DNA of 64,000 nt from a virus. Location: IMG/VR virus record IMGVR_UViG_3300025195_000002; one strand, given 5' to 3'. The notes beneath the pieces were generated by a model. The model was given only the letters and a program-made list of their open reading frames with translations. It had not been told where the DNA came from and did no database searches. Shown here one piece after another: positions 1 to 64,000 of the stretch. Numbering within the stretch: position 1 is the first letter of the stretch; every line of letters starts with the position of its first letter. The position numbers were made by a program, and so were the translations under genes.

Positions 1-628
1 ACTGGATGTCGTTGATCATGTAAACCACTGCCTCATCAGGACCAAACTTACGATAGGTGTCGTAATGGATACCTGTTTTAGCTAGAATGCTTTCAGACCG
101 GTCTTTAACCAAGGCCCCCCATGAACCTTGTACCTTTAAAGAAAACTTCTTAGACAGGCTTGCATAGGTCATCATAGCAACGCTTTTATCTGCAGGGTAG
201 CGAAAATAATGACTCATCAGAGACGAAAGGAATTTATAATGTAGCATAGATAACAGCGCTACTTGAACTTGTTCTTTTTCACGTGAACTCACCTCGCTTT
301 CTTCAAAACGGTAAAGACACCAGATAATAGAGAGATTCACTAAATCACTACTGACCCTAAAGTTAGTGTCGATGGTATCTAGGGAGTAGACATCTGCCTT
401 TAACGCTAACTCATCTATTTGTAATACCTCATCAAACCAGGTAATTTTATCATCATTAGTATAACGGATAGGATATACACCAATTAGCGCATCTCCAAAA
501 AAGTTAATAGAATCATCGTTTTTAGTTACAAATCCGTTCACATAACTGATGATGCGTCTAACGAGACCTCTATTAAAACTGACATCCTGGCCTATGTCAT
601 TAAAAACGGATTTAAGTGTACTAGCCAT
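1..628 (-). CDS. Conserved phiKZ-like protein, probably virion structural (gp32-like); 3' end runs off the window
   Basis: Translated by hand from the ATG at 628: MASTLKSVFNDIGQDVSFNRGLVRRIISYVNGFVTKNDDSINFFGDALIGVYPIRY..., open to base 1. Absent from the ORF track because it is truncated. gp32 assignment from recalled similarity and synteny. Confidence 0.7.
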   Translation of the reverse strand, partial: MASTLKSVFNDIGQDVSFNRGLVRRIISYVNGFVTKNDDSINFFGDALIGVYPIRYTNDDKITWFDEVLQIDELALKADVYSLDTIDTNFRVSSDLVNLSIIWCLYRFEESEVSSREKEQVQVALLSMLHYKFLSSLMSHYFRYPADKSVAMMTYASLSKKFSLKVQGSWGALVKDRSESILAKTGIHYDTYRKFGPDEAVVYMINDIQ

Positions 629-659
629 GTAGATATCCTTGTATAAATAAATTAGTGTA

Positions 660-665
660 GTCATA
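660..665 (-). promoter_or_regulatory. Candidate late (nvRNAP) promoter TATGAC
   Basis: TATG-type motif (phiKZ late promoter consensus) about 32 nt upstream of the 628 start, in AT-rich context. Short motif, weak on its own. Confidence 0.35.
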
Positions 666-741
666 AAAATACACCTCTAACGTATATCTATAGGGCAATA
701 TACAGATTGCTTTTTTCTAGGAACTTTACACAGGATGAACT

Positions 742-1068
742 ATGGCTGACCCGATAGAACGTATAATAAAAACTTTGAGAATAATTGAAAAACAAAGTGC
801 CTTTATAGAACAAGAAGACATCACTGTTCAGATATTGAATAAGATTGATAGCAAGTTTCATGACCACGTTGTGGCTAGTGAGATGGGTAACGATACCATT
901 ACCGGCAATAACAACCGTGATAGAATAAAAGAAGCCGGTTGGGAGATCGTTGAGAACTGTATCATCACCTCGAAGGGAGCGGTCAATATTAAGTGGTTAA
1001 GTAGTAAAAACCGTAAAGAAATCAAGAAGTTATTGAAAAATAATGTGGATGATTTTAGTGTCATTTAG
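742..1068 (+). CDS. Hypothetical protein (108 aa)
   Basis: ORF with RBS-like AGGATGA upstream; followed by a terminator. Confidence 0.6.
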   Translation: MADPIERIIKTLRIIEKQSAFIEQEDITVQILNKIDSKFHDHVVASEMGNDTITGNNNRDRIKEAGWEIVENCIITSKGAVNIKWLSSKNRKEIKKLLKNNVDDFSVI

Positions 1069-1096
1069 TTGTCATTTCTGACAAATACTATACCCC

Positions 1097-1125
1097 GGGG
1101 GGTCAAACCCCCCACGTAGTTTTTT
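1097..1125 (+). terminator. Intrinsic terminator
   Basis: GGGGGG-TCAAA-CCCCCC hairpin followed by a T-run. Confidence 0.55.
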
Positions 1126-1141
1126 GAGATGGAGAGGACGC

Positions 1142-1684
1142 ATGACAACGATAGTCTGGGATGGACAGCAGCTGGCTAGTGATAGTCGGATGACTGTTAA
1201 CTGGAATGTAATATCACAAGAGCCCTTTACTAAATTGCATGTATTAAAGGGGGTTTTTATTAATCCAGAGACTAAGGAAGAGGATACCTTAGTAGGAATG
1301 GGGTTTTCTGGCGATGCCAGACAGGGAATGCCGTTTCGTGATTGGCTAGTTGCCGGTGCTAAGAAGGAAGAATTCACAGATGCTCTTAGCGAGTGCTGTG
1401 TAATTGTTGTATGCCGTAATTCAGTGTGGCAATTCTCTAATGGTCCTGACCCGCTACCTGTCAGGAATACTGCCGCTATTGGTTCAGGTTCTGATTTTGC
1501 CACCTCGGCGTTATCGTTAGGTAAAACAGCGCCAGAGGCTGTGGTTCACGCCATAAAGCACGATACCTTTAGTGGTGGGCCGGTACTATGTCTTTCTTTT
1601 AATGAGTCCGGTGAGCCTCTTCTGAGCCATTATAAAGACCAGGAACATATCTCGTTAGAAGCAAACGTATCACTTGCCTGGTAA
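1142..1684 (+). CDS. Ntn-hydrolase, proteasome beta-subunit/HslV-like peptidase
   Basis: ATG at 1142 after GGAGAGGA gives M-TTIVWDG..ASDSRMT, GFSGD, AIGSGSDFA..AL and AIKHDTFSGG, the N-terminal-Thr protease pattern. Confidence 0.75.
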   Translation: MTTIVWDGQQLASDSRMTVNWNVISQEPFTKLHVLKGVFINPETKEEDTLVGMGFSGDARQGMPFRDWLVAGAKKEEFTDALSECCVIVVCRNSVWQFSNGPDPLPVRNTAAIGSGSDFATSALSLGKTAPEAVVHAIKHDTFSGGPVLCLSFNESGEPLLSHYKDQEHISLEANVSLAW

Positions 1685-1731
1685 TATTGATCCATTATAA
1701 ATAAAACAAAGAACAAACTACGGTAGCCATT

Positions 1732-2334
1732 ATGCAATTATCTTCACTAATTAGTCAAGAAGTCAGAGTATGTCACACCCCTAATTCAGTAGATGTTTTT
1801 CAGGGAGAGGGGTTAAAGATTAAACACCTCATGCACCTTAATAAGGCCGATAGTTATGTCGACCAGGCGATTATGGTATTAGTCTACATAGAAGGGAATA
1901 TAGTCCCTATGTATGTTACTATGTTTAATCATCCATCACACAACGTCTTTGAAGAAAAGTATCAATTTAGTCACCTGGTTGACCATATTAATCAAGGATA
2001 TCAACAATCGCATGACCTGTTGGTGATGCTAACAACAACAGAACCTCTGGCGGTAGCAAGCTGTGATAGCTTATTAAAGATCCGGTCGGGTAATGTTGAT
2101 GTGGCAACGTTCACTAAGAATCCAGTTTCTGAAGAAAGACCTGTAAAGATACCAGGTGTTGATGGTGTATTCTATCTAGCCCAGTTGTTTTTTGATAACT
2201 GTTCTTTAGATAACCACATTCGACAACAGTTCTTAAACACTTTATTAGATATGTTATCTTTTGATAAGAAGAAACATATTGATCATCTTGGCAATAGTTC
2301 CCAACCAATGTCAGGTGTTGTAAGACTACATTGA
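1732..2334 (+). CDS. Hypothetical protein (200 aa)
   Basis: Long ORF co-directional with the Ntn hydrolase; no recognisable motif. Confidence 0.65.
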   Translation: MQLSSLISQEVRVCHTPNSVDVFQGEGLKIKHLMHLNKADSYVDQAIMVLVYIEGNIVPMYVTMFNHPSHNVFEEKYQFSHLVDHINQGYQQSHDLLVMLTTTEPLAVASCDSLLKIRSGNVDVATFTKNPVSEERPVKIPGVDGVFYLAQLFFDNCSLDNHIRQQFLNTLLDMLSFDKKKHIDHLGNSSQPMSGVVRLH

Positions 2335-2375
2335 CAGCATAAACAGGTGCAGTCTAATAGACTGCACCTATGCCG
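2335..2375. terminator. Bidirectional hairpin element CAGCATA-hairpin-TATGCCG
   Basis: 10-bp stem AGGTGCAGTC/GACTGCACCT between convergent genes, flanked by inverted GCATA/TATGC arms. Confidence 0.7.
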
Positions 2376-2443
2376 TTATTGTCAGGAGCCGTGCACCTTA
2401 TACACCAGATGATGTCAATTTAATGTGACGATAAAAACTTTCC

Positions 2444-3406
2444 TTATCTTATCAGTGATTTAATCTTACAGCTATCCGTGTCAATATCATTTCTATCTAA
2501 ATACTCTAAACCTTCGCAGATATTGTTAAAGATTATTAAAACCCCATTCTCTAATTCAATAACAACGTCATCGGTTATTTTGAAGTTACCGGTAAAACGA
2601 TCCCAGGATGAATTATCATCAGAATACTTTATTAGGTATTTTAATAAATATATTCTCTTTAGATCAATTGCCCTTCTTAGACTAGATTCTTTATTGTTGA
2701 AGAATTGTACAGTATCGTTATATGTTTTAAATATTCTATATTTCCCTTCTTTAACATCTAAACATACAACAGGGGTGGTGTGTTTTCTTGCTTGGATGGG
2801 TTTATTTAACGCTTCTTCTAGAGACATACCTGTCGAGAGACGATAGTTTAAAGCGGGTAAGCTGATGTTAAACTTTTCGCATAGCTCTACATAAGTAGTT
2901 TCTACCCCAAGGTAGGTGACTGTTCTTGTAGTTCTTCTATTTAAAGCCTGCTCTTTACGACTGGCCCATTTACAATTATCTGGGCTGTAGTCTTTATCGT
3001 TATCCTTACGATCTAGCGTATAGCCCTTTGGACACTCACCCATATCCTCTAAGAAGTTTTCAAAACTATCAAGCCACCGCTTACACACTTTTATCCCACG
3101 CCCTCCGTAATTGTAATAGTCAATATTTTTAGGATTATAACACCGGCCCTTCATAGCGTGGTAATATTTATATTCCTTTTTTGCCGACATCCCGTGGACC
3201 TGGCTGGTATGTCTTACCTTTTCCTTTTGATAACATCCACAACTTGTTGATTTGTCGGATAGTAGACTCCCTGCATTAACTTTCTTTACAGAACCGCAAT
3301 CACACACACAACTCCATCTTATCTGACCGAAGCGATTATTATCAGCTCTACTTTCAACTAGCCATCGACCAAATCTCTTACCCTTTAGATCTATATACGC
3401 GCCCAT
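2444..3406 (-). CDS. Free-standing HNH-family homing endonuclease
   Basis: N-terminal DLKGKRFGRWLV..CVCDCG..SCGC; core RCYNPKNIDYYNYGGRGIKVCKRW..TLDRKDNDKDYSPDNCKWA; C-terminal HTH/NUMOD-like segments; AT-rich. Confidence 0.85.
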   Translation of the reverse strand: MGAYIDLKGKRFGRWLVESRADNNRFGQIRWSCVCDCGSVKKVNAGSLLSDKSTSCGCYQKEKVRHTSQVHGMSAKKEYKYYHAMKGRCYNPKNIDYYNYGGRGIKVCKRWLDSFENFLEDMGECPKGYTLDRKDNDKDYSPDNCKWASRKEQALNRRTTRTVTYLGVETTYVELCEKFNISLPALNYRLSTGMSLEEALNKPIQARKHTTPVVCLDVKEGKYRIFKTYNDTVQFFNNKESSLRRAIDLKRIYLLKYLIKYSDDNSSWDRFTGNFKITDDVVIELENGVLIIFNNICEGLEYLDRNDIDTDSCKIKSLIR

Positions 3407-3433
3407 TAGTAATACTCTTTAATTAAAAATAAA

Positions 3434-3439
3434 GTCATA
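3434..3439 (-). promoter_or_regulatory. Candidate late promoter TATGAC for the HNH gene
   Basis: TATG motif about 28 nt upstream of the 3406 start, just downstream of the upstream gene's terminator. Confidence 0.35.
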
Positions 3440-3459
3440 GTATTTCATAGATAACGTAT

Positions 3460-3484
3460 AAAAAGTAGGTCCGAAGACCTACTT
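3460..3484 (-). terminator. Intrinsic terminator with cUUCGg loop
   Basis: On the minus strand: AAGTAGGT-CTTCGG-ACCTACTT followed by T residues, directly after the 3488 stop. Confidence 0.75.
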
Positions 3485-3487
3485 AGT

Positions 3488-4273
3488 TTAAACTCCTGAC
3501 GATGTCAGTTTGATATGTCTGTAATAAGACTCTTTATCATCGCAGAACGCAATCTTTTTCCAACGTGTAGTTAGGTATTCCTGATATAACTCTTCCGAGT
3601 CTGCAAAACCTTCTACTATATCACGATAGACACCCAGGCTCTGTCCACCATGCAATCTAGCGGTATCGATACTAATCATTGATTGATTATAGATATAGCT
3701 CTTTACGGCGTACTCTACTAACTTGGTAAAAGCTGGGATAGTACGCGGGTTTAAGTTCTGCATTTCAGGATCATTGCTGACAATACAACGTAACGATGCA
3801 TTGCTACTAAGTATACTTTCAGATTCTACATGAATAGTATTCTCTTCAATCAAAGAAACCGAAGAAGTACTATTAATTTCATAACCGTTAGCTGCATCCA
3901 ATACATTCAAAGATTCACGTATCAACGATGAGGTTGTCTGATAGGTACTTGTTGCTTCGTTTTCATTAAAGCCAATACTCATCACCGATATGATACTTCT
4001 TCCCATTGTTGCTGTTTTAGGGATAACATAGATTTGATGACTTCCATCATCATACATCTTTTTAGCGGTACTCAGAGATATCTCAACCTGAATACCTCCT
4101 ACTAAATTACAGTCAACCAATACCCGTGGTTTTACCACTTTTGCTAATATCTGAGATTCAACCGATACTGGGTAATTAATTACATTGTATCGCTTATCTA
4201 TGAAGACTTGGCGCAGTACCTCCATGGGGATCTTAAACGTTATATCCTGTATAGCTTTTTGAATAGGGTTCAT
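3488..4273 (-). CDS. Conserved phiKZ-like protein (possibly virion-associated), divergent from PhuZ
   Basis: 261-aa ORF MNPIQKAIQDITFKIP...; position divergent from the tubulin as recalled for phiKZ-like phages. Confidence 0.7.
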   Translation of the reverse strand: MNPIQKAIQDITFKIPMEVLRQVFIDKRYNVINYPVSVESQILAKVVKPRVLVDCNLVGGIQVEISLSTAKKMYDDGSHQIYVIPKTATMGRSIISVMSIGFNENEATSTYQTTSSLIRESLNVLDAANGYEINSTSSVSLIEENTIHVESESILSSNASLRCIVSNDPEMQNLNPRTIPAFTKLVEYAVKSYIYNQSMISIDTARLHGGQSLGVYRDIVEGFADSEELYQEYLTTRWKKIAFCDDKESYYRHIKLTSSGV

Positions 4274-4354
4274 GGGTATACACTCATAGTCAGGTTACAA
4301 TTTATTTATTCACTTCATACTTTATCGAACAATCTAGGAATAAGAGGCGATTTA

Positions 4355-5320
4355 ATGAGTAAACATACCTTAAGAATCTACGCAGCAGGCGGCTGTGCAG
4401 CCAACTTAGCGACTCCCTTTGTTGGTCTTGAATCATCAGATATCTACGCCGACATTAATCCTGTTTTCGTAGACACCAGCATGTCAAACATTGAAGACCC
4501 TATCATAGAGGATATGTGTTACATTCTCCCTGATGTGGATGGTTCAGGTAAAGTGCGCCGCGAGAACCACCAGCGTATTGCTGATTCAATCAAAGATATC
4601 ATCTCTATCCATCCTCCAGGTGATTTCAACATCGTAATGTTTTCAGCTGCCGGCGGTTCAGGTTCAGTGGCTGGCCCGCTTATTGCTCGCCAGCTGTTAA
4701 ATAGCGAAGTACCGTTCATTTGTATTGTGGTAGGTTCTACAGATTCAGCAATTACGTGTACTAATACGTTGAATACGCTGAAGTCTCTGGACAACATTTC
4801 CAAGACAGCTGATTTACCAATCACGTTGTTCTACGAAGAAAACAGCGGCAACGTTAAGCGTTCAGAAATCGATAAACGTGTTCGTGCAGCCATTGGTGCT
4901 ATTAGCGCCCTGGTGTCTGGTAACAACAAAGAGTTGGATACTAAAGATGTATCAACTTGGATTTACTACAACCGTGCTTCAAAAGTAGCGCCGCAGCTAA
5001 GTCAGTTGGCTATCATGCACGACAACACTACAGTAGAGGGGGTTAACGAACCTATCTCTATTGCATCATTGCTGGCTGATCCAGATACCGCCATGCCTGA
5101 AGCAGCCCCGGACTATCAGTGCATTGGCTATCACCGTGACGAGTCTGGCGAGATTCCTGATATGCATTTGGTTATCTCAACGACTGGTGTTTCGCGTATC
5201 TACGAAGGTATCTCAAAAGCTTTCGGTACTTATGAGAAAGCAACCTCTAAGCGTTCATTGGATCGTAAAACGTTCATCGGCGATAACGATGAAACCACTA
5301 ATGACGACATGGTACTCTAA
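4355..5320 (+). CDS. phuZ: Phage tubulin PhuZ
   Basis: True start ATG 4355 after GAGG (MSKHTLRIYAAGGCAAN); tubulin signature SAAGGSGS; short C-terminal tail ending DDMVL. Confidence 0.93.
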   Translation: MSKHTLRIYAAGGCAANLATPFVGLESSDIYADINPVFVDTSMSNIEDPIIEDMCYILPDVDGSGKVRRENHQRIADSIKDIISIHPPGDFNIVMFSAAGGSGSVAGPLIARQLLNSEVPFICIVVGSTDSAITCTNTLNTLKSLDNISKTADLPITLFYEENSGNVKRSEIDKRVRAAIGAISALVSGNNKELDTKDVSTWIYYNRASKVAPQLSQLAIMHDNTTVEGVNEPISIASLLADPDTAMPEAAPDYQCIGYHRDESGEIPDMHLVISTTGVSRIYEGISKAFGTYEKATSKRSLDRKTFIGDNDETTNDDMVL

Positions 5321-5335
5321 GTACCCATCCAGCAT

Positions 5336-5372
5336 GCATACCGCCTCCCTAGCTAGGGAGGCGTCTATGCCG
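5336..5372 (+). terminator. Hairpin + TATGCCG element after phuZ
   Basis: GCATA, perfect palindrome CGCCTCCCTAG/CTAGGGAGGCG, then TATGCCG at 5366-5372. Confidence 0.7.
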
Positions 5373-5387
5373 GTTAGGAGTAATTTT

Positions 5388-5401
5388 GACACCTACATTA
5401 C
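5388..5401 (+). promoter_or_regulatory. Early (virion RNAP) promoter-like motif GACACCTACATTAC
   Basis: Recurrent motif whose 3' part matches the phiKZ early consensus TATATTAC; upstream of the small-ORF array. Confidence 0.65.
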
Positions 5402-5440
5402 TACAATAGATATCCCTAACAATCTATAAGAGGTAGCGAA

Positions 5441-5788
5441 ATGCAGACTTCAAAATACTACCTGTTTGATGTGAAAACAGCACACGATATAGCACGACCT
5501 TTTATCGATGACCTCAAACATCATCTTGTAGGTCACCCCACTATAAACATTGATGAGGTATTAAATCAATGGTTTATTGAAAGACTTGCTCTCATGGGTG
5601 TTCTACACCATGATCCATCTATTGAGGCTAAGATGCCACTTGGTGTTATTATCTTTCTAAATAGTTTACCTGAAGTAATTAAAGGTTCGGTTGACTCTCA
5701 TCTATATCGTTCGGTGAGTAACATGTGGCATCCTGATAGCTCCGTTAAATCTTTTATTAAAGACCATACGTTAGTTATCAATGCCTAA
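5441..5788 (+). CDS. Small ORF array member 1 (hypothetical)
   Basis: 115 aa; GAGG RBS; N-terminal YYLFDV strand and C-terminal HTLVINA strand. Confidence 0.75.
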   Translation: MQTSKYYLFDVKTAHDIARPFIDDLKHHLVGHPTINIDEVLNQWFIERLALMGVLHHDPSIEAKMPLGVIIFLNSLPEVIKGSVDSHLYRSVSNMWHPDSSVKSFIKDHTLVINA

Positions 5789-5809
5789 AGAAAAAAAGGA
5801 CACAGCCAT

Positions 5810-6409
5810 ATGGCTTTAAAAATAATACTCCCTTTAAATGAATTCATGGAGAATATGGTTCTTCGCTCATCTCTGTTCTTCTACAAACATAACAGAGAGA
5901 ACCCCCTAACTAGAGTACATGCGTCAACAATAGTCCATCAAATTGTTGACGACCTATTAAGCCACTTCTTGTCATGGGCTCCCGGTACTGATTTGGTATC
6001 AGATATACTTAATGAGTATTATCCATGGATGACGACCCATCCTGTTTTCGGCGCTCGATTCTATCATGACTGTATTGATCCAATCGATGCCCGGTTGTCT
6101 GAAATTATTGAAAAATATGTTCCAAGAAACACTACCGATGTTTGGACTATTGTTAGATACGGGGATGATGTAGTTCTAGAGAATTTGGGTAGCAGTGCTA
6201 ACACAGGTCTGTTCAATATACAAGAACGTCTCCATGAACTGTTAATGGAGCAGTATAAAGATCACGAACAGAATCTTCCTAGTCATAGAGCCAATGCCAC
6301 TACCCGCGATGATCTAAAGGTGCAGTTAGATGCTAGATACGGCGAGTTAACCCATGACGTGTTAAGGCTTATCGTTGATAAAAATCTTAATTTAACAGGG
6401 TTAGATTAA
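5810..6409 (+). CDS. Small ORF array member 2 (hypothetical, C-terminally extended)
   Basis: 199 aa; AAGGA RBS; IILPL ... DDVVLENL. Confidence 0.75.
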   Translation: MALKIILPLNEFMENMVLRSSLFFYKHNRENPLTRVHASTIVHQIVDDLLSHFLSWAPGTDLVSDILNEYYPWMTTHPVFGARFYHDCIDPIDARLSEIIEKYVPRNTTDVWTIVRYGDDVVLENLGSSANTGLFNIQERLHELLMEQYKDHEQNLPSHRANATTRDDLKVQLDARYGELTHDVLRLIVDKNLNLTGLD

Positions 6410-6858
6410 TGAAACCAATATCTATTATTGTTAATTTTGATGCCGTACATTCACTGTTCTTTAACTACTTAGAGCCAGTCTTAGGGGGGAGTTATCTCCT
6501 CTGCTTAGATTACACTAGGTTATTAGATTACGAGTTAGAAGTATTTCTTCTAGGTGAACAGTATCGTGACATGGTAGGTGAAGATATAACAGATGTTTGG
6601 CTAGAAGAACTCTGTCCAATGGTTGATTTAAGAGAATCACTCAAACGAGATATTCGCCGAACTATCTTTAATACAGTCACGAAGGTGTTAGGTGGGGATA
6701 AGATACCTACACACCACTATGAATATCAACGCCTTAATGATCCTTTGGACTATGTGATAATAGACAATGGTGATTATAGGGAACGTGAACTTCGTCTCCT
6801 ACGTGAACAAAATGCGGCATTGGAGGAGAGACTACGTGCTCTAGAGGAGGGTGAATGA
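6409..6858 (+). CDS. Small ORF array member 3 (hypothetical)
   Basis: 149 aa; TAATG coupling to member 2; IIVNFD ... DYVIIDN plus a coiled-coil tail. Confidence 0.75.
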   Translation: MKPISIIVNFDAVHSLFFNYLEPVLGGSYLLCLDYTRLLDYELEVFLLGEQYRDMVGEDITDVWLEELCPMVDLRESLKRDIRRTIFNTVTKVLGGDKIPTHHYEYQRLNDPLDYVIIDNGDYRERELRLLREQNAALEERLRALEEGE

Positions 6859-7235
6859 AACCACGGTATCTTATTCTGGATGTGAGTTATGTTAGAAGTG
6901 TAGCAAACCATTCAAATGGATCACTTTCGCTTTACCGAATGACGTTTAGTGAGCTGATACGTGTGTTGATAGAGTCTTTAACAGACACCAATGCACAATA
7001 CCAGCTGGGTGATGAGGGTAGTGACTATGGGTTATTATATCGCGGACTATATAACTATAATAGTCAGAATAGAAAAGAGTTTACGATGGAAGATATCCAC
7101 GACGTTTGTAAGATAGGCTTAAACGTTTATAAGTATATCTACCCCACGATTCTCAATCATTTCTCACGCTATCCGTTTACAAAGCTAGTAGTAAATGAAT
7201 GTATAGGAGATGATGTGTATGTCGACTGTTACTAG
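6855..7235 (+). CDS. Small ORF array member 4 (hypothetical)
   Basis: 126 aa; ATGA overlap; YLILDV ... DDVYVDCY. Confidence 0.75.
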   Translation: MKPRYLILDVSYVRSVANHSNGSLSLYRMTFSELIRVLIESLTDTNAQYQLGDEGSDYGLLYRGLYNYNSQNRKEFTMEDIHDVCKIGLNVYKYIYPTILNHFSRYPFTKLVVNECIGDDVYVDCY

Positions 7236-7644
7236 AATAGACATACCCACTACCGATCGCTCAGAGGATATGTTTTTTATCGTAGACTCGAGCGATTTTG
7301 CACTGCGTCTGGATCCATCAGACGCAGCTGCATTAGAAACATTTTCATTAAATTATCGTGATATAGTGGTAATAGGTGCTACTGCTTCTATTTACAGTCA
7401 GTACGACGCTATTCCAGTAAAAGATCATGTAGAGGGCGAGCTATATACCCTACTAGATAGCTATAATGAACGAGGCGTTGATGAAGATAACTATAATGCA
7501 TTTATGCATGTCATTCAACTTGCCTTACGCATAGCGTGGCCTATAAGTAATGCGGTCCATAATTTACAGAGGCAATTCCCACATACGGAAATATTTGAAG
7601 TCGATGTATTACCAGATGGCACTATTATGTTTAGATACCAGTAA
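7219..7644 (+). CDS. Small ORF array member 5 (hypothetical)
   Basis: Start 7219 chosen from AGGAG spacing; FFIVDS ... GTIMFRYQ. Confidence 0.72.
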   Translation: MSTVTRIDIPTTDRSEDMFFIVDSSDFALRLDPSDAAALETFSLNYRDIVVIGATASIYSQYDAIPVKDHVEGELYTLLDSYNERGVDEDNYNAFMHVIQLALRIAWPISNAVHNLQRQFPHTEIFEVDVLPDGTIMFRYQ

Positions 7645-8024
7645 TGGAACGATATATGAAACTATTAATCGATCTTCCTTTAGATCGTCCGCCATACCCA
7701 CCTATGGCTACGCTTACACCTAACGACATTATTGAAGCATCGGTCGCATTGTGGATAGATCAATATATTGACGATGATAGATTGGATAGCAATACTGTCG
7801 AACAAGTAGTTGATTATATCAATAGCCGTATGGGGGTGAGTATGGGTAAATGTGAAGTACAGGAACTTATATATTACTATGTTAACGATATTGTTATGGA
7901 AACGTACGAGGCTGTGGAGTGTGTTATGAAACGGATTACTTTACTATCAAGATCCAGACCTCTAGTTACCCTAGTAGCAATAGACTTTCCTACTATTGTA
8001 TTGGAACTATACCAGGATGACTAG
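7644..8024 (+). CDS. Small ORF array member 6 (hypothetical)
   Basis: 126 aa; TAATG coupling; LLIDL ... PTIVLELY. Confidence 0.75.
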   Translation: MERYMKLLIDLPLDRPPYPPMATLTPNDIIEASVALWIDQYIDDDRLDSNTVEQVVDYINSRMGVSMGKCEVQELIYYYVNDIVMETYEAVECVMKRITLLSRSRPLVTLVAIDFPTIVLELYQDD

Positions 8025-8364
8025 TAACATACTACTTATGGACTGTAGTAATTTACAGTCCATTTATGACGTTATGATTGCAATATGGCGCTATGAAACT
8101 AAAGGCCCTGTAGCAATTACTATAGATGCATTGGTTGAACTTGTCCTAGAAGAGTATAAGAAAGATAATACATTATCAGACGATTCAGTTGCTAGATTTT
8201 TAGAAGAAGAATATGGTTTACCTATGATAACTGACGGCTTGATGCGTTACTTTGCTACCTTTTGTCGACATGTAAAAATAATACATGAGTCAGTTAAGGG
8301 TATGCGTGGCACCTACCACTATATCTGTTTGAAGAACGATACGATTTATCTGGAGTTAGAGTGA
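8017..8364 (+). CDS. Small ORF array member 7 (hypothetical)
   Basis: Likely ATG 8017, overlapping the previous stop; ILLMDC ... DTIYLELE. Confidence 0.72.
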   Translation: MTSNILLMDCSNLQSIYDVMIAIWRYETKGPVAITIDALVELVLEEYKKDNTLSDDSVARFLEEEYGLPMITDGLMRYFATFCRHVKIIHESVKGMRGTYHYICLKNDTIYLELE

Positions 8365-8760
8365 ATGAATAAATTAAAATTAGCAGGGGCTTACGGTAGC
8401 CATAGTCCTATAGAACCTAATGTCTATATTGTAGAGACTGGTGGGGCCGTTAAAGCATTGTATCAGTCAATTTCTAAAGAAGATACTGTGATAGAAGATT
8501 ACCAATCTCTAATTGCCATGGCTGTCAATGCGGCATCTCTTTCAGTTAATGACTTAGAAAACCAAAGACACAATACGATAGATGACTACCTACAAACGTT
8601 AGGATTAAGCGTGAGAGAACGCGAGAACTATATTGCTCATCTAGACGTGTTCATCCAAGAACTTATAAGAAAATTCCACATGATTGGCCTTAGGGATATT
8701 GGTCATGTACAGTTTTCGGGTTTAGATGGCATGGATATTATCGTGAAAGTATTCAAATAA
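8365..8760 (+). CDS. Small ORF array member 8 (hypothetical)
   Basis: 131 aa; abuts the previous stop; VYIVET ... MDIIVKVF. Confidence 0.75.
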   Translation: MNKLKLAGAYGSHSPIEPNVYIVETGGAVKALYQSISKEDTVIEDYQSLIAMAVNAASLSVNDLENQRHNTIDDYLQTLGLSVRERENYIAHLDVFIQELIRKFHMIGLRDIGHVQFSGLDGMDIIVKVFK

Positions 8761-8808
8761 CAATAACACACTGACCCTATGTAGTTAGTATAGAAAGGAG
8801 ACAGCCAG

Positions 8809-9150
8809 GTGCTTAAACTTATGATCATTGACCTGGATAACCTAACCGATGTTATATGTCAATATAACGCATTGGTCAACCCGGACACCCCTAAAATAGA
8901 CAGTTCAACACTACGCCGTCTCAATGCTGAGCTAGACGATTTTATCAACGGTGATCAAGACTTGGATATAGAGACCCATAAACAAGTCACCCAGATAGTT
9001 GATAGGATTGGAATGTTTCTATCACGCTACAATATAAACGTAGACGATTTTCGTACATTGGAACTCGTTGATGATAACGGTACAGTATTAATATATTTTG
9101 GAGATTATACCCATGCAGATCTATCCCAGCAAAGACATTGCCTTACGTGA
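8809..9150 (+). CDS. Small ORF array member 9 (hypothetical)
   Basis: GTG start after AAGGAG; LMIIDL ... GTVLIYFG. Confidence 0.72.
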   Translation: MLKLMIIDLDNLTDVICQYNALVNPDTPKIDSSTLRRLNAELDDFINGDQDLDIETHKQVTQIVDRIGMFLSRYNINVDDFRTLELVDDNGTVLIYFGDYTHADLSQQRHCLT

Positions 9151-9523
9151 TGTCGTTAGCTTTTCACTTTATGATAACACAACCATTGGTACCGTGTTTA
9201 CCCGTGTAAAACTATTAGGGGTGGTTGACTATGCAACAGCGGCCCAGACCATTGATCCTGTGGCATTACATGAGGATATTATCACTAACCTACCTGAAGG
9301 TAGTGTGGATGACCCAACGCAGTACAGTTATCTGAAGCTAGAGTTGGAGAATGGTGCGGTGACGTATGTTGGCATGCCATGGGTCGATGAGTCTACCTTA
9401 ACGAAGGTAGGGGAAAGTAAACTACAAGTAACCTTATCTAATGTGAATGTCGATGACGTACCTAACATCATCGCAGCATTAAACGCCAACGGTTTCAACG
9501 TAGAAAGTACAAAGGTCTTGTAA
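9113..9523 (+). CDS. Conserved Chimalliviridae beta-barrel protein (phiKZ gp49-like)
   Basis: Likely ATG 9113 after GGAG; ..DPTQYSYLKLELENGAVTYVGMPWV..; immediately precedes the polymerase gene as in phiKZ gp49-gp50. Confidence 0.65.
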   Translation: MQIYPSKDIALRDVVSFSLYDNTTIGTVFTRVKLLGVVDYATAAQTIDPVALHEDIITNLPEGSVDDPTQYSYLKLELENGAVTYVGMPWVDESTLTKVGESKLQVTLSNVNVDDVPNIIAALNANGFNVESTKVL

Positions 9524-9544
9524 ATAAAAACATTGTACTTATAA

Positions 9545-9552
9545 TATATTAT
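9545..9552 (+). promoter_or_regulatory. Early promoter-like motif TATATTAT
   Basis: Matches the TAYATTAY core, followed by GTAG as at other sites. Confidence 0.45.
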
Positions 9553-9703
9553 GTAGCGTTACCGAGTTTGAGACCCTCGGCGGCGTTCATGATCTTGAGC
9601 CAGAAGATCAATGAAGGTAGTCACGCACCTTCTTGTTATGTTGTCAAACGTAGTGGTTAACCCCTTCCATGTCTGCCTCTAGGCATGGAAGGGTTCTATG
9701 CCG
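9553..9703 (+). ncRNA. Candidate structured small RNA
   Basis: Lies between a promoter-like motif and a hairpin+TATGCCG element; several internal hairpins; no ORF with an RBS. Confidence 0.35.
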
Positions 9704-9712
9704 TTATTTTTT
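9659..9712 (+). terminator. Hairpin + TATGCCG + T-run
   Basis: AACCCCTTCCATG...CATGGAAGGGTT stem; TATGCCG at 9697-9703; then a T-run. Confidence 0.65.
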
Positions 9713-9775
9713 TGTTTTCAATTTTACAGTCCCCGGTTATATCATGAAGTGAAATTAAAATAAGTGAGCGTTGAC

Positions 9776-11911
9776 ATGGAAAACCCCTTCATTCTCCCAA
9801 CTGAAGAGTATGGTAGAGACCTTAATGTCCTAGAAAGATATTACCAGGATACTGCTCGTTATCTAGCATTAGAAACCGGCCGCTCTCATGATGAGTGCTA
9901 TCAGTGGGTTCGGGAAAAGACCCATCCTGAAACAGGCTCCATGCCTTTAAAAGATCCAAAGGTCCTTAGTCTTAAACGGGACCAACCAGGGATGCGTGAT
10001 AAATGGGAAACAACCTTCTTAGGCTACTTACAAAAGGTTAATAGTGAGAATTTAATTGTTAGCCCAACATTAGCAGCTTATCGCCATCCAGATAACAAAG
10101 AGTCTGTGTTGGCAAAATACATACGTAAAAACGTTGATAAGCGTAATGCTGTTAAAAAACAAAAGTTTAAAGCAAAGATGGCTGGTGATGATGCAGGTGC
10201 AACATTTTACGATATACTACAGTCTACCTTCAAGATTAAAAATAACTCAGTGAGTGGCGGGCATGCTTCCGCCTACACCCCACTATTTAATCGATCAACG
10301 CATTCTACATTAACATCAACCTGTCGGTCTGCAACAGGTTACGCTAATGCAAACAACGAACGGTTTCTATACGGTAATCGTCATTATTACGATGTCGATG
10401 TTGCTATACAAAACATTGTCTCTATCGTTAACAATAGCGACTATGGGATGATCTCTGATGCCATCGCCAAGTACGATCTACATATACCCACAGTAGAAGA
10501 AGTCTGTACGTCTATTAAATACTCAACGGACTTATATTGGCGTAACCTTAAATGGTCCAGTAGAATAGAGAGCTTGGTTAGTAAACTAAGTGACCTAGAA
10601 CGTGCTGCTTATGTCTATACCGGTAACTTTTATCATCTTCGTGAACTGAACCCACAATTTGTACGTCGGTTCTTAGATGATTTTACAACGTGTTCATCGA
10701 CAGGGATTGAAAACCCTGAAACAGTATTGAATGAAATGGACGGGGACCTTGAAGCATATATCGGTATCCTACACGCACCAGATCTTGAAAATAAACCTAT
10801 TTATGCTATTAAAGATGATAAACCTGATGTCTATGCTAGAATAGGTAGCTCAGTAAATAATGTCTTTAAGTTACTTGACCATTATAAGTTATTATTTAAA
10901 GCATTCTGGGTAACCCTTAACCCCCCGGCTTCTGTGGCAGTACTGCCTGATTCTATCAGGCGTGGTGTGCTAGTGTCGGATACTGACTCAACTATCTTTA
11001 CTGTTCAGGAGTGGACAAGTTGGTATAAAGAGGGTCAGATTGACTTTGATCCAAAGACTACTAGTGTATGGGCTTTTGTGGTTTACCTTGCCCAGATGAC
11101 TACCATGCACTTGCTTGCATTGTTATCATCTAACATGGGTGTGGCTAAAGGGGACCTGTATAAGTTGTCTATGAAAAATGAGTATATGATGCCAACGTTG
11201 TCCTTAACAAGTAGGGCAAAGCACTATGCGTATTATATCAGTGCTCAGGAAGGTAATGTATATAAGAAACTAGTAACCGACATTAAAGGCGTTGAACTTA
11301 AATCAACTAAAGCCCCTAAAGAGATTATTGAGAAACTTCATCGCTTTATTATGAAGCCAATGGACTTAGTCATGGCTGGTAAAAAGATTTCTATTAAAGC
11401 ACTTATGCAGGAAGTCGCAGACCAGGAGCATGTCATCCTTAATAATCTCAGACAAGGTCAAGTTGACTACCTAACCACTGCCGGTATAAAGAGTGCTGAT
11501 GCGTATGCTAACCCTCAGGCATCAAACTACATCTATTACGATTTCTGGAATAGTGTATTTGGTCCTAAGTATGGTGAGGCACCGCCACCACCTTATGGGG
11601 TGATTAAAGTATCACTGACAACTACCTCGATGACGCGCGTAAAGGCGTGGGTGGCAGCAATTGAAGATAAGGACCTGGCCGCTAGATTAGAGGACTGGTT
11701 GATTAAGAACAACAAGATGTCTGGTGTTGCTCAATTTTTAATACCTGCAGATGTAATTACCGCTAAGGGTATGCCGCAAGAGATCATACAGGCCATAGAT
11801 GAGAGAAAAATTGTCTTTACTACTATGGCTCCGTTTTATCTTGTATTGGAAACCTATGGCGTGTATATGAAAGATAAAAACATCACCAAGTTAGTAAGTG
11901 ATATAATGTAA
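9776..11911 (+). CDS. Split family-B DNA polymerase, polymerase (fingers/palm/thumb) subunit (phiKZ gp50-like)
   Basis: Motif-B-like KIKNNSVSG, motif C VSDTDS, and downstream AKHYA and DIKGVELK. Start may be GTG 9764 or ATG 9776. Confidence 0.85.
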   Translation: MENPFILPTEEYGRDLNVLERYYQDTARYLALETGRSHDECYQWVREKTHPETGSMPLKDPKVLSLKRDQPGMRDKWETTFLGYLQKVNSENLIVSPTLAAYRHPDNKESVLAKYIRKNVDKRNAVKKQKFKAKMAGDDAGATFYDILQSTFKIKNNSVSGGHASAYTPLFNRSTHSTLTSTCRSATGYANANNERFLYGNRHYYDVDVAIQNIVSIVNNSDYGMISDAIAKYDLHIPTVEEVCTSIKYSTDLYWRNLKWSSRIESLVSKLSDLERAAYVYTGNFYHLRELNPQFVRRFLDDFTTCSSTGIENPETVLNEMDGDLEAYIGILHAPDLENKPIYAIKDDKPDVYARIGSSVNNVFKLLDHYKLLFKAFWVTLNPPASVAVLPDSIRRGVLVSDTDSTIFTVQEWTSWYKEGQIDFDPKTTSVWAFVVYLAQMTTMHLLALLSSNMGVAKGDLYKLSMKNEYMMPTLSLTSRAKHYAYYISAQEGNVYKKLVTDIKGVELKSTKAPKEIIEKLHRFIMKPMDLVMAGKKISIKALMQEVADQEHVILNNLRQGQVDYLTTAGIKSADAYANPQASNYIYYDFWNSVFGPKYGEAPPPPYGVIKVSLTTTSMTRVKAWVAAIEDKDLAARLEDWLIKNNKMSGVAQFLIPADVITAKGMPQEIIQAIDERKIVFTTMAPFYLVLETYGVYMKDKNITKLVSDIM

Positions 11912-11919
11912 GGTGAACT

Positions 11920-12312
11920 ATGACTACTAATTATTTAAAGTACCCTACCCATCGAAAGGTAGATAAAATAGAGACGGTAATAAAAAAATTCAATGTTGGA
12001 GACCGTGTAGTAGCAATGGTTGATATTGCCGATACGGAGTTTGGAATGCCGTATGCTAAGGTAGGTGATGTCTTACGTATACTTGATATTAGGGGGTCAG
12101 GGAAGATAAACCCAATAGTAGTGTGTCATGAGTTAGGTGTAGATGAAATTAACACACCGCTTATGGCACCTGATGATCTTGACGGGAAGTCGTTAAAGGA
12201 CCTAGCCTTCTTTGTGAATGAGCGTGAGATTAAAAAAACAGTGTCTAATCCGTTTATGGATCGATTCCCGTTAAAGGGAGACCGTTACGTAGACCCATCA
12301 AAACGAAAGTAG
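11920..12312 (+). CDS. Hypothetical protein, possible SH3/KOW-like fold
   Basis: FNVGDRVVAMVD..AKVGDVLRILD pattern; AAGGTG RBS. Confidence 0.6.
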   Translation: MTTNYLKYPTHRKVDKIETVIKKFNVGDRVVAMVDIADTEFGMPYAKVGDVLRILDIRGSGKINPIVVCHELGVDEINTPLMAPDDLDGKSLKDLAFFVNEREIKKTVSNPFMDRFPLKGDRYVDPSKRK

Positions 12313-12320
12313 TATAATGA

Positions 12321-12370
12321 CAGCATAAGTAGGAAGATCTAGCAGTTACGCTAGATCTTCCTGTATGCCG
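12321..12370. terminator. Bidirectional CAGCATA-hairpin-TATGCCG element
   Basis: 13-bp stem AGGAAGATCTAGC/GCTAGATCTTCCT between convergent genes; TATGCCG abuts the minus-strand stop at 12371. Confidence 0.75.
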
Positions 12371-13459
12371 TTATAAGAGGAGCTTAAGACCTTCCAACTC
12401 AATCTCTAAGAGATCGCGTAAGATGCCGTGAGGGGCCGTCTTGGACGCCTTGTCGCTACGTGCGCGCCTTAACTCACGATTAAGTGCATTTTCAAAGTCT
12501 CTATCTTGACCTTGATTGGTAGTTAGATACCACGACACCGCATGTTTAATCCAAGGTAACCAGACTAACCAGAGGATCCAGCTAATCTGCCGCGTCCCAA
12601 CTAGTTTATTAAAAGGCAGACTGTCTCGCAATGATTGATCCAAACGCAACGGGATATTATCTAATACGTCATCTATCGATGAGTTTGCTTTTAATAAATC
12701 TACCACAATATCCGGGTACTCCTTGTCAACGCTATTTTCATAATTAGGCAGTGCAAGGATTGGTCGAAGTATAGATTCGGTCTGTGGCTCATCACGATAT
12801 ATACGTAGATAGCGGTTAAATAAACTAATGGTTAATTGACTATCTAACATATTAGCTAATACGTATTGGTAGACGAACTGACCTGTCGAACCTTGTTCTT
12901 CTATAGGTTTACGAGATTCTATCTCAGCCCATGTCTTGTATTGAACAGCAAGTAGTGGTATATCAACCATTATCACGGAATACCCTACGTCACTGTTTTG
13001 TTCTTGTCCATCAGGAAGGTTCAAGTTTAAGTCACTATTAGGATGATATAAGACACGTAATGCGTTAGTCTCTGACCAACTACTTAATAACCCTTCAGCT
13101 GTCCACGAAGGTCTAGTTAGTGTACCAGAGACAACAATGTCAGCAACGTTACCACCGTAAAATTCCCCTTCTAATGCAGGGTAGGTATTTATCTCGGTAC
13201 TAATACGTTGACCATGTGCTACTTCAGCCGCTACATCTTCTATATAGTCGTAATAACGCATCATGTTCATGGCGTTCATGGGTGGAAGGCTATCTAGGAG
13301 TTTAATAATCGGATGCGTGTCTTTCAAACGTCTAGGTGAACTTACTGCCTTGGCTTTAACTCGCTCTAAGGCTTTTTCTAATCCACGCTGAGCTTGGAAT
13401 AGACCCGCAAACACTCGTTGGTTGCGGTTTGGAGATTGTTGAGTAAAAAGCCGTTGCAT
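12371..13459 (-). CDS. Conserved phiKZ-like protein, probably virion structural (gp52-like)
   Basis: 362 aa; divergent from chimallin; preceded by TATAGTATGAC. Assignment by synteny. Confidence 0.65.
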   Translation of the reverse strand: MQRLFTQQSPNRNQRVFAGLFQAQRGLEKALERVKAKAVSSPRRLKDTHPIIKLLDSLPPMNAMNMMRYYDYIEDVAAEVAHGQRISTEINTYPALEGEFYGGNVADIVVSGTLTRPSWTAEGLLSSWSETNALRVLYHPNSDLNLNLPDGQEQNSDVGYSVIMVDIPLLAVQYKTWAEIESRKPIEEQGSTGQFVYQYVLANMLDSQLTISLFNRYLRIYRDEPQTESILRPILALPNYENSVDKEYPDIVVDLLKANSSIDDVLDNIPLRLDQSLRDSLPFNKLVGTRQISWILWLVWLPWIKHAVSWYLTTNQGQDRDFENALNRELRRARSDKASKTAPHGILRDLLEIELEGLKLLL

Positions 13460-13507
13460 GAGTCACCTGTGGTTAAGTGAAGTGATGTAAAGTTTTAATG
13501 TTTTAGA

Positions 13508-13518
13508 GTCATACTATA
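13508..13518 (-). promoter_or_regulatory. Candidate late promoter TATAGTATGAC
   Basis: TATG motif; the identical 11-mer occurs at 22583-22593 on the plus strand. Confidence 0.45.
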
Positions 13519-13599
13519 GAGACAGACCGCTGTCAGTGTATCTATACAGTGTATAGGTGCATAAGCTGTGTCCCTCTGTGAGGCGATTCAACCTATTTA

Positions 13600-13613
13600 A
13601 ACACCTATATCAT
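13600..13613 (+). promoter_or_regulatory. Early promoter-like motif AACACCTATATCAT upstream of chimallin
   Basis: Variant of RACACCTAYATTAY, about 80 nt before the chmA start. Confidence 0.55.
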
Positions 13614-13690
13614 TTTAGTGATCTATCTAGGAATGGATAGATAATTAGCTAATTTTAAAAGTTTGACAACATAATAAAAGGTATACCATT

Positions 13691-15562
13691 ATGGCTGTAA
13701 ATAAAGATAAGCCCTCCGCTACTAACCCAGCAATGGCCGATGCAATGAAAGATGCTTCTGCTACATCAAAGGCAAGTAGCGAAACCCCCCAACAACAACC
13801 ACGAGGAAGAAAAGTGGAAGGTCCAAAAACTTTAGCTGGTCTGAATTCGATTTTCAGCAACCCAATGTCACGAAGCACTGCAGGCGAAGTGACCGGTGAA
13901 CTTACTCAAGTGTTCCGTAAGATTCTTTCTAATGAGCGTAACAGCGTCCTTGAAAAAGTAACTATCGAACCAATGGACGGCGACAGCCACTCTCTGGCAT
14001 TGTCGGTTATCGTTATCCAATTCCCATTCGAAGAAAATGTAGCATGCTACTCATTCATCGTTGAAGGTTCAGGTGACGGCCTGGCAGACCGCGTACCAAA
14101 TATTGGCGGTCAGCAAGTAAATATCAAAACCGTTGCTGGTGATGTTTACGATGACAACATGTGGGAACAAGTGCACATGTACCTGCGTAGTAAGTACGGT
14201 TCAAACCGCAACTACATTGATGTTGGTGCAAATGTGATTCCTCGCGGCACAACCGCAGAAAACGAAAAAGAAATTCGTAACCTTCTTTACTTCGGTATCA
14301 CTGCCTGTGCTACAACCCTGCAAACAGTAGCAGGTGACGGTAGTAACAAAATCAGTGTTAGCGATATTAATACCGGTGACGTTCTGGCAGCGCAACTGCG
14401 TTATAAGCCAGGTGATACGCAAACTGCAGCAGGTCAAACGGTACGTTCTGATCTATCTATCGCATTGCGCGGTATCATGCAAACCGGCGAAGCGGTATCA
14501 GCTAAGCAAACCATTCCATTGACTACAGTTGATGGTTTCATGGATTTGACTTACGTGCCACGTCAACAACAGCAAATGGCATACGGTCAACCCGTAGATC
14601 ATCGTCAATACGTACCACGTTTTGTAATGACCAGTGTTGCATCAGGTCTGAGCATTAACACGTTAGAACTGGCGCTGCTAGGTCTGTCAACTTCACTGCT
14701 GACTGCTCAGCACCATGCCTGGGTTAAATGCTTTAAGCCAGTATACGGCGCTAACAAAAATGATATCCACGATATCGGTGCGTTAGGGTTTGAAGTAGAT
14801 TTTGCCAATAATGGTGAATTCGGCCGCATTGCAACAAAGAGCGATTCATTCGGCGATCAAAGTCTGTTTGAATTGGTACAACGCAGCATGTACAACGAAG
14901 TATTGTTCTCATGGGACATCGTTGAATCTGGCGATCTGAGCTGGTTACATGAAACGTTCCTGGCTGCTGCTGTAGGTAACCCAAAAGCAATCAACGCAGT
15001 ATTCTCTGCAGCTGATACGCTGACTAACGGTGCCTTTAGCCGTAACTACGACGGCGCTCCACCATTAATGAGTGAAGTGACTCGTGTACATCTGGGCACT
15101 TACCTGGATGAGAACAACACTCCACGCGATATCCGTGACCTGGACTACCTAGCGATGTTAAACATCTATGGTGATAAAGACCTGTCATTGGTTGAAGCGT
15201 TTGGTAACACGTACGACCAGGTAGATCGTCCTCAAGAACTACGTCTGGCTGAACGTGCGAAGATCATCGAAGCAACATTAGGTGATACTACAACCATTAC
15301 TGGTTACGCACGTCGTGTTACTTTCAATCCTAAGTTCATCGAAGCGCTGGCTGCCGCTTGTGCAGAAGCTGGACTTAAGATCCGCCCAGAGGGTATTTAC
15401 GGTAACGACATGGGTGCCATCCGTGGTAACACGTCTGCTGTGGGTATGGGTATTAGTCAAAATGCCGGTGGTGCTGTCTTCCAACAAGGTGGCGGTAACA
15501 ACTGGGGTGGTTCTGGCATGGGTTACGGTGCACGTAATTCAGGTGGTGTTTGGAACCGCTAA
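13691..15562 (+). CDS. chmA: Chimallin, major phage nuclear shell protein
   Basis: 623 aa; disordered N-terminus; IHDIGALG, RDIRDLDYLAMLN and TITGYARRVTFNPKFIEALAAACAEAGLKI match recalled 201phi2-1 gp105/phiKZ gp54 segments; lies before nvRNAP beta'. Confidence 0.92.
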   Translation: MAVNKDKPSATNPAMADAMKDASATSKASSETPQQQPRGRKVEGPKTLAGLNSIFSNPMSRSTAGEVTGELTQVFRKILSNERNSVLEKVTIEPMDGDSHSLALSVIVIQFPFEENVACYSFIVEGSGDGLADRVPNIGGQQVNIKTVAGDVYDDNMWEQVHMYLRSKYGSNRNYIDVGANVIPRGTTAENEKEIRNLLYFGITACATTLQTVAGDGSNKISVSDINTGDVLAAQLRYKPGDTQTAAGQTVRSDLSIALRGIMQTGEAVSAKQTIPLTTVDGFMDLTYVPRQQQQMAYGQPVDHRQYVPRFVMTSVASGLSINTLELALLGLSTSLLTAQHHAWVKCFKPVYGANKNDIHDIGALGFEVDFANNGEFGRIATKSDSFGDQSLFELVQRSMYNEVLFSWDIVESGDLSWLHETFLAAAVGNPKAINAVFSAADTLTNGAFSRNYDGAPPLMSEVTRVHLGTYLDENNTPRDIRDLDYLAMLNIYGDKDLSLVEAFGNTYDQVDRPQELRLAERAKIIEATLGDTTTITGYARRVTFNPKFIEALAAACAEAGLKIRPEGIYGNDMGAIRGNTSAVGMGISQNAGGAVFQQGGGNNWGGSGMGYGARNSGGVWNR

Positions 15563-15583
15563 TCTAAAATTAGCTAAAGTAAT

Positions 15584-15624
15584 AAGAAAGGGGGCCTTCG
15601 GGCTTCCCTTTCTTTTTTATGCCC
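15584..15624 (+). terminator. Intrinsic terminator ending in TATGCCC
   Basis: AAGAAAGGG...CCCTTTCTT stem with a CTTCGG loop region, T-run, then TATGCCC. Confidence 0.75.
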
Positions 15625-15651
15625 TTTAATAGAATAAAGAAGGATTTTACA

Positions 15652-16170
15652 TTGAGTAGAGAAAAGTTAACACCTGTCTACATTAGTCAAGTATATAGCG
15701 ATGATGATATTCGAGCCATTGAACAACAATGTGGCGTTGAACTTCGTCCAGTTCGAGGGTTTAAAGATGCATGGGTATCACGATGTGGTAAAGTGTTGAA
15801 GTGCCATTATCCTTTAAACGGTGATATCGTATACTATTTTGGTAAGCTTACAACCCGTCGTACCGACACAAGTAAAGTGGTTATACTTAAAGGAGTAGAT
15901 AGAGACTACACTAAAACGGTACCTTTACTAGTAGCTGGTGCGTTCTTAGATACCCCTGATCACGTTGACCGGTATCGTCTAGTTAATCAAGATGGTGATT
16001 TTACTAACAACCATGCTGATAATCTAAAATGGGAACCTAACCTTACTACTTTTCGTAAGTACATCGAGGTGACTGATACTCGAACGGGTGAAGTAATGAA
16101 GTTTATTACTAAGAAAGATTTTCAAAGTTGGGTAGATAAAACCTTCACGATTAAGCGTGTTTCAAGTTAG
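15652..16170 (+). CDS. Degenerate HNH-like protein (probably nuclease-dead)
   Basis: VPLLVAGAF..LVNQDGDFTNNHADNLKW resembles VHRLVAxAF..VNHxDGxxxNNxxxNLEW without the key His residues. Likely TTG start at 15652 after AAGGA. Confidence 0.6.
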   Translation: MSREKLTPVYISQVYSDDDIRAIEQQCGVELRPVRGFKDAWVSRCGKVLKCHYPLNGDIVYYFGKLTTRRTDTSKVVILKGVDRDYTKTVPLLVAGAFLDTPDHVDRYRLVNQDGDFTNNHADNLKWEPNLTTFRKYIEVTDTRTGEVMKFITKKDFQSWVDKTFTIKRVSS

Positions 16171-16217
16171 AGATTACAGAGACCCTATAAGTTATGGCTA
16201 TGGAATAAACCTATCTT

Positions 16218-16231
16218 AACACCTACATTAC
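16218..16231 (+). promoter_or_regulatory. Early promoter-like motif AACACCTACATTAC
   Basis: Exact motif upstream of the nvRNAP beta' gene. Confidence 0.65.
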
Positions 16232-16278
16232 TTAGTAGACCTGCCCTTGTAAAAACAATAAACCTTTAAGGATTCATT

Positions 16279-17631
16279 ATGGAAGCACAAGTTAGCGTGG
16301 ATATTGATCAAATACAAAATCCAGATAACTGGCAACATGACGCTAATAATCAAAGCGGCGTATACTTGGCACTCGTTGATCTAGATAAAGCATTTAACAA
16401 TCTAGCCAACCCGCCTGTTATTGCCAATGATGTAGACACCCTATCCCAAGAAGACAAGCAGAAGTTTAACGATCTGCTATCAACGCGTTATGAAGGTGAT
16501 TCACTATCTATCGTTCCTTCATGCGACTGTGGTGTCTTATCCGGTGGATATAATCTCGGTAAGGTCTGTAATGTCTGTTATACCGAGGTTCAGCAATCTA
16601 CAGAGAAACGTATCGAATCGACGCTATGGTTACGGGTACCTGATGGCGTCCATGGGTTTATTAACCCGACCGTGTGGATGATGTTTGAGCGGTATTTTTC
16701 TAGTAAACAACTTTGTTTAGTAGAGTGGTTATGTAACCCTAACCTTCGCTATGACAATGAGAAAAACGAATCCCTGAACCGATTGAAACGTTACGAGTTT
16801 AAACGAGGTTATAATAACTTCATTGAAAACTTCGATGCAATCATGAATGCGTTGTATGGGATCTTTGCTATCCACAAGCGCCTTGAGATACAGCACCTTA
16901 AATATACACTAAAGAAATACCGTCATTGTATCTTTAGTCAGTATCTACCAGTACCCTCAAAGGTCGCCTTTGTTACGGAGAAGAATGATTCTACCATCAC
17001 ATCGGATACTTCGACTTCTTTAGCGTTAGATGCAGTATACACCATGTCATCTATTCGCCAGGCATTGAAACCGCTACGTCCACGTCAGTTAGAGAATCGT
17101 GCTTTGAAGTGTGTTAAACAGCTCTCTGTCTATTACGATGAGACCTATAAAACACGTATTGCTTCTAAAGATGGCTTCATTCGTAAACACATGATCTCTG
17201 GTCGTCTACACTACACAGCACGAGCAGTTATTGTGTCACGCAGTGATAGACATGAATACGATGAACTTCATCTACCATGGGGGCTATCTGTAGGGCTTTT
17301 AAAGAATCATCTAACCAGTAAATTGCTTAGACGAGGCTTTACGCCACGTGGTGCCTCAGCACTTATCCAAGAACACGTTAGTAAGTACCACCCACTTATT
17401 GACACCCTCTTAGAAGAGCTGATTGATGAAGCCCCTGATATTAGCGAATACGCCGAACATGGATTGACCGCCCCTAAGACCAGAGGGTTACTGGTTGCCA
17501 TCCAGCGTAACCCGTCATTGCATCGTCTCTCTAAACAGCTGATGCGTGTCACTAAGATAATCAAGGATCCAAATATACAAACTATTTCAATGTCCGTGCT
17601 CAGCCTATCTGGCCCGAATGCTGACTTCGAT
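16279..17631 (+). CDS. Non-virion RNAP beta' N-terminal subunit, exon 1 (phiKZ gp55-like)
   Basis: Zn-binding CDCG..CNVC; GRLHYTARAVI; QRNPSL; ends in GPNADFD, the first five residues of NADFDGD. Confidence 0.93.
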
Positions 17632-19079
17632 TATTGTATAATTGTCGAAGTAAAACTTCTCTAATTGCGGGAACACCCTTAGAGTCTTATAGTACCCCTT
17701 AGCCACCGAAAGGTAGGTTAATACCTGCTCCAGTAATGGAAGTAGCAGGCAAGGTAAAAACCTATAGGAATTGGGTAATCGTCGCATCAAAGCTCCTTAG
17801 CATGTAATGATGATGGAGTGTGATCAACGACTATCGAAAACGTCAATGTAATTGGCAGTGAGTAGAGTAGGGCCCAAGCGGGTAGGTATTAGCCTTTAAA
17901 TCGAAACGGGAAGCTCTTACATGTTGTAAGGGAAGATATAGTCTCGACCGGTATGAAAGTATCGGAACTGGTACATCTGGACAATGTACTGGGGTAGAGG
18001 TAGCGTTCTACTTAGATATAATACTAAATTAATGTAAAGGGTGTATTATGAAATTACCAATACCTAATCACCCTGGGTTCTCAGCGTGTGATGATGGCTT
18101 TATTTATAAAGACTCTAGTAGATTAACCACCTACGAGGATAAAAACGGCTACTTACGCGTGCTGATAACTGATTCAAAAGGTATATCGTCAACTAAAGGC
18201 ATTCACCGTTTAGTAGCTATGACATTTCACAAACATCGAGATAAAAATCGAACGTATGTAAACCATAGAATTAAAGATAAGAAAGATAACAGACCATGTA
18301 ATGTCGAGTGGGTAAGTGCAGAGGAGAACAACATCCACGACAGCGTTACTACGTTAAATCCAAAAAGACCCAGAGTCATTGTTGAACAGGGAAGTAAGTC
18401 ATGGATGGAAGATAACATATATACAGCTGAAAAGTCTACTGGTGTTGACGCATTAAAGATTTGGGACTGTATTAAAGATGGTGTCGAGCATGGTCAGTAT
18501 AAATTTAGACATCAGCGTGTTAAATCATCTTTGCCTGATGAATTTAGAAAGCCAACAGGGATGGTTAAAGGTCATAATGGACTTACTGCCAGGCCAATCA
18601 AGTTACTGTGTGTTAAGACGAAAAAGGTATTAAGGTTCAATAGCTTTAATGAAGCTGCTAGTCACTTTAACACTAACGCGTCACATGTAATTCAAGGTAT
18701 AAGCTCAGATGGTTCTAGATCGTTTAAGCGCCAATACCTAGTGGCCTATGAGGAAGACCCGTTTCCTGAGATTACAGACAGCCGCAGAGACGCTATACTG
18801 TCTGGTGATGCTTTTGAGGTTTTAGCCTATAACAAAACTGAGAATCTTTTCTACATCTATTCCAGTGCATCACAATTCTATTCTAAGAATGGGTTATCTA
18901 AGAAAGCAGTATCTACAAGACTAAAGAAAGGTAAGATAGGTCCAGTTGGTTGCTGGTACTTTACTTACATTAGTAATAAAGAAAACGTTGCTGAAATACG
19001 CAACATGTTAAAACAGCAGAGTCCAGTCTGCTAGTATTATATCGAGAAAATCTAACTATGTTAGACGGAATGTGCATCG
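17632..19079 (+). mobile_element. Group I self-splicing intron with HNH ORF
   Basis: P1: exon ACTTCGAT pairs with GTCGAAGT (17644-17651) with a U.G pair at the splice site. P4-like AATTGCGGGAA (17663-17673); P3 CTTCTC/GGGAAG; R element TCAACGACTA (17824-17833); S element AAGATATAGTC (17933-17943); GAAA-capped P9; terminal G at 19079. Confidence 0.92.
18048..19034 (+). CDS. Intron-encoded HNH homing endonuclease (I-HmuI-like, NUMOD-type C-terminal repeats)
   Basis: IHRLVAMTF..YVNHRIKDKKDNRPCNVEWVSAEENNIH; lies inside the intron after P9. Confidence 0.9.
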   Translation: MKLPIPNHPGFSACDDGFIYKDSSRLTTYEDKNGYLRVLITDSKGISSTKGIHRLVAMTFHKHRDKNRTYVNHRIKDKKDNRPCNVEWVSAEENNIHDSVTTLNPKRPRVIVEQGSKSWMEDNIYTAEKSTGVDALKIWDCIKDGVEHGQYKFRHQRVKSSLPDEFRKPTGMVKGHNGLTARPIKLLCVKTKKVLRFNSFNEAASHFNTNASHVIQGISSDGSRSFKRQYLVAYEEDPFPEITDSRRDAILSGDAFEVLAYNKTENLFYIYSSASQFYSKNGLSKKAVSTRLKKGKIGPVGCWYFTYISNKENVAEIRNMLKQQSPVC

Positions 19080-19268
19080 GGTGATGCTCTCAATATTTTG
19101 TTATTTACAGACATTGAGACAATACGTAAGGTCTATAGACTGTCACCACACTATGGTATTCTATCACTCCAAGAACCTCACAAGGTGTCTGGTTGTGTTG
19201 GTATGCCTAAGCCTGTAGTGAGTACGATAGATAACTGGTTAAAGAAAGGACCTAAGGTTCCTGCTTAA
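19080..19268 (+). CDS. nvRNAP beta' N-terminal subunit, exon 2 (phiKZ gp56.1-like)
   Basis: Reads GDALNILLFTDIETIRKVYRLSPHYGILSLQEPHKVSGCVGMPKPVVSTIDNWLKKGPKVPA*. Splicing restores NADFDGD and gives 513 aa in total. Confidence 0.9.
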   Translation, partial: GDALNILLFTDIETIRKVYRLSPHYGILSLQEPHKVSGCVGMPKPVVSTIDNWLKKGPKVPA

Positions 19269-19374
19269 TCAGAGTAAATGGAATAGCATGTGGAAAGGGT
19301 CCGCATGCTTTATTAACCCCAAGTACAATAGGTGCTTTCATTGAAAGCCATGTGCTTATTTAGGAGTCATTATA

Positions 19375-19815
19375 ATGACAAAAGTAAAAAGAAAGTTTGC
19401 TTACCCGCAAGAACAACGTAAGCAACTGTCGTTAACCCGTATCTTGATTCGCACTGCAATGCAGCGCAAGACCATCTATTACAGTGATCTTGCAGAAAGG
19501 TTAGGATATAACGTGCCTAACATGGCCTTAGGTAAAGTCCTAGGTCCAGGTATGGGTAAGGTGAATGAGTGGTGTTGGGAAAGAGGCATGCCTTGGTTAA
19601 CCGCACTAGTCGTAAGAAGCTCTGGTAACCATAATGGTTTGCCGGGAGAAGGGTTCTTTGCTGAGATGATCGAATTGGGCGCATATCGACCTGAGATAGA
19701 TAATCACAAAGAACGTCGTGAATGGGCCGAACCTTATATAGAAGGGGTTTGGGAGTACTGGGGTCCAGCTGATACAGAAACCCTTTGTAAAGCACGTGTG
19801 CTGTCACCAAGATAA
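19375..19815 (+). CDS. Stand-alone wHTH protein, alkyltransferase-like/HNH-associated DNA-binding domain
   Basis: TIYYSDLAERLG..ALGKVLG..GMPWLTALVVRSSG..LPGEGFF; AGGAG RBS. Confidence 0.55.
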   Translation: MTKVKRKFAYPQEQRKQLSLTRILIRTAMQRKTIYYSDLAERLGYNVPNMALGKVLGPGMGKVNEWCWERGMPWLTALVVRSSGNHNGLPGEGFFAEMIELGAYRPEIDNHKERREWAEPYIEGVWEYWGPADTETLCKARVLSPR

Positions 19816-19825
19816 GGAAAAGGTT

Positions 19826-20257
19826 ATGGATTTTAATAAAGCGGTAACAGCAATTGAGTTTATTGCTGAACAGAAAGAATCTGGTGGAGATGGTCTATAT
19901 GTCGCCCACATCATGGCAAAGCGTGGTTATGTGTTTCCACCAGAATCCCCTTTGCTATATTTAGCAACTGAAGCTGGGTGGACGGTCGCCCATGAAATGG
20001 CAAAGGCTGGATTTGTCTTCCCAGAAGACCATCGGGCTTTAAAACTTACCAACGACCTTGGTCAAAGTGTGGCATCGCTGATGGCTGAAGAGGGTTATAT
20101 ATTTCCTTTAGACAGCGAATACCTTACTTTATCCAACGAGACAGGTTGGTCAGTAGCCCACATCATGGCAAACAAAGGCCATAAGTTCCCTAGTCATCCT
20201 ATTTTAGATCTAGAAGACGTTGGTGGGATTACTGTGAAAGATGTAATGCAGTGGTAA
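19826..20257 (+). CDS. Ankyrin-like repeat protein
   Basis: About 4.5 repeats of roughly 28 aa, GW[ST]VAHxMAxxGxxFP; ATG 19826 after AAGG. Confidence 0.65.
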   Translation: MDFNKAVTAIEFIAEQKESGGDGLYVAHIMAKRGYVFPPESPLLYLATEAGWTVAHEMAKAGFVFPEDHRALKLTNDLGQSVASLMAEEGYIFPLDSEYLTLSNETGWSVAHIMANKGHKFPSHPILDLEDVGGITVKDVMQW

Positions 20258-20281
20258 AGGACTAAAGTACCATGACAATAA

Positions 20282-20315
20282 GAAGGCTGTTATATAGCAG
20301 CCTTCAATTATGCCG
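20282..20315 (+). terminator. Hairpin + TATGCCG element
   Basis: GAAGGCTG/CAGCCTTC stem; TATGCCG at 20309-20315; T-run follows. Confidence 0.7.
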
Positions 20316-20350
20316 CACTTCTTTTTTTACGTAGATCCCAGATCAATATA

Positions 20351-20362
20351 GACATATATTAC
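20351..20362 (+). promoter_or_regulatory. Early promoter-like motif GACATATATTAC
   Basis: Contains exact TATATTAC followed by TAG. Confidence 0.6.
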
Positions 20363-20397
20363 TAGCGTGAATATAATCCTCTAGAGGAAAGATCAAC

Positions 20398-20793
20398 GTG
20401 AACTTATTAGCCCAACTCAGTAACCTCATTAACCCCAAAGATGAGGTCAAGTATTTATTCAACAACCTACCGGCCATTATTACAACAGATGTTGCTTCAT
20501 CAATTAAGCGTGCTATGAAAGGCTATGTGTTTGACCTAGTACTCTTAAGTGATATCCATGAGAGTATTAAATCCAGTACCAGTCGCATGATGAAGGGTGT
20601 TGTTGTTACTATGGTAACAGGAGATTGTTTAAGAAAAAGCCTAGAACATTTTTTATCTCAAAATGCATTGAGGAATCAATCTATCCTTATTGCTATAAAT
20701 GAGCACTTAGATCCTGTAGAACATAACAAGATCGTCAATCTCTGTAATGCCTATGGTGTTGTATTGATAATAAAACAACCTTTAGATAGTTAA
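20398..20793 (+). CDS. Hypothetical protein (131 aa)
   Basis: GTG start after GAGGA; alpha/beta pattern. Confidence 0.6.
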   Translation: MNLLAQLSNLINPKDEVKYLFNNLPAIITTDVASSIKRAMKGYVFDLVLLSDIHESIKSSTSRMMKGVVVTMVTGDCLRKSLEHFLSQNALRNQSILIAINEHLDPVEHNKIVNLCNAYGVVLIIKQPLDS

Positions 20794-20804
20794 GGAAGCC
20801 CTTT

Positions 20805-21221
20805 ATGTTAGATTTAGAACAACCTGCCATACTGACCATCACATTTACTTCTATCATTGACCGGTTAGAGTTTAATACACCTATGGGATGGATCACTAAA
20901 CCTGTATTTAACGTCAACATGCCTTATCCGTTAGACTTTATCACCGTCGCTGATAAGATTGTGGATATATTGGATAAAGTTGAAGTAGTGCCTCTTGCTA
21001 ACGATGCAGGGTACCAGCACATTGCTAACCTAGCCAATGAAAGCCTAGGTGAATTAATTGATACCTGGGATTCCGATGAGGTTAGAACAATCTTAATGGA
21101 TCAAAACGATTTAGAATTAAGTCAGTTAAAACTCTTCTTCGAATTAGATATTAACAATACGGGTGCATTGGTTGCCATTGAGTTAGCTAACCGGGAAGAT
21201 TTAGAACAACACACACGATAA
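20805..21221 (+). CDS. Hypothetical protein (138 aa, acidic)
   Basis: AAGGA RBS; co-transcribed with the previous ORF. Confidence 0.65.
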   Translation: MLDLEQPAILTITFTSIIDRLEFNTPMGWITKPVFNVNMPYPLDFITVADKIVDILDKVEVVPLANDAGYQHIANLANESLGELIDTWDSDEVRTILMDQNDLELSQLKLFFELDINNTGALVAIELANREDLEQHTR

Positions 21222-21225
21222 CTAC

Positions 21226-21264
21226 TTGGGGACTTCGGTCCCCAATGTATTATTTTCTTTTTTT
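21226..21264 (+). terminator. Intrinsic terminator (cUUCGg)
   Basis: TTGGGGA-CTTCGG-TCCCCAA followed by a T-rich run. Confidence 0.75.
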
Positions 21265-21280
21265 GTTTAAGGAAACTATT

Positions 21281-21685
21281 ATGGATAAGTTCAACATCGC
21301 CGCTATCTTCGAAGCCCTTTATTTCACCCCAGAACATGAAGACTCTGATGATATCACTTATCATTTAGATCTTATCATGCTTGCTCAAAAAGCACAGAAG
21401 CACGCCTATGACACACTGACAGCACTCTATAAACGTGGACCATTAGAGGATGGGTATGTGCCTAGTAAGTCGGAAAGAGATTGGCTACTTGAAAAAGGTC
21501 TGGCTGCTAAGATTATTATAAAGGGTGAAGATGGTAACCAGGCCCTTACTTATCTTGGTAGGGATGTCCTTAAAGTTATCGATGCCTCTTCTAATCTTCA
21601 AGAGCTCACACTGGAAGAATTAGTTAATCGCATTAACCGTCGTCTGGGTACTCAATCTTATGCATATCCCTCTAATTCTCAGTAA
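21281..21685 (+). CDS. Hypothetical phage protein, possible wHTH
   Basis: True start ATG 21281 after AAGGA; GPLEDGYVPSKSERDWLLEKGLA segment recalled from a widespread phage family. Confidence 0.6.
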   Translation: MDKFNIAAIFEALYFTPEHEDSDDITYHLDLIMLAQKAQKHAYDTLTALYKRGPLEDGYVPSKSERDWLLEKGLAAKIIIKGEDGNQALTYLGRDVLKVIDASSNLQELTLEELVNRINRRLGTQSYAYPSNSQ

Positions 21686-21698
21686 AGGAAAATAAAAA

Positions 21699-22514
21699 AT
21701 GACCATCCCCGGTACGCTTTCTTTAAAAACACTTAACATGATGATCTCGGTAGAAGCGAATGCCGAGGGACCTAATGTATTGAGTCGCATTCCACGATTC
21801 CTAGAACAACTCCTGTCTAAGGTAACAAGAGACATTACTGCTACTAAGGGTGAAACACCAAGCGAGCAGTTGAATCAAAAGGCTTTTACAAAGCTGCTTG
21901 AAAATAGTAACTATGCTGCGTTGGCACAAATAGATATCTTTAGACCAACCGGCATGAAGGGTAACTATTTTAGTTACATTGCTATGTTGGCCGATTTCCA
22001 AGAAGAGTTGGGTGATATTGAAAAGCGTCTTCTGACACCACTTAAACGAACAGTAGCGCAAATGCTAGCTGAACCAACTCGCTTGAAGCAAGCGTTTCCA
22101 ACTAACTATAAGTTAGCGGATATCAAGAAATTACAAGTTAGATTTGCTGGTGTGGTAGACACTAACGATGGTGGGGATAAGATCCTATATGGAAGAGCAG
22201 TAGCGCGTAATAAAGACTGGGAATCAATTATCTCAACTATTAACCTGGTAGACGAGCAGTATTTACGTGAGCCAAATAGCGAGCTATTAAAGTCGGTAGG
22301 TGAGTTAACAGAACATGTTGGTATGTTAATTGAACGTATTAAAGATCAACCTGATGTTTACGAAGCCAAAGGTAGAACAGTTGGAGATTTGGTCGATGCT
22401 CTATACCTTACGGCAAGAGAGATCGAGTTGTATGCTGCACATGGCTTTAACCTAGCAACAGGTAAAAAGGCGATAGTAGATAGCTACAATAAAATGAAAG
22501 ACGCTATTGCGTAA
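21699..22514 (+). CDS. Conserved Chimalliviridae protein (phiKZ gp59-like by synteny)
   Basis: 271 aa; AAGGA RBS; first gene of the conserved block leading to gp68/gp69. Confidence 0.6.
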   Translation: MTIPGTLSLKTLNMMISVEANAEGPNVLSRIPRFLEQLLSKVTRDITATKGETPSEQLNQKAFTKLLENSNYAALAQIDIFRPTGMKGNYFSYIAMLADFQEELGDIEKRLLTPLKRTVAQMLAEPTRLKQAFPTNYKLADIKKLQVRFAGVVDTNDGGDKILYGRAVARNKDWESIISTINLVDEQYLREPNSELLKSVGELTEHVGMLIERIKDQPDVYEAKGRTVGDLVDALYLTAREIELYAAHGFNLATGKKAIVDSYNKMKDAIA

Positions 22515-22520
22515 TGTATG

Positions 22521-22556
22521 GTAGGAGAAAGCCGTTGCTTTCTCCTACTTATGCCG
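22521..22556 (+). terminator. Hairpin + TATGCCG element
   Basis: 12-bp stem GTAGGAGAAAGC/GCTTTCTCCTAC; TATGCCG at 22550-22556; no T-run. Confidence 0.7.
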
Positions 22557-22582
22557 CATGTAATATTATACATGCTTATTAC

Positions 22583-22593
22583 TATAGTATGAC
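22583..22593 (+). promoter_or_regulatory. Candidate late promoter TATAGTATGAC
   Basis: Identical to the minus-strand motif at 13508-13518. Confidence 0.4.
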
Positions 22594-22615
22594 CTATCCC
22601 ATTAACCTATCAACC

Positions 22616-22643
22616 CATAGATGCTTAAACAGCGTCTATGCCG
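22616..22643 (+). terminator. Second hairpin + TATGCCG element
   Basis: CATAGATGCT-TAAAC-AGCGTCTATG followed by CCG. Confidence 0.55.
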
Positions 22644-22683
22644 GAATCGATACTGGGGGTAGAAAGCTAATCTACTTATTTTC

Positions 22684-22697
22684 AACCATACATTATT
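22684..22697 (+). promoter_or_regulatory. Weak early promoter-like motif AACCATACATTATT
   Basis: TACATTAT core upstream of the 22755 ORF. Confidence 0.35.
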
Positions 22698-22754
22698 AAT
22701 TGGATATTAGTAACATGCCATCGTCTTAAACGAGAACATTAATGAGGTCTTATC

Positions 22755-23213
22755 ATGAATACAGTATTTAAACCGATTGTTCACGAACACAATCAAGTTA
22801 GTGCCCTTCTTTCAACTATTCCTAGAATGGTAAAAGAAGAAGCTATCAGCATAGAAGCATTGAATCCAAAAACACTGGGAGCCGGCTCCCAAGATGTTGT
22901 TTTGGTCTGCGATGCGACAGGTTACACTGATGCATTGGTCCAAGCCTTTAAAGGCTTTAAAGGACTATTCACTGGGTATGAACCTCTTACTGCTTTTGAG
23001 GCGGTATCTGAAATTAACCGCACTATTAAACCCGGTGCGATAACGTTCAAACTCTTACCAATTAACCCTGATATTGATCAGCAGGAATTTATTGAAGCAT
23101 TACATGCGGTTGCGGTAAACAGCCCTAATAAACGTTTACAGCTTGTAACTTTAAGCTATTTAACTGAACTATCAGAAAACGACAAAGCATTCTTATTTAA
23201 CCTGAATGCATAA
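22755..23213 (+). CDS. Hypothetical protein (152 aa)
   Basis: GAGGT RBS. Confidence 0.7.
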   Translation: MNTVFKPIVHEHNQVSALLSTIPRMVKEEAISIEALNPKTLGAGSQDVVLVCDATGYTDALVQAFKGFKGLFTGYEPLTAFEAVSEINRTIKPGAITFKLLPINPDIDQQEFIEALHAVAVNSPNKRLQLVTLSYLTELSENDKAFLFNLNA

Positions 23214-23254
23214 CCTGTAGGGTAGGCATAACCAGCCTACCCTACATTATGCCG
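23208..23254 (+). terminator. GCATA-hairpin-TATGCCG element
   Basis: GTAGGGTAGGC/GCCTACCCTAC stem; TATGCCG at 23248-23254. Confidence 0.7.
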
Positions 23255-23333
23255 GTAATGTGAATTTTGCATTTTACATGGCAGGTTAAGAATATGAATC
23301 CCTAACTTAAAAAACAATTCAAGGAGCTAGTCT

Positions 23334-23945
23334 ATGCCTGTGATTATAGAAGGTGGTCCAGAAACATTTAGGGCCATGGCCTATAGCGCACCAAGTCCAT
23401 CTTTAACTGGATTCTTATCTCAGCAACTAGATCAGTTCTCATCTCAAGTTATTCAAGGAGCACACCACTACGTTGATATTGCCCGACAAACATTCGATTC
23501 CTTTAATAGCTCTGAAGCCATGCGTCTCGCTAAGGCGGTGAGACGTAAAGTAGATAGCCTATGGACTAAAGAAGGTATCTATCCAATGTTAGAAATAGGC
23601 CAGCTGCAACATGCTAACCTTACTATGCAACGTTGGATTATGGCTGAACCAACAATTCGTAAACTATACCACCAACAACGATGTGAGGGTTACGCAGATA
23701 CGTACGTTGATATGCATCCCACTGATTCAGGTGAGTCACATTACGACTGGCGTCGTGTTATGGACGGCATGGTTGTCGAGCAAGAAGACGAGCTGGTAAG
23801 CGTGCAATACTTTGATGAAATTCAAGAAGGCGATGAGTTAGATATTGATGATCAGGTGGCTATTTTGCGTACATGGGATAGCGTTAAGAATGCAATCCAT
23901 GAAAACAAAGAAGATCCTACAAGTCCATTTAATGCTAGCTTGTAA
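23334..23945 (+). CDS. Conserved Chimalliviridae protein (phiKZ gp62-like)
   Basis: 203 aa; AAGGAG RBS; QRWIMAEP..YADTYVD..HYDWRRVMDG..EDPTS; synteny. Confidence 0.7.
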   Translation: MPVIIEGGPETFRAMAYSAPSPSLTGFLSQQLDQFSSQVIQGAHHYVDIARQTFDSFNSSEAMRLAKAVRRKVDSLWTKEGIYPMLEIGQLQHANLTMQRWIMAEPTIRKLYHQQRCEGYADTYVDMHPTDSGESHYDWRRVMDGMVVEQEDELVSVQYFDEIQEGDELDIDDQVAILRTWDSVKNAIHENKEDPTSPFNASL

Positions 23946-23954
23946 TAAACAATT

Positions 23955-23981
23955 AAGATGGACCTAGGTCCATCTTTTTTT
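23955..23981 (+). terminator. Intrinsic terminator
   Basis: AAGATGGACC-TA-GGTCCATCTT followed by a T-run. Confidence 0.7.
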
Positions 23982-23999
23982 CTCTTAGGACAATTCAAA

Positions 24000-24401
24000 A
24001 TGGTTCAAAAGGTAGTACCTACACTTACCGTCGATGGGTTTGTAAAGACCATCCCGCAGACCTGTGATTATCTGTTATCGCATTTCTTTCTAAGTCAGTA
24101 TTCTCAATCTAATTTGTATTATGGGAATATATCGTCACTGGCGTACATTATACAGGAATATGGTCACGACGAGCAGAATATGTTACTCAATATTCAAAGT
24201 AACCTCACCACACTATTTGGTCGTTTCTTTGACTCTGTCGAGGCGACGGCAAATATAAAGAGAGATAAAGATAATGCTGCGCAGTATGGTATTGTAACAG
24301 AGTTAAACGTTAGACGTGGCAATACCACTTACAATGTGGGACGCCAGGTTAATTTAATCAATTCAGTAGTTCAAAACATCGTGGAGCTTAATAATGGATG
24401 A
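24000..24401 (+). CDS. Conserved Chimalliviridae protein (gp63-like)
   Basis: True start ATG 24000 after AGGA (MVQKVVPTLTVDGFV); synteny. Confidence 0.65.
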   Translation: MVQKVVPTLTVDGFVKTIPQTCDYLLSHFFLSQYSQSNLYYGNISSLAYIIQEYGHDEQNMLLNIQSNLTTLFGRFFDSVEATANIKRDKDNAAQYGIVTELNVRRGNTTYNVGRQVNLINSVVQNIVELNNG

Positions 24402-24960
24402 TGCAAAGGCTAAACAAAAGGTTATTAACGACAACATTCTTTTAGATGCTAACACCCGAGAAGCCATGCGGGTGTTAAACGAAGGGGCAGAAGAACGCCC
24501 TACTATTGACCTTGATTCATTCGTTAGAACGTTCCTGCCAGCCATAGGGCAAGTTCACGACAAACCCTTAGACATGAATCCATGGCTATCAATTGCTAAA
24601 GGGCCGTATAATCCTGTTGATGTAATCAGCAATGGTCAGGTTGTTTTTACCGTACCACCTCTATTAAATAGACGAGATACGCGCTTAAATGAAAACAGCC
24701 GCCAGTCTATGACAACGATTGCTAGTATTGCCCAACAAAAATCTGATGCCCACCCCATGATGGGTCAGAACTACCTGCGAAAGGGTTTAGAGTCATTTGT
24801 AGGTCGTCGTAAAGTTAATCCAACGGCATTAACTGAATGGAATAGAGTATTGATTAAATACGGCTATGAGCCTATCTCACTTGAGAGTGTTCCGGATACG
24901 AAGAGTAAACCAACCCCCTCAACGACTGACCTTTATAGCGATGAAGTAGATGAGCTTTAA
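24394..24960 (+). CDS. Conserved Chimalliviridae protein (gp64-like)
   Basis: 188 aa; WLSIAKGPYNPVDVI..FTVPPL; synteny. Confidence 0.65.
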   Translation: MDDAKAKQKVINDNILLDANTREAMRVLNEGAEERPTIDLDSFVRTFLPAIGQVHDKPLDMNPWLSIAKGPYNPVDVISNGQVVFTVPPLLNRRDTRLNENSRQSMTTIASIAQQKSDAHPMMGQNYLRKGLESFVGRRKVNPTALTEWNRVLIKYGYEPISLESVPDTKSKPTPSTTDLYSDEVDEL

Positions 24961-24972
24961 GGAAAATAAACC

Positions 24973-26103
24973 ATGCGCGCTAAAGCACCCCATATGGAGA
25001 TCGCCTGCCTATCCGATATCCATTTAGGTCACAACCTAGTTAAAACGTCTGACATCATAGAGCGTTTATATAAAGCAATACCTGATAATCTTGAAACTGA
25101 AAAACTAGACGTTATCTTTTTAGCAGGGGATGTTTTCGATAAACTATTGTTTCTTCCTGATGCACCAGTAGTTGAAATACAAATATGGATTGCTGACCTA
25201 TTTGCTTTGTGTGAAAAACACAAAATCGTTCTTAGGGTATTGGAAGGGACACCTAGCCATGATCGTGGACAGGGTAAACAATTCGAGATGATCTATAAAG
25301 CGATTAAATCTAATGTTGATTTTCGATACGTTGACACACTTTCTATCGAATATATTGAATCGCTTGACATCTATACCCTCTATGTGCCCGATGAGTGGGA
25401 TCATGATCCTGATATTACATGGGAATCGGTACAAGGGTTGTTAAAAGATCAGGGTTTAACACAAGTAGATTTTGCTGTCATGCATGGTAATTTTGAATAT
25501 CATTTACCCGCACACCTTAAACTACCTAGTCACCAGTCTAGTCGCTATTTGGAGATTGTTAAACATTATATCTTCATTGGTCACTTCCATACCCACAGTG
25601 TATATAACAGAGTCATTACCCAAGGTTCGTTTGATCGATTAGGTCATGGTGAAGAAGAAGCTAAGGGTCATGTCCGTGTAAGAGTCAGCGAGGATGGTAC
25701 GTTAGATAGAGTAGAATTTAGAATTAACCACGATGCTACCCGGTTCATTACTATTGATGCAACCGGCATGGATGCAGCAGAAACGATTAATCTACTTAGA
25801 TCTAAAGAAGATTTACCTAAAGGCAGCCATGTGAGAATTAAGTGTACTAATGATAGTGATGTTAAACATGCTATCACAACGCTTAGAGAACGCTTTCCTC
25901 ACTACACCATTAAATTAAAAGTGGTGGTCGACCAACAGGTAGAATCAGGTAATGTTACTGGTCTAGTAGAAAAGTACGAAGCGGTAGAGATTACCCCATC
26001 GAACATTAATAAATTAGTAGAAGAAAAATTCATTGCAAGTGGTCTTGATGCAACACGGATAGAGCAGGCGATGAAATTATTAGAAAGAGTACAGGCCCAA
26101 TGA
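24973..26103 (+). CDS. sbcD: SbcD/Mre11-like metallophosphoesterase nuclease
   Basis: LSDIHLG, LAGDVFD, LEGTPSHD, MHG and IGHFHT motifs. Confidence 0.88.
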   Translation: MRAKAPHMEIACLSDIHLGHNLVKTSDIIERLYKAIPDNLETEKLDVIFLAGDVFDKLLFLPDAPVVEIQIWIADLFALCEKHKIVLRVLEGTPSHDRGQGKQFEMIYKAIKSNVDFRYVDTLSIEYIESLDIYTLYVPDEWDHDPDITWESVQGLLKDQGLTQVDFAVMHGNFEYHLPAHLKLPSHQSSRYLEIVKHYIFIGHFHTHSVYNRVITQGSFDRLGHGEEEAKGHVRVRVSEDGTLDRVEFRINHDATRFITIDATGMDAAETINLLRSKEDLPKGSHVRIKCTNDSDVKHAITTLRERFPHYTIKLKVVVDQQVESGNVTGLVEKYEAVEITPSNINKLVEEKFIASGLDATRIEQAMKLLERVQAQ

Positions 26104-26648
26104 AAACCCTAACAATACAAACACGATTTAAACTAGCTCTACACTACACGTTGTTGAGCTGTGCTAACTTTAGAATAAAAGAGATTGATGATGTTCTGAT
26201 TCTTTTATCGGAATGGGATCTTGATCCTACGCAAACCAGTACCGGCGGGGTAAATGCCATCGCTGATGTAATAAGTACTGTTTTCCCGGATACAGCGGCT
26301 CTCACAGCGTTCATTGAGTTCGTAGATCGTGGATATATATCCCGAGATAATCAACAAAACCAGAGTAAGATCATGCAATATCTTGCAGAGATCTATTCAG
26401 AGTCGCTGGCCGGACGTGGCGAGATTGAGGAATTTATTAAGAGTATAGAGAGGCGTAGTGAAGGCCCTAAAGGACAATACTGTTGGGGAACGGACACTAT
26501 ACTCTTTGATAGACCTGTCGATAAAACTGGAATTAATTGGCTACTATTAAGTCCAGGAACGCGTTTGCGTCAAGGTCTTCTCAGTAAAGATGCGATGTAT
26601 AAACGCATTGATGCTATATTAGGAGCGTCTGATGGACATGAGTCGTGA
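26100..26648 (+). CDS. Hypothetical protein (182 aa)
   Basis: ATGA overlap with the nuclease; overlaps the next gene. Confidence 0.65.
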   Translation: MKTLTIQTRFKLALHYTLLSCANFRIKEIDDVLILLSEWDLDPTQTSTGGVNAIADVISTVFPDTAALTAFIEFVDRGYISRDNQQNQSKIMQYLAEIYSESLAGRGEIEEFIKSIERRSEGPKGQYCWGTDTILFDRPVDKTGINWLLLSPGTRLRQGLLSKDAMYKRIDAILGASDGHES

Positions 26649-27432
26649 GTTAGGCGAGTACGGTATTAACATTGGTACGTCAGTGGCCCTAGAAGAAGGT
26701 TTCAGCCAACTTGATAAATACCCTGATACTTTGTGGGTAAATATAAGAACGTTGCTAAGAAACGTTTATGGGGCGATTAATGACGTGGTAGGGATTAGTG
26801 ATATTCCTATCATTCAAGCAATGGAAGAAGACATGGATGGTCTGGCAAGTGCGATCAGTGCCATTAGCCAAGAAAAAACGTCAGTGGTTTATTACCACAC
26901 CACCCATGATAGCTTAGACAAGTGCTTTCCCAAAGCCCATATAAAGAAAGTTAAAACACCTGGTCAACTTCAATACAGAGTTATTGAAAGAGCAGTTTGT
27001 AAACAACTACTTGATTTAAATAATGATATCAGAGTAATGGATGTTGCAGTAAAAGGTGATGATTCAGATGCATTGATGTTAAGTCACTACCCTGTTGATC
27101 TTCTATCCTACAAACGCTTTAATGGCCTTAGGTTAATTGAAAGTCATACGGGCACTATTAAAGGTAGGGATAAATGGAACAGTAAACTAACAGGTGGTAA
27201 GCAACTATCCCACATGCCGTTTAATAGTCTATCGTTGCAAGTTTTTGGTGATGGTGCAACCAATTTCAACACCATGGCCCATCGTATTAAAACGATGTTA
27301 AATGAACTGGCTCAAGATAAACGCTGGCATGCACTAACCACCCATGAGAAGATCGTTTACGATATCAATACCTTAAATGATAAAGTAGCGGTTGGATTCT
27401 ATCGTCAACTTCTAGCCTCTAGTGTTAGATAA
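26632..27432 (+). CDS. Conserved protein, possible divergent 5'-3' exonuclease/PIN-like fold (phiKZ gp66-like)
   Basis: LWVNIRTLLRN, LMLSHYPVDLL, LIESHTG and LQVFGD motifs; fold is inferred. Confidence 0.6.
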   Translation: MDMSRELGEYGINIGTSVALEEGFSQLDKYPDTLWVNIRTLLRNVYGAINDVVGISDIPIIQAMEEDMDGLASAISAISQEKTSVVYYHTTHDSLDKCFPKAHIKKVKTPGQLQYRVIERAVCKQLLDLNNDIRVMDVAVKGDDSDALMLSHYPVDLLSYKRFNGLRLIESHTGTIKGRDKWNSKLTGGKQLSHMPFNSLSLQVFGDGATNFNTMAHRIKTMLNELAQDKRWHALTTHEKIVYDINTLNDKVAVGFYRQLLASSVR

Positions 27433-27486
27433 TACATAGGACTTCAATTACATGAAGACCAAATTAGCCCATAAAGGAACCCTCTA

Positions 27487-28188
27487 ATGGCCGATAATAA
27501 CTTTCGCCGTCCACCTCGTAAAAAGAACGCTTTGGACGAGACAAAACTACGCCTAAGTGCCGATCCCGTATCTGGCTCTAAGCGTCGCCCTTCACTGGCA
27601 TTCAGTGTTGTAAAGAACAATCCACGCATCGATATCTACACTAATGTTGAAGGTGATAAAAACAACGGTAACATCCGTGCCGCTATGGATGCACCAGTAT
27701 TCTTCAGCCTGCTTCAGCTAGTTAAAGAAGCAATTGCTGCTGAACCGGGTAAGCGTTGGGCTATTCAAAACAAGAACTACAAGTGGTTTGGTCCTGGTAA
27801 AAAATCCGATGCGCCGGTTAACCTTTCTGATACTATTATCGGTAAGGATGCTGAGGGGCGTATCTTTATCAGCGTTATTGATAAAGAAGATGCTAGTCGT
27901 CCAAAAATCAAATTTTGTTTTGGTTCCGGTTACTGGCATGACATTTTTCATGGTGACGGTACACCGTTTACAGAAGTAGAAGATAGTGTCCTGTGCGCTA
28001 AGGCGTTTGTAGGAATGCTAGAAGGTTTAATACCGGTTGTCATGGCCAATGAATACGAACCGCCAGTTCCACGTGATCAACAAGGTGGTGGGCAAGGTAA
28101 TAGCTACGGTGGTAATGGTGGTGGTAATAATAACTACCAACAGAAATCTGGTGGCGGCGATATCAACTTTGATGATGATATCTTTTAA
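27487..28188 (+). CDS. chmC: ChmC, nucleus-associated nucleic-acid-binding protein (phiKZ gp67/Imp6-like)
   Basis: Lies two genes upstream of PicA and directly before the sigma-like subunit; basic N-terminal and G/N/Q-rich C-terminal disordered segments. Confidence 0.7.
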   Translation: MADNNFRRPPRKKNALDETKLRLSADPVSGSKRRPSLAFSVVKNNPRIDIYTNVEGDKNNGNIRAAMDAPVFFSLLQLVKEAIAAEPGKRWAIQNKNYKWFGPGKKSDAPVNLSDTIIGKDAEGRIFISVIDKEDASRPKIKFCFGSGYWHDIFHGDGTPFTEVEDSVLCAKAFVGMLEGLIPVVMANEYEPPVPRDQQGGGQGNSYGGNGGGNNNYQQKSGGGDINFDDDIF

Positions 28189-28210
28189 ACGGTAATAGTA
28201 AAAAAAGAAT

Positions 28211-28241
28211 AAGGGGTGGGCAAACGCCTACCTCTTATGCC
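28211..28241 (+). terminator. Hairpin + TATGCC element
   Basis: GGGGTGGGC-AAAC-GCCTACCTC followed by TATGCC. Confidence 0.6.
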
Positions 28242-28264
28242 TCTTACTGTAAACCACGCAATTA

Positions 28265-28278
28265 GACACCTACATTAC
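28265..28278 (+). promoter_or_regulatory. Early promoter-like motif GACACCTACATTAC
   Basis: Identical to 5388-5401; upstream of the gp68-gp69-gp70 operon. Confidence 0.68.
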
Positions 28279-28318
28279 TTAGTTGAACCTTTCCCTAACA
28301 TATAAAAAAGAGGTAAGT

Positions 28319-29881
28319 ATGAAGATAACCATTGGTCAGCGCAAACCAAATGGAATCGCTTCGGTCATCACTCAACATGGCGATCGTGCGCTAGAGTGGG
28401 TGCTTAGTCCTTATGAACGTGTAAATTTTCAAAACCCTAACCATCTGTTTGACAATGCTAATGCCTACTTAGCGAAATTAGACAAAGATGTACAACACCG
28501 TATTTGGTCTATGTACGACGAGATTTTCTTAGCGTTTGAAGAAATTGAAAATATCGACGTCTTACAAACAACAGTAACAGAATTGGTAAATCGCTTATAT
28601 ACATTAATTGATGTAGATGCACTTAGATTGTGGTGTAGTCTTTATGGTGTTTACACCATGCCACCAGACTTACATGATGAGTATAGCGAAGGATTTACGA
28701 AAGAGCTTACGTATCTACGTAAAGATTACAAAGGTCTTTTGTTCCTTACTACAGCGCTGCGTTTCATGGTCCCTATCTGGGGCGAATACATTAAACGTAA
28801 TAAAGCTGAAATCGGCACAGCCTATAAAGAATATATGGCAACGGCACTAATTGGTGAATCTGATTTATTTGACTCACCTGAAGTCAATCGATTAGTCGAA
28901 TACATAGAAGCACGTGTGGGTAAGCAGGATACATTGAAACCTACAGCCATACACGGTGGTTTAGGTAGCGTTCAACAGGTTGACTGGTTACTGTCGTTGA
29001 CATTATTGCGACGCATAGCCGTAGCAGAAACAGATAGACAGGATGGATCTATTATCTCTACTATCTATAATGTTATCACCAATCTTATCGAAAACATGGA
29101 TAAAACGATAGGGTCGGGCAAAATAATTATGGATGTTGACCGTTACCGACCTAAACGTGGTGAGGAACGTGAGGATAATGACTCTGTTGCTGAGAATCTA
29201 CAGATATCTCAAAGAGTCTCTGATGCCCATCCTATCATTGCTGAAACTTATGTCTCTGATTATATCAGCATGGCTAAAGATTTATGCAATGCGGTCCCAA
29301 AACGCCTTGTAAGAGAATGTGTGGTAAGGTTAACTAAAGAGGCGGACCTAGAAATAGAACCGTTCCGAGTTAATATTGTAGCGATTATTGCATCCGATGC
29401 AGTATCAATACGTTCGTTACATTCCCTGCACTTCCCTGAATTGTTAAGGATGATAGGTGTTACACAGGCAATACTGATCCACCATGGCTTTTACGACATT
29501 GCAAATATATTAACTGCACGCTGCCAGCCCCAAGACCCCACGATCATACGTGGAGATAGCTACACTAGCAGTACTCGTTCACGTCTTACAAAAGACAACG
29601 TTGAGGCGTTAATGAAACTCTATCCGTACTATAAGCTAAAAGCAAAACCTACGGAAAGGAAGAAAACAGACTGTGAGGGTGTTGAGTTTATTGAAGGATT
29701 TAATAAACATACACAAACACTAGATTGGTTCTATAACTCCCCACCTACTTTGTTGGAGATGCAAGACCCACCACTCACTAACGGTAAACCATTAATTATA
29801 CCTTCGGATATTAGAAACCAACTGGCTACTTTGCTTCTAACGTTCTTAGGTAACAATCTGTCTCAACCTGAGACAGTATAA
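28319..29881 (+). CDS. nvRNAP sigma-like promoter-specificity subunit (phiKZ gp68-like)
   Basis: ATG 28319 after GAGGT gives 520 aa; TYLRKDYKGL..LRFMVPIWGEYI; synteny between ChmC and PicA. Confidence 0.78.
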   Translation: MKITIGQRKPNGIASVITQHGDRALEWVLSPYERVNFQNPNHLFDNANAYLAKLDKDVQHRIWSMYDEIFLAFEEIENIDVLQTTVTELVNRLYTLIDVDALRLWCSLYGVYTMPPDLHDEYSEGFTKELTYLRKDYKGLLFLTTALRFMVPIWGEYIKRNKAEIGTAYKEYMATALIGESDLFDSPEVNRLVEYIEARVGKQDTLKPTAIHGGLGSVQQVDWLLSLTLLRRIAVAETDRQDGSIISTIYNVITNLIENMDKTIGSGKIIMDVDRYRPKRGEEREDNDSVAENLQISQRVSDAHPIIAETYVSDYISMAKDLCNAVPKRLVRECVVRLTKEADLEIEPFRVNIVAIIASDAVSIRSLHSLHFPELLRMIGVTQAILIHHGFYDIANILTARCQPQDPTIIRGDSYTSSTRSRLTKDNVEALMKLYPYYKLKAKPTERKKTDCEGVEFIEGFNKHTQTLDWFYNSPPTLLEMQDPPLTNGKPLIIPSDIRNQLATLLLTFLGNNLSQPETV

Positions 29882-29923
29882 TAACCACCCTTTAATAATT
29901 ACTACGTAATAGGAATTGCGACT

Positions 29924-31393
29924 ATGTATCAAAACAACATGACCATCGAACGTTTAATGTTCTTCGAAGTAGGTAGTTATCATGCATTAGCACTTCGTCC
30001 TTATCAGACACACACAGACCCACAATCACTTAACATCTTCAATGATGTAACGTTGGGGGGTACAAATTTAAATCCCAATGCCATCGCCCAAGGTTGTGAT
30101 GGTTTAGTACGACCCGCTGCGCAACATGCTGGAATGGTAAATATTGCTGGTGGTTGGGACCAAAACCGCATGGTCTTTTTGATGAATGTCTCTATTGAAA
30201 AGATGGGTGTTAAAATCTATCAGGTACTATCAGGCTATACTGATTACATGGGCCTGAGCCTTCAGGGTTCACTAGACCCTAACATGGTTCTCCATTTCAA
30301 TAACTCAGTTGAAATTCGTCAAAGTCAGATTTTAGGTGCCAATGGTCGTCAGATGCAAATGGCGGTGCGTGATGCCTCGCATATTCTGACAGACAGTACT
30401 GGTGGTACTAACCAAGCTGGTGGTTGGGGAGCGTCACCTGGTGCATTGAACTATGCGTGCAGTATGCGCCCACAAGACATATTTAGTCGGACTGGTGGTA
30501 GTGCTATACTACAAGAACAGGTCTATGCTAACAACGCTGTTGATAGTCGAGTTAGTTTCATGCAAGGCCCTAAGAAAAGTCGTCGTTCTAATACCTCAGC
30601 GCCGATTTACCTTAGCCGACTTTTGACCGCTCAACAGACAGCTGAGCGCAACAGCATGGATGCAATGGATGACGATATAACTATCCATAATGCTGCTAAA
30701 GGTCAAGTTATGGAGCAGAGCATGATGGACGATAGCTTTATGTCATCACTAGATGCATACAGTACTATCATGACAACTGGTTCCATCAGCTATGGTCAGT
30801 TATGTCAGGTTAACACACACCTTGACAATATCTGCGAAGTCGTTAAACAAAAAGCAGGTGGACCTATCCATCATGGTCGTGATGCGAACCACTGGAATGG
30901 TGCTAATAACGAAACACTCATTGCCACTATATTAAGTCATTCAGTCCCGGCACTGATGCTTGATCTAATGTTACTAGGTGTTGAGTTCACTGCAACCAAC
31001 AGTACAATGGATAACGACTATGCGGTAGCTGTTACTGGGGCTAATAGCTTTGCAGAAAACATCGACCTGACCCCGTATGTAACACGGTTTATTGATCGTC
31101 TGAAATTAGAAATATTGACAGATGTATCACGTCGCAACCGTCTCTCGTTTGGTATCCACATGCGTTGTGATATCATTGCCGATACTACCATCGACATTAC
31201 GCTGGATGGTAATACTGAGCGCTTTACCATGCCTAGCTTCTGCGACGCATTGGCTGCACCGGTATTCACTAACAATCGAGGTGATTTGGATAAAGTGGCT
31301 AACGACATCATGTCAATTAGCACAAACCTTGAAGCAACTACTGCTATCCATAGCCACCACATTCAACCCTCTTACGATAATCAAGGAGTATGA
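29924..31393 (+). CDS. picA: Phage nucleus protein importer PicA/Imp1 (phiKZ gp69-like)
   Basis: 489 aa; LALRPYQT, IAGGWDQNRMVF, GYTDY, SMRPQDIF and FCDALAAPV; directly after gp68. Confidence 0.75.
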   Translation: MYQNNMTIERLMFFEVGSYHALALRPYQTHTDPQSLNIFNDVTLGGTNLNPNAIAQGCDGLVRPAAQHAGMVNIAGGWDQNRMVFLMNVSIEKMGVKIYQVLSGYTDYMGLSLQGSLDPNMVLHFNNSVEIRQSQILGANGRQMQMAVRDASHILTDSTGGTNQAGGWGASPGALNYACSMRPQDIFSRTGGSAILQEQVYANNAVDSRVSFMQGPKKSRRSNTSAPIYLSRLLTAQQTAERNSMDAMDDDITIHNAAKGQVMEQSMMDDSFMSSLDAYSTIMTTGSISYGQLCQVNTHLDNICEVVKQKAGGPIHHGRDANHWNGANNETLIATILSHSVPALMLDLMLLGVEFTATNSTMDNDYAVAVTGANSFAENIDLTPYVTRFIDRLKLEILTDVSRRNRLSFGIHMRCDIIADTTIDITLDGNTERFTMPSFCDALAAPVFTNNRGDLDKVANDIMSISTNLEATTAIHSHHIQPSYDNQGV

Positions 31394-32595
31394 CCATGAG
31401 TCGCCTAATAACGCTATATAAGACTATCATGACGTCAGCAGGTCTTACGTGCGATGAACAAGGACGCATCTATCAAACCCTAGCAGGTGAATCCATTCCC
31501 TGCACTGTAGGGGAGAAGTCTTTACTTCTCCCTACTTCAGCTGTGTTGAAAGACACTGACTGGTCTAGTGCCGTTGCATTCCACCCACTTAGTGAAAATG
31601 TAGCACGCGGTGAATCAGCCATTATTAAGAAGTTAAAGGAATTACTGTTAATTCGTACTGTACGGGTATTAGACGGCCTTGCATTCCAACTTCTAACCCT
31701 GGCTGCTGATCCTGAACAACATGAAAAACTCAGCCCAGCTCAGTTAGAGTATTTGACTCATGTTAAAGAAGCTGATGCAAAGATGGTTGATGCGTATCGT
31801 AAGGTAATTTCATCTACCACCATCGACGGTAAACACCGTTTAATCAACATGTATCTTAAGCGTTCAGGTACACTGAATGATACGAAGTTTGCAAGACTTT
31901 GTGTAGTCAGTATGCCGTTACTGGATGAAGACCCTGATGACCGTACACTGTTTGACCATAAGGTACGTAAACGTGATTTCACGTCAATACCGGCATTGTT
32001 TGAATATATCCTACCGGGCATTAATGACAATGCATACAGCTATGGTACGCATAACAAAACAGCACCATTCTTTCATGCGTTGATGTTAAGTTACCTAAAC
32101 ATTGCAAAACAGCTGAACCAACGTGTTAATATGTTCAAAGAACATTTAGTAGATGTTGACGATCTGTTAATTGATGTTAGCTTCGAAGCGGAGATGGGTT
32201 GTCTTTCAGACATGCGTGATGAGATTCCGGTACTCGATGGTAACCAGGGTGATATTGAAAATAAAGCACCTGAATCAACTATTACCAACACACCAAATTC
32301 CTCTCCAAAACCTTCTGGGGTTAACGAGACAGTTAAGAAACCAGCACCCGCAACTACTTCAAGTGGCGGGCGTGATTGGAATAGTGTAACAGGTAATCGA
32401 AATCAACAGAGTGGTTATCAACCTGCTAATGTTGGTTGGGGTAGTGCATCGTTTGCACCACCGGCAACCGGACGACAGGCAGCAATGCAGAAACAGCAGC
32501 AGATGCAATATCAAAACTCACCGTGGAACCAAGGACAACAAGGTAACAATGGTTGGTCCCAAGGTAATAATTGGGGTAGTGGGGGTGGCGTATAG
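31390..32595 (+). CDS. Conserved core protein (phiKZ gp70-like) with prion-like tail
   Basis: 401 aa; AFHPLSEN and APFFHALM; Q/N/G/W-rich C-terminus; synteny. Confidence 0.72.
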   Translation: MTMSRLITLYKTIMTSAGLTCDEQGRIYQTLAGESIPCTVGEKSLLLPTSAVLKDTDWSSAVAFHPLSENVARGESAIIKKLKELLLIRTVRVLDGLAFQLLTLAADPEQHEKLSPAQLEYLTHVKEADAKMVDAYRKVISSTTIDGKHRLINMYLKRSGTLNDTKFARLCVVSMPLLDEDPDDRTLFDHKVRKRDFTSIPALFEYILPGINDNAYSYGTHNKTAPFFHALMLSYLNIAKQLNQRVNMFKEHLVDVDDLLIDVSFEAEMGCLSDMRDEIPVLDGNQGDIENKAPESTITNTPNSSPKPSGVNETVKKPAPATTSSGGRDWNSVTGNRNQQSGYQPANVGWGSASFAPPATGRQAAMQKQQQMQYQNSPWNQGQQGNNGWSQGNNWGSGGGV

Positions 32596-32609
32596 TCATC
32601 TAGATAAAA

Positions 32610-32654
32610 CGGCATAGGTAGAGGGGTTAACCCCTCTACCTTCTTTTTTTGCCG
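32610..32654. terminator. Bidirectional terminator: T-run on plus strand, TATGCCG on minus strand
   Basis: CGGCATA, then GGTAGAGGGG-TTAA-CCCCTCTACC, then a T-run ending in GCCG; between convergent genes. Confidence 0.75.
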
Positions 32655-32692
32655 TCAGACTGTCGATTTTTACATAGTAAATAGATAATATG

Positions 32693-33028
32693 TTAAACCT
32701 TGTTAGCAAGATGCATTGCTTTCAAACGTTCTATCTCTTCTACTGCTGGCATGATAACAGTGTTTTTATTAACGTAATCACTGGGATGTTCGTACCCATT
32801 GACTCTTAATATAATCCAGTGATACTTAGTTTGAACATCAAGTTCTAATAGCAGCCCATAGAAATCAGATTCTTGGCGATAAACTCGATGTTCGTCTACC
32901 ACAACAGTCTGTGTTTTTTCATGTTCTCTTAGATGAGTGAGATGGGTCTCTATCATAACACGAAAATCTGCGTCATAGTAAACATCTGCACCATTTTGAC
33001 GCTGTAGTTGGTGAATAGATAATGTCAT
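32693..33028 (-). CDS. LysM-like/T4 gp53-like small protein
   Basis: True start ATG 33028 after AGGAG; DFYGLL..YHWIILRVNG..P resembles the baseplate wedge gp53/LysM pattern. Confidence 0.5.
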   Translation of the reverse strand: MTLSIHQLQRQNGADVYYDADFRVMIETHLTHLREHEKTQTVVVDEHRVYRQESDFYGLLLELDVQTKYHWIILRVNGYEHPSDYVNKNTVIMPAVEEIERLKAMHLANKV

Positions 33029-33049
33029 TGAGTTTCTCCTAAACAACTT

Positions 33050-33063
33050 AACACCTACATTAT
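33050..33063 (+). promoter_or_regulatory. Early promoter-like motif AACACCTACATTAT
   Basis: Upstream of the nvRNAP beta/beta'/helicase operon. Confidence 0.62.
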
Positions 33064-33107
33064 CATAGTGCAAGATAACATAAGCCCTTTACATAGGATT
33101 ATTAACG

Positions 33108-35165
33108 ATGTCTAATAATACAACAGAACTACATCCAGAGCTTATGGGCCTAGGTAATAACCTAGATCCTTTTGGGAAGAACAACTCAGCATCGCGTAGA
33201 AAGATGTTTGCTTCCCATCTAAGTCAGGCGTTGGTAATAGAAGGTTCGACACCTAAACGCATTCAGACCGGAGCGGAGCGAGAGCTTGGTAAATACACTA
33301 AAGCAATCGTAATGCCAGTAGACGCCTCTATCATCAAGGTGATAGAGCGGTATCCAAGACGTCCTGGTGCTGGTTCTATCCGTCACAATCCATCAACTGC
33401 CATCATCTACGAAAACGTAGATACTCAAGAAGTTGATATATTAATGATTGAGAATTTTTGTTCGGACCATAACACCTTTGGTTTTGAACTAAAGCCTACT
33501 TCAATGATGGAAAAGATCTATCCGGGCATGCAGGTTCCTGCTGGCACTATTCTGGCGAAAAGTAATTCACTCAAAGATGATGGTAATTATGCGTATGGGT
33601 TAGAAGCCAATGTTGCGTATATGACTATTCCAGAGACTATTGAAGATGGTTTTGTCATTAGCGAGTCTATGGCTGAGAAGCTTACCACCACCATGACAGG
33701 TAACCGAGTAATCAGTTGGGGTAAAGAGTATTATCCATTGAACCTATATGGCGATGAGAATACTTACAAACCGTTTCCGGATATTGGTGATAAGATACGT
33801 GACGATGGCCTACTTTGTGCACTTCGCAAATACGATCCCGCATTAGGGATGGTTGAAATGACGCCTAAGGCGTTGATGACACCTGACTACACATATGACA
33901 ATTTGACCTATGTTACACCTGCAGCAGGTGCAACGGTTTATGACGTTATTGTGGAACAGGACCATAACTTACCTTATAGTCCTACACCCGTTGGGATGAA
34001 TGAGCAACCTGACAAATACCTTCGATTAAGCAATCAGTTCTACGAATCTATTTATAATGAATATCGTCGAATTGCAAAGCAGCGTGGTAAAGGTCTTATC
34101 CTATCACCAGCCTTATCAAACATTGTTACTAGGGCTATCTCTAATAAACCCAACGCCGCTCCACACAAAGTTACCCAAAAGTATCGCTATACTCCCTTGG
34201 ATGATCGTCGTGTAGAGATTCGCTATTCTAAGAAAGTGAAGGCAACGAAGGGATTTAAAATTACCGATAGTTCAGGAGGTAAGGGTGTTGTTGTAAGCGT
34301 ACGTCCAGATACCAATATGCCTTTAGGACAAGATGGTCTTAGGGCTGATGTAATAATGGATCCCATCTCACCTGTTAAGCGTATTAACTTATCTCAACTA
34401 TACGAACAGTACATTAATGCAACTAGCCATATGGTGTCGTGTATAGTTACTGATCTAGTTAACAGAGGACAGAGTCAAGAAGCGTGGGAGTATGTTAGCA
34501 ACTACTACAGAGTCGTTTCACCACCTATGGCTGAAGTCGTTGAAGAAGTAGTCAATAACGAAAAGCGTATCGCTCACCATCTTGAGAACATTGTTAGCGA
34601 TGGTATCTATCTATACATTCCCACAGACAGTCCTTATATTGGGCCTGACTTAATTAAGGAGTTGAGTGAGAAATTCCCAGTAAACATACAACCGGTCACC
34701 TACACACCAGAGAATGGTGTCCCAGTTACTACAGTAGATCCTGTATTGATTGGTTCAAAGTACATGATGTTGTTAGAAGCTGCACCACATAACTGGTCGT
34801 CAGTTTCAACCGCTAAACTACAACACCATGGTCTTCCAGCTAAAGCCTCTAAGACTGATCGTTATAGCTCACCTAACAGTGAATTGCCGGTTAGGATTAT
34901 GGGTGAGGATGAGGTACGATTGATGATAGCGGCAGTAGGTGCTGAAGTTACAGCGGAGATACTAGATACCTCAGCATCACCGCTATCGCAGAAGGAGACT
35001 ATCAGAAGCATCATGAACACTGATAAACCTAGCCACATTGAACGTGGGGTTAACCGCCGTAAATTCCCATTAGGTCATGCTAGGCCTTTGGAGTATGTTA
35101 ACCATCTATTGAACTGTGCGGGTGTTAGATTAACAAAAGGAACGTATGATCATGACAAAGTTTAA
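33108..35165 (+). CDS. nvRNAP beta C-terminal subunit (phiKZ gp71/73-like), intron-less
   Basis: RRKMFASHLSQ, TIEDGFVISE, GFKITDSSGGKGVV, RADVIMDP, RINLSQL, GSKYMMLL and RIMGEDE. Confidence 0.92.
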   Translation: MSNNTTELHPELMGLGNNLDPFGKNNSASRRKMFASHLSQALVIEGSTPKRIQTGAERELGKYTKAIVMPVDASIIKVIERYPRRPGAGSIRHNPSTAIIYENVDTQEVDILMIENFCSDHNTFGFELKPTSMMEKIYPGMQVPAGTILAKSNSLKDDGNYAYGLEANVAYMTIPETIEDGFVISESMAEKLTTTMTGNRVISWGKEYYPLNLYGDENTYKPFPDIGDKIRDDGLLCALRKYDPALGMVEMTPKALMTPDYTYDNLTYVTPAAGATVYDVIVEQDHNLPYSPTPVGMNEQPDKYLRLSNQFYESIYNEYRRIAKQRGKGLILSPALSNIVTRAISNKPNAAPHKVTQKYRYTPLDDRRVEIRYSKKVKATKGFKITDSSGGKGVVVSVRPDTNMPLGQDGLRADVIMDPISPVKRINLSQLYEQYINATSHMVSCIVTDLVNRGQSQEAWEYVSNYYRVVSPPMAEVVEEVVNNEKRIAHHLENIVSDGIYLYIPTDSPYIGPDLIKELSEKFPVNIQPVTYTPENGVPVTTVDPVLIGSKYMMLLEAAPHNWSSVSTAKLQHHGLPAKASKTDRYSSPNSELPVRIMGEDEVRLMIAAVGAEVTAEILDTSASPLSQKETIRSIMNTDKPSHIERGVNRRKFPLGHARPLEYVNHLLNCAGVRLTKGTYDHDKV

Positions 35166-37128
35166 TGTCAGAGAGTTACAAAAGTTAACCAGCGATGAAA
35201 TATGGGCGATGGATGATAAAGTATTCACCATCGTCTTTGATGATGGTGAGCTAGTAACATCGACACGCCCAACTATACTGAGTCATTACTACTGGGAGAT
35301 GCAGCGGCATTTCCCAAACGCCACTATCTTAAAGCGTCATCATGTAGGTAATGGTCATTTTACACCTAAGTTACATGAAGATATTTTAAGTTACGTACTG
35401 TTTGACACGTTTGCGTCATTAAACGAAGCAGTAGACATCATGTTGTTATCCCGAATCGCATATGAGATAACAAACAAGTTGTATAATGACACTACTGAGA
35501 AGTTAGCTGGATTTGTTTCAACGGTAAGTATTTTGGACTACATCGAAATACACAACCACCCTACTATTAAGAAGGTAAGGGACGAGTTCCAGCCTAATGA
35601 ACGGGCTATCGAACGTGGCTATGGTCATGTAAAAGATCTACTCTATAACCGTGCTGATGAGTTGGTTAATAACAACGTAACTGCCTTTTGTCGGTCTAAC
35701 GTGTTGAGTGTAGGTCAGATAGTTCAGTCAGTTGCGGCACGTGGATTCGTTACGGATATTGATAGTCGTATACCACCTAACCCTATAGCGACAAGTTATA
35801 CAGAAGGGATGAACACCTTACATGATTCGTTAATTGAATCGCGTTCAGGTGCCAAAGCTTCACTTGCACAGAAAGATCCGTTACAGGCAACACAGTATTA
35901 CAACCGGCGGATGCAGCTTGGGTGTTCTATTATAGAAAACTTACATAGGGCAGACTGTGGGACTAAGCGCACTGTACGGTTCCGTGTTCTACCTCAGTCG
36001 TTGAAGGCGTTGGCGGGGAAATACTACCATAGCGGTGACGGTGTACTCAAAGCGATAAAGGGTAATGAAAAGCAGTTAATAGGTCAAACCATCAACATAC
36101 GTTCATCGTTAACCTGCGAACACCCAGACCCTTACGGTGTCTGTAGTATCTGTATGGGTGAGATAGCAACATCGGTACCACCTGGTGCTAACCTGGGACA
36201 CGTGGCGGCTGTAGAACTCTGCGCCGTTATCTCACAAAGTGTACTATCTATTAAACACTTAGAGGTAAGTTCAGTTGCTATTGAGATCACGTTAGACGAT
36301 CATCACCGACAGTACCTTAAACTTGGTACAAAGGGTGATACGGTTTATATCAAGAAACAACCTCGTTATGAGAAAATGGAATTGGTATTAAACTACAATG
36401 ACGTTAAACACATCGGTGACATTAACACTATCGAGGATGTGAGTGATCTATCAGCAGGTAGAATTTCTGCGTGTAAAGATATTGTCTTAAACGGATACCG
36501 TGGTGAGGAGTTTGAAGATGTCTTGTTGACTGTATCGTCAGGTAAGAACTATTCGTCTCTATCAGGCGAGATGTTGGAGTACTTGAAAGAGTATGGGTGG
36601 GAACTTAATGAGAAAGGGTTCTATGTTTGCGATTTAAGTAATTGGGACTTTGACCAACCTGCCTTTACCCTACCGATGCGCCACATGAACATGCTTGAAT
36701 ATATGGATACCATCAAGACGTTCATTGAATCATCAAGTAGCCAGGAAGATAAAGGTGCAAGTATGTCGTCACGGACAACAAAGAAACCCACAGATGACAA
36801 ACGTAACCGCATTGTCAATTGTGATTCGTTGTCTCAAGGTCTGACTGATCTACATGTACTGGTATCAGAAAAGCTCAGTGTAAATATAGCACACCTTGAA
36901 ATTATCATGCTGTCTATTTTGGCACGTAACCCTGATCTTATGGACCATCGCTTACCAAGACCTCAGGACCAAAAGGTCTATGGGACCTATAAGCAAAATA
37001 TGGAACTTAGATCGCTGACGGGTCAGGCTGCTTGGATGAACCAGGCATTGATGTTAACCTCGGCAACGTCATTTGCTGTGACTAACCGACCAAGACATCC
37101 AATGGATATCGTGTTTATTGGAAAGTAA
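35146..37128 (+). CDS. nvRNAP beta' C-terminal subunit (phiKZ gp74-like)
   Basis: ESRSGAKA, YNRRMQL, DCGT, CEH..VCSICMG and VISQSVLSIKH. Confidence 0.92.
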   Translation: MIMTKFNVRELQKLTSDEIWAMDDKVFTIVFDDGELVTSTRPTILSHYYWEMQRHFPNATILKRHHVGNGHFTPKLHEDILSYVLFDTFASLNEAVDIMLLSRIAYEITNKLYNDTTEKLAGFVSTVSILDYIEIHNHPTIKKVRDEFQPNERAIERGYGHVKDLLYNRADELVNNNVTAFCRSNVLSVGQIVQSVAARGFVTDIDSRIPPNPIATSYTEGMNTLHDSLIESRSGAKASLAQKDPLQATQYYNRRMQLGCSIIENLHRADCGTKRTVRFRVLPQSLKALAGKYYHSGDGVLKAIKGNEKQLIGQTINIRSSLTCEHPDPYGVCSICMGEIATSVPPGANLGHVAAVELCAVISQSVLSIKHLEVSSVAIEITLDDHHRQYLKLGTKGDTVYIKKQPRYEKMELVLNYNDVKHIGDINTIEDVSDLSAGRISACKDIVLNGYRGEEFEDVLLTVSSGKNYSSLSGEMLEYLKEYGWELNEKGFYVCDLSNWDFDQPAFTLPMRHMNMLEYMDTIKTFIESSSSQEDKGASMSSRTTKKPTDDKRNRIVNCDSLSQGLTDLHVLVSEKLSVNIAHLEIIMLSILARNPDLMDHRLPRPQDQKVYGTYKQNMELRSLTGQAAWMNQALMLTSATSFAVTNRPRHPMDIVFIGK

Positions 37129-37145
37129 AAAAAAAGGAGGGCATC

Positions 37146-38678
37146 GTGCCGACTCAGTATTATGCACATGTAGATGTGAAATCCCACCATGTGCGTTTCC
37201 ACACCATGATGCCTGAATGTAAGCGGGTTCTTTACGAGTTTTGTAAGAATCTAATAGACTACGATCAAGGGTACGATCCACGTACCCATAGCTATTATAA
37301 GATCCCTAAACGGGTCTTTGCAGCGTCACCACATGACCGTAGGGAACTTCGCTTTCACATCAACCACTTTAAAGAGATCCTTCAACACCTTAACGTCTTA
37401 GGGATTAAAACTGAAAATCTTAACATCCAACACTTTACACCAGTGGAAGGTAAAGATGTTGATAGTTTTGATATTCATATAACCCCTAGAGACTATCAAG
37501 AACCTGTGGTTGATCATTTCTGTAAGCCAGGATCTAGTAAGATCACTAATGCTCAAACTGGTTCAGGTAAAACTGCATGTTCTTTGTTTGCTGCTGCGTT
37601 TATGAATAAACGTACGGTATTAGTAGTTCCTGCTAAATATATTACGGAAGGTAAGTGGATAGGAGACGTTACTAATGTATTAAATGTACCTAGGGATAGA
37701 CTTTGTGTGGTGAAAGGATCTAAGGCCATGCGCAACATCATTGATCTAGGTCTGGCAGATGAGATCAATTATGATTTTATTATTATCTCTGCCACGACCA
37801 TGTATAACTTTTATAAGGCCTATGAAGAAGGTCGTATGGAAGAAGAAGGGTATAACTGCAACCCTGACGAATTATACACGGTCATTAATGCCGGTTTACG
37901 GATTATTGATGAAGTACATGAGAACTTTCATCTTAACTACATGCAGGATCTTTACGGTCATGTAGCTAAAACCATATATATGTCTGCTACGTTAGTATCA
38001 GATGATCGCTTTATTAATAGTATGTTAGAGATAGCCTATCCAGTTGGGGAGCGTATATCGCCAGAGTATGATGGTAAGTATATTGCCTGTACGGCTCTTA
38101 CATACCGTTGTGACCGTATAGACCTACTTCCACATAAGCGACGTAAGATGTACTCTCAGATGCTCTTTGAAGCTTCTATACTAAAGAAAAAGTTTAGAGC
38201 CGAAGCGTATGGGGCAATGATCTACGATATTGTTATTAATGAGTATGTAACAATACGTGAACCTGGTCAGAAAATGATGGTATTTGCTGATACCATTGAG
38301 ATGTGTACTTTTCTTTCTGATTATATTAAAACCAGATTGACAGACTTAGTGGTAAACCGATTCGTCGGTGAAGATCCGGATGAGTATTTGTATGAATCCG
38401 ATGTCGTGATCACTACTCCTAAATCAGCAGGAACGGCGGTAGACATTAAAGGACTGAAAGTTACGTTGTTGACCTCAGCGATTGGTTCTCGACAACTTAA
38501 CGCTCAGATACTTGGTAGACTTCGTAAGCTTAGAGGCTTTAAAGACAATACGCCTCGTTTCTATTATTTAGTATGTGAAGACATCGACTCCCACGTTAAA
38601 TACCACGAGCGTAAGTTAGCAACATTTGCTGATAAAGTTAAAACGCATAAGACCCTACAAACACAATATACTATTTAA
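37146..38678 (+). CDS. SF2 DEAD/DExH helicase (phiKZ gp75-like)
   Basis: AQTGSGKT, IIDEVH, MSAT and QILGRLR motifs. Confidence 0.9.
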   Translation: MPTQYYAHVDVKSHHVRFHTMMPECKRVLYEFCKNLIDYDQGYDPRTHSYYKIPKRVFAASPHDRRELRFHINHFKEILQHLNVLGIKTENLNIQHFTPVEGKDVDSFDIHITPRDYQEPVVDHFCKPGSSKITNAQTGSGKTACSLFAAAFMNKRTVLVVPAKYITEGKWIGDVTNVLNVPRDRLCVVKGSKAMRNIIDLGLADEINYDFIIISATTMYNFYKAYEEGRMEEEGYNCNPDELYTVINAGLRIIDEVHENFHLNYMQDLYGHVAKTIYMSATLVSDDRFINSMLEIAYPVGERISPEYDGKYIACTALTYRCDRIDLLPHKRRKMYSQMLFEASILKKKFRAEAYGAMIYDIVINEYVTIREPGQKMMVFADTIEMCTFLSDYIKTRLTDLVVNRFVGEDPDEYLYESDVVITTPKSAGTAVDIKGLKVTLLTSAIGSRQLNAQILGRLRKLRGFKDNTPRFYYLVCEDIDSHVKYHERKLATFADKVKTHKTLQTQYTI

Positions 38679-38689
38679 GGACAACCATC

Positions 38690-38788
38690 ATGCCAACAGT
38701 TGCATCTGATAGAGCCCAGCGTAAAGGTAAACGTTTAGACCCTAAAGTTATTGCCTTAATCAACCGTCGATTGAAAAAGCGTAATTAA
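38690..38788 (+). CDS. Small basic peptide (32 aa), unannotated
   Basis: AAGGA RBS; MPTVASDRAQRKGKRLDPKVIALINRRLKKRN*; followed by a terminator. Confidence 0.55.
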   Translation: MPTVASDRAQRKGKRLDPKVIALINRRLKKRN

Positions 38789-38803
38789 AAAACTAGCAAC
38801 ATC

Positions 38804-38834
38804 AGGTCTGCCCTATAAGGGCAGACCTATGCCC
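38804..38834 (+). terminator. Hairpin + TATGCCC element
   Basis: AGGTCTGCCC/GGGCAGACCT stem. Confidence 0.65.
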
Positions 38835-38847
38835 TTAAGGAATATTT

Positions 38848-39666
38848 ATGCTATATCAGCTAATTAATGGTGAGATGATAGGGGTGGTGGATAAAGACTT
38901 CCCTGGAGAAGATGTCTGTATAAACTCTATGACCATTAAGCATTATTTTGTTGAGACAGGTCAGATCGGTGAATTATTCACTATGCCGTACAGGGCTGGA
39001 CTTTATATGCATGTGTTTGAAGGAAGTAAGGTTATACTTAGTGAAGTCAAACACGATAACCTTCCGCCCAATATCTATAGTGCTATTACGATAGGTGAGT
39101 ATACTACTGTATTGTATATAAAAAATAATACTATACGTTATAGAAAACTAGTACTGTCTATATTTGAAAATGTCTGTGAGGTAATAGAGGATAACTATGT
39201 CTCTAAAGATTGTGCACCCTATAGACCTATTATGGAGGACTTAAATGTTATCAGGACAGCAAGATTTAACGAAGATAAAAACACTGTCACGACGTTATTC
39301 AATTATTTAGATTCTAATCGACCCGTTAAAGATTTAACGTCCATTAAACCTTATGGTTATATGTCTGTATGTAAGGTTACAGACCACGGCATTTATTACT
39401 TAGATGCTTTTAAAAAGCTAACGCTATATAAACACACTGTTGTTGTCAGCACAGATAAAGATAAAGGCGTGAGTGTTGATTTGGTTCGTGAACGTGTATG
39501 GCATAGTAACTATTCGATAGAAGATAACATGTTATCGATTGCTATACATGATGGTGGAGCGCTAATAACCTATAGGGTATTAGATAGTCAAGGTAATTTA
39601 ATTAAAAATAAAACACGTGTAGTCTATGTGAAAGGAAAAGACGTGATTGCACGAGAAACCGTTTAA
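38848..39666 (+). CDS. Hypothetical beta-rich protein (272 aa)
   Basis: AAGGA RBS; AT-rich; no motif recognised. Confidence 0.65.
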   Translation: MLYQLINGEMIGVVDKDFPGEDVCINSMTIKHYFVETGQIGELFTMPYRAGLYMHVFEGSKVILSEVKHDNLPPNIYSAITIGEYTTVLYIKNNTIRYRKLVLSIFENVCEVIEDNYVSKDCAPYRPIMEDLNVIRTARFNEDKNTVTTLFNYLDSNRPVKDLTSIKPYGYMSVCKVTDHGIYYLDAFKKLTLYKHTVVVSTDKDKGVSVDLVRERVWHSNYSIEDNMLSIAIHDGGALITYRVLDSQGNLIKNKTRVVYVKGKDVIARETV

Positions 39667-39678
39667 TGTGAGGTAGTT

Positions 39679-39990
39679 GTGATCGTTTATACCAAGGAAC
39701 AAGCTCAGGCAGAGCTTCCACCTATTAGTGATAAATCACTTTTAGATTCTGTTAATGTAGCATTATCGCTATATCTAAACAGCCATTGGTCTTTAAAAAA
39801 TAGTATTGATGCGGCGTATATTCAACACAAGCCACAATCTAAACGCTCTATTGAAAGATTAATGCGGGATGTGATTCCTGAGGAAGTATTTGTCTCTAGG
39901 TCTAATATAGGCTGGACGGCCCATAGGTCAAAATCTATATTAGAAGGCATGGCTGCTAAACGAGCTGCTAAACAAAAATGTACTATTTAA
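39679..39990 (+). CDS. Hypothetical protein (103 aa)
   Basis: GTG start after GAGGT. Confidence 0.6.
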   Translation: MIVYTKEQAQAELPPISDKSLLDSVNVALSLYLNSHWSLKNSIDAAYIQHKPQSKRSIERLMRDVIPEEVFVSRSNIGWTAHRSKSILEGMAAKRAAKQKCTI

Positions 39991-40039
39991 CGCATAAAAG
40001 GAGAGGGCTAGACCCTCTCCTTATGTCTTTTCTTTTTTA
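39991..40039. terminator. Bidirectional CGCATA-hairpin-TATGTC element
   Basis: GGAGAGGG/CCCTCTCC stem between convergent genes. Confidence 0.65.
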
Positions 40040-40046
40040 TCTCGAA

Positions 40047-40457
40047 TCAACCAAACAGCTTACCTAATAGCATCTTTAATGCAACCATTAGGATGTTATT
40101 TCTGTAGTAACCCTTTAAGATGTGCTCTACATCATCTTTTTCGATCCATTGACGACTCCAGTTATCAATGAACATATCCTGATATTCTAAGATGAGATGA
40201 CCTTGAAGATCCTTCCCCGCAAGACAATACCAAAATCGTGCCTTAAATACCAAAATCCCTGTCCAGAACTTCCAAAGACTTTCATCACACACATACCACC
40301 ATACAGTAGTAGCGTAATCATCGCAGTCACCATGGAACTTTCCATTCTTGTCTTCTTTCATAATGCGCCAGCTATCGACTTTCTTATCTGACTTATAGAC
40401 AAAACGATGTTGTAAATTCTCTATCTTGCGGCGTGCCTCAGCGCTTATTGTAGGCAT
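40047..40457 (-). CDS. Transglutaminase-like cysteine protease (BTLCP/LapG-like)
   Basis: GDCDDYA ... GHLIL ... FIDN gives a Cys-His-Asp triad. Confidence 0.6.
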   Translation of the reverse strand: MPTISAEARRKIENLQHRFVYKSDKKVDSWRIMKEDKNGKFHGDCDDYATTVWWYVCDESLWKFWTGILVFKARFWYCLAGKDLQGHLILEYQDMFIDNWSRQWIEKDDVEHILKGYYRNNILMVALKMLLGKLFG

Positions 40458-40482
40458 GTTTGTTTCCTCACATTTAGGTTAT

Positions 40483-41598
40483 TTATTTAACCTTAGTAGA
40501 TTTCTCAACGATATCTAACATATTGCTAGCTATTCGATTATAGAGATTCATCATATTAAGTGATGGCTGCTGGGCGTTGGTCAATATAAATTGCAGATAG
40601 TTACCAACTTTCTTCTTATCTTTAAAATTATCAAACACGCTGCTCAATACAAGATCTAACAAGGTCTTATCGCTAAATGCCATCAAGGGAGCCATGCCCT
40701 TGCTGCTTAATTTATTGATTTGTTCTTGAAACTCTTTAAGTTTAATCTGACTGTCAACAATGCTATCAATGATTTCCATGCATGTCTTTTTATCTAAAGA
40801 TTGCATTTCTACCACCTTTGAGGCGGGCTGATCATTGGCAATGCCCATTTTAAAGACACCGACATCAACACCCATAACACTATAATTGTTATCATTGTAG
40901 TAGATAGAGCGGCTATTACTTAACAGAGGAGTGGCGTCACGATAACCGTTCATGGTGAACTCATACTTGTCCGTCATTAGCTTATGCAGAGGGCTGTTCA
41001 TCAGCAATGATGCCGACTTACCAAACTCATCAAAGAAAGGTTTAAGTTCTTTTGTTCTCAAGCCACCAATAGCCGTTTGTACAGCCGCACCACCAAGTAA
41101 TACCAACTTGTCTAGAAGTTCACCAAAATCGATCTTATCGACTATGTAAAATCCTGCATCGACAGCAACCGAGGTATGTTTCATACAGGTATCCAAAACT
41201 TCGTTGACGTGTTTCCATTGCACAAGAAGGTCGCTAGAAGACATCTCTCCTGGAAGGAGGAACTTCATTTGAGTTTTAACAGCTATGGTACCGGAGGTAT
41301 CCAGATTCTTTACTTTGTCTTTTAATTTATTGGCCCTCGCTATCTGACCGTTAAGGTTCTTAGACGTGGATTTAAAAGCGGTACTTGTCTGATCTTTTAT
41401 ATTCTTAAGGCCCTCGATGAATCCTTCTTGCGACACGCTATCGTAGTCAATGGATTCTAACGCCAACTATGCTTCTAACATTCCATCAATGACTTCATTG
41501 ATATCATCAGTATTTACCGCTTCGTTTTCATTTTCTAACGAAGCACCTAAGTTGCTGTTAGCATTGTGTTGTTTTATTGCTATGGCTATGTGTTTCAT
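40483..41598 (-). pseudogene. Internal head protein gene with an in-frame TAG at codon 44 (41467-41469)
   Basis: ATG 41598 after AGGA; MKHIA...GASLE...GMLEA*LALES...SQEGFIE is continuous in frame with the 327-aa ORF; S/A/G-x-E prohead protease motifs on both sides. Confidence 0.6.
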
Positions 41599-41612
41599 TA
41601 CTTAGTTCCTAT

Positions 41613-41921
41613 TTAATTTAAAGTTAATTTTAATTCAACATAAATACCAGGTTTATGGCTTGGTATTTGTCGTATCCAACACAAATCTTTAGCACCCAAT
41701 ACAGTGGCGATTGTGAGTGAGTTTTCATTAAGCAATTCAGATATTAAACTACTTATATAGAATTGATCCCTCACAACGATCCAACGATTGACTTGAAGAG
41801 TAACAATCTCAGTAAGCGTACCAATAGCATTTGTTCTAAAATCTAGGCGTTCTAAAACTTGCTTGTGTTTGCGCTCCGTAGCCTTAGCACCACAGAGCTC
41901 GTAGTGTAACTCAATCTTCAT
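41613..41921 (-). CDS. Hypothetical protein (102 aa)
   Basis: Co-directional ORF between the vRNAP subunit and the head gene. Confidence 0.55.
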   Translation of the reverse strand: MKIELHYELCGAKATERKHKQVLERLDFRTNAIGTLTEIVTLQVNRWIVVRDQFYISSLISELLNENSLTIATVLGAKDLCWIRQIPSHKPGIYVELKLTLN

Positions 41922-41936
41922 TTCTCTATAATTCCG

Positions 41937-43202
41937 TTATTGGATAAAATCAAGTCCTTGAAGCGCTTCTGTGTTAATATTAGACGCGTGAAATTTTGAA
42001 AGGAACAAGGAAAGAAAGGCACTTCCTGTTGCAGATGCTAGAAGTGAAAGTGCTTTATCGTTATCAGCAATAGCATCCCCCATACATACTTTACAGTAAT
42101 CAGTAAAGGGTACCTTACACGCCATCGGGCTTCTCATTAAAAGTGTCTTCCCAACACTATTTTTCAACACGGCTTTCGTCAACGGTTTGCTAGGATCAGA
42201 CACTAAACGTCGACCAATAAACTCACGGTAGTTCATCTCATTGATAGCCATAGGCATACCAACCTTATCTTTGCAGTCATCTTCGGAGATAAAGCTGTTC
42301 TGGAAGACCCGGGTAATAGTCTTCACCGCCTCACCACCCAGCGCAGTCTGTGTAGACCGTGCATAGGAGCCATCACGTAGAGAGTTGATCAGTGCTGGAA
42401 GATCGTCTACATTCCAACCGTCCTGTAGAGAACGGGGAATAACTTCAATTTTAGAGGGGTCTTCAAATGACGCCTCACCACCATGCATGATGTATGCCTG
42501 CTTACGAGTTACGTTAAAAGCCTTTGCTGACTTATAGAACCCTGACGATGGGTCGTCTTTAATGTACTCTCTGTCCATATCGATGAGTTCTTTCTCTATC
42601 TTAGCAATAACTGCAGGATTATTTAACTCATCTTTGTGTTCTTTTAATAACTGATCACGTCGTTTAATAATAGCAGGGTTAGTGGTGACGGATTTCTCAG
42701 AAGCCGATGGTACCCACAAGCTTGTCAGACTTGACATGAAGTACAGCTGCTTGAAATAAACAGATACTTCTTCAGCGGTAATATCGTCCGCCTTTAAGGC
42801 AACAGCAATCTGATCCCCGATTTTACTTGCTTTTATTTCATCGTTAATAAAAGGAAAGATGTCACCAAATGGATAAGAAAGCATCATCGCATTGGCTAAA
42901 GCTCTACCTACCGTTGTTTCAACCCCACCCTTAATGTTAGCCAAATCACCTTTAACTAATTTGCAGGGATCCTTAGGATTTAATAACGACGCGCCTTGCT
43001 TATAGCCCACGATAGGACCTTGATAGTTACCATCTTCTCCAACGTAATGAAGTTTGTCATCCACTAACGCCAGTTCCCCAACATACATCTCACCGCGAGG
43101 TTTAGGTGTAAAGATACCAAAGACGCTTAGATGCCAGTGTTTCTGTATGAACGCATTGTTTTTTAAGGCAAATGCGAAATAACCATTAATGTCAATACTC
43201 AT
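41937..43202 (-). CDS. Virion RNAP beta' subunit fragment (phiKZ gp80-like)
   Basis: DGSYARSTQTALGGE, ISEDDC and LLMRSPMAC..YCKVCMG Zn-binding beta' motifs. Confidence 0.88.
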   Translation of the reverse strand: MSIDINGYFAFALKNNAFIQKHWHLSVFGIFTPKPRGEMYVGELALVDDKLHYVGEDGNYQGPIVGYKQGASLLNPKDPCKLVKGDLANIKGGVETTVGRALANAMMLSYPFGDIFPFINDEIKASKIGDQIAVALKADDITAEEVSVYFKQLYFMSSLTSLWVPSASEKSVTTNPAIIKRRDQLLKEHKDELNNPAVIAKIEKELIDMDREYIKDDPSSGFYKSAKAFNVTRKQAYIMHGGEASFEDPSKIEVIPRSLQDGWNVDDLPALINSLRDGSYARSTQTALGGEAVKTITRVFQNSFISEDDCKDKVGMPMAINEMNYREFIGRRLVSDPSKPLTKAVLKNSVGKTLLMRSPMACKVPFTDYCKVCMGDAIADNDKALSLLASATGSAFLSLFLSKFHASNINTEALQGLDFIQ

Positions 43203-44056
43203 TATAAGTGTCCGGCGTATACAGTTTGTTTAAGTTCTACAATAATCGCTTGTGCAAGTATTTCATCGCCAAGTTGACTATTAATGAATTGAGCGAGAGT
43301 TTCAGCCAGAATATGATCAGCCGTATTACTAATAATGACACAACCATACATCAACAATGCAAGGTTTTTAATATCATTACTTGCTATCAGGTCTTCTACA
43401 TCACTATCAACATGCAGCCACAGTGTCTCTAAAGGAAGACCAAAATCAATACCACGGGCTAGCATTGCTTTAATAGGATTGTTGTCAATCTTGGATAATG
43501 GACTTTCCTGATAACGCACTCTAGCCATCTCACGTGCTGAATCAGTAACGATAGAGATACCTTCTACTTTCCCCTCTACAATTTCCCAAAGACGATCAAT
43601 TAATGCATCATCTACAGAGTCAACAACTTCTAATACATTAGAAAAGGTTACTGCTGCGCCTTGAGTGTGGAATGCCTCTAAAAGCATGGCTACCGCGATG
43701 ACATTATCGTCGCTCGATTCTAACGTTTCAATAATGATCTGGGGTTCATCACTTTGACCTACTAAATAAAGTGTTTCAAGTAATGCAAGATAGGTTAGGG
43801 GTTGAGGTGACTGCTCGTCATCAATAACCACCCCATGGGTTGCCAGGAGATTGATAAGGTATTCATGATAAATGACTGTGACTTCGTCGATAAGAAATCC
43901 AGTATTATGTTGGTTGTTAGATAAGACAAATGAATCAACCGTTTCAACAAACCCCTGAACCTGCATGTCAAAGAAAAGTTGATTACAGCCAGTGTAAAAT
44001 ACCTGGCGTGTTTCAGGTAGCGTAGCGATGAGTGCGTCGGCGTCAGTTATATACAT
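43202..44056 (-). CDS. Conserved acidic protein (phiKZ gp79-like)
   Basis: Likely ATG 44056 after AAGGG; coupled to the gp80-like gene. Confidence 0.65.
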   Translation of the reverse strand: MYITDADALIATLPETRQVFYTGCNQLFFDMQVQGFVETVDSFVLSNNQHNTGFLIDEVTVIYHEYLINLLATHGVVIDDEQSPQPLTYLALLETLYLVGQSDEPQIIIETLESSDDNVIAVAMLLEAFHTQGAAVTFSNVLEVVDSVDDALIDRLWEIVEGKVEGISIVTDSAREMARVRYQESPLSKIDNNPIKAMLARGIDFGLPLETLWLHVDSDVEDLIASNDIKNLALLMYGCVIISNTADHILAETLAQFINSQLGDEILAQAIIVELKQTVYAGHL

Positions 44057-44157
44057 GGAACTACCCTTATTAATTTTTTGATACGTTAAGTTATACGGCA
44101 TCCCGTAATCCTACAAGACGTGTAATTCATATTTTATTGGACAGGAATATAAATAAA

Positions 44158-44733
44158 ATGGCCAAATCACCTAGAAAGTCAAAGAAATCCCCTGCTACTA
44201 AGAAGACGTCACCTATCGCTGACGCATGGGGTGAGCTTCGTAATCTGAGTAACGCTGCCGCTGGAATGTTGTCTTCGGCTTCTCAGGTATCTGCTCTGTT
44301 TAAAAATCCTGAAGCCCTTAAAAAGGTGCAGGATAAGCAGAAGCTAAATGCATTAGGTCGTGTCTTACTTAATGACTTGACTAATTTCAATACTCGTTTA
44401 ACAGCAATCAAAGATCGCCATATTAATCAACCACCACCAAAAGATGATGGCGATGCTGCAATTATTGCGATTGAAATCGGTCAAGATTATCAGCAGTGGA
44501 TGGAGGACTATAATACAGTTATTCCAATTACGACAGCACAGATACTTGAACTTACCGAGGGACGTTCTGCTGAAGAAGTAGAAGCTAACGCAGCAGTAGC
44601 AAAGGCTGAAATAGAAAAACAGCAGGCATCGGCCCCAGGCCCTACTAAAATGAAACAAACACGCGTTAAACCAGCAACTACGCCTAAGAAAACTTTAGAT
44701 CTAATGGCGTTGGCAAGAGGGAAGAAGAAATGA
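44158..44733 (+). CDS. Hypothetical helical protein with basic ends
   Basis: Likely ATG 44158 after AGGA; ATGA overlap with the next gene. Confidence 0.65.
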   Translation: MAKSPRKSKKSPATKKTSPIADAWGELRNLSNAAAGMLSSASQVSALFKNPEALKKVQDKQKLNALGRVLLNDLTNFNTRLTAIKDRHINQPPPKDDGDAAIIAIEIGQDYQQWMEDYNTVIPITTAQILELTEGRSAEEVEANAAVAKAEIEKQQASAPGPTKMKQTRVKPATTPKKTLDLMALARGKKK

Positions 44734-46301
44734 GCGGTAATGAGAACGACTCTAGTAACCATGAACCCCGTACGCGGGTCTCAGACCATTACGACCAACA
44801 TGAGTTGGAGAATGCCGGCTATAGACCTGACGAGGGTAGCGGTGAGGAAGTATCAGAGAAGCATCCGCCTAATTTCGCTCAATCCGGGGACTATAGCAAT
44901 CCTTTAGATGAAAGTAAGAACACGGATATTCCTTTAGCATTACCTAGTGCTAATATGTCTAACCTGTTAGATACATTGTCTAATATGGCAAAGGTTCAAC
45001 TTTCATCAGACTCAGCTAAACTTTGGAGCGAGACATTAGAATATAGTGCTAGCATGGATATCATGCCCTATTCTAAAATGTTCAGCAAACCATTATTTGA
45101 AGAACGTTTAGCGTCCGAAGCTTCTGATTTTAGACAATACGTTGAGAGTGATTCTGGTCGACTTAGTGCAGTTAAGCCTAAGATTGCCAAAACAGCCCCC
45201 GGTGGTACGGTGTCAGGTGAAGCAGCCTTATTAAAGGTTAACTCTATGTTGACCATGGGTACCAGCGTTCAAATACCACTCTGGCATTCCGGTTTCTGGG
45301 TAAGTATCAAAGCACCTTCAGAAGGGGCGTTAATTGAACTTGATGAACGTATTGCTTTGGAGAAGGGTAAACTGGGACGCAATACGCGCGGCACTGCCTT
45401 TAGTCACTCGGGTGTTTATATCCGTGGTCATCTGTTTAATTTCATCATCGACCATATCTACGACTGTAATGTTAAAGATTGGAACGAGCAGATGTTACGT
45501 GAAAACATCCTGGCAACTGATATGGCTATTTTAACCTGGGGGCTAAGTTGTGCTATTTACCCTAAAGGTTATCCGTTTACCCGAGCTTGTGTTTCTAACG
45601 TAAGTGAATGTCAGCACGTAATAAAGGAAACGTTAAACATTCCTAAGTTACTGTGGACTGACAATAACGCTATGTCAGATAAACAAAAGACACATATGGC
45701 ACAGCGCTCATCTAAGGTTACTTTGGACCGGGTAACGTGGTATCAGGAAGAATTCACACATCCTAAGTCTACTAACTTGCGTGTTAACGATGCCGTCGCT
45801 ATGGATCTTCGTGTTCCTTCTATGCTTGAAACTATCAGCGCTGGTGTCCAGTGGGCGGAAGACATCGAACAGATGACTGAGGCTGGGTTAGGTAAAGACA
45901 TCAAATATGAAAAACGTGCTCGATATATGGATGAGCAAAGTAAACTTATCATGTTACGCCGATACTCGCACTGGGTGAAGCGTTTTATCATTGGTGATGA
46001 TGATGATGTAGCAGTAGTAGCTGAAAATGATCGTGAAACAATTGATAAGGTCTGTGAACAGCTTTCTGCTGATACGGATACTATTCGTACATTTCGTGAT
46101 CATGTCCAGACGTTTATTGACAACGCCGCATTTAGCATTGTAGGTATTCCAACTTACACCTGCCCGTCTTGTGGTGGTGAGCAACAAGACGTCTATGGTC
46201 GTAGTCCTTACATCATCCCACTTGAGATTGAGCAACTTTTTATTATCCTCGTAGCGTTCAAACGGAGCAAGAGGATAAACGAGCGCAGCGAGGTCGATTA
46301 A
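44730..46301 (+). CDS. Putative baseplate hub assembly protein (T4 gp26-like)
   Basis: 523 aa; IPLWHSGFWV..; C-terminal CPSCG Zn-knuckle; followed by a gp51-like ORF. Confidence 0.5.
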   Translation: MSGNENDSSNHEPRTRVSDHYDQHELENAGYRPDEGSGEEVSEKHPPNFAQSGDYSNPLDESKNTDIPLALPSANMSNLLDTLSNMAKVQLSSDSAKLWSETLEYSASMDIMPYSKMFSKPLFEERLASEASDFRQYVESDSGRLSAVKPKIAKTAPGGTVSGEAALLKVNSMLTMGTSVQIPLWHSGFWVSIKAPSEGALIELDERIALEKGKLGRNTRGTAFSHSGVYIRGHLFNFIIDHIYDCNVKDWNEQMLRENILATDMAILTWGLSCAIYPKGYPFTRACVSNVSECQHVIKETLNIPKLLWTDNNAMSDKQKTHMAQRSSKVTLDRVTWYQEEFTHPKSTNLRVNDAVAMDLRVPSMLETISAGVQWAEDIEQMTEAGLGKDIKYEKRARYMDEQSKLIMLRRYSHWVKRFIIGDDDDVAVVAENDRETIDKVCEQLSADTDTIRTFRDHVQTFIDNAAFSIVGIPTYTCPSCGGEQQDVYGRSPYIIPLEIEQLFIILVAFKRSKRINERSEVD

Positions 46302-46348
46302 TATCGCCCCGATTTGGGCTCGAAAAGGAACAATCAAAAGATTCTGCC

Positions 46349-46774
46349 TTGAACCAAGCAATGGTAACCCTTCCACCTTTAGATAGCATTGGCGCGCAAA
46401 TAGCGTTATCAGAGGCGTATGACCACACTTATGGGATCTTTAATTACGATAGTGCACAGTACAATCCATTAAGTATTGTTGCCATGCATCCTATTGAAGA
46501 CACATTAAAGGTAGGTCTGCGTCCTTTTATTATCAAACGCTTTCGCATCTATGATATTCAGAAGCGGTATGGGTTATCATTAACTGAGTTACTTGCTTTA
46601 CCTCGTGACATGGTTACTGATATTTTTGATGACGCAGCAAAAGCTATTACTGAAGAAGAAGAGCAGATGCAGCAGATTCAAGAAGAAATGAAAGAAGCGG
46701 TAGCTGAACAAAAGGCGGCAAAACGAAAGTCCATGCGGGCTCAGAAAATCAGAGGAAAGTTAAAGAAGAAGTAG
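46349..46774 (+). CDS. Putative T4 gp51-like baseplate hub assembly factor
   Basis: YDIQKRYGLSLTELLALPRDM resembles the gp51 YSLxEIxxMxP pattern; start may be ATG 46361. Confidence 0.45.
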   Translation: MNQAMVTLPPLDSIGAQIALSEAYDHTYGIFNYDSAQYNPLSIVAMHPIEDTLKVGLRPFIIKRFRIYDIQKRYGLSLTELLALPRDMVTDIFDDAAKAITEEEEQMQQIQEEMKEAVAEQKAAKRKSMRAQKIRGKLKKK

Positions 46775-46801
46775 AAGGGGGGTAGACCCCCTTCTATGCC
46801 G
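46772..46801 (+). terminator. Hairpin + TATGCCG element
   Basis: TAGAAGGGGG/CCCCCTTCTA stem; TATGCCG at 46795-46801. Confidence 0.68.
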
Positions 46802-46873
46802 TATAAGTTACCTTTTACAGAATCAAGAAACCCTATAGATTCTTAATCCGAATTAAAATAAAAAAGGATTACA

Positions 46874-47326
46874 ATGAGACTTAATATTATTCATGCTGAT
46901 TTATTTAATCTGGATGTCGATACTATCACGTGTCCTGTTAATTGTGATGGAACGATGGGTAATGGTCTCGCACTTGCCTTTAAAATGAAATACCCATCAG
47001 ATTTGTTTACTAATTACAGAGAGCTATGTCTATCAGATAAACTCACCCCAGGACATTGTTGGTTTTATAGACACCCTTACCGTAATGTGCTTTGTTTTGC
47101 TACAAAAGATAGTTGGCGTCAAGATTCTAAGTTAGAGTGGGTTAGTAACGGGCTATACAACTGTTTGGAAAATCTCCCTAAACTAGGTGTTAAACGAATA
47201 GGATTTCCTTTATTGGGTTGTGGTAAAGGAAAATTGAGCAAACATGTTGTTATTGATGTGTTTAAAGAAGTATTTGACGAGAGTATCCACACCAACCTTG
47301 ATCTTGAGGTTACTGTATGTTTATGA
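46874..47326 (+). CDS. Macrodomain (DarG/TARG1-like) ADP-ribosylhydrolase
   Basis: DLF..DTITCPVNCDGTMGNGLALAFK..YP; FATKDSWRQDSKLEWV; FPLLGCGKGKL. Confidence 0.85.
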   Translation: MRLNIIHADLFNLDVDTITCPVNCDGTMGNGLALAFKMKYPSDLFTNYRELCLSDKLTPGHCWFYRHPYRNVLCFATKDSWRQDSKLEWVSNGLYNCLENLPKLGVKRIGFPLLGCGKGKLSKHVVIDVFKEVFDESIHTNLDLEVTVCL

Positions 47327-47359
47327 GGCGGTAACCGTTAATTAAAATAGGAGAAGGTC

Positions 47360-48661
47360 ATGACGTGTAAAGTCGACCGTTTTGCGGGACTTATTAAAGA
47401 ACGTATAGAAATGGATAGTGCGGTCACTAGCTTAGAATCATTAACGTTAGAGATTGAGCAGGATCAACATCGTATCTATAACCAGCATGACGCGCTAGTA
47501 TCCTTAGAATCGCTTCTAGATAACGCAGAGGGTGAGTTGGGTGTAACCGAATACCTGTGCCTTAAATTAAACATGGAGACGTTAGGGATCGCTACAGAGG
47601 CAATTAGCGTTGAAGGTTTACGTGAACAAGTTAAGATACTTTGGCGAGGACTTATCCAACAAATCGTCGATGGGATAAAGAAGATAAAAGCTTGGGCCAG
47701 TAAGATGGCAGCAGCTTTGCCTAGACTACGTAAATACGTAGAAGAAGTTCTTAATGCTAAATCTACAACTTATTACGATACGACTATTTCACTACGTACA
47801 GAAATGAGTAGTCTGGCAGGCGATAAGTTAACAAAAGAAAATATCCTTAACGGTATGAAGGTATTAGAGGACATCACCACTGATTGTTTTAGAGTTGATT
47901 TTCCTGAGACGTTAGCGTCTGTAGATAGAGTATTGGCTTTGTTTAAAGAAGTACCAAAGACGTTTGCGATTGACAGATCACTATCGTCGTATGACAGTCG
48001 CGATGAAAGAGAGGCACGTGAGCTTACCGTTAACTTAATCATTAACTCCCGTGTACAGTTAGATGTAGGTGAGCGTAATCCACCTGCTGGTATCTGGAGC
48101 GAATCACTCAAATTGAGAGGGATTACCACAGATAGATACCTGACTTTTAGTCCTCGTAAAGACCCGTTTGTAGGTGACAGATTTGCACTTTACCGCTATC
48201 CTCGTTTTAAAGATGAAAACTATAGTGGTTTGGTTAAACAATCACCTACTATTGCTAATTATGCTACTGCTGGTATTAATTATCTAAATGCAATTCGTGT
48301 TGATCTGTATAGTCGAACAAATAACACTGGTGTCGATGAGGTGAAGTTAGAGCAATTGTCCTACGATGAAGTACAGAAAGTATGTCAGCGCTGTTTGAAT
48401 ATATTGGACAGTTTCGATTATTACTATTCTTATTTTGATGAGATTCAAGAGTATAAAGAGGATCTTATTAAAGAAGGTAATAGCGCGGCAGGGATAATCA
48501 CGGATGACGGCGAGACTAACAGACGGCTGGTGTCTGAGTTAATCCGTGGCATTGTTCGTTTCCAGACCACGCGACTCGATAAACCTTTTGTCTCTATCAT
48601 TGGTCACGGTGTTAAGTCTATTTATGCATTGATGTCTTATGCGCAAAAGAGCCTAGCTTAA
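47360..48661 (+). CDS. Internal head (inner-body/ejection) protein, paralogous family
   Basis: Repeated SLE and SVEG protease motifs, then the amphipathic helix ILWRGLIQQIVDGIKKIKAW. Confidence 0.7.
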   Translation: MTCKVDRFAGLIKERIEMDSAVTSLESLTLEIEQDQHRIYNQHDALVSLESLLDNAEGELGVTEYLCLKLNMETLGIATEAISVEGLREQVKILWRGLIQQIVDGIKKIKAWASKMAAALPRLRKYVEEVLNAKSTTYYDTTISLRTEMSSLAGDKLTKENILNGMKVLEDITTDCFRVDFPETLASVDRVLALFKEVPKTFAIDRSLSSYDSRDEREARELTVNLIINSRVQLDVGERNPPAGIWSESLKLRGITTDRYLTFSPRKDPFVGDRFALYRYPRFKDENYSGLVKQSPTIANYATAGINYLNAIRVDLYSRTNNTGVDEVKLEQLSYDEVQKVCQRCLNILDSFDYYYSYFDEIQEYKEDLIKEGNSAAGIITDDGETNRRLVSELIRGIVRFQTTRLDKPFVSIIGHGVKSIYALMSYAQKSLA

Positions 48662-48663
48662 CT

Positions 48664-48677
48664 GACACCTATATTAC
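48664..48677 (+). promoter_or_regulatory. Early promoter-like motif GACACCTATATTAC
   Basis: Full match including TATATTAC. Confidence 0.65.
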
Positions 48678-48716
48678 CTAACAGGTTCCCACCCATAACT
48701 AACCTAAGGTGATATA

Positions 48717-48929
48717 ATGAATTTACCCGATGATATTAAAAAGAGATTAGAAATTAGAGCTGCTGACCTAGAGTTATCAGATAGAGAAGAGATGGTACTT
48801 ATAGAGGCTGTCTCATCACTACCTAATCCAGGCAGTGTCGTTAACGATATCTTATTCTTAAATAAAGAAAATCTGATTGACACTGTCATTGTTCCCTATG
48901 CTAAGCTAAAAGCTATTCGTTTAAAGTAG
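48717..48929 (+). CDS. Hypothetical protein (70 aa)
   Basis: AAGGTG RBS; between an early motif and a terminator. Confidence 0.65.
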   Translation: MNLPDDIKKRLEIRAADLELSDREEMVLIEAVSSLPNPGSVVNDILFLNKENLIDTVIVPYAKLKAIRLK

Positions 48930-48937
48930 TCGTTATA

Positions 48938-48968
48938 AAGAAGGGTATACCACAACCCTTCTTTTTTT
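48938..48968 (+). terminator. Intrinsic terminator
   Basis: AAGAAGGGT/ACCCTTCTT stem followed by a T-run. Confidence 0.7.
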
Positions 48969-48990
48969 ATTTCAATTAAGGAGCGGTACC

Positions 48991-49221
48991 ATGGAAGCAT
49001 TTGTATTTCCTATTTTGTTTGCTATTTCTAAGAAACTGATTGCAGCTGCAATTGTGTTAGTTTTCTGGTTTATTTCTCTGCGCATTGCAGATAAAATTCT
49101 GGATATCAATTTCAAGGAAGAATGGGATAACATTAAGGATGATAAAGCCAAGGTAAGTTACTGGAATACACGCATGATTGCGTTTGCCATTATGCTACTA
49201 GGTTGTTTTGCTCTAGTGTAG
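48991..49221 (+). CDS. Small two-TM membrane protein, holin-like
   Basis: Two hydrophobic segments; AAGGAG RBS; directly upstream of the transglycosylase. Confidence 0.55.
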   Translation: MEAFVFPILFAISKKLIAAAIVLVFWFISLRIADKILDINFKEEWDNIKDDKAKVSYWNTRMIAFAIMLLGCFALV

Positions 49222-49229
49222 GAGAGATG

Positions 49230-49964
49230 ATGCGTTATCTATTACTTATACTGTTTCTATTATTGCCTGCGTGTGGTAACGATAACGACAAACCCTCATC
49301 GGCCGATACCTCTACAGGGCAAGTAGAAGAGGAGGTTAACACCTCACCTGTTGAAGTTATCCCACCCCCCGAACCGATTAGAGACTCACCTATCGTTGTT
49401 AAGAAAGATGAGATAGAAGAGAATACCTATCAGATTACAGATGCACGTAAACTATCAGGTCTCCAGTCTATTAAATATGACATCTATTTTAAAGCAGCGA
49501 TGAGTTGGCAGATGCCGTATATTGATTGGAAGTGGCTAAAGGCGCAGTGCTGGCAGGAAAGTCGGTTCAACCCTAAAGCGGTTAGTCCGGTAGGTGCAGC
49601 TGGGGTGTGTCAGTTTATGCCAGGGACCTGGGAGGGTGTTCCTATCTTTGTCCGTGAGGATAGAGATGTGTGGGATGCAAGAACCAATATTGATGCAGCA
49701 GCGTGGTATATGAATACCCGTTATAATTTCTGGACTTCACCAAGACCCCAACTCGATCGTATCCAGTTAGCGCAAGCCTGTTACAATGCAGGCTGTGGTC
49801 ATGTGTTGAATGCCCAGAAGAAATGTAATAACCCTAGTGGTTATGATGAGATCATCGAATGCTTACCTCTAATAACGGGTGATCATTCAAAAGAAACCAT
49901 CGACTATGTTCAAAAGATCGGTGGGTTTGCAAGAGAGTTAAATGTCATAATGCCTAAAGATTAA
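49230..49964 (+). CDS. Lipoprotein lytic transglycosylase (SLT domain)
   Basis: MRYLLLILFLLLPA|CG signal; acidic/Pro linker; QCWQESRFNPKAVSPVGAAGVCQFMPGTW, ACYNAG and ETIDYV. Confidence 0.8.
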   Translation: MRYLLLILFLLLPACGNDNDKPSSADTSTGQVEEEVNTSPVEVIPPPEPIRDSPIVVKKDEIEENTYQITDARKLSGLQSIKYDIYFKAAMSWQMPYIDWKWLKAQCWQESRFNPKAVSPVGAAGVCQFMPGTWEGVPIFVREDRDVWDARTNIDAAAWYMNTRYNFWTSPRPQLDRIQLAQACYNAGCGHVLNAQKKCNNPSGYDEIIECLPLITGDHSKETIDYVQKIGGFARELNVIMPKD

Positions 49965-50025
49965 CGCCTGTGCATTTATTCTATGTATACCCCATTGATT
50001 CATTTATTAACAAAAGGTAGCAGAT

Positions 50026-50742
50026 ATGTCTGAAGAAAATCAAAACCCAGAATCCACGGATAGCCAAGGTGAATCGGTGGAAAAAGCTCAACCCACCAAA
50101 CGTACATCATCTCGTAGTAAACGTGGTAACCGAAAATCAAACCCAGCGCCAGCTCCTAAAGCCGAGGATAAGCCGGTAGAAAAGCCAGAAGCCAGCGCCG
50201 AAAAGCAAGTTGAAACTGAAGCTGAAGTGCCTGAAGTTAACGCTGTAGCGCCTGAAGTACCAGAGACACCGGTTACTGAGCCTGAAGCCCCTAAAGAAGA
50301 AGTGGCTAAGGACCTTGATGTTAGCGTTATTGGCGGGACCATTATCTCTCAGGTACGCGATTATGCTGAGGCGATGAATAAAGGTCGTCCAATGGATGCT
50401 GCGCGCGGTGCCTCACAGCAACTATTGCTACATCGTGCCATTCAACGCATCTTTAATCTCGAAGGTAAAGAGTTCTATACCGTCTTTAAAGAAGTGTTGG
50501 CTATTATCAATGAAAACCGGGACGGCGCATTCCACGAAAAACGCCTCTATCGCTTCATTGATCAGGTTAAGATGTCTACTGCTGACCGTAAGTCTTTTGA
50601 ACGTTTGTTGAATCTCTTCATTACCGTTTGTGATCCAGCACAACGCCAACAGGCACTTAAGCAAGTTGACATTGAGTCAGTAGCCGGTACTCTGCGTAAC
50701 GGTGAAAAAGAACAGAAGTTGATTTCCTTCTTTGGGGGTTAA
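50026..50742 (+). CDS. Conserved phiKZ-like protein with a disordered acidic/Pro N-terminus
   Basis: 238 aa; C-terminal helical domain GAFHEKRLYRF...FERLLNLF. Confidence 0.72.
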   Translation: MSEENQNPESTDSQGESVEKAQPTKRTSSRSKRGNRKSNPAPAPKAEDKPVEKPEASAEKQVETEAEVPEVNAVAPEVPETPVTEPEAPKEEVAKDLDVSVIGGTIISQVRDYAEAMNKGRPMDAARGASQQLLLHRAIQRIFNLEGKEFYTVFKEVLAIINENRDGAFHEKRLYRFIDQVKMSTADRKSFERLLNLFITVCDPAQRQQALKQVDIESVAGTLRNGEKEQKLISFFGG

Positions 50743-50774
50743 TTAACACTGTAAGTGGTGCAACAGCCACGACT

Positions 50775-50814
50775 CCACCACCCGTTCTCCAGGGCGGGTA
50801 GTGGTTTTATGCCG
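50775..50814 (+). terminator. Hairpin + TTTTATGCCG element
   Basis: CCACCACCCG/CGGGTAGTGG stem; TATGCCG at 50808-50814. Confidence 0.62.
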
Positions 50815-50835
50815 CCATGCTAAAGTAAATAATTA

Positions 50836-50849
50836 TACCCCTATATTAC
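50836..50849 (+). promoter_or_regulatory. Early promoter-like motif TACCCCTATATTAC
   Basis: Contains TATATTAC. Confidence 0.55.
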
Positions 50850-50906
50850 TATTATGATTCAATGCCCTTATTGAATTGCGCTAATATAACATAAAGAGTA
50901 TAAATA

Positions 50907-51305
50907 ATGAACGATAAACTAAGCCTTTTAAAAACTTTTCACAATAACTATTGGGTAAAATATAAGATAGGAGCTGCGCTAATCGCTCAAGGCGAGGTAC
51001 ACTCCATGGTGTCTACGCGACTGGATGGACTACGTTACCTATTTGAAGTCAGCGGTTTCCCCTATAGCGCTTTAGCAAAAAGCTTTTTTGATAACCACAG
51101 TCATACTCTTAAACGTGGGTTAATCGAAATCGGGTTGATGTCAGGTAGTGTTGAAGAACGGGTGTTACTGATGGCAAATATCGAGCAGCAACTTATCGAC
51201 CGTATAGCCCAATATGCTGATGACGGCATTAGTGAATCAATGGCCTGTGAAGCAATTATAAAAACCATTAGCCTATGTCCAAATAGTGAAGTAAAGTTAA
51301 GTTAA
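50907..51305 (+). CDS. Hypothetical protein (132 aa)
   Basis: ORF between an early motif and a bidirectional terminator. Confidence 0.6.
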   Translation: MNDKLSLLKTFHNNYWVKYKIGAALIAQGEVHSMVSTRLDGLRYLFEVSGFPYSALAKSFFDNHSHTLKRGLIEIGLMSGSVEERVLLMANIEQQLIDRIAQYADDGISESMACEAIIKTISLCPNSEVKLS

Positions 51306-51306
51306 A

Positions 51307-51366
51307 CAGCATAAATACCATCCTACCTTTTATCAGGTAGGATGGCTTATGACGTCTTTTTTTTTT
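51307..51366. terminator. Bidirectional CAGCATA-hairpin-TATGACG element
   Basis: CCATCCTACCT/AGGTAGGATGG stem between convergent genes; long T-run. Confidence 0.72.
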
Positions 51367-51368
51367 AA

Positions 51369-53282
51369 TTAAGAATGTATTGGATGATCTATTCCTTTCT
51401 CTTTTGTAAACTCAAAAAGAAGTTCATTCATACTTGGCATCGATAGCATCTCTCGACACACCTCTACTGCATTAGTTTGTGCGGCGGTCATGTTAATAGC
51501 TACCCGCCGATAAACATCATCACTTTTACCTAATATCTTACAAAACTCCAATATAGTCGTTTCACGAGAAGCATTAGTGATAATCCCTATGTTTGGATAA
51601 CCTGCCGCTACATCCAAATCAGATACTGCAACAGATAGTCCAGTTTCTATAGTGGGATCTTCCTCGATTAGGTTTAATCCACGCTTGTGGATCAGATGAC
51701 TGGGTAGAGTCGTTATCCACCCTTGTAGTGAGGGTAGCAGCGCATCGATCTCAGCTACCATCTCATCACTGGTTGATCCCATTACCAACCCTTCTTCCTC
51801 CTCACAAACAAAATGTAAGTCATCAGCCAGACGTCGAGGAGTAGAAGGGAACTTTGCTAGATCAGAATGGCCTAACAATATCCTCATCTTTTTAATATCC
51901 GTTTGATCCTCATCTAGTAATTCAACTGCAATACAGTCAAAGGAGTTATAGATTAAATATTCAGCAGGATAGTGCGTTTGCATGAACTGATGCCACTCTA
52001 ACCCCTTAAAACCATCAGCCTCTTCAAACTTTAACTTAGATAAGTTAAGGTGTCTATTTAGTATAGCATCTAAACTATAAGAGGGCTGTTGAGCTTCAGT
52101 GACACGAAGCTTTTTATACAAACACATTGAATCGATGAAGTAGAAGCCAGCCGGGGCGATGACCGTATGCCAAAGGTCAGCAACGTGTTGAGAGTAGGTT
52201 TTACCATCAGCCTTGGTTTTCTGTAGCTGTCCTTCCTTATACCTAAAGTATTTATACTCTGGAGGAATACGAGGGTCGCTAAAAACCTCAGCAGGGTCTT
52301 CGCCATGACGTTTACACGACTCTATCATTTTAGGCACATCAAAGTTCATGTTCCAGATAAGGATAAAGTCAGGTTGCCATTGGTGTGCACGCTTTAATAG
52401 AGCACGGGTTACCTCAAAGTCATTTTCTACAATTTCAACTTCAAGGTTGATGTTTCTCTCTTTCTTGTATTTTTCAAGATAAAGTTCAAATAACCCTTCA
52501 ACGATAGGCACTGCCTTACCCTGTATGCGCGCAGCAAAACGCTTAGTGACAGCAATAAACACCTTATCTTTCATGGTTAATGAACCAGAGATAATTGGCT
52601 GTTCGTATGGCTTGCGTTCTTTCTGTAAGCTAACGATCTCTTCACGTTCTAACTTTAACTGTTCGTTAATGCGCTTAACATCTTTAGCACCCTTTGGATC
52701 TTTGGCTGCCTCTTCTGCCTGTTGACGAAGATGATCCATACGAGCTTGGGATTGTCCAATACGTTCATCGTAACGTTTACATACTGCTTTATCGTCAGGG
52801 TGTAAGTGCTCGAAAACGGTATTTGTCTCTAAATCGAGTACCGCATTATTGGCATCATAACGCGCATCGTTATATTCTGGATAGTCTCTCATGTATTTAT
52901 GTTTGACCAATACCGTTGGCATTATATCTGTACCATAAACATAAGGACTACGATTCAACATACCTAGACGCATAAATCCAGGTGTCATACCTAATGCACG
53001 TGCAAGGTTATCCGCCAATAATACCTGCGTCGACTCGTAACGCTGGACTTTCTTACGGTCTTCCCATTCTTTTTTCTCATGGTGTGTCTGATGACCTTCA
53101 CGTGTGATATAGAATGATTTCTTAACATTTATTTTAGGGACTAGGCGCGAACGGGTCGTTCCGTCTTTAAAGTGAACTCTTTCTTTAACTAAAACTAGAT
53201 CATCTTTCTTAGTATATTGGTTAACAAAATAGTTAGCATGGATACATTCAAGACCGGCAATATCCTCTGGATTAACTGTCAC
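51369..53282 (-). CDS. Split family-B DNA polymerase, 3'-5' exonuclease + motif A subunit (phiKZ gp82-like)
   Basis: ExoI DLET, ExoII WNMNFDV, YSLDAIL, ExoIII YNSFDC and motif-A-like DLDVAAGYP; GTG 53282 after AAGGAG. Confidence 0.85.
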   Translation of the reverse strand: MTVNPEDIAGLECIHANYFVNQYTKKDDLVLVKERVHFKDGTTRSRLVPKINVKKSFYITREGHQTHHEKKEWEDRKKVQRYESTQVLLADNLARALGMTPGFMRLGMLNRSPYVYGTDIMPTVLVKHKYMRDYPEYNDARYDANNAVLDLETNTVFEHLHPDDKAVCKRYDERIGQSQARMDHLRQQAEEAAKDPKGAKDVKRINEQLKLEREEIVSLQKERKPYEQPIISGSLTMKDKVFIAVTKRFAARIQGKAVPIVEGLFELYLEKYKKERNINLEVEIVENDFEVTRALLKRAHQWQPDFILIWNMNFDVPKMIESCKRHGEDPAEVFSDPRIPPEYKYFRYKEGQLQKTKADGKTYSQHVADLWHTVIAPAGFYFIDSMCLYKKLRVTEAQQPSYSLDAILNRHLNLSKLKFEEADGFKGLEWHQFMQTHYPAEYLIYNSFDCIAVELLDEDQTDIKKMRILLGHSDLAKFPSTPRRLADDLHFVCEEEEGLVMGSTSDEMVAEIDALLPSLQGWITTLPSHLIHKRGLNLIEEDPTIETGLSVAVSDLDVAAGYPNIGIITNASRETTILEFCKILGKSDDVYRRVAINMTAAQTNAVEVCREMLSMPSMNELLFEFTKEKGIDHPIHS

Positions 53283-53317
53283 GGTGGGCTCCTTAATTAA
53301 CACGGCTATACTATTTC

Positions 53318-53323
53318 TATGAC
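53318..53323 (+). promoter_or_regulatory. Candidate late promoter TATGAC
   Basis: About 28 nt upstream of a structural operon. Confidence 0.4.
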
Positions 53324-53350
53324 GTGTTATTAATAAAATATAGGATTCAC

Positions 53351-54724
53351 ATGAGACAGTCGATTAAAAACAGACTAGGTGAGCAAACGCCGCAAACCTC
53401 CAGTTTTAATAAACAGACGTTGGACACTACCCATTCTACCGGTGTCGAAACAATGTTCAATAAAGCCGAGTGTGAATTCATCGCCATTGAACAGTGTAAT
53501 GATGATGTTGAAGATCTTATACGCATAGCCGATGGCCTTGAAGCTATTGAAAAACAGCAACCACTTGACATAAACGACAGTTTAACAAAAGCATGTGTAG
53601 ATTCCATAGCCGGTGAAGTTGGCTTAGAGGCCAAGGATGTGGTTGAAGATATTGTAGAGACCATTCGTCGTATATGGAGAACAATTTACAACGCTATTCG
53701 TAAAGGTATTCGCCAGGTTAAAATTTGGTTAAAGACACTGCTTGATGGTACTGAGAAATTCAAAACCCGCGTTGATGCGTTAAGTGAAAGGTTAACTACG
53801 GTATCTACAGAATCTAAAGACAAAACACCCATAACAGCCCCGTTGATATCGGCGGCGTTAGATGTGGAAGGTGAGGTAAGTCCACTATTGATTAAAGACA
53901 GACTATCCCTCGTGACGCCTTTATTTAGTAAACAAATGGTCGGTAACGTTGAAGCCGTTACTTCCATGTTGACGGGAATGGCTAAAGTTGACCCTACTGA
54001 TATTAAGACTATTTCAGTTTTTAAAGACGCAGTTACAGTTAAAGAAAAGGTAGATAGCGTTTTAGGTGGTATTGTTCTATCTAAAAAGAAACTGCCTTTA
54101 AAAGAGGGGATTATCCAAGTTATATTTCCAAGGGTGGTAGTTTCGGATATTTTTGAATTTACACTTAAAGCTAGCCAGGTTCATTCAACAGAAACATTGC
54201 CGGGCAATAAGGCAATTTATGTGTTGTCCAGTAAGTTAATTGGAAAACATGAACACATTAAAGTTAAATCAGCCCATCTCAACCTCACAGCGCGCTTGGG
54301 TAGTTTATCTTTAATCAATCCCAGTATTAAATTGACAGAAAACAAACTACCGGTACTTAGCTATGGCGATATGGTAGATTTATGTACCTTTGTATCTTCA
54401 AAGTTAGATGATGTTATTTATTTTAACGATTATTATACCAAGCGTTCATTAAAATCATCAGAAGCGATGTTTGATCAGGTAGATAAGTTGTCTGATACTA
54501 TCTATAGCAAGGTCGAAGATAGGGATCAGGCCGCTGAGGCGCGTAGTGTTTTTAAAGTTATATCTAACATGAGTCAAGAAGTTTACCAACTAAGCGAGGG
54601 ATTGACATTAAATACTGTTCGCTACACTATTAAAACTTGTCGCGCCATTATAAAGTACGTTGAAGAATCGGCCTCGCGGTACGAATCTAATCTTGATGAA
54701 AGTACATTACTAGAGAGTAAATAA
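53351..54724 (+). CDS. Internal head protein (phiKZ gp83-like)
   Basis: ATG 53351 after AGGA; GLE motifs followed by IRRIWRTIYNAIRKGIRQVKIW. Confidence 0.7.
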   Translation: MRQSIKNRLGEQTPQTSSFNKQTLDTTHSTGVETMFNKAECEFIAIEQCNDDVEDLIRIADGLEAIEKQQPLDINDSLTKACVDSIAGEVGLEAKDVVEDIVETIRRIWRTIYNAIRKGIRQVKIWLKTLLDGTEKFKTRVDALSERLTTVSTESKDKTPITAPLISAALDVEGEVSPLLIKDRLSLVTPLFSKQMVGNVEAVTSMLTGMAKVDPTDIKTISVFKDAVTVKEKVDSVLGGIVLSKKKLPLKEGIIQVIFPRVVVSDIFEFTLKASQVHSTETLPGNKAIYVLSSKLIGKHEHIKVKSAHLNLTARLGSLSLINPSIKLTENKLPVLSYGDMVDLCTFVSSKLDDVIYFNDYYTKRSLKSSEAMFDQVDKLSDTIYSKVEDRDQAAEARSVFKVISNMSQEVYQLSEGLTLNTVRYTIKTCRAIIKYVEESASRYESNLDESTLLESK

Positions 54725-54726
54725 CA

Positions 54727-56016
54727 ATGAACCGCTTACCCCATTATTTTACTGCCTCTAACGAGGCAATTGATCATCAGTTTAACGGTGTGTTAAAGGC
54801 AGCGTTGGTTCAGCGAATCGGTGTTCTCATCGGTAAGAAAGAATCAAACGTTATTCAGGAAGCATTACCTACGTTATCTGATGTTATTAAAACACACACT
54901 GGCGTCTCACTTAAGCTTGAGCTTGTGGAGGGTATGGGTATGTTTGTAGAACTACCCTCACTGTCAGCAAACAACCCTATCGTTAATGCCTGGCGTCGTG
55001 GTCCCTGGATGACAAAACAAGGCGAAGCGTTAGTCAAAGAGGCTAATAAGCCGATTGAAGGGAGTATCGATCTTAATAAAGGTAAGGTTGATGGTGTCTT
55101 TAGTGAAACCACCCAAACGCTTTATATTGGTAAAGAATATTTCTACCATCCCTTGGTTACCTTTACACCAGAAGAGATAGCGGCGGTTATCTTGCATGAA
55201 GTAGGGCATGTCTTTACGTATTTTGAGATGCTGTCACGTACTGCTACTACAAACTACATTCTACGTGGCACCCTTGAACAGTTAATGGAAGCTAAGGATA
55301 GAAAATCAAAGATCACTATCCTTAAAGATACCGAAAAGACATCTGGTATACCATTGGGTGATTTAGATGATATCGCCGACATTGCTGATATAAAAGCAGT
55401 TAGTGTGATGTTATTTAAACAGATTGATGACGCTCAACGTAGTGAGTTAGGGTTTAGTGCCTATGATACGACGGGTGCTGAATCACTCGCCGACCAGTTT
55501 GCTGCTAGACACGGTCTAGCGTTACCTCTGGCAACTGGTTTGGATAAAGTCACCCGCATGTATGGTGATGCGGCTCACCGGTCAACGCTCACCTTTGCTG
55601 CTATTAAAGTAGCCATTTGGTCATCTTTGTTTACTGCTGCCGTCTTTACTCCTATTGCTGCTGGAATTGTAGTAGGTGTCATCACTATTAAACTACTATC
55701 GGGTATCTTAGGGGTCGCTGAATACGATGAGCTTCCTGATCGGTATAAGCGTTTACGCCATCAATTAGTCGATGGTTTAAAACGAAAAGAGATTACTGGC
55801 GAACAGGAAAAACAACTCATTTCAGAAATTAACCAGCTAGATAAGATGGTCGAGTCTGTTAACGAGCATGTTTCTTTATCGTTACTTGTACTTAACCACC
55901 TCATCCCAAGTAAACGCAAAGCAGCTAAATCTAAAGTGTTCCAGCAAGACTTAGAGTCTATGCTCGCTAACGATCTCTTTGTTAAATCAGCAGAATTAAA
56001 ACACGCGACTGCGTAA
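54727..56016 (+). CDS. Virion protein with zinc-metalloprotease motif and two TM helices (gp84-like)
   Basis: ILHEVGH, ESLADQFAARHG and a hydrophobic hairpin LTFAAIK...GILG. Confidence 0.7.
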   Translation: MNRLPHYFTASNEAIDHQFNGVLKAALVQRIGVLIGKKESNVIQEALPTLSDVIKTHTGVSLKLELVEGMGMFVELPSLSANNPIVNAWRRGPWMTKQGEALVKEANKPIEGSIDLNKGKVDGVFSETTQTLYIGKEYFYHPLVTFTPEEIAAVILHEVGHVFTYFEMLSRTATTNYILRGTLEQLMEAKDRKSKITILKDTEKTSGIPLGDLDDIADIADIKAVSVMLFKQIDDAQRSELGFSAYDTTGAESLADQFAARHGLALPLATGLDKVTRMYGDAAHRSTLTFAAIKVAIWSSLFTAAVFTPIAAGIVVGVITIKLLSGILGVAEYDELPDRYKRLRHQLVDGLKRKEITGEQEKQLISEINQLDKMVESVNEHVSLSLLVLNHLIPSKRKAAKSKVFQQDLESMLANDLFVKSAELKHATA

Positions 56017-56029
56017 GGAATAATGAATC

Positions 56030-56470
56030 ATGAAGAAGTTAAAGAAAACGGCCCAATTAGTTGGTGAGTTCAATCAACTGTTTAACCGCTGTAGCATCAA
56101 ACCTCAGGACCGTCAGGCAGTAATGTGCTTGGGTATTGCGCGTTATGTAGGCTATGAGTTAGATCTCCCAACCAGTGAAGTGCATAATCCTCGCTCTTAT
56201 TTTATTGAAATGCATAAGGGTACAATGGATGAGTTTCTTTCATCTATTAATGAGCAGTTTGTTATCGATGTTGAAACAACGGCTGACCTGGCCTTTAAAA
56301 TTTGGACAATGCGTTATAACCTACTCTTTAATCCATCGTCATTGTCGTTAGAGGGATTGATGGGTCTTTGTCAGGCGAAGAAGTTTAGTGACGCCGAATA
56401 CTCTGAAAAATGGAGTGGGTTCTGTAACCAGCTTTGCGGTACGTTAGTACAATTTACCCAACCGGAGTAA
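56030..56470 (+). CDS. Conserved virion-region protein (gp85-like)
   Basis: 146 aa; AAGGA RBS; synteny. Confidence 0.65.
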   Translation: MKKLKKTAQLVGEFNQLFNRCSIKPQDRQAVMCLGIARYVGYELDLPTSEVHNPRSYFIEMHKGTMDEFLSSINEQFVIDVETTADLAFKIWTMRYNLLFNPSSLSLEGLMGLCQAKKFSDAEYSEKWSGFCNQLCGTLVQFTQPE

Positions 56471-56474
56471 TCTC

Positions 56475-57746
56475 ATGTTGATCCCATTTGATGATCCTGC
56501 TATTTTAGAGCAGGAAAGAAGTGCTAATGCGTTAATTCAGCACGCCGTCGAGGGTATCTGCTTACTTAAAGAGATTACTCAACGTCTTAATAGCGAGGGT
56601 GCGTCCCAAGAAATAGCTATTATGATTGAGTCAATTGACACAGAAGCCCTACCAGAGCGTTACCCGAAAGAAAGCTTTACTATCGACCCAACGCCTACTA
56701 ACTTGTCGATCGCCGCTGAGAGCGCCGTACAGGCCGTTATAAAGGCATTAGGTAAAGCCTCTAAGGCCGTCATTGAGTTTATCGTTAAACTTTACAAATC
56801 CATCATTGATGTCATTAGCGGTTTATTTAATAAACTAGCTTCTGTGGTCCGTGGTCAGAAGAAGGCTAAAGAGACTGAAGCCAAGAGTAATGATCTTGGT
56901 AGTAAGTTAGATGGAGAGGCTATTAAGGACTATAACCCAGAAGACGGCAGCTATGTGCTGAATGATAAAGTTGAGTTTGAGGATGGGGATTATAAACTCA
57001 CCTTACACTACGACATTATCCAAGAAGCACTATCGCCGCTGGTTGTTAAAGTCTTTGAAAATAACCTAACGCCCGGCGAACTACAACACAACATCATGGC
57101 GGCCGTACAAGATGCTAAATCTACTAATGCGCGTTATGAAGAATTTGTGGGGGCGGTTAATGCGTTTAATGAATCCCCAGAAGATAAAACTCTACAGGCA
57201 TTGGTATCATGGCTACGCAATGAAGAAGAGCGTGAACACTTCCATGACATCTATCGTATTGCAAAAGTAGTTGGGGTTAATGACTTGTCAGAGGATTTAC
57301 ATAACCTCATGGGTCATGGTCTAGGGACACTACTTCAAACACTTAAAGACGAGGATGAGGTCCGTTACGAAGGTGATGCGAGCCAGCTTGCTATTCTTAA
57401 ACGAATGGTAAGAAGTCGTTATGACCTTGAACAACTTGAGGTGTTTGGTGATTTTGAAAAGCAGGTGAAGAAACTGGACCGTGGGATTAATGGTATTAAA
57501 AAGAATACGTTTGAATTAGTAGAACGGGGCTGGGATCCTGAGCTGCGTTCACGTGTTCAACAGTCTGTTAATGTCTATTTAGAATACTTCAGGAATCGAA
57601 GTCGTTTTAATACGCAGATCATTTCAGCCTGTGCTATCATAATTCAGTCATTAGGTCGTTTTGCTGCGGCTCAGACTACGTTTGAAGGTAAACTTTACGG
57701 TGAACTCCTACGTGTTAAAGAGCAGTATGAATACAATGTAACCTAG
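56475..57746 (+). CDS. Internal head protein (gp86-like)
   Basis: SQE and AAES motifs followed by an amphipathic helix; PKESFTIDPTPTN segment. Confidence 0.68.
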   Translation: MLIPFDDPAILEQERSANALIQHAVEGICLLKEITQRLNSEGASQEIAIMIESIDTEALPERYPKESFTIDPTPTNLSIAAESAVQAVIKALGKASKAVIEFIVKLYKSIIDVISGLFNKLASVVRGQKKAKETEAKSNDLGSKLDGEAIKDYNPEDGSYVLNDKVEFEDGDYKLTLHYDIIQEALSPLVVKVFENNLTPGELQHNIMAAVQDAKSTNARYEEFVGAVNAFNESPEDKTLQALVSWLRNEEEREHFHDIYRIAKVVGVNDLSEDLHNLMGHGLGTLLQTLKDEDEVRYEGDASQLAILKRMVRSRYDLEQLEVFGDFEKQVKKLDRGINGIKKNTFELVERGWDPELRSRVQQSVNVYLEYFRNRSRFNTQIISACAIIIQSLGRFAAAQTTFEGKLYGELLRVKEQYEYNVT

Positions 57747-57799
57747 GCGCATAAAAGCCTAACCACCTAGCCGTGAGGCCGGGTGGTTAGCTTATGCCG
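57747..57799. terminator. Bidirectional GCGCATA-hairpin-TATGCCG element
   Basis: CTAACCACC/GGTGGTTAG stem between convergent genes; TATGCCG at 57793-57799. Confidence 0.7.
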
Positions 57800-57800
57800 T

Positions 57801-60692
57801 TTATTGATGTAAAACAAAGTTAATGGTGATGTCATCCACAACAGTTAATGTACCATCAGTAGACAGTGAGAGACGGTTAGCAATAGTACTAACTGCATTT
57901 ACGTCAAGTACTGTATAGGCCTCTATGTTATTAGAAGGTCCCAAACCATCAATGACAACTGAAATGACTTCACTCCCTCCAGCTTCTAACAGCGCTTGTT
58001 CAATACCTAATACGGTAACCGTATCGTTATCTAAGGCCTCTGCTATCAGCGTACGAGTTTGTCTTTCAATAGCGCTACGTAAATCATTATCACGACTACC
58101 ATCAGTGGTCATGTAGTAAGTTACAACAAAGCTTTGTGCAGCGGGTATCGTCTGACTAATATTGTCAGCAACCGTAATAGTGATGTCACCTAATGTCTGG
58201 CGAGGAGCAAAGCTAATATCCGTACGTTCTAATAGAAGTCCGTCTAGGCTGGCAATATCCTCTTCCAGGTACTCAATGATAGTGTCTGGAACACCATTAC
58301 GATAGTTAACGACATCCGTTGCTGTAGCAAAACGGTATTTTGCATCAAAGCACACCAGAGTAATGATGTTATTTACTGACCGCGCATTGGCTACAATAGG
58401 GTTACCATCACTGTCTAATATGGTCTCCCCCGCTCTATGTCGAACGATAGGTTCTCCGTCTTTCAAGACTAAATCGCCCTGATTATGTAGTTTGTTAAAG
58501 ACAACGTCCCCATCACCAGTAACCGTATAGACGCGTGTTCCAAACTCATCAGTTTCGTAAACGTCTTTGTCGTACGTTACATAGACGGGTTCGTCGTAGG
58601 TAGCGTATCGTAAAGAGGAAACAATTGAACGTGAATCGGACCGCAGTAAAGTCATAGCGGTACCAAACTTCAAAGTAATCCCTTCTTTTAATAATCCCAC
58701 ATAACTACTGGTGATCATGTTTGTATTGATCTGTCCGGTAAACCCATTAACTTCCTGATTGGTAGGTTGGGTATCCGTTAAGATATACGTAAGCGACAGC
58801 TCGGTTTCAAGGTCAATATAGTAGACTTGTAGATCTGACATATACTGTTTGAACCCGGTCATCGCAATGCGGTCTTCCGACGTTACATCAAAATTAGTTG
58901 TTAAGACAAACTCATATAACGGGTACCCGTCCGCATATCCCAAGAACGTTCCAAACAACACACTTAAGTTAGTATCCCCGGGTGGGTTAAAACCAAGTTG
59001 TAAGGTTAACTGGGTGATATCGATGTCATCACCCATCTCACTAGTTTCAACAGTCACTAGCAACCGATAACCATTCCTTACTCGTTCAAATGACAAAGAA
59101 CGGGTAGAGGCCTGGGCAGTGAGCTGATTGTTATCTTCATAAAACCGACGAGAAACAATCTCGGGGTTATCAAGATAATACGGACGACAATCAAACGCAT
59201 TCTCGGTGGTATCCAATACATAATGGAACGGTGTATAGAGGAACGTGTTATTGTTCATTGCCGAGATTAATGAATCCGACGCCATGTTAGTGTAGATTGT
59301 CTGCTCTTCTGAACTCAGATATTCTAACAACCCGTCCTTTAAACGGTAAAGAGTGTCTGGTCCAATGGTCAATCGATTACCGTTATCATAGCACGTATTT
59401 AACTCAGCCAACGCTGCCCGATTAACCTGGATGGTGCGAGTAATAGTGCCAATTGGTGATGTCAGCGTGTTTAAATCCGGAGAAGGTAATAAACGCGTGG
59501 CTTGGTATATACGGTCAGTAACATTATCCAGTCGTTTAACTACCTTGTAGCCAAGATCACTTAATGTCGTATCTAACGCACTGTCGGTGATAGGTACGTT
59601 CTGACGATTGTCGTTATAAATCACTCGCTGTTTTAGCTCATCGATACTTAAAGCCGATGCGCCATTTCGTGTTGTATCCTGAGAGAATATAGACACATTC
59701 GCAAGAGAACTCAACGGTGCCACGTACTTTGCGTTGGGTACGTTATCAATGTCGCGCCACTCAACTGCATATTCACTGGTTGGAAAGTTATCCAGTATTA
59801 ACGATATATCGCCCTCGGTAGTATAAATATCTACCCGGATATTAGACTGTAACAATCCATTGGTGTAGTATATTTCTGGTATCGTTACGGTTAATGTCTG
59901 ATCGGCAACGCGCAGTAAGGCTGTTACTGTGTCACTAGGAAATACCTGATCCGAATGCGTAGTCGATACCTCGGTATAATTACCAGCCCCGTCACCCATC
60001 CATACACGGGCATAATAAAAATTATCATTGAACGTGAAACGCTGCGTGAGACTGGTAGATACCGTAGTAGCAAAGTACTTCGGTGTTAATCGAAACTGGA
60101 ACACGTCGACGTCAATGCGTAGATAGTCAATACCATCAATAGTTACAATGGCGTTTTCTACTACGTTGCTCGATAGTGTCTGTAGAGGACTTTCGATATC
60201 GGTATCGTATAACACCTGGATAGCGTTGTTTTCCAATACGCGTAGTTCGATTGGGTAGTGTATACCAAAGAACGTTTCTGATATAACAAACACTGTATTG
60301 CGAGGAATAGTTATCTTTCTCGTATTAGCGGTTCCAGTTGCGGTAGATTGTGCAACAATTTCCTCTTTAGAGAACAGTAACGTAAATGTAGCAGAAGACG
60401 GCATGGCAAACCGACCGATGTAATCTTCATCTGCCATATGGCGATAAAGGTCTTCCTCACTCTCTGCTAGTGCGGGATATAACTTGCGCATACTGATATC
60501 GTTTTGAACACCGGCCGCTGCTGCTTGAACCGCAGAGGCTTCTAATAAGAAGATAAAGGGGTTTGTTGGATCACTTAAATCATACTCCCCGTTGTATGCC
60601 TCTTCCAATGCATCTAAAGTAACCCGTTGAATATTACCTGGGTCAAAACGGTAACGTGAGAGTTGAGTCATGACTTTGTTAAGCGTTGTCAT
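57801..60692 (-). CDS. Large baseplate protein (phiKZ gp87-like; wedge/J-like)
   Basis: 963 aa; DPTNPFIFLLE, LYPALA..LYRHM and GASALSIDELKQR; synteny. Confidence 0.7.
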   Translation of the reverse strand: MTTLNKVMTQLSRYRFDPGNIQRVTLDALEEAYNGEYDLSDPTNPFIFLLEASAVQAAAAGVQNDISMRKLYPALAESEEDLYRHMADEDYIGRFAMPSSATFTLLFSKEEIVAQSTATGTANTRKITIPRNTVFVISETFFGIHYPIELRVLENNAIQVLYDTDIESPLQTLSSNVVENAIVTIDGIDYLRIDVDVFQFRLTPKYFATTVSTSLTQRFTFNDNFYYARVWMGDGAGNYTEVSTTHSDQVFPSDTVTALLRVADQTLTVTIPEIYYTNGLLQSNIRVDIYTTEGDISLILDNFPTSEYAVEWRDIDNVPNAKYVAPLSSLANVSIFSQDTTRNGASALSIDELKQRVIYNDNRQNVPITDSALDTTLSDLGYKVVKRLDNVTDRIYQATRLLPSPDLNTLTSPIGTITRTIQVNRAALAELNTCYDNGNRLTIGPDTLYRLKDGLLEYLSSEEQTIYTNMASDSLISAMNNNTFLYTPFHYVLDTTENAFDCRPYYLDNPEIVSRRFYEDNNQLTAQASTRSLSFERVRNGYRLLVTVETSEMGDDIDITQLTLQLGFNPPGDTNLSVLFGTFLGYADGYPLYEFVLTTNFDVTSEDRIAMTGFKQYMSDLQVYYIDLETELSLTYILTDTQPTNQEVNGFTGQINTNMITSSYVGLLKEGITLKFGTAMTLLRSDSRSIVSSLRYATYDEPVYVTYDKDVYETDEFGTRVYTVTGDGDVVFNKLHNQGDLVLKDGEPIVRHRAGETILDSDGNPIVANARSVNNIITLVCFDAKYRFATATDVVNYRNGVPDTIIEYLEEDIASLDGLLLERTDISFAPRQTLGDITITVADNISQTIPAAQSFVVTYYMTTDGSRDNDLRSAIERQTRTLIAEALDNDTVTVLGIEQALLEAGGSEVISVVIDGLGPSNNIEAYTVLDVNAVSTIANRLSLSTDGTLTVVDDITINFVLHQ

Positions 60693-60695
60693 CTA

Positions 60696-61724
60696 TTATA
60701 CTCCAGATAAATTAACTTGTTCGTTAAGGGTTAGGTTATAGGTATCGTTAGGTACCCACCATTCTAATTCATTGTCTTCTGCAATGCGAGGATAACCATT
60801 GTAGTTAAAGATAGTTAGTTCTGATTTACTTAACTTCTTAAACAATTGATGGCGGGTTTTATCGCCCATCTGGGGATTGAATAACGTCACCGTTGCATTA
60901 AATTCTTGAATACTAATTGGGTCGTTATATTCAACACCCATACACTGAAAAGGTATAGACAGCTGTTCATTATCGTTCGCCAAAGGGCTATCAGTGCTAT
61001 AGTTAAAGGCAGCACCCATAGGGACTGCCGTTGGAAATGCTGCGCCGCAGTTAGCTATTTTTTGAACATAGGTTCGCGTTGGATCCAATACGAGTCGGTA
61101 GATGCGGGTCATGTAGTCAATCTCGTTCTCGACAATCATATCCGGATAAGGTACCAACTCACCACGACTTACGGCCATGGCATAATGTGTCCATGCGAAA
61201 AATAATGCTGAGATGGGATCACCTATTATATTGCGGAAGTTTGCAGTTAACGAAAACGTACCGTAATTGCGCGGTATGTCATCAACCATTGTCCAACTTT
61301 CTTTTGCTAACCCTTCTTGTGAGGTATAAGTATCAACGTCCACATCAGGCCAACCACTGATAGACAGTAAGTTATTCGTTAGCATTGGAATAAAAGCAAA
61401 ACTATCATCTACCAAGCCAGGTGCCCTAACTGAACGGGGTGTTTTTGAACCGTCTGGATCTAGCAAAACACGTATCAAACGCTGTTGCGTTAACTCTGAT
61501 TGAGTAAGGAGCGGGGCAAGTATACGACTAGCGCTTAAGTTATCGTATGACAAATTTAATCTAGGCCGTGTGAAAAACGTCAGGCCGTGATTATCCGTAT
61601 TCTGGGTAACCGGGTTCCCAACGCCTCGGTGATTGATGCCTTTATGGACATTCGTTGCTGTTGCGGATAAATTCCCAAGCCCACTCCCTTTCGAGATAAG
61701 GTTAATCGTTTCACGATTTGACAT
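60696..61724 (-). CDS. Virion structural protein, possible tail-tube-like baseplate component (gp88-like)
   Basis: 342 aa; GLTFFTRPRLNL, YMTRIYRLVLD and CGAAFPT. Confidence 0.65.
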   Translation of the reverse strand: MSNRETINLISKGSGLGNLSATATNVHKGINHRGVGNPVTQNTDNHGLTFFTRPRLNLSYDNLSASRILAPLLTQSELTQQRLIRVLLDPDGSKTPRSVRAPGLVDDSFAFIPMLTNNLLSISGWPDVDVDTYTSQEGLAKESWTMVDDIPRNYGTFSLTANFRNIIGDPISALFFAWTHYAMAVSRGELVPYPDMIVENEIDYMTRIYRLVLDPTRTYVQKIANCGAAFPTAVPMGAAFNYSTDSPLANDNEQLSIPFQCMGVEYNDPISIQEFNATVTLFNPQMGDKTRHQLFKKLSKSELTIFNYNGYPRIAEDNELEWWVPNDTYNLTLNEQVNLSGV

Positions 61725-61757
61725 TCTAATTACTCTCCCATTATAGGACTTGTTATC

Positions 61758-62807
61758 ATGATTAAAGACACGGCCGATACCACTATATCAGTGGTGAGCA
61801 AACTAGCCGGTTTAATTGAATCTGCTAAAGGCTCAACCTTAACTGAGGTCACTCGCTCTACACGCGTCGAACCCATCGTGATGATGGAATCTCGTCTGCG
61901 TAATGAACCGTTTATGACTGATGTACTTCAAACACTTTCATCTATCTTTGCCGGCTATTATCTACAAGCCGTAGCAGTGCTGACGAAAGTTAATGGCGTT
62001 GAAGTTGTAAAAACATTAGACCGTTTGTCCACAGAACGTTCACCGATTGATTCTATCGGTATTGAAGCATACAAGCATGGATTACCTAACTATGATTCAA
62101 AAACCGTAGGGTCGGTCGCTGTGTCTTTGCTACCAGGTGTGGAAAGCCAATCGCTAAATGAACTGACAACCGTTAATAATTTAGCAGTTGGTAAGCTGTT
62201 CGAGGTAACTGTAGGTGTGGGTGATCAAAAGGTCACAATTCCGATGTCGATTCGTTTGAATGTAAAAGACATCAACACCCAAGGTATGGTTCATATTTTA
62301 GCCGCCGGGGTTAAGGATAACAGCGCTAAGGAGCGTTATCATCGTTGGAGAGCAGGTGAGTTAACGTTCATCAAAGATCTACTGTTATCTCAAGACATCA
62401 TCGATGCGCGCAAACAGGCGATGCTCGAAGACAAAACAAATACGTTGGCCCGCATTGAGAGTCGTCGTAACAAAAACCGTCTCTCAGGTATCCTATCAGG
62501 GAAAGCATCATTAAACGATGCATCAGGTATCGTTGTTGTATCTGCTGAAACCGCAGAATCTATCGAGTCTGAAATCGGTGGGAAATTAAGTAAGTTTAAG
62601 CACCGTGAGGCGTTGTTTAAAAATGCCTTCATCATGCTAATGGCTGTCATCGACACCGAGTGGGAGCGTGTTACGATCTACCACCGTGGTATCGAAGATG
62701 AAACAGACTTAAGTTACCGTGATCTTCAGACCGCCAACAAACGTTCTGGCCCTGACGTCATTGAATTGCTTAAAGCATTTCAAGCAGGTAACGCACCTCG
62801 TTTATAA
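61758..62807 (+). CDS. Virion head protein (gp89-like)
   Basis: 349 aa; TRVEPIV, ERYHRWRAGELTFIKDLL and PDVIELLKAF. Confidence 0.7.
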   Translation: MIKDTADTTISVVSKLAGLIESAKGSTLTEVTRSTRVEPIVMMESRLRNEPFMTDVLQTLSSIFAGYYLQAVAVLTKVNGVEVVKTLDRLSTERSPIDSIGIEAYKHGLPNYDSKTVGSVAVSLLPGVESQSLNELTTVNNLAVGKLFEVTVGVGDQKVTIPMSIRLNVKDINTQGMVHILAAGVKDNSAKERYHRWRAGELTFIKDLLLSQDIIDARKQAMLEDKTNTLARIESRRNKNRLSGILSGKASLNDASGIVVVSAETAESIESEIGGKLSKFKHREALFKNAFIMLMAVIDTEWERVTIYHRGIEDETDLSYRDLQTANKRSGPDVIELLKAFQAGNAPRL

Positions 62808-62819
62808 GGAAACGATTTT

Positions 62820-63707
62820 ATGAAACTTACAGCCCTTTTTGCCTCTCTCCTTCCGTCTACCTCTAAAGAGACGCTACTAGGGGACATTAATCTGATACGT
62901 GAATCGATTAACGTCTATACGTTACCGGTTTATAAAACGGCTTCTGATATGGCACGCAATGCACCGCTTAAAGGTGAGATTGCCGAGATGTTGGAAAAGA
63001 AAGCCAAACGTGAACTTGATCTGTATAAAGACAATGCATTACAGACAATCCACACGGCGTTATCTCGAGCAGTGGTTAACCTGTCTGTGGTTGAAGATCT
63101 AGTTCGTAAGAATGTTGAACAAGACAGTCTAATGCGTGATGCGATGACTTATACCCAGGCAAGCATTTTACAATACATCCAAGTGGTGCGTTTTTGTTCA
63201 AGCTTTGCACGCCGTCTACTATTAGTAATGACTGAACAATCTGCTAATGTGTTATCGGACGAGTATAGTAAATCACGTGAGCGTGAGTTGGACTATGTAA
63301 AACAGTACATGGACGGCTTCCTCCGTGGAATCAATGCGGTAGGTGGTAAGAAACAGGATACAGTCGAAGCGTTTGAGAAGATTCCTGATATATTATTGGA
63401 TCCTGAAACGGTTGATGTCACCAAACAAACGGTTGGTATTCGTCGCATCGACCCGTTTAAGTTTGATCTGATCCCTTATCGTTGGAACCCTATCTACCAC
63501 TTGCGCATGGCCATTACTAATTGGCAAGTTCAAAATGCGAAGTTAGCACAGGAAGAACTGGAATCGTTAGAACTTCGGTTACTTCATCTTAAACAACGAC
63601 GTGACGGTAAAGAAAATGCATCCATCGAACAACAAATCAACCACACTCAGGCACGCATCGACAAGTTGCGCTACAAACTCCATCGCGATGAGCAGAAGGC
63701 TGCCTAG
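62820..63707 (+). CDS. Virion head protein (gp90-like)
   Basis: 295 aa; IDPFKFDLIPYRWNPIYHLRM with a C-terminal coiled coil. Confidence 0.7.
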   Translation: MKLTALFASLLPSTSKETLLGDINLIRESINVYTLPVYKTASDMARNAPLKGEIAEMLEKKAKRELDLYKDNALQTIHTALSRAVVNLSVVEDLVRKNVEQDSLMRDAMTYTQASILQYIQVVRFCSSFARRLLLVMTEQSANVLSDEYSKSRERELDYVKQYMDGFLRGINAVGGKKQDTVEAFEKIPDILLDPETVDVTKQTVGIRRIDPFKFDLIPYRWNPIYHLRMAITNWQVQNAKLAQEELESLELRLLHLKQRRDGKENASIEQQINHTQARIDKLRYKLHRDEQKAA

Positions 63708-64000
63708 TCGTCCACGCAACTATCGTAACTATGAGTCGGCCTGTTTTCAAAGTGGAATGGTTCAGCCATTCCTTAATGATAATAGCGAAACCTATTACAG
63801 TTCTGAAGATATCCACAATACTCTTTTGGGTTTTATCGAAGCTGTAAAATATCGTAAGACTGATAAGGTCCCTATGGATATGGTTAACGATGTGGTCAAA
63901 TATGCTATTTGGTTGACATCAGGTCAGCGTTTCTACGACCTACTTATCGCACAATGTGATAATGGTCAATTGAAAGATCAGACGCGAGACTTCTTGGTTG
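63688..64000 (+). CDS. Partial conserved protein (gp91-like); runs off the window
   Basis: Hand translation from ATG 63688: MSRRLPSRPRNYRNYESACFQSGMVQPFLND...; open to the end of the window. Confidence 0.6.
   Translation, partial: MSRRLPSRPRNYRNYESACFQSGMVQPFLNDNSETYYSSEDIHNTLLGFIEAVKYRKTDKVPMDMVNDVVKYAIWLTSGQRFYDLLIAQCDNGQLKDQTRDFLV

Follow-up and report, generated by a model that had tools for sequence, protein, structure and literature searches.

Tailed hairpins at the gene ends of a distant chimallivirus, probable terminators for its own RNA polymerases

Hairpins followed by a short fixed tail with the core TATG close genes on both strands of the window, the 64,000-nucleotide stretch of viral DNA analyzed here (IMG/VR record IMGVR_UViG_3300025195_000002). 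We propose that these elements terminate transcription by the phage's own multisubunit RNA polymerases (RNAPs), with a probability of roughly 0.85, and they are a new example of a known phage terminator signal rather than a new class. Judged by its genes, the window belongs to a new nucleus-forming (phiKZ-like) jumbo phage, a distant chimallivirus; it codes for chimallin, PhuZ, phage multisubunit RNAP beta/beta'-like subunits, and a homologue of phiKZ gp55, with only ∼35% identity to phiKZ proteins. Its relatives in IMG/VR share about 70 to 74% nucleotide identity with it.

Anatomy and enrichment of the element

The tail has the consensus y-T-TATG-C-C-G-T and starts 0 to 4 nt past the core stem, and the stems in the window are unrelated to one another in sequence. 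TATGCCG is present in 16 copies (15 on the + strand), compared with 5.7 ± 2.4 in dinucleotide shuffles, none of 100 of which had at least 16. An unbiased scan of both strands yielded 43 strong hairpins. TATG borders 21 of them on the 3' side and two on the 5' side, against a background rate of 4.3% in random 12-nt windows (binomial P = 8e-18 for the 3'-side enrichment). The corresponding counts in the 190-kb relative G002 are 48 and 2 of 116 strong hairpins.

The coordinates listed in an earlier, sequence-only reading for TATGCCG, its variants, and the left arms were each checked and all hold (Table 1, first positions of tails and left arms), as does its remark that many copies have no U-tract: roughly half have no stretch of at least four T close to the tail. 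It also reported two TATGCCG copies in coding DNA; such copies are present but number four (1410, 11770, 31911, and 38982), all without a dedicated hairpin and at about the chance number. Absent from its list are a + strand copy at 8065, a - strand TATA-variant after hairpin 3463-3484, and a + strand T-run variant at 32642-32656.

Table 1. Candidate terminators in the window, with hairpin folding energies (dG, kcal/mol)
Feature	Coordinates	Strand	Gene context	Parts	dG
Bidirectional terminator	2335..2375	both	1732-2334 (+) / HNH endonuclease gene 2444-3406 (-)	left arm 2335-2341; hairpin 2345-2369; + tail 2369-2375; - tail TATGCTG	-18 (+), -21 (-)
Bidirectional terminator	12321..12370	both	11920-12312 (+) / 12371-13459 (-)	left arm 12321-12327; hairpin 12329-12364; + tail 12364-12370	
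Bidirectional terminator	32610..32656	both	31390-32595 (+) / 32693-33073 (-)	hairpin 32616-32641; - tail TATGCCG, 32616 down to 32610; + strand TATG replaced by T-run, then TGCCGT	
Bidirectional terminator	39991..40028	both	39679-39990 (+) / 40047-40457 (-)	left arm from 39991; hairpin 39998-40022; variant tails on both strands (+ tail from 40022)	
Bidirectional terminator	51307..51354	both	50907-51305 (+) / DNA polymerase gene 51369-53303 (-)	left arm 51307-51313; hairpin 51318-51345; + tail TATGACG 51348-51354	
Bidirectional terminator	57747..57799	both	56475-57746 (+) / virion protein gene 57801-60692 (-)	left arm 57747-57753; hairpin 57755-57793; + tail 57793-57799	∼-24, either strand
Probable variant terminator	3454..3484	-	between two - strand genes	hairpin 3463-3484, then TATA-type tail	∼-12
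Terminator	5336..5372	+	after PhuZ tubulin gene 4208-5320	partial left arm 5336-5340; hairpin 5342-5363; tail 5366-5372	
Terminator	8038..8071	+	after gene 7644-8024	hairpin 8038-8063; tail TATGACG 8065-8071	-16
Terminator	9662..9703	+	upstream of DNA polymerase gene 9764-11911	hairpin 9662-9693; tail 9697-9703, then T-run	
Terminator	15584..15624	+	after chimallin (nuclear shell) gene 13691-15562	hairpin 15584-15614; T-run; variant tail TATGCCC 15618-15624	
Terminator	20282..20315	+	after gene 19796-20257	hairpin 20282-20305; tail 20309-20315	-15.6
Terminator	22520..22556	+	after gene 21699-22514	hairpin 22520-22549; tail 22550-22556	
Second, weaker hairpin-plus-tail	22616..22643	+	same intergenic region as 22520..22556	tail 22637-22643 overlaps 3' arm of stem	-12
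Terminator	23208..23254	+	after gene 22755-23213	partial left arm 23208-23212; hairpin 23216-23246; tail 23248-23254	
Terminator	28209..28242	+	after gene 27487-28188	hairpin 28209-28238; variant tail TATGCCT 28236-28242	
Terminator	38804..38834	+	after helicase gene 37146-38678	hairpin 38804-38828; variant tail TATGCCC 38828-38834	
Terminator	46771..46801	+	after gene 46349-46774	hairpin 46771-46797; tail 46795-46801	
Terminator	50775..50814	+	after gene 50026-50742	bulged hairpin 50775-50804; tail 50808-50814	

Position at gene junctions

The mirrored arrangement previously described for convergent gene pairs is exact. At each of the six convergent junctions in the window a single hairpin has tails on both strands, whereas none of the six divergent junctions has the element (Fisher P = 0.002); the - strand gene 32693-33073 at one of the convergent junctions is real, with a match to phrog_3455 (E = 6e-26). 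One-sided copies lie at about eleven tandem junctions, and the element closes every - strand gene block. Tails at tandem junctions are 40 to 200 nt upstream of the next gene, and separate promoter-like motifs, resembling early and middle promoters, lie 20 to 45 nt downstream of the tails (e.g., early-promoter-like motifs ∼25 nt past 28209..28242 and ∼35 nt past 50775..50814). The hairpin-plus-tail at 22616..22643 may close a very short transcription unit.

These positions bear on an alternative that we regard as unlikely, in which the tail would be an ordinary nvRNAP late promoter beside a terminator hairpin, or would have a dual function, ending transcription and restarting it late. The four-base core is common to both elements (PMC4666361, PMC12809450), and TATG with a start at the G is the full known phiKZ late-promoter consensus (PMC4666361), necessary although not sufficient (PMC4666361, PMC7598289). 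A homologue of gp123, the subunit that binds TATG, is present in the close relatives of the window (8 of the 16 named pocket residues identical, 2 conservatively replaced), and the placement of tails ahead of the next gene at tandem junctions is also as expected of promoters. However, promoters at the convergent junctions would fire antisense into both genes, and phiKZ is reported to have no more than four antisense RNAs whose start is defined. The divergent junctions, where the true promoters lie, lack the element, and this junction test disfavors a promoter as the sole function. Moreover, the published late-promoter logo has nothing conserved past TATG (PMC4666361, PMC7598289), whereas the tail keeps C-C-G-T; phiKZ late promoters have no hairpin and lie upstream of late genes rather than at gene ends, and both the upstream hairpin and the downstream YYGT are absent from P119L, a bona fide example.

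Conservation and occurrence in other phages

We compared orthologous elements at six sites across three relative lineages from IMG/VR (24 sequences). The stems are 70% identical (30% at 22550), the loops 41%, and the flanks 67%; TATGCC is kept in all 24 sequences and hairpin dG stays between -16.6 and -25.8 kcal/mol throughout. The stem sequence drifts or is replaced wholesale, while its folding energy is kept and the tail is fixed. At 22520..22556 there are three unrelated orthologous stems (in the window, in L003 and L008, and in L005), all of about -20 to -21 kcal/mol and with an identical tail. At 9662..9703 the stem has only 56% identity to those of the relatives, with compensatory changes, an invariant tail, and dG of -23 to -24.5 kcal/mol in all, and at 12321..12370 L005 has a compensatory A:T to T:A swap with both tails conserved. 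Stem and tail of the PhuZ-gene terminator (5336..5372) are both conserved in L003, L005, and L008.

A motif-plus-hairpin scan beyond the window, which the sequence-only reading had called for, is positive in phiKZ (37/90 strong hairpins with a TATG tail), 201phi2-1 (10/34), and Xanthomonas phage RTH11 (19/66, versus a 0.9% background), and mirrored CATA arms are seen too in 100 kb of phiKZ. The same scan is weak in segments of Goslar and Vibrio phage pVa-21, which have few strong hairpins and weak enrichment (1/9 and 2/12); over the whole genomes, the 9-mer tail and a reversed-pattern control number 30 and 17 in Goslar and 9 and 9 in pVa-21. The tail is therefore less prominent in some members of the family than in others. 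The hairpin-plus-TATG anatomy was not found in T4 (1/13 strong hairpins) or AR9 (1/29).

Relation to published terminators

The new terminator class that had been implied was in fact already in print in 2024, as were its bidirectional copies at convergent gene pairs and the left arm. The motif derived from 61 phiKZ terminators mapped by ONT-cappable-seq is a hairpin plus TTATKYYGT (Putzeys 2024, microLife, Fig. 5B; PMC10914365), and the window's tail, TATGCCGT, fits this consensus exactly. Both phages are Chimalliviridae with their own multisubunit RNAPs, and in both a GC-rich stem-loop directly precedes a tail at gene 3' ends, with bidirectional copies at convergent genes (six reported for phiKZ). 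The phiKZ stems differ in having a common sequence vocabulary (CCYCCC/GGGRGG), the window's stems being unrelated to one another, and the window's tail is the sharper of the two (C-C-G versus Y-Y-G, and almost always G versus K).

Motif A of 201phi2-1 (n = 59), likewise a hairpin plus tail, resembles the phiKZ motif, and fifteen bidirectional sites are reported (PMC11512511). When combined with A, motif B reportedly makes the hairpin longer (PMC11512511), as the left CATA arm does in the window; the stem-extending left arm is probably motif B, an equation that is ours, as the motif letters appear in the figures only. The tail at 3454..3484 resembles that of the 201phi2-1 site at 230027, and this probable variant terminator is the weakest assignment of all. 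The eight 201phi2-1 terminator coordinates printed in PMC11512511 are all on the + strand, just past the hairpin and inside the tail, and these published ends are 3' ends, not the 5' ends that promoters would leave. For seven of the eight, the end is the second base past TATG (or TATA, in one case), a pyrimidine directly before the conserved G; for the remaining one it is the first base. The position uncertainty of ONT-cappable-seq is up to ∼2 nt, a figure given for 5' ends.

It is conceivable, but very improbable, that the tail is instead an RNA-level processing or stability signal, with a nuclease or phage RNA-binding protein recognizing single-stranded UAUGCCGU beside the hairpin and the mapped 3' ends arising by cleavage or trimming of longer read-through transcripts. 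Exonucleases are known to stall just downstream of stable hairpins, within a few nucleotides, although such stalling requires no specific tail sequence. Sequencing of 3' ends by ONT-cappable-seq gives the same picture for termination and for nuclease processing or trimming, and the conserved G and T beyond the mapped end fit a site spanning a cleavage point; conserved bases there are, however, equally expected for a polymerase pause, the +1 G being part of the consensus pause. Most such elements are classed as intrinsic terminators by Putzeys and by the 201phi2-1 authors (PMC10914365, PMC11512511), and eight 201phi2-1 elements stopped reporter expression in the uninfected host, an assay of host rather than phage RNAP (PMC11512511). 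The earlier preference for a terminator or 3'-end signal over a late promoter is supported by the junctions, the evolution of the element, its identity with the published motif, and the 201phi2-1 3' ends.

Proposed mechanism

In terminators of the phage RNAPs, the hairpin sequence would be free to vary, with pairing alone selected, and the tail, (y)T-TATG-C-C-G-T, would replace the bacterial U-tract or, in about half of the copies, join one. By homology with 201phi2-1, RNA 3' ends would form at the tails in the window's phage too, presumably by termination rather than processing, and are expected at the second C (TATGCC, before the G), 5 to 9 nt past the core stem. The hybrid left there would be mostly A/U-rich, with a 3' pyrimidine and G as the next base.

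Bacterial intrinsic terminators are alike in their stable GC-rich hairpin, an RNA 3' end ∼7 to 9 nt past the stem, bidirectional use at convergent genes, and an upstream arm that pairs with the tail, as the A-tract does with the U-tract. They differ in having that U-tract instead of a fixed mixed-sequence tail, about half of the copies of which have no T-run; the tail hybrid contains G and C and would therefore be stronger than a U-tract hybrid, placing release outside the classical model. The class II pause/termination signal of T7 RNAP is another case in which a short fixed DNA sequence, not a U-tract, sets where a phage polymerase stops, although that RNAP is single-subunit and its signal, unrelated in sequence, works without a hairpin.

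A pause at the tail is a plausible mechanism, as Y-1 and G+1 at the predicted RNA end would be the core of the consensus elemental pause (G-10 Y-1 G+1; extended, G-11 G-10 T-3 G-2 Y-1 G+1; PMC6062546, PMC6336406). A 3' end at the second pyrimidine gives the tail this Y-1 and G+1, and in 201phi2-1 the last stem bases are G-11 and G-10, with T-G-Y before the end as in the extended consensus. The tail has one more pyrimidine than T-3 G-2 Y-1, however, and the window does not keep G-10, since its tails start anywhere between 0 and 4 nt past the stem. Pausing of chimallivirus RNAPs would be a candidate step.

Because TATG doubles as the core of nvRNAP late promoters, the tails may have a second function at tandem junctions. 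At convergent gene pairs, the left tail (CATA) could pair with the right tail (TATG) and extend the stem, and a single two-tailed hairpin would stop both polymerases.

Identity of the window

Phages of the Chimalliviridae are transcribed by two multisubunit RNA polymerases (RNAPs) of their own, and the window has the gene content of such a genome, coding for chimallin, the PhuZ tubulin, RNAP beta/beta'-like subunits, and a homologue of phiKZ gp55, a subunit of the non-virion RNAP (nvRNAP). PHROG profiles also identify two DNA-polymerase pieces and a helicase. The tblastn matches of a 963-aa virion protein are to phiKZ-like jumbo phages only, the best (∼33 to 36% identity) being to Xanthomonas phage RTH11, Goslar, and Klebsiella, Vibrio, and Erwinia jumbo phages, and megablast of 6 kb of the window against the phage collection gives no match, its relatives there being recognizable at the protein level only. 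These tblastn, PHROG, and gp55 matches, with the lack of a megablast match to known phages, therefore assign the window to the Chimalliviridae as a distant and uncultured member. Its gene order is shared by nine IMG/VR contigs, with ∼70 to 74% nucleotide identity, whose chimallin is 82 to 86% identical to that of the window.

We note that the gp55-like gene is split by a group I intron (Rfam RF00028, 63.4 bits, 17622-17965), downstream of which lie a 328-aa open reading frame (18048-19034) and, from 19080, renewed exon-like homology. The ∼1.45-kb insert (17622-19079) is absent from five relatives (L001-L004 and L007), and three others (L005, L006, and L008) carry differently sized inserts at this site. 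An HNH endonuclease gene (2444-3406, minus strand; phrog_374, E = 8e-72) has terminators on either side and may be a mobile insertion.

Features of the window and its relatives
Feature	Coordinates	Basis or remark
PhuZ tubulin	4208-5320	PHROG profile
Chimallin, nuclear shell protein	13691-15562	PHROG profile
nvRNAP subunit, gp55 homologue	16279-17664	tblastn with phiKZ gp55
Two phage RNAP beta-type (beta/beta'-like) subunits	33108-37128	PHROG profile
Convergent junction	2335-2443	two-tailed hairpin
Convergent junction	12313-12370	two-tailed hairpin
Convergent junction	32596-32692	two-tailed hairpin
Convergent junction	39991-40046	two-tailed hairpin
Convergent junction	51306-51368	two-tailed hairpin
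Convergent junction	57747-57800	two-tailed hairpin
ACACCTAyATTAC(t) motif	∼5395-5410, 13600-13615, 16220-16235, 28262-28276, 48665-48680, 50845-50860
TTTTACA...yATG motif	∼9722-9750, 15650-15660, 23272-23300, 33085-33095, 46808-46830
gp123 homologue (L027)	139632-141227 of relative G002	about 32-34% identity to phiKZ gp123
gp123 homologue (L028)	183555-185147 of relative G001	about 32-34% identity to phiKZ gp123

Anatomy and abundance of the element

TATGCCG occurs 16 times in the window, 15 of them on the plus strand (on which 59 of the 72 genes are encoded), compared with 5.7 ± 2.4 in dinucleotide shuffles, none of 100 of which reached 16. A scan for perfect stems on both strands, in which the motif was not used as input, shows that hairpins with a folding energy of −16 kcal/mol or lower are nearly all followed within 0 to 4 nt by TATG plus C/A, C/T, and G/C. 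TATG is at the 3' edge of 21 of the 43 strong hairpins and at the 5' edge of two, with a frequency of 4.3% in random 12-nt windows (p = 8e-18). In a 190-kb IMG/VR relative (G002), used as a stand-in for a whole-genome count, it is at the 3' edge of 48 of 116 strong hairpins and the 5' edge of two. The aligned window tails read y-T-TATG-C-C-G-T-T, and the 21 window copies and 48 relative copies share the logo T-TATG-C-C-G-T.

The stem-loop lies directly upstream of the tail, with a gap of 0 to 4 nt or an overlap between the hairpin end and TATG, and has an energy of −15.6 to −24.8 kcal/mol except in two weak copies (3463-3484 and 22616-22640, each about −12 kcal/mol). A cutoff of −11 kcal/mol for the minimum free energy of the 48 nt upstream of every TATG is too lax, returning 87 mainly coding sites; the genuine elements are intergenic and stand apart with energies of about −15.5 kcal/mol or lower. 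The positions of the copies, variants, and left arms in the sequence-only reading are all exact, and to these we add copies at 8065, after the 3463-3484 hairpin (minus strand, a TATA variant), and on the plus strand of the 32616-32641 hairpin, where a T-run replaces TA. That reading had seen two TATGCCG copies in coding DNA; there are four (1410, 11770, 31911, and 38982), close to the chance expectation and without a dedicated hairpin.

As a class, the elements do not show the U-tract that immediately follows the hairpin in bacterial intrinsic terminators: roughly one copy in two has no stretch of at least four T by its tail, in keeping with the earlier remark that many have no U-tract, and where T-runs are present they are mostly 3' of the 7-nt tail. 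A palindromic protein-binding DNA site was also considered and rejected, as stem sequences are unrelated both among copies and among orthologues. An Rfam search of the window finds no family for the element, the intron being its sole match. Canonical-looking intrinsic terminators (hairpin plus T-run without a TATG tail) coexist with the tailed type at 1097-1113, 21226-21245, 23955-23976, and 48937-48964.

Location at gene junctions

In a simple gene model of the window (72 genes, 93% coding), all six convergent junctions hold a single hairpin with a tail on both strands, whereas the element is at none of the six divergent junctions (Fisher p = 0.002). The small minus-strand gene adjoining one of the convergent junctions (32693-33073) is real, with a match to phrog_3455. 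One-sided copies are at about 11 tandem junctions, and every block of minus-strand genes terminates in a copy. On the tail-bearing strand, a stop codon precedes every copy; the copies mark gene or operon 3' ends, bidirectionally at convergent pairs. A terminator should be distributed in this way, and a promoter in the opposite way.

The promoter alternative arises because the tail contains, by the element's own definition, the TATG core of phiKZ late promoters, in which transcription starts at the G; the core is necessary but not sufficient, and there are no other conserved bases around it (PMC4666361; PMC7598289). Against this, the 12 tails at convergent junctions aim into the 3' end of the opposite-strand gene, and the tails are not placed as nvRNAP late promoters would be, upstream of a late gene that they can transcribe. 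The validated phiKZ promoter P119L (117612) has no upstream hairpin and has TAGAC after TATG instead of YYGT, only four phiKZ antisense RNAs with a defined start are reported, and the window has separate promoter-like motifs downstream of its tails. Promoter motifs and junctions together therefore make it unlikely that the tail functions as an ordinary late promoter, although at tandem junctions it may also serve, secondarily, to restart transcription.

Two promoter-like motifs are conserved in the relatives. ACACCTAyATTAC(t) recurs in intergenic DNA 25 to 45 nt downstream of several tails and is similar to motifs published for the early (virion RNAP) promoters of EL and phiKZ (PMC7058600, Table 2). 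TTTTACA followed ∼13 nt on by yATG, also downstream of tails, is similar in layout to the phiKZ middle promoter, which combines a motif near −24 with a TATG at the start site (PMC4666361). Two hairpin-plus-tail elements (22556-22643) enclose a promoter-like sequence that is likewise conserved and ends in TATGACC, with the second terminator ∼40 nt further. This interval may represent a small RNA or a transcription unit of minimal length, comparable to the short 5'-UTR RNAs reported in phiKZ.

Relationship to mapped terminators

For phiKZ, an ONT-cappable-seq study (Putzeys et al. 2024, PMC10914365) reports 61 terminators in which TTAT-K-Y-Y-G-T follows a conserved stem-loop, as well as six bidirectional terminators between convergent genes. 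In 201phi2-1, motif A (n = 59) resembles the phiKZ motif, motif B lengthens the hairpin, 15 sites are bidirectional, and eight elements stopped two-colour reporter expression in the uninfected host (PMC11512511). The window tail, TATGCCGT, is an exact match to the degenerate tail in print, and its variants are within the published degeneracy or one position off. The same hairpin scan finds TATG at the 3' edge of 37 of 90 strong hairpins in phiKZ (1-50 kb and 100-150 kb), 10 of 34 in 201phi2-1, and 19 of 66 in RTH11 (background 0.9%), compared with 1 of 13 and 1 of 29 in the controls T4 and AR9; the Goslar and pVa-21 segments have few strong hairpins (1 of 9 and 2 of 12), and one Goslar copy adjoins a terminator annotated in the Goslar record. 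Mirrored CATA arms are present in phiKZ at 25214, 34917, and 43768 and downstream of the major head gene. By sequence, then, the window element is assignable to a known, experimentally mapped terminator type (phiKZ; 201phi2-1 motif A), and the earlier proposal of a phage-RNAP terminator class draws support from the junctions, tail conservation, and identity with the published motif.

When the stem end and the tail are combined into a 13-nt pattern, 201phi2-1 has 22 matches to it and one to the reversed control; three of the 22 fall on terminator coordinates printed in PMC11512511. The main texts of the mapping papers give eight 201phi2-1 3'-end coordinates and one from phiKZ. All eight of the former are inside the tail, on the plus strand and directly after the hairpin; seven are two bases past TATG (in one case TATA), at a pyrimidine just before the conserved G, and the other is one base past it. 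The phiKZ coordinate (270485, minus strand) follows a hairpin with a TTATATT variant tail and is consistent, though no clean TATG case. Like classical intrinsic terminators, the 201phi2-1 ends are ∼8 nt past the stem. From this homology, window transcripts should end at TATGCC|G, 5 to 9 nt past the core stem. An RNA end at a pyrimidine, with G as the next base, corresponds to the Y-1/G+1 core of the elemental pause consensus for multisubunit RNAPs (PMC6062546; PMC6336406), and in 201phi2-1 the last stem bases supply G-11 and G-10; we infer that the tail is linked to this pause.

Conservation of tail and pairing

At six orthologous terminators compared between the window (as reference) and three relative lineages, stems have 70% identity to the window overall (30% at site 22550 and 56% at site 9697), loops 41%, and flanks 67%. 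The 22550 orthologues have three unrelated stem sequences, and the 9697 stem has compensatory changes. TATGCC is kept in all 24 sequences, tail column identity scoring 90%, a figure lowered by one alignment shift, and folding energies are −16.6 to −25.8 kcal/mol throughout. The stems vary while their energy stays in this range and the tail is fixed, and selection therefore acts on stem pairing and on tail sequence.

The tail is near letter-for-letter the same from Pseudomonas and Xanthomonas phages to the environmental lineage of the window, while stems are wholly turned over, which argues that it is read sequence-specifically by the phage polymerases or a conserved partner, a point undeveloped in PMC10914365 and PMC11512511.

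A possible shared signal and its implications

We propose, with roughly one chance in five of being correct, that the terminator tail and the late-promoter core are one signal read by one protein pocket. Once the hairpin has formed, the bubble of the elongating nvRNAP would expose non-template TATG, which would be captured by the beta-lobe pocket of the gp123-like subunit that fixes the start site at promoters. The polymerase would scrunch in two further bases, as in sigma-dependent pauses, and stall ahead of the conserved G, and the hairpin would then release the RNA; such capture during elongation could make the tail sequence-specific. A homologue of gp123, which in phiKZ binds the promoter TATG in its pocket, is not in the window but is present in two relatives, with a partly conserved pocket in which 8 of 16 named residues are identical and two (aromatic) are conservatively replaced. 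If true, the proposal would account for the invariance of TATG, in place of just any A/U-rich run, among chimalliviruses with proteins only ∼35% identical, and would show how a multisubunit RNAP can terminate sequence-specifically.

The phiKZ nvRNAP is a purified and structurally characterized enzyme, and the promoter core inside the tail, with mapped 3' ends two bases beyond its G, makes a concrete biochemical test possible. The hairpin-plus-tail rule distinguishes terminator TATGs from promoter TATGs and makes it possible to delimit transcription units on contigs of uncultured chimalliviruses by their sequence only.
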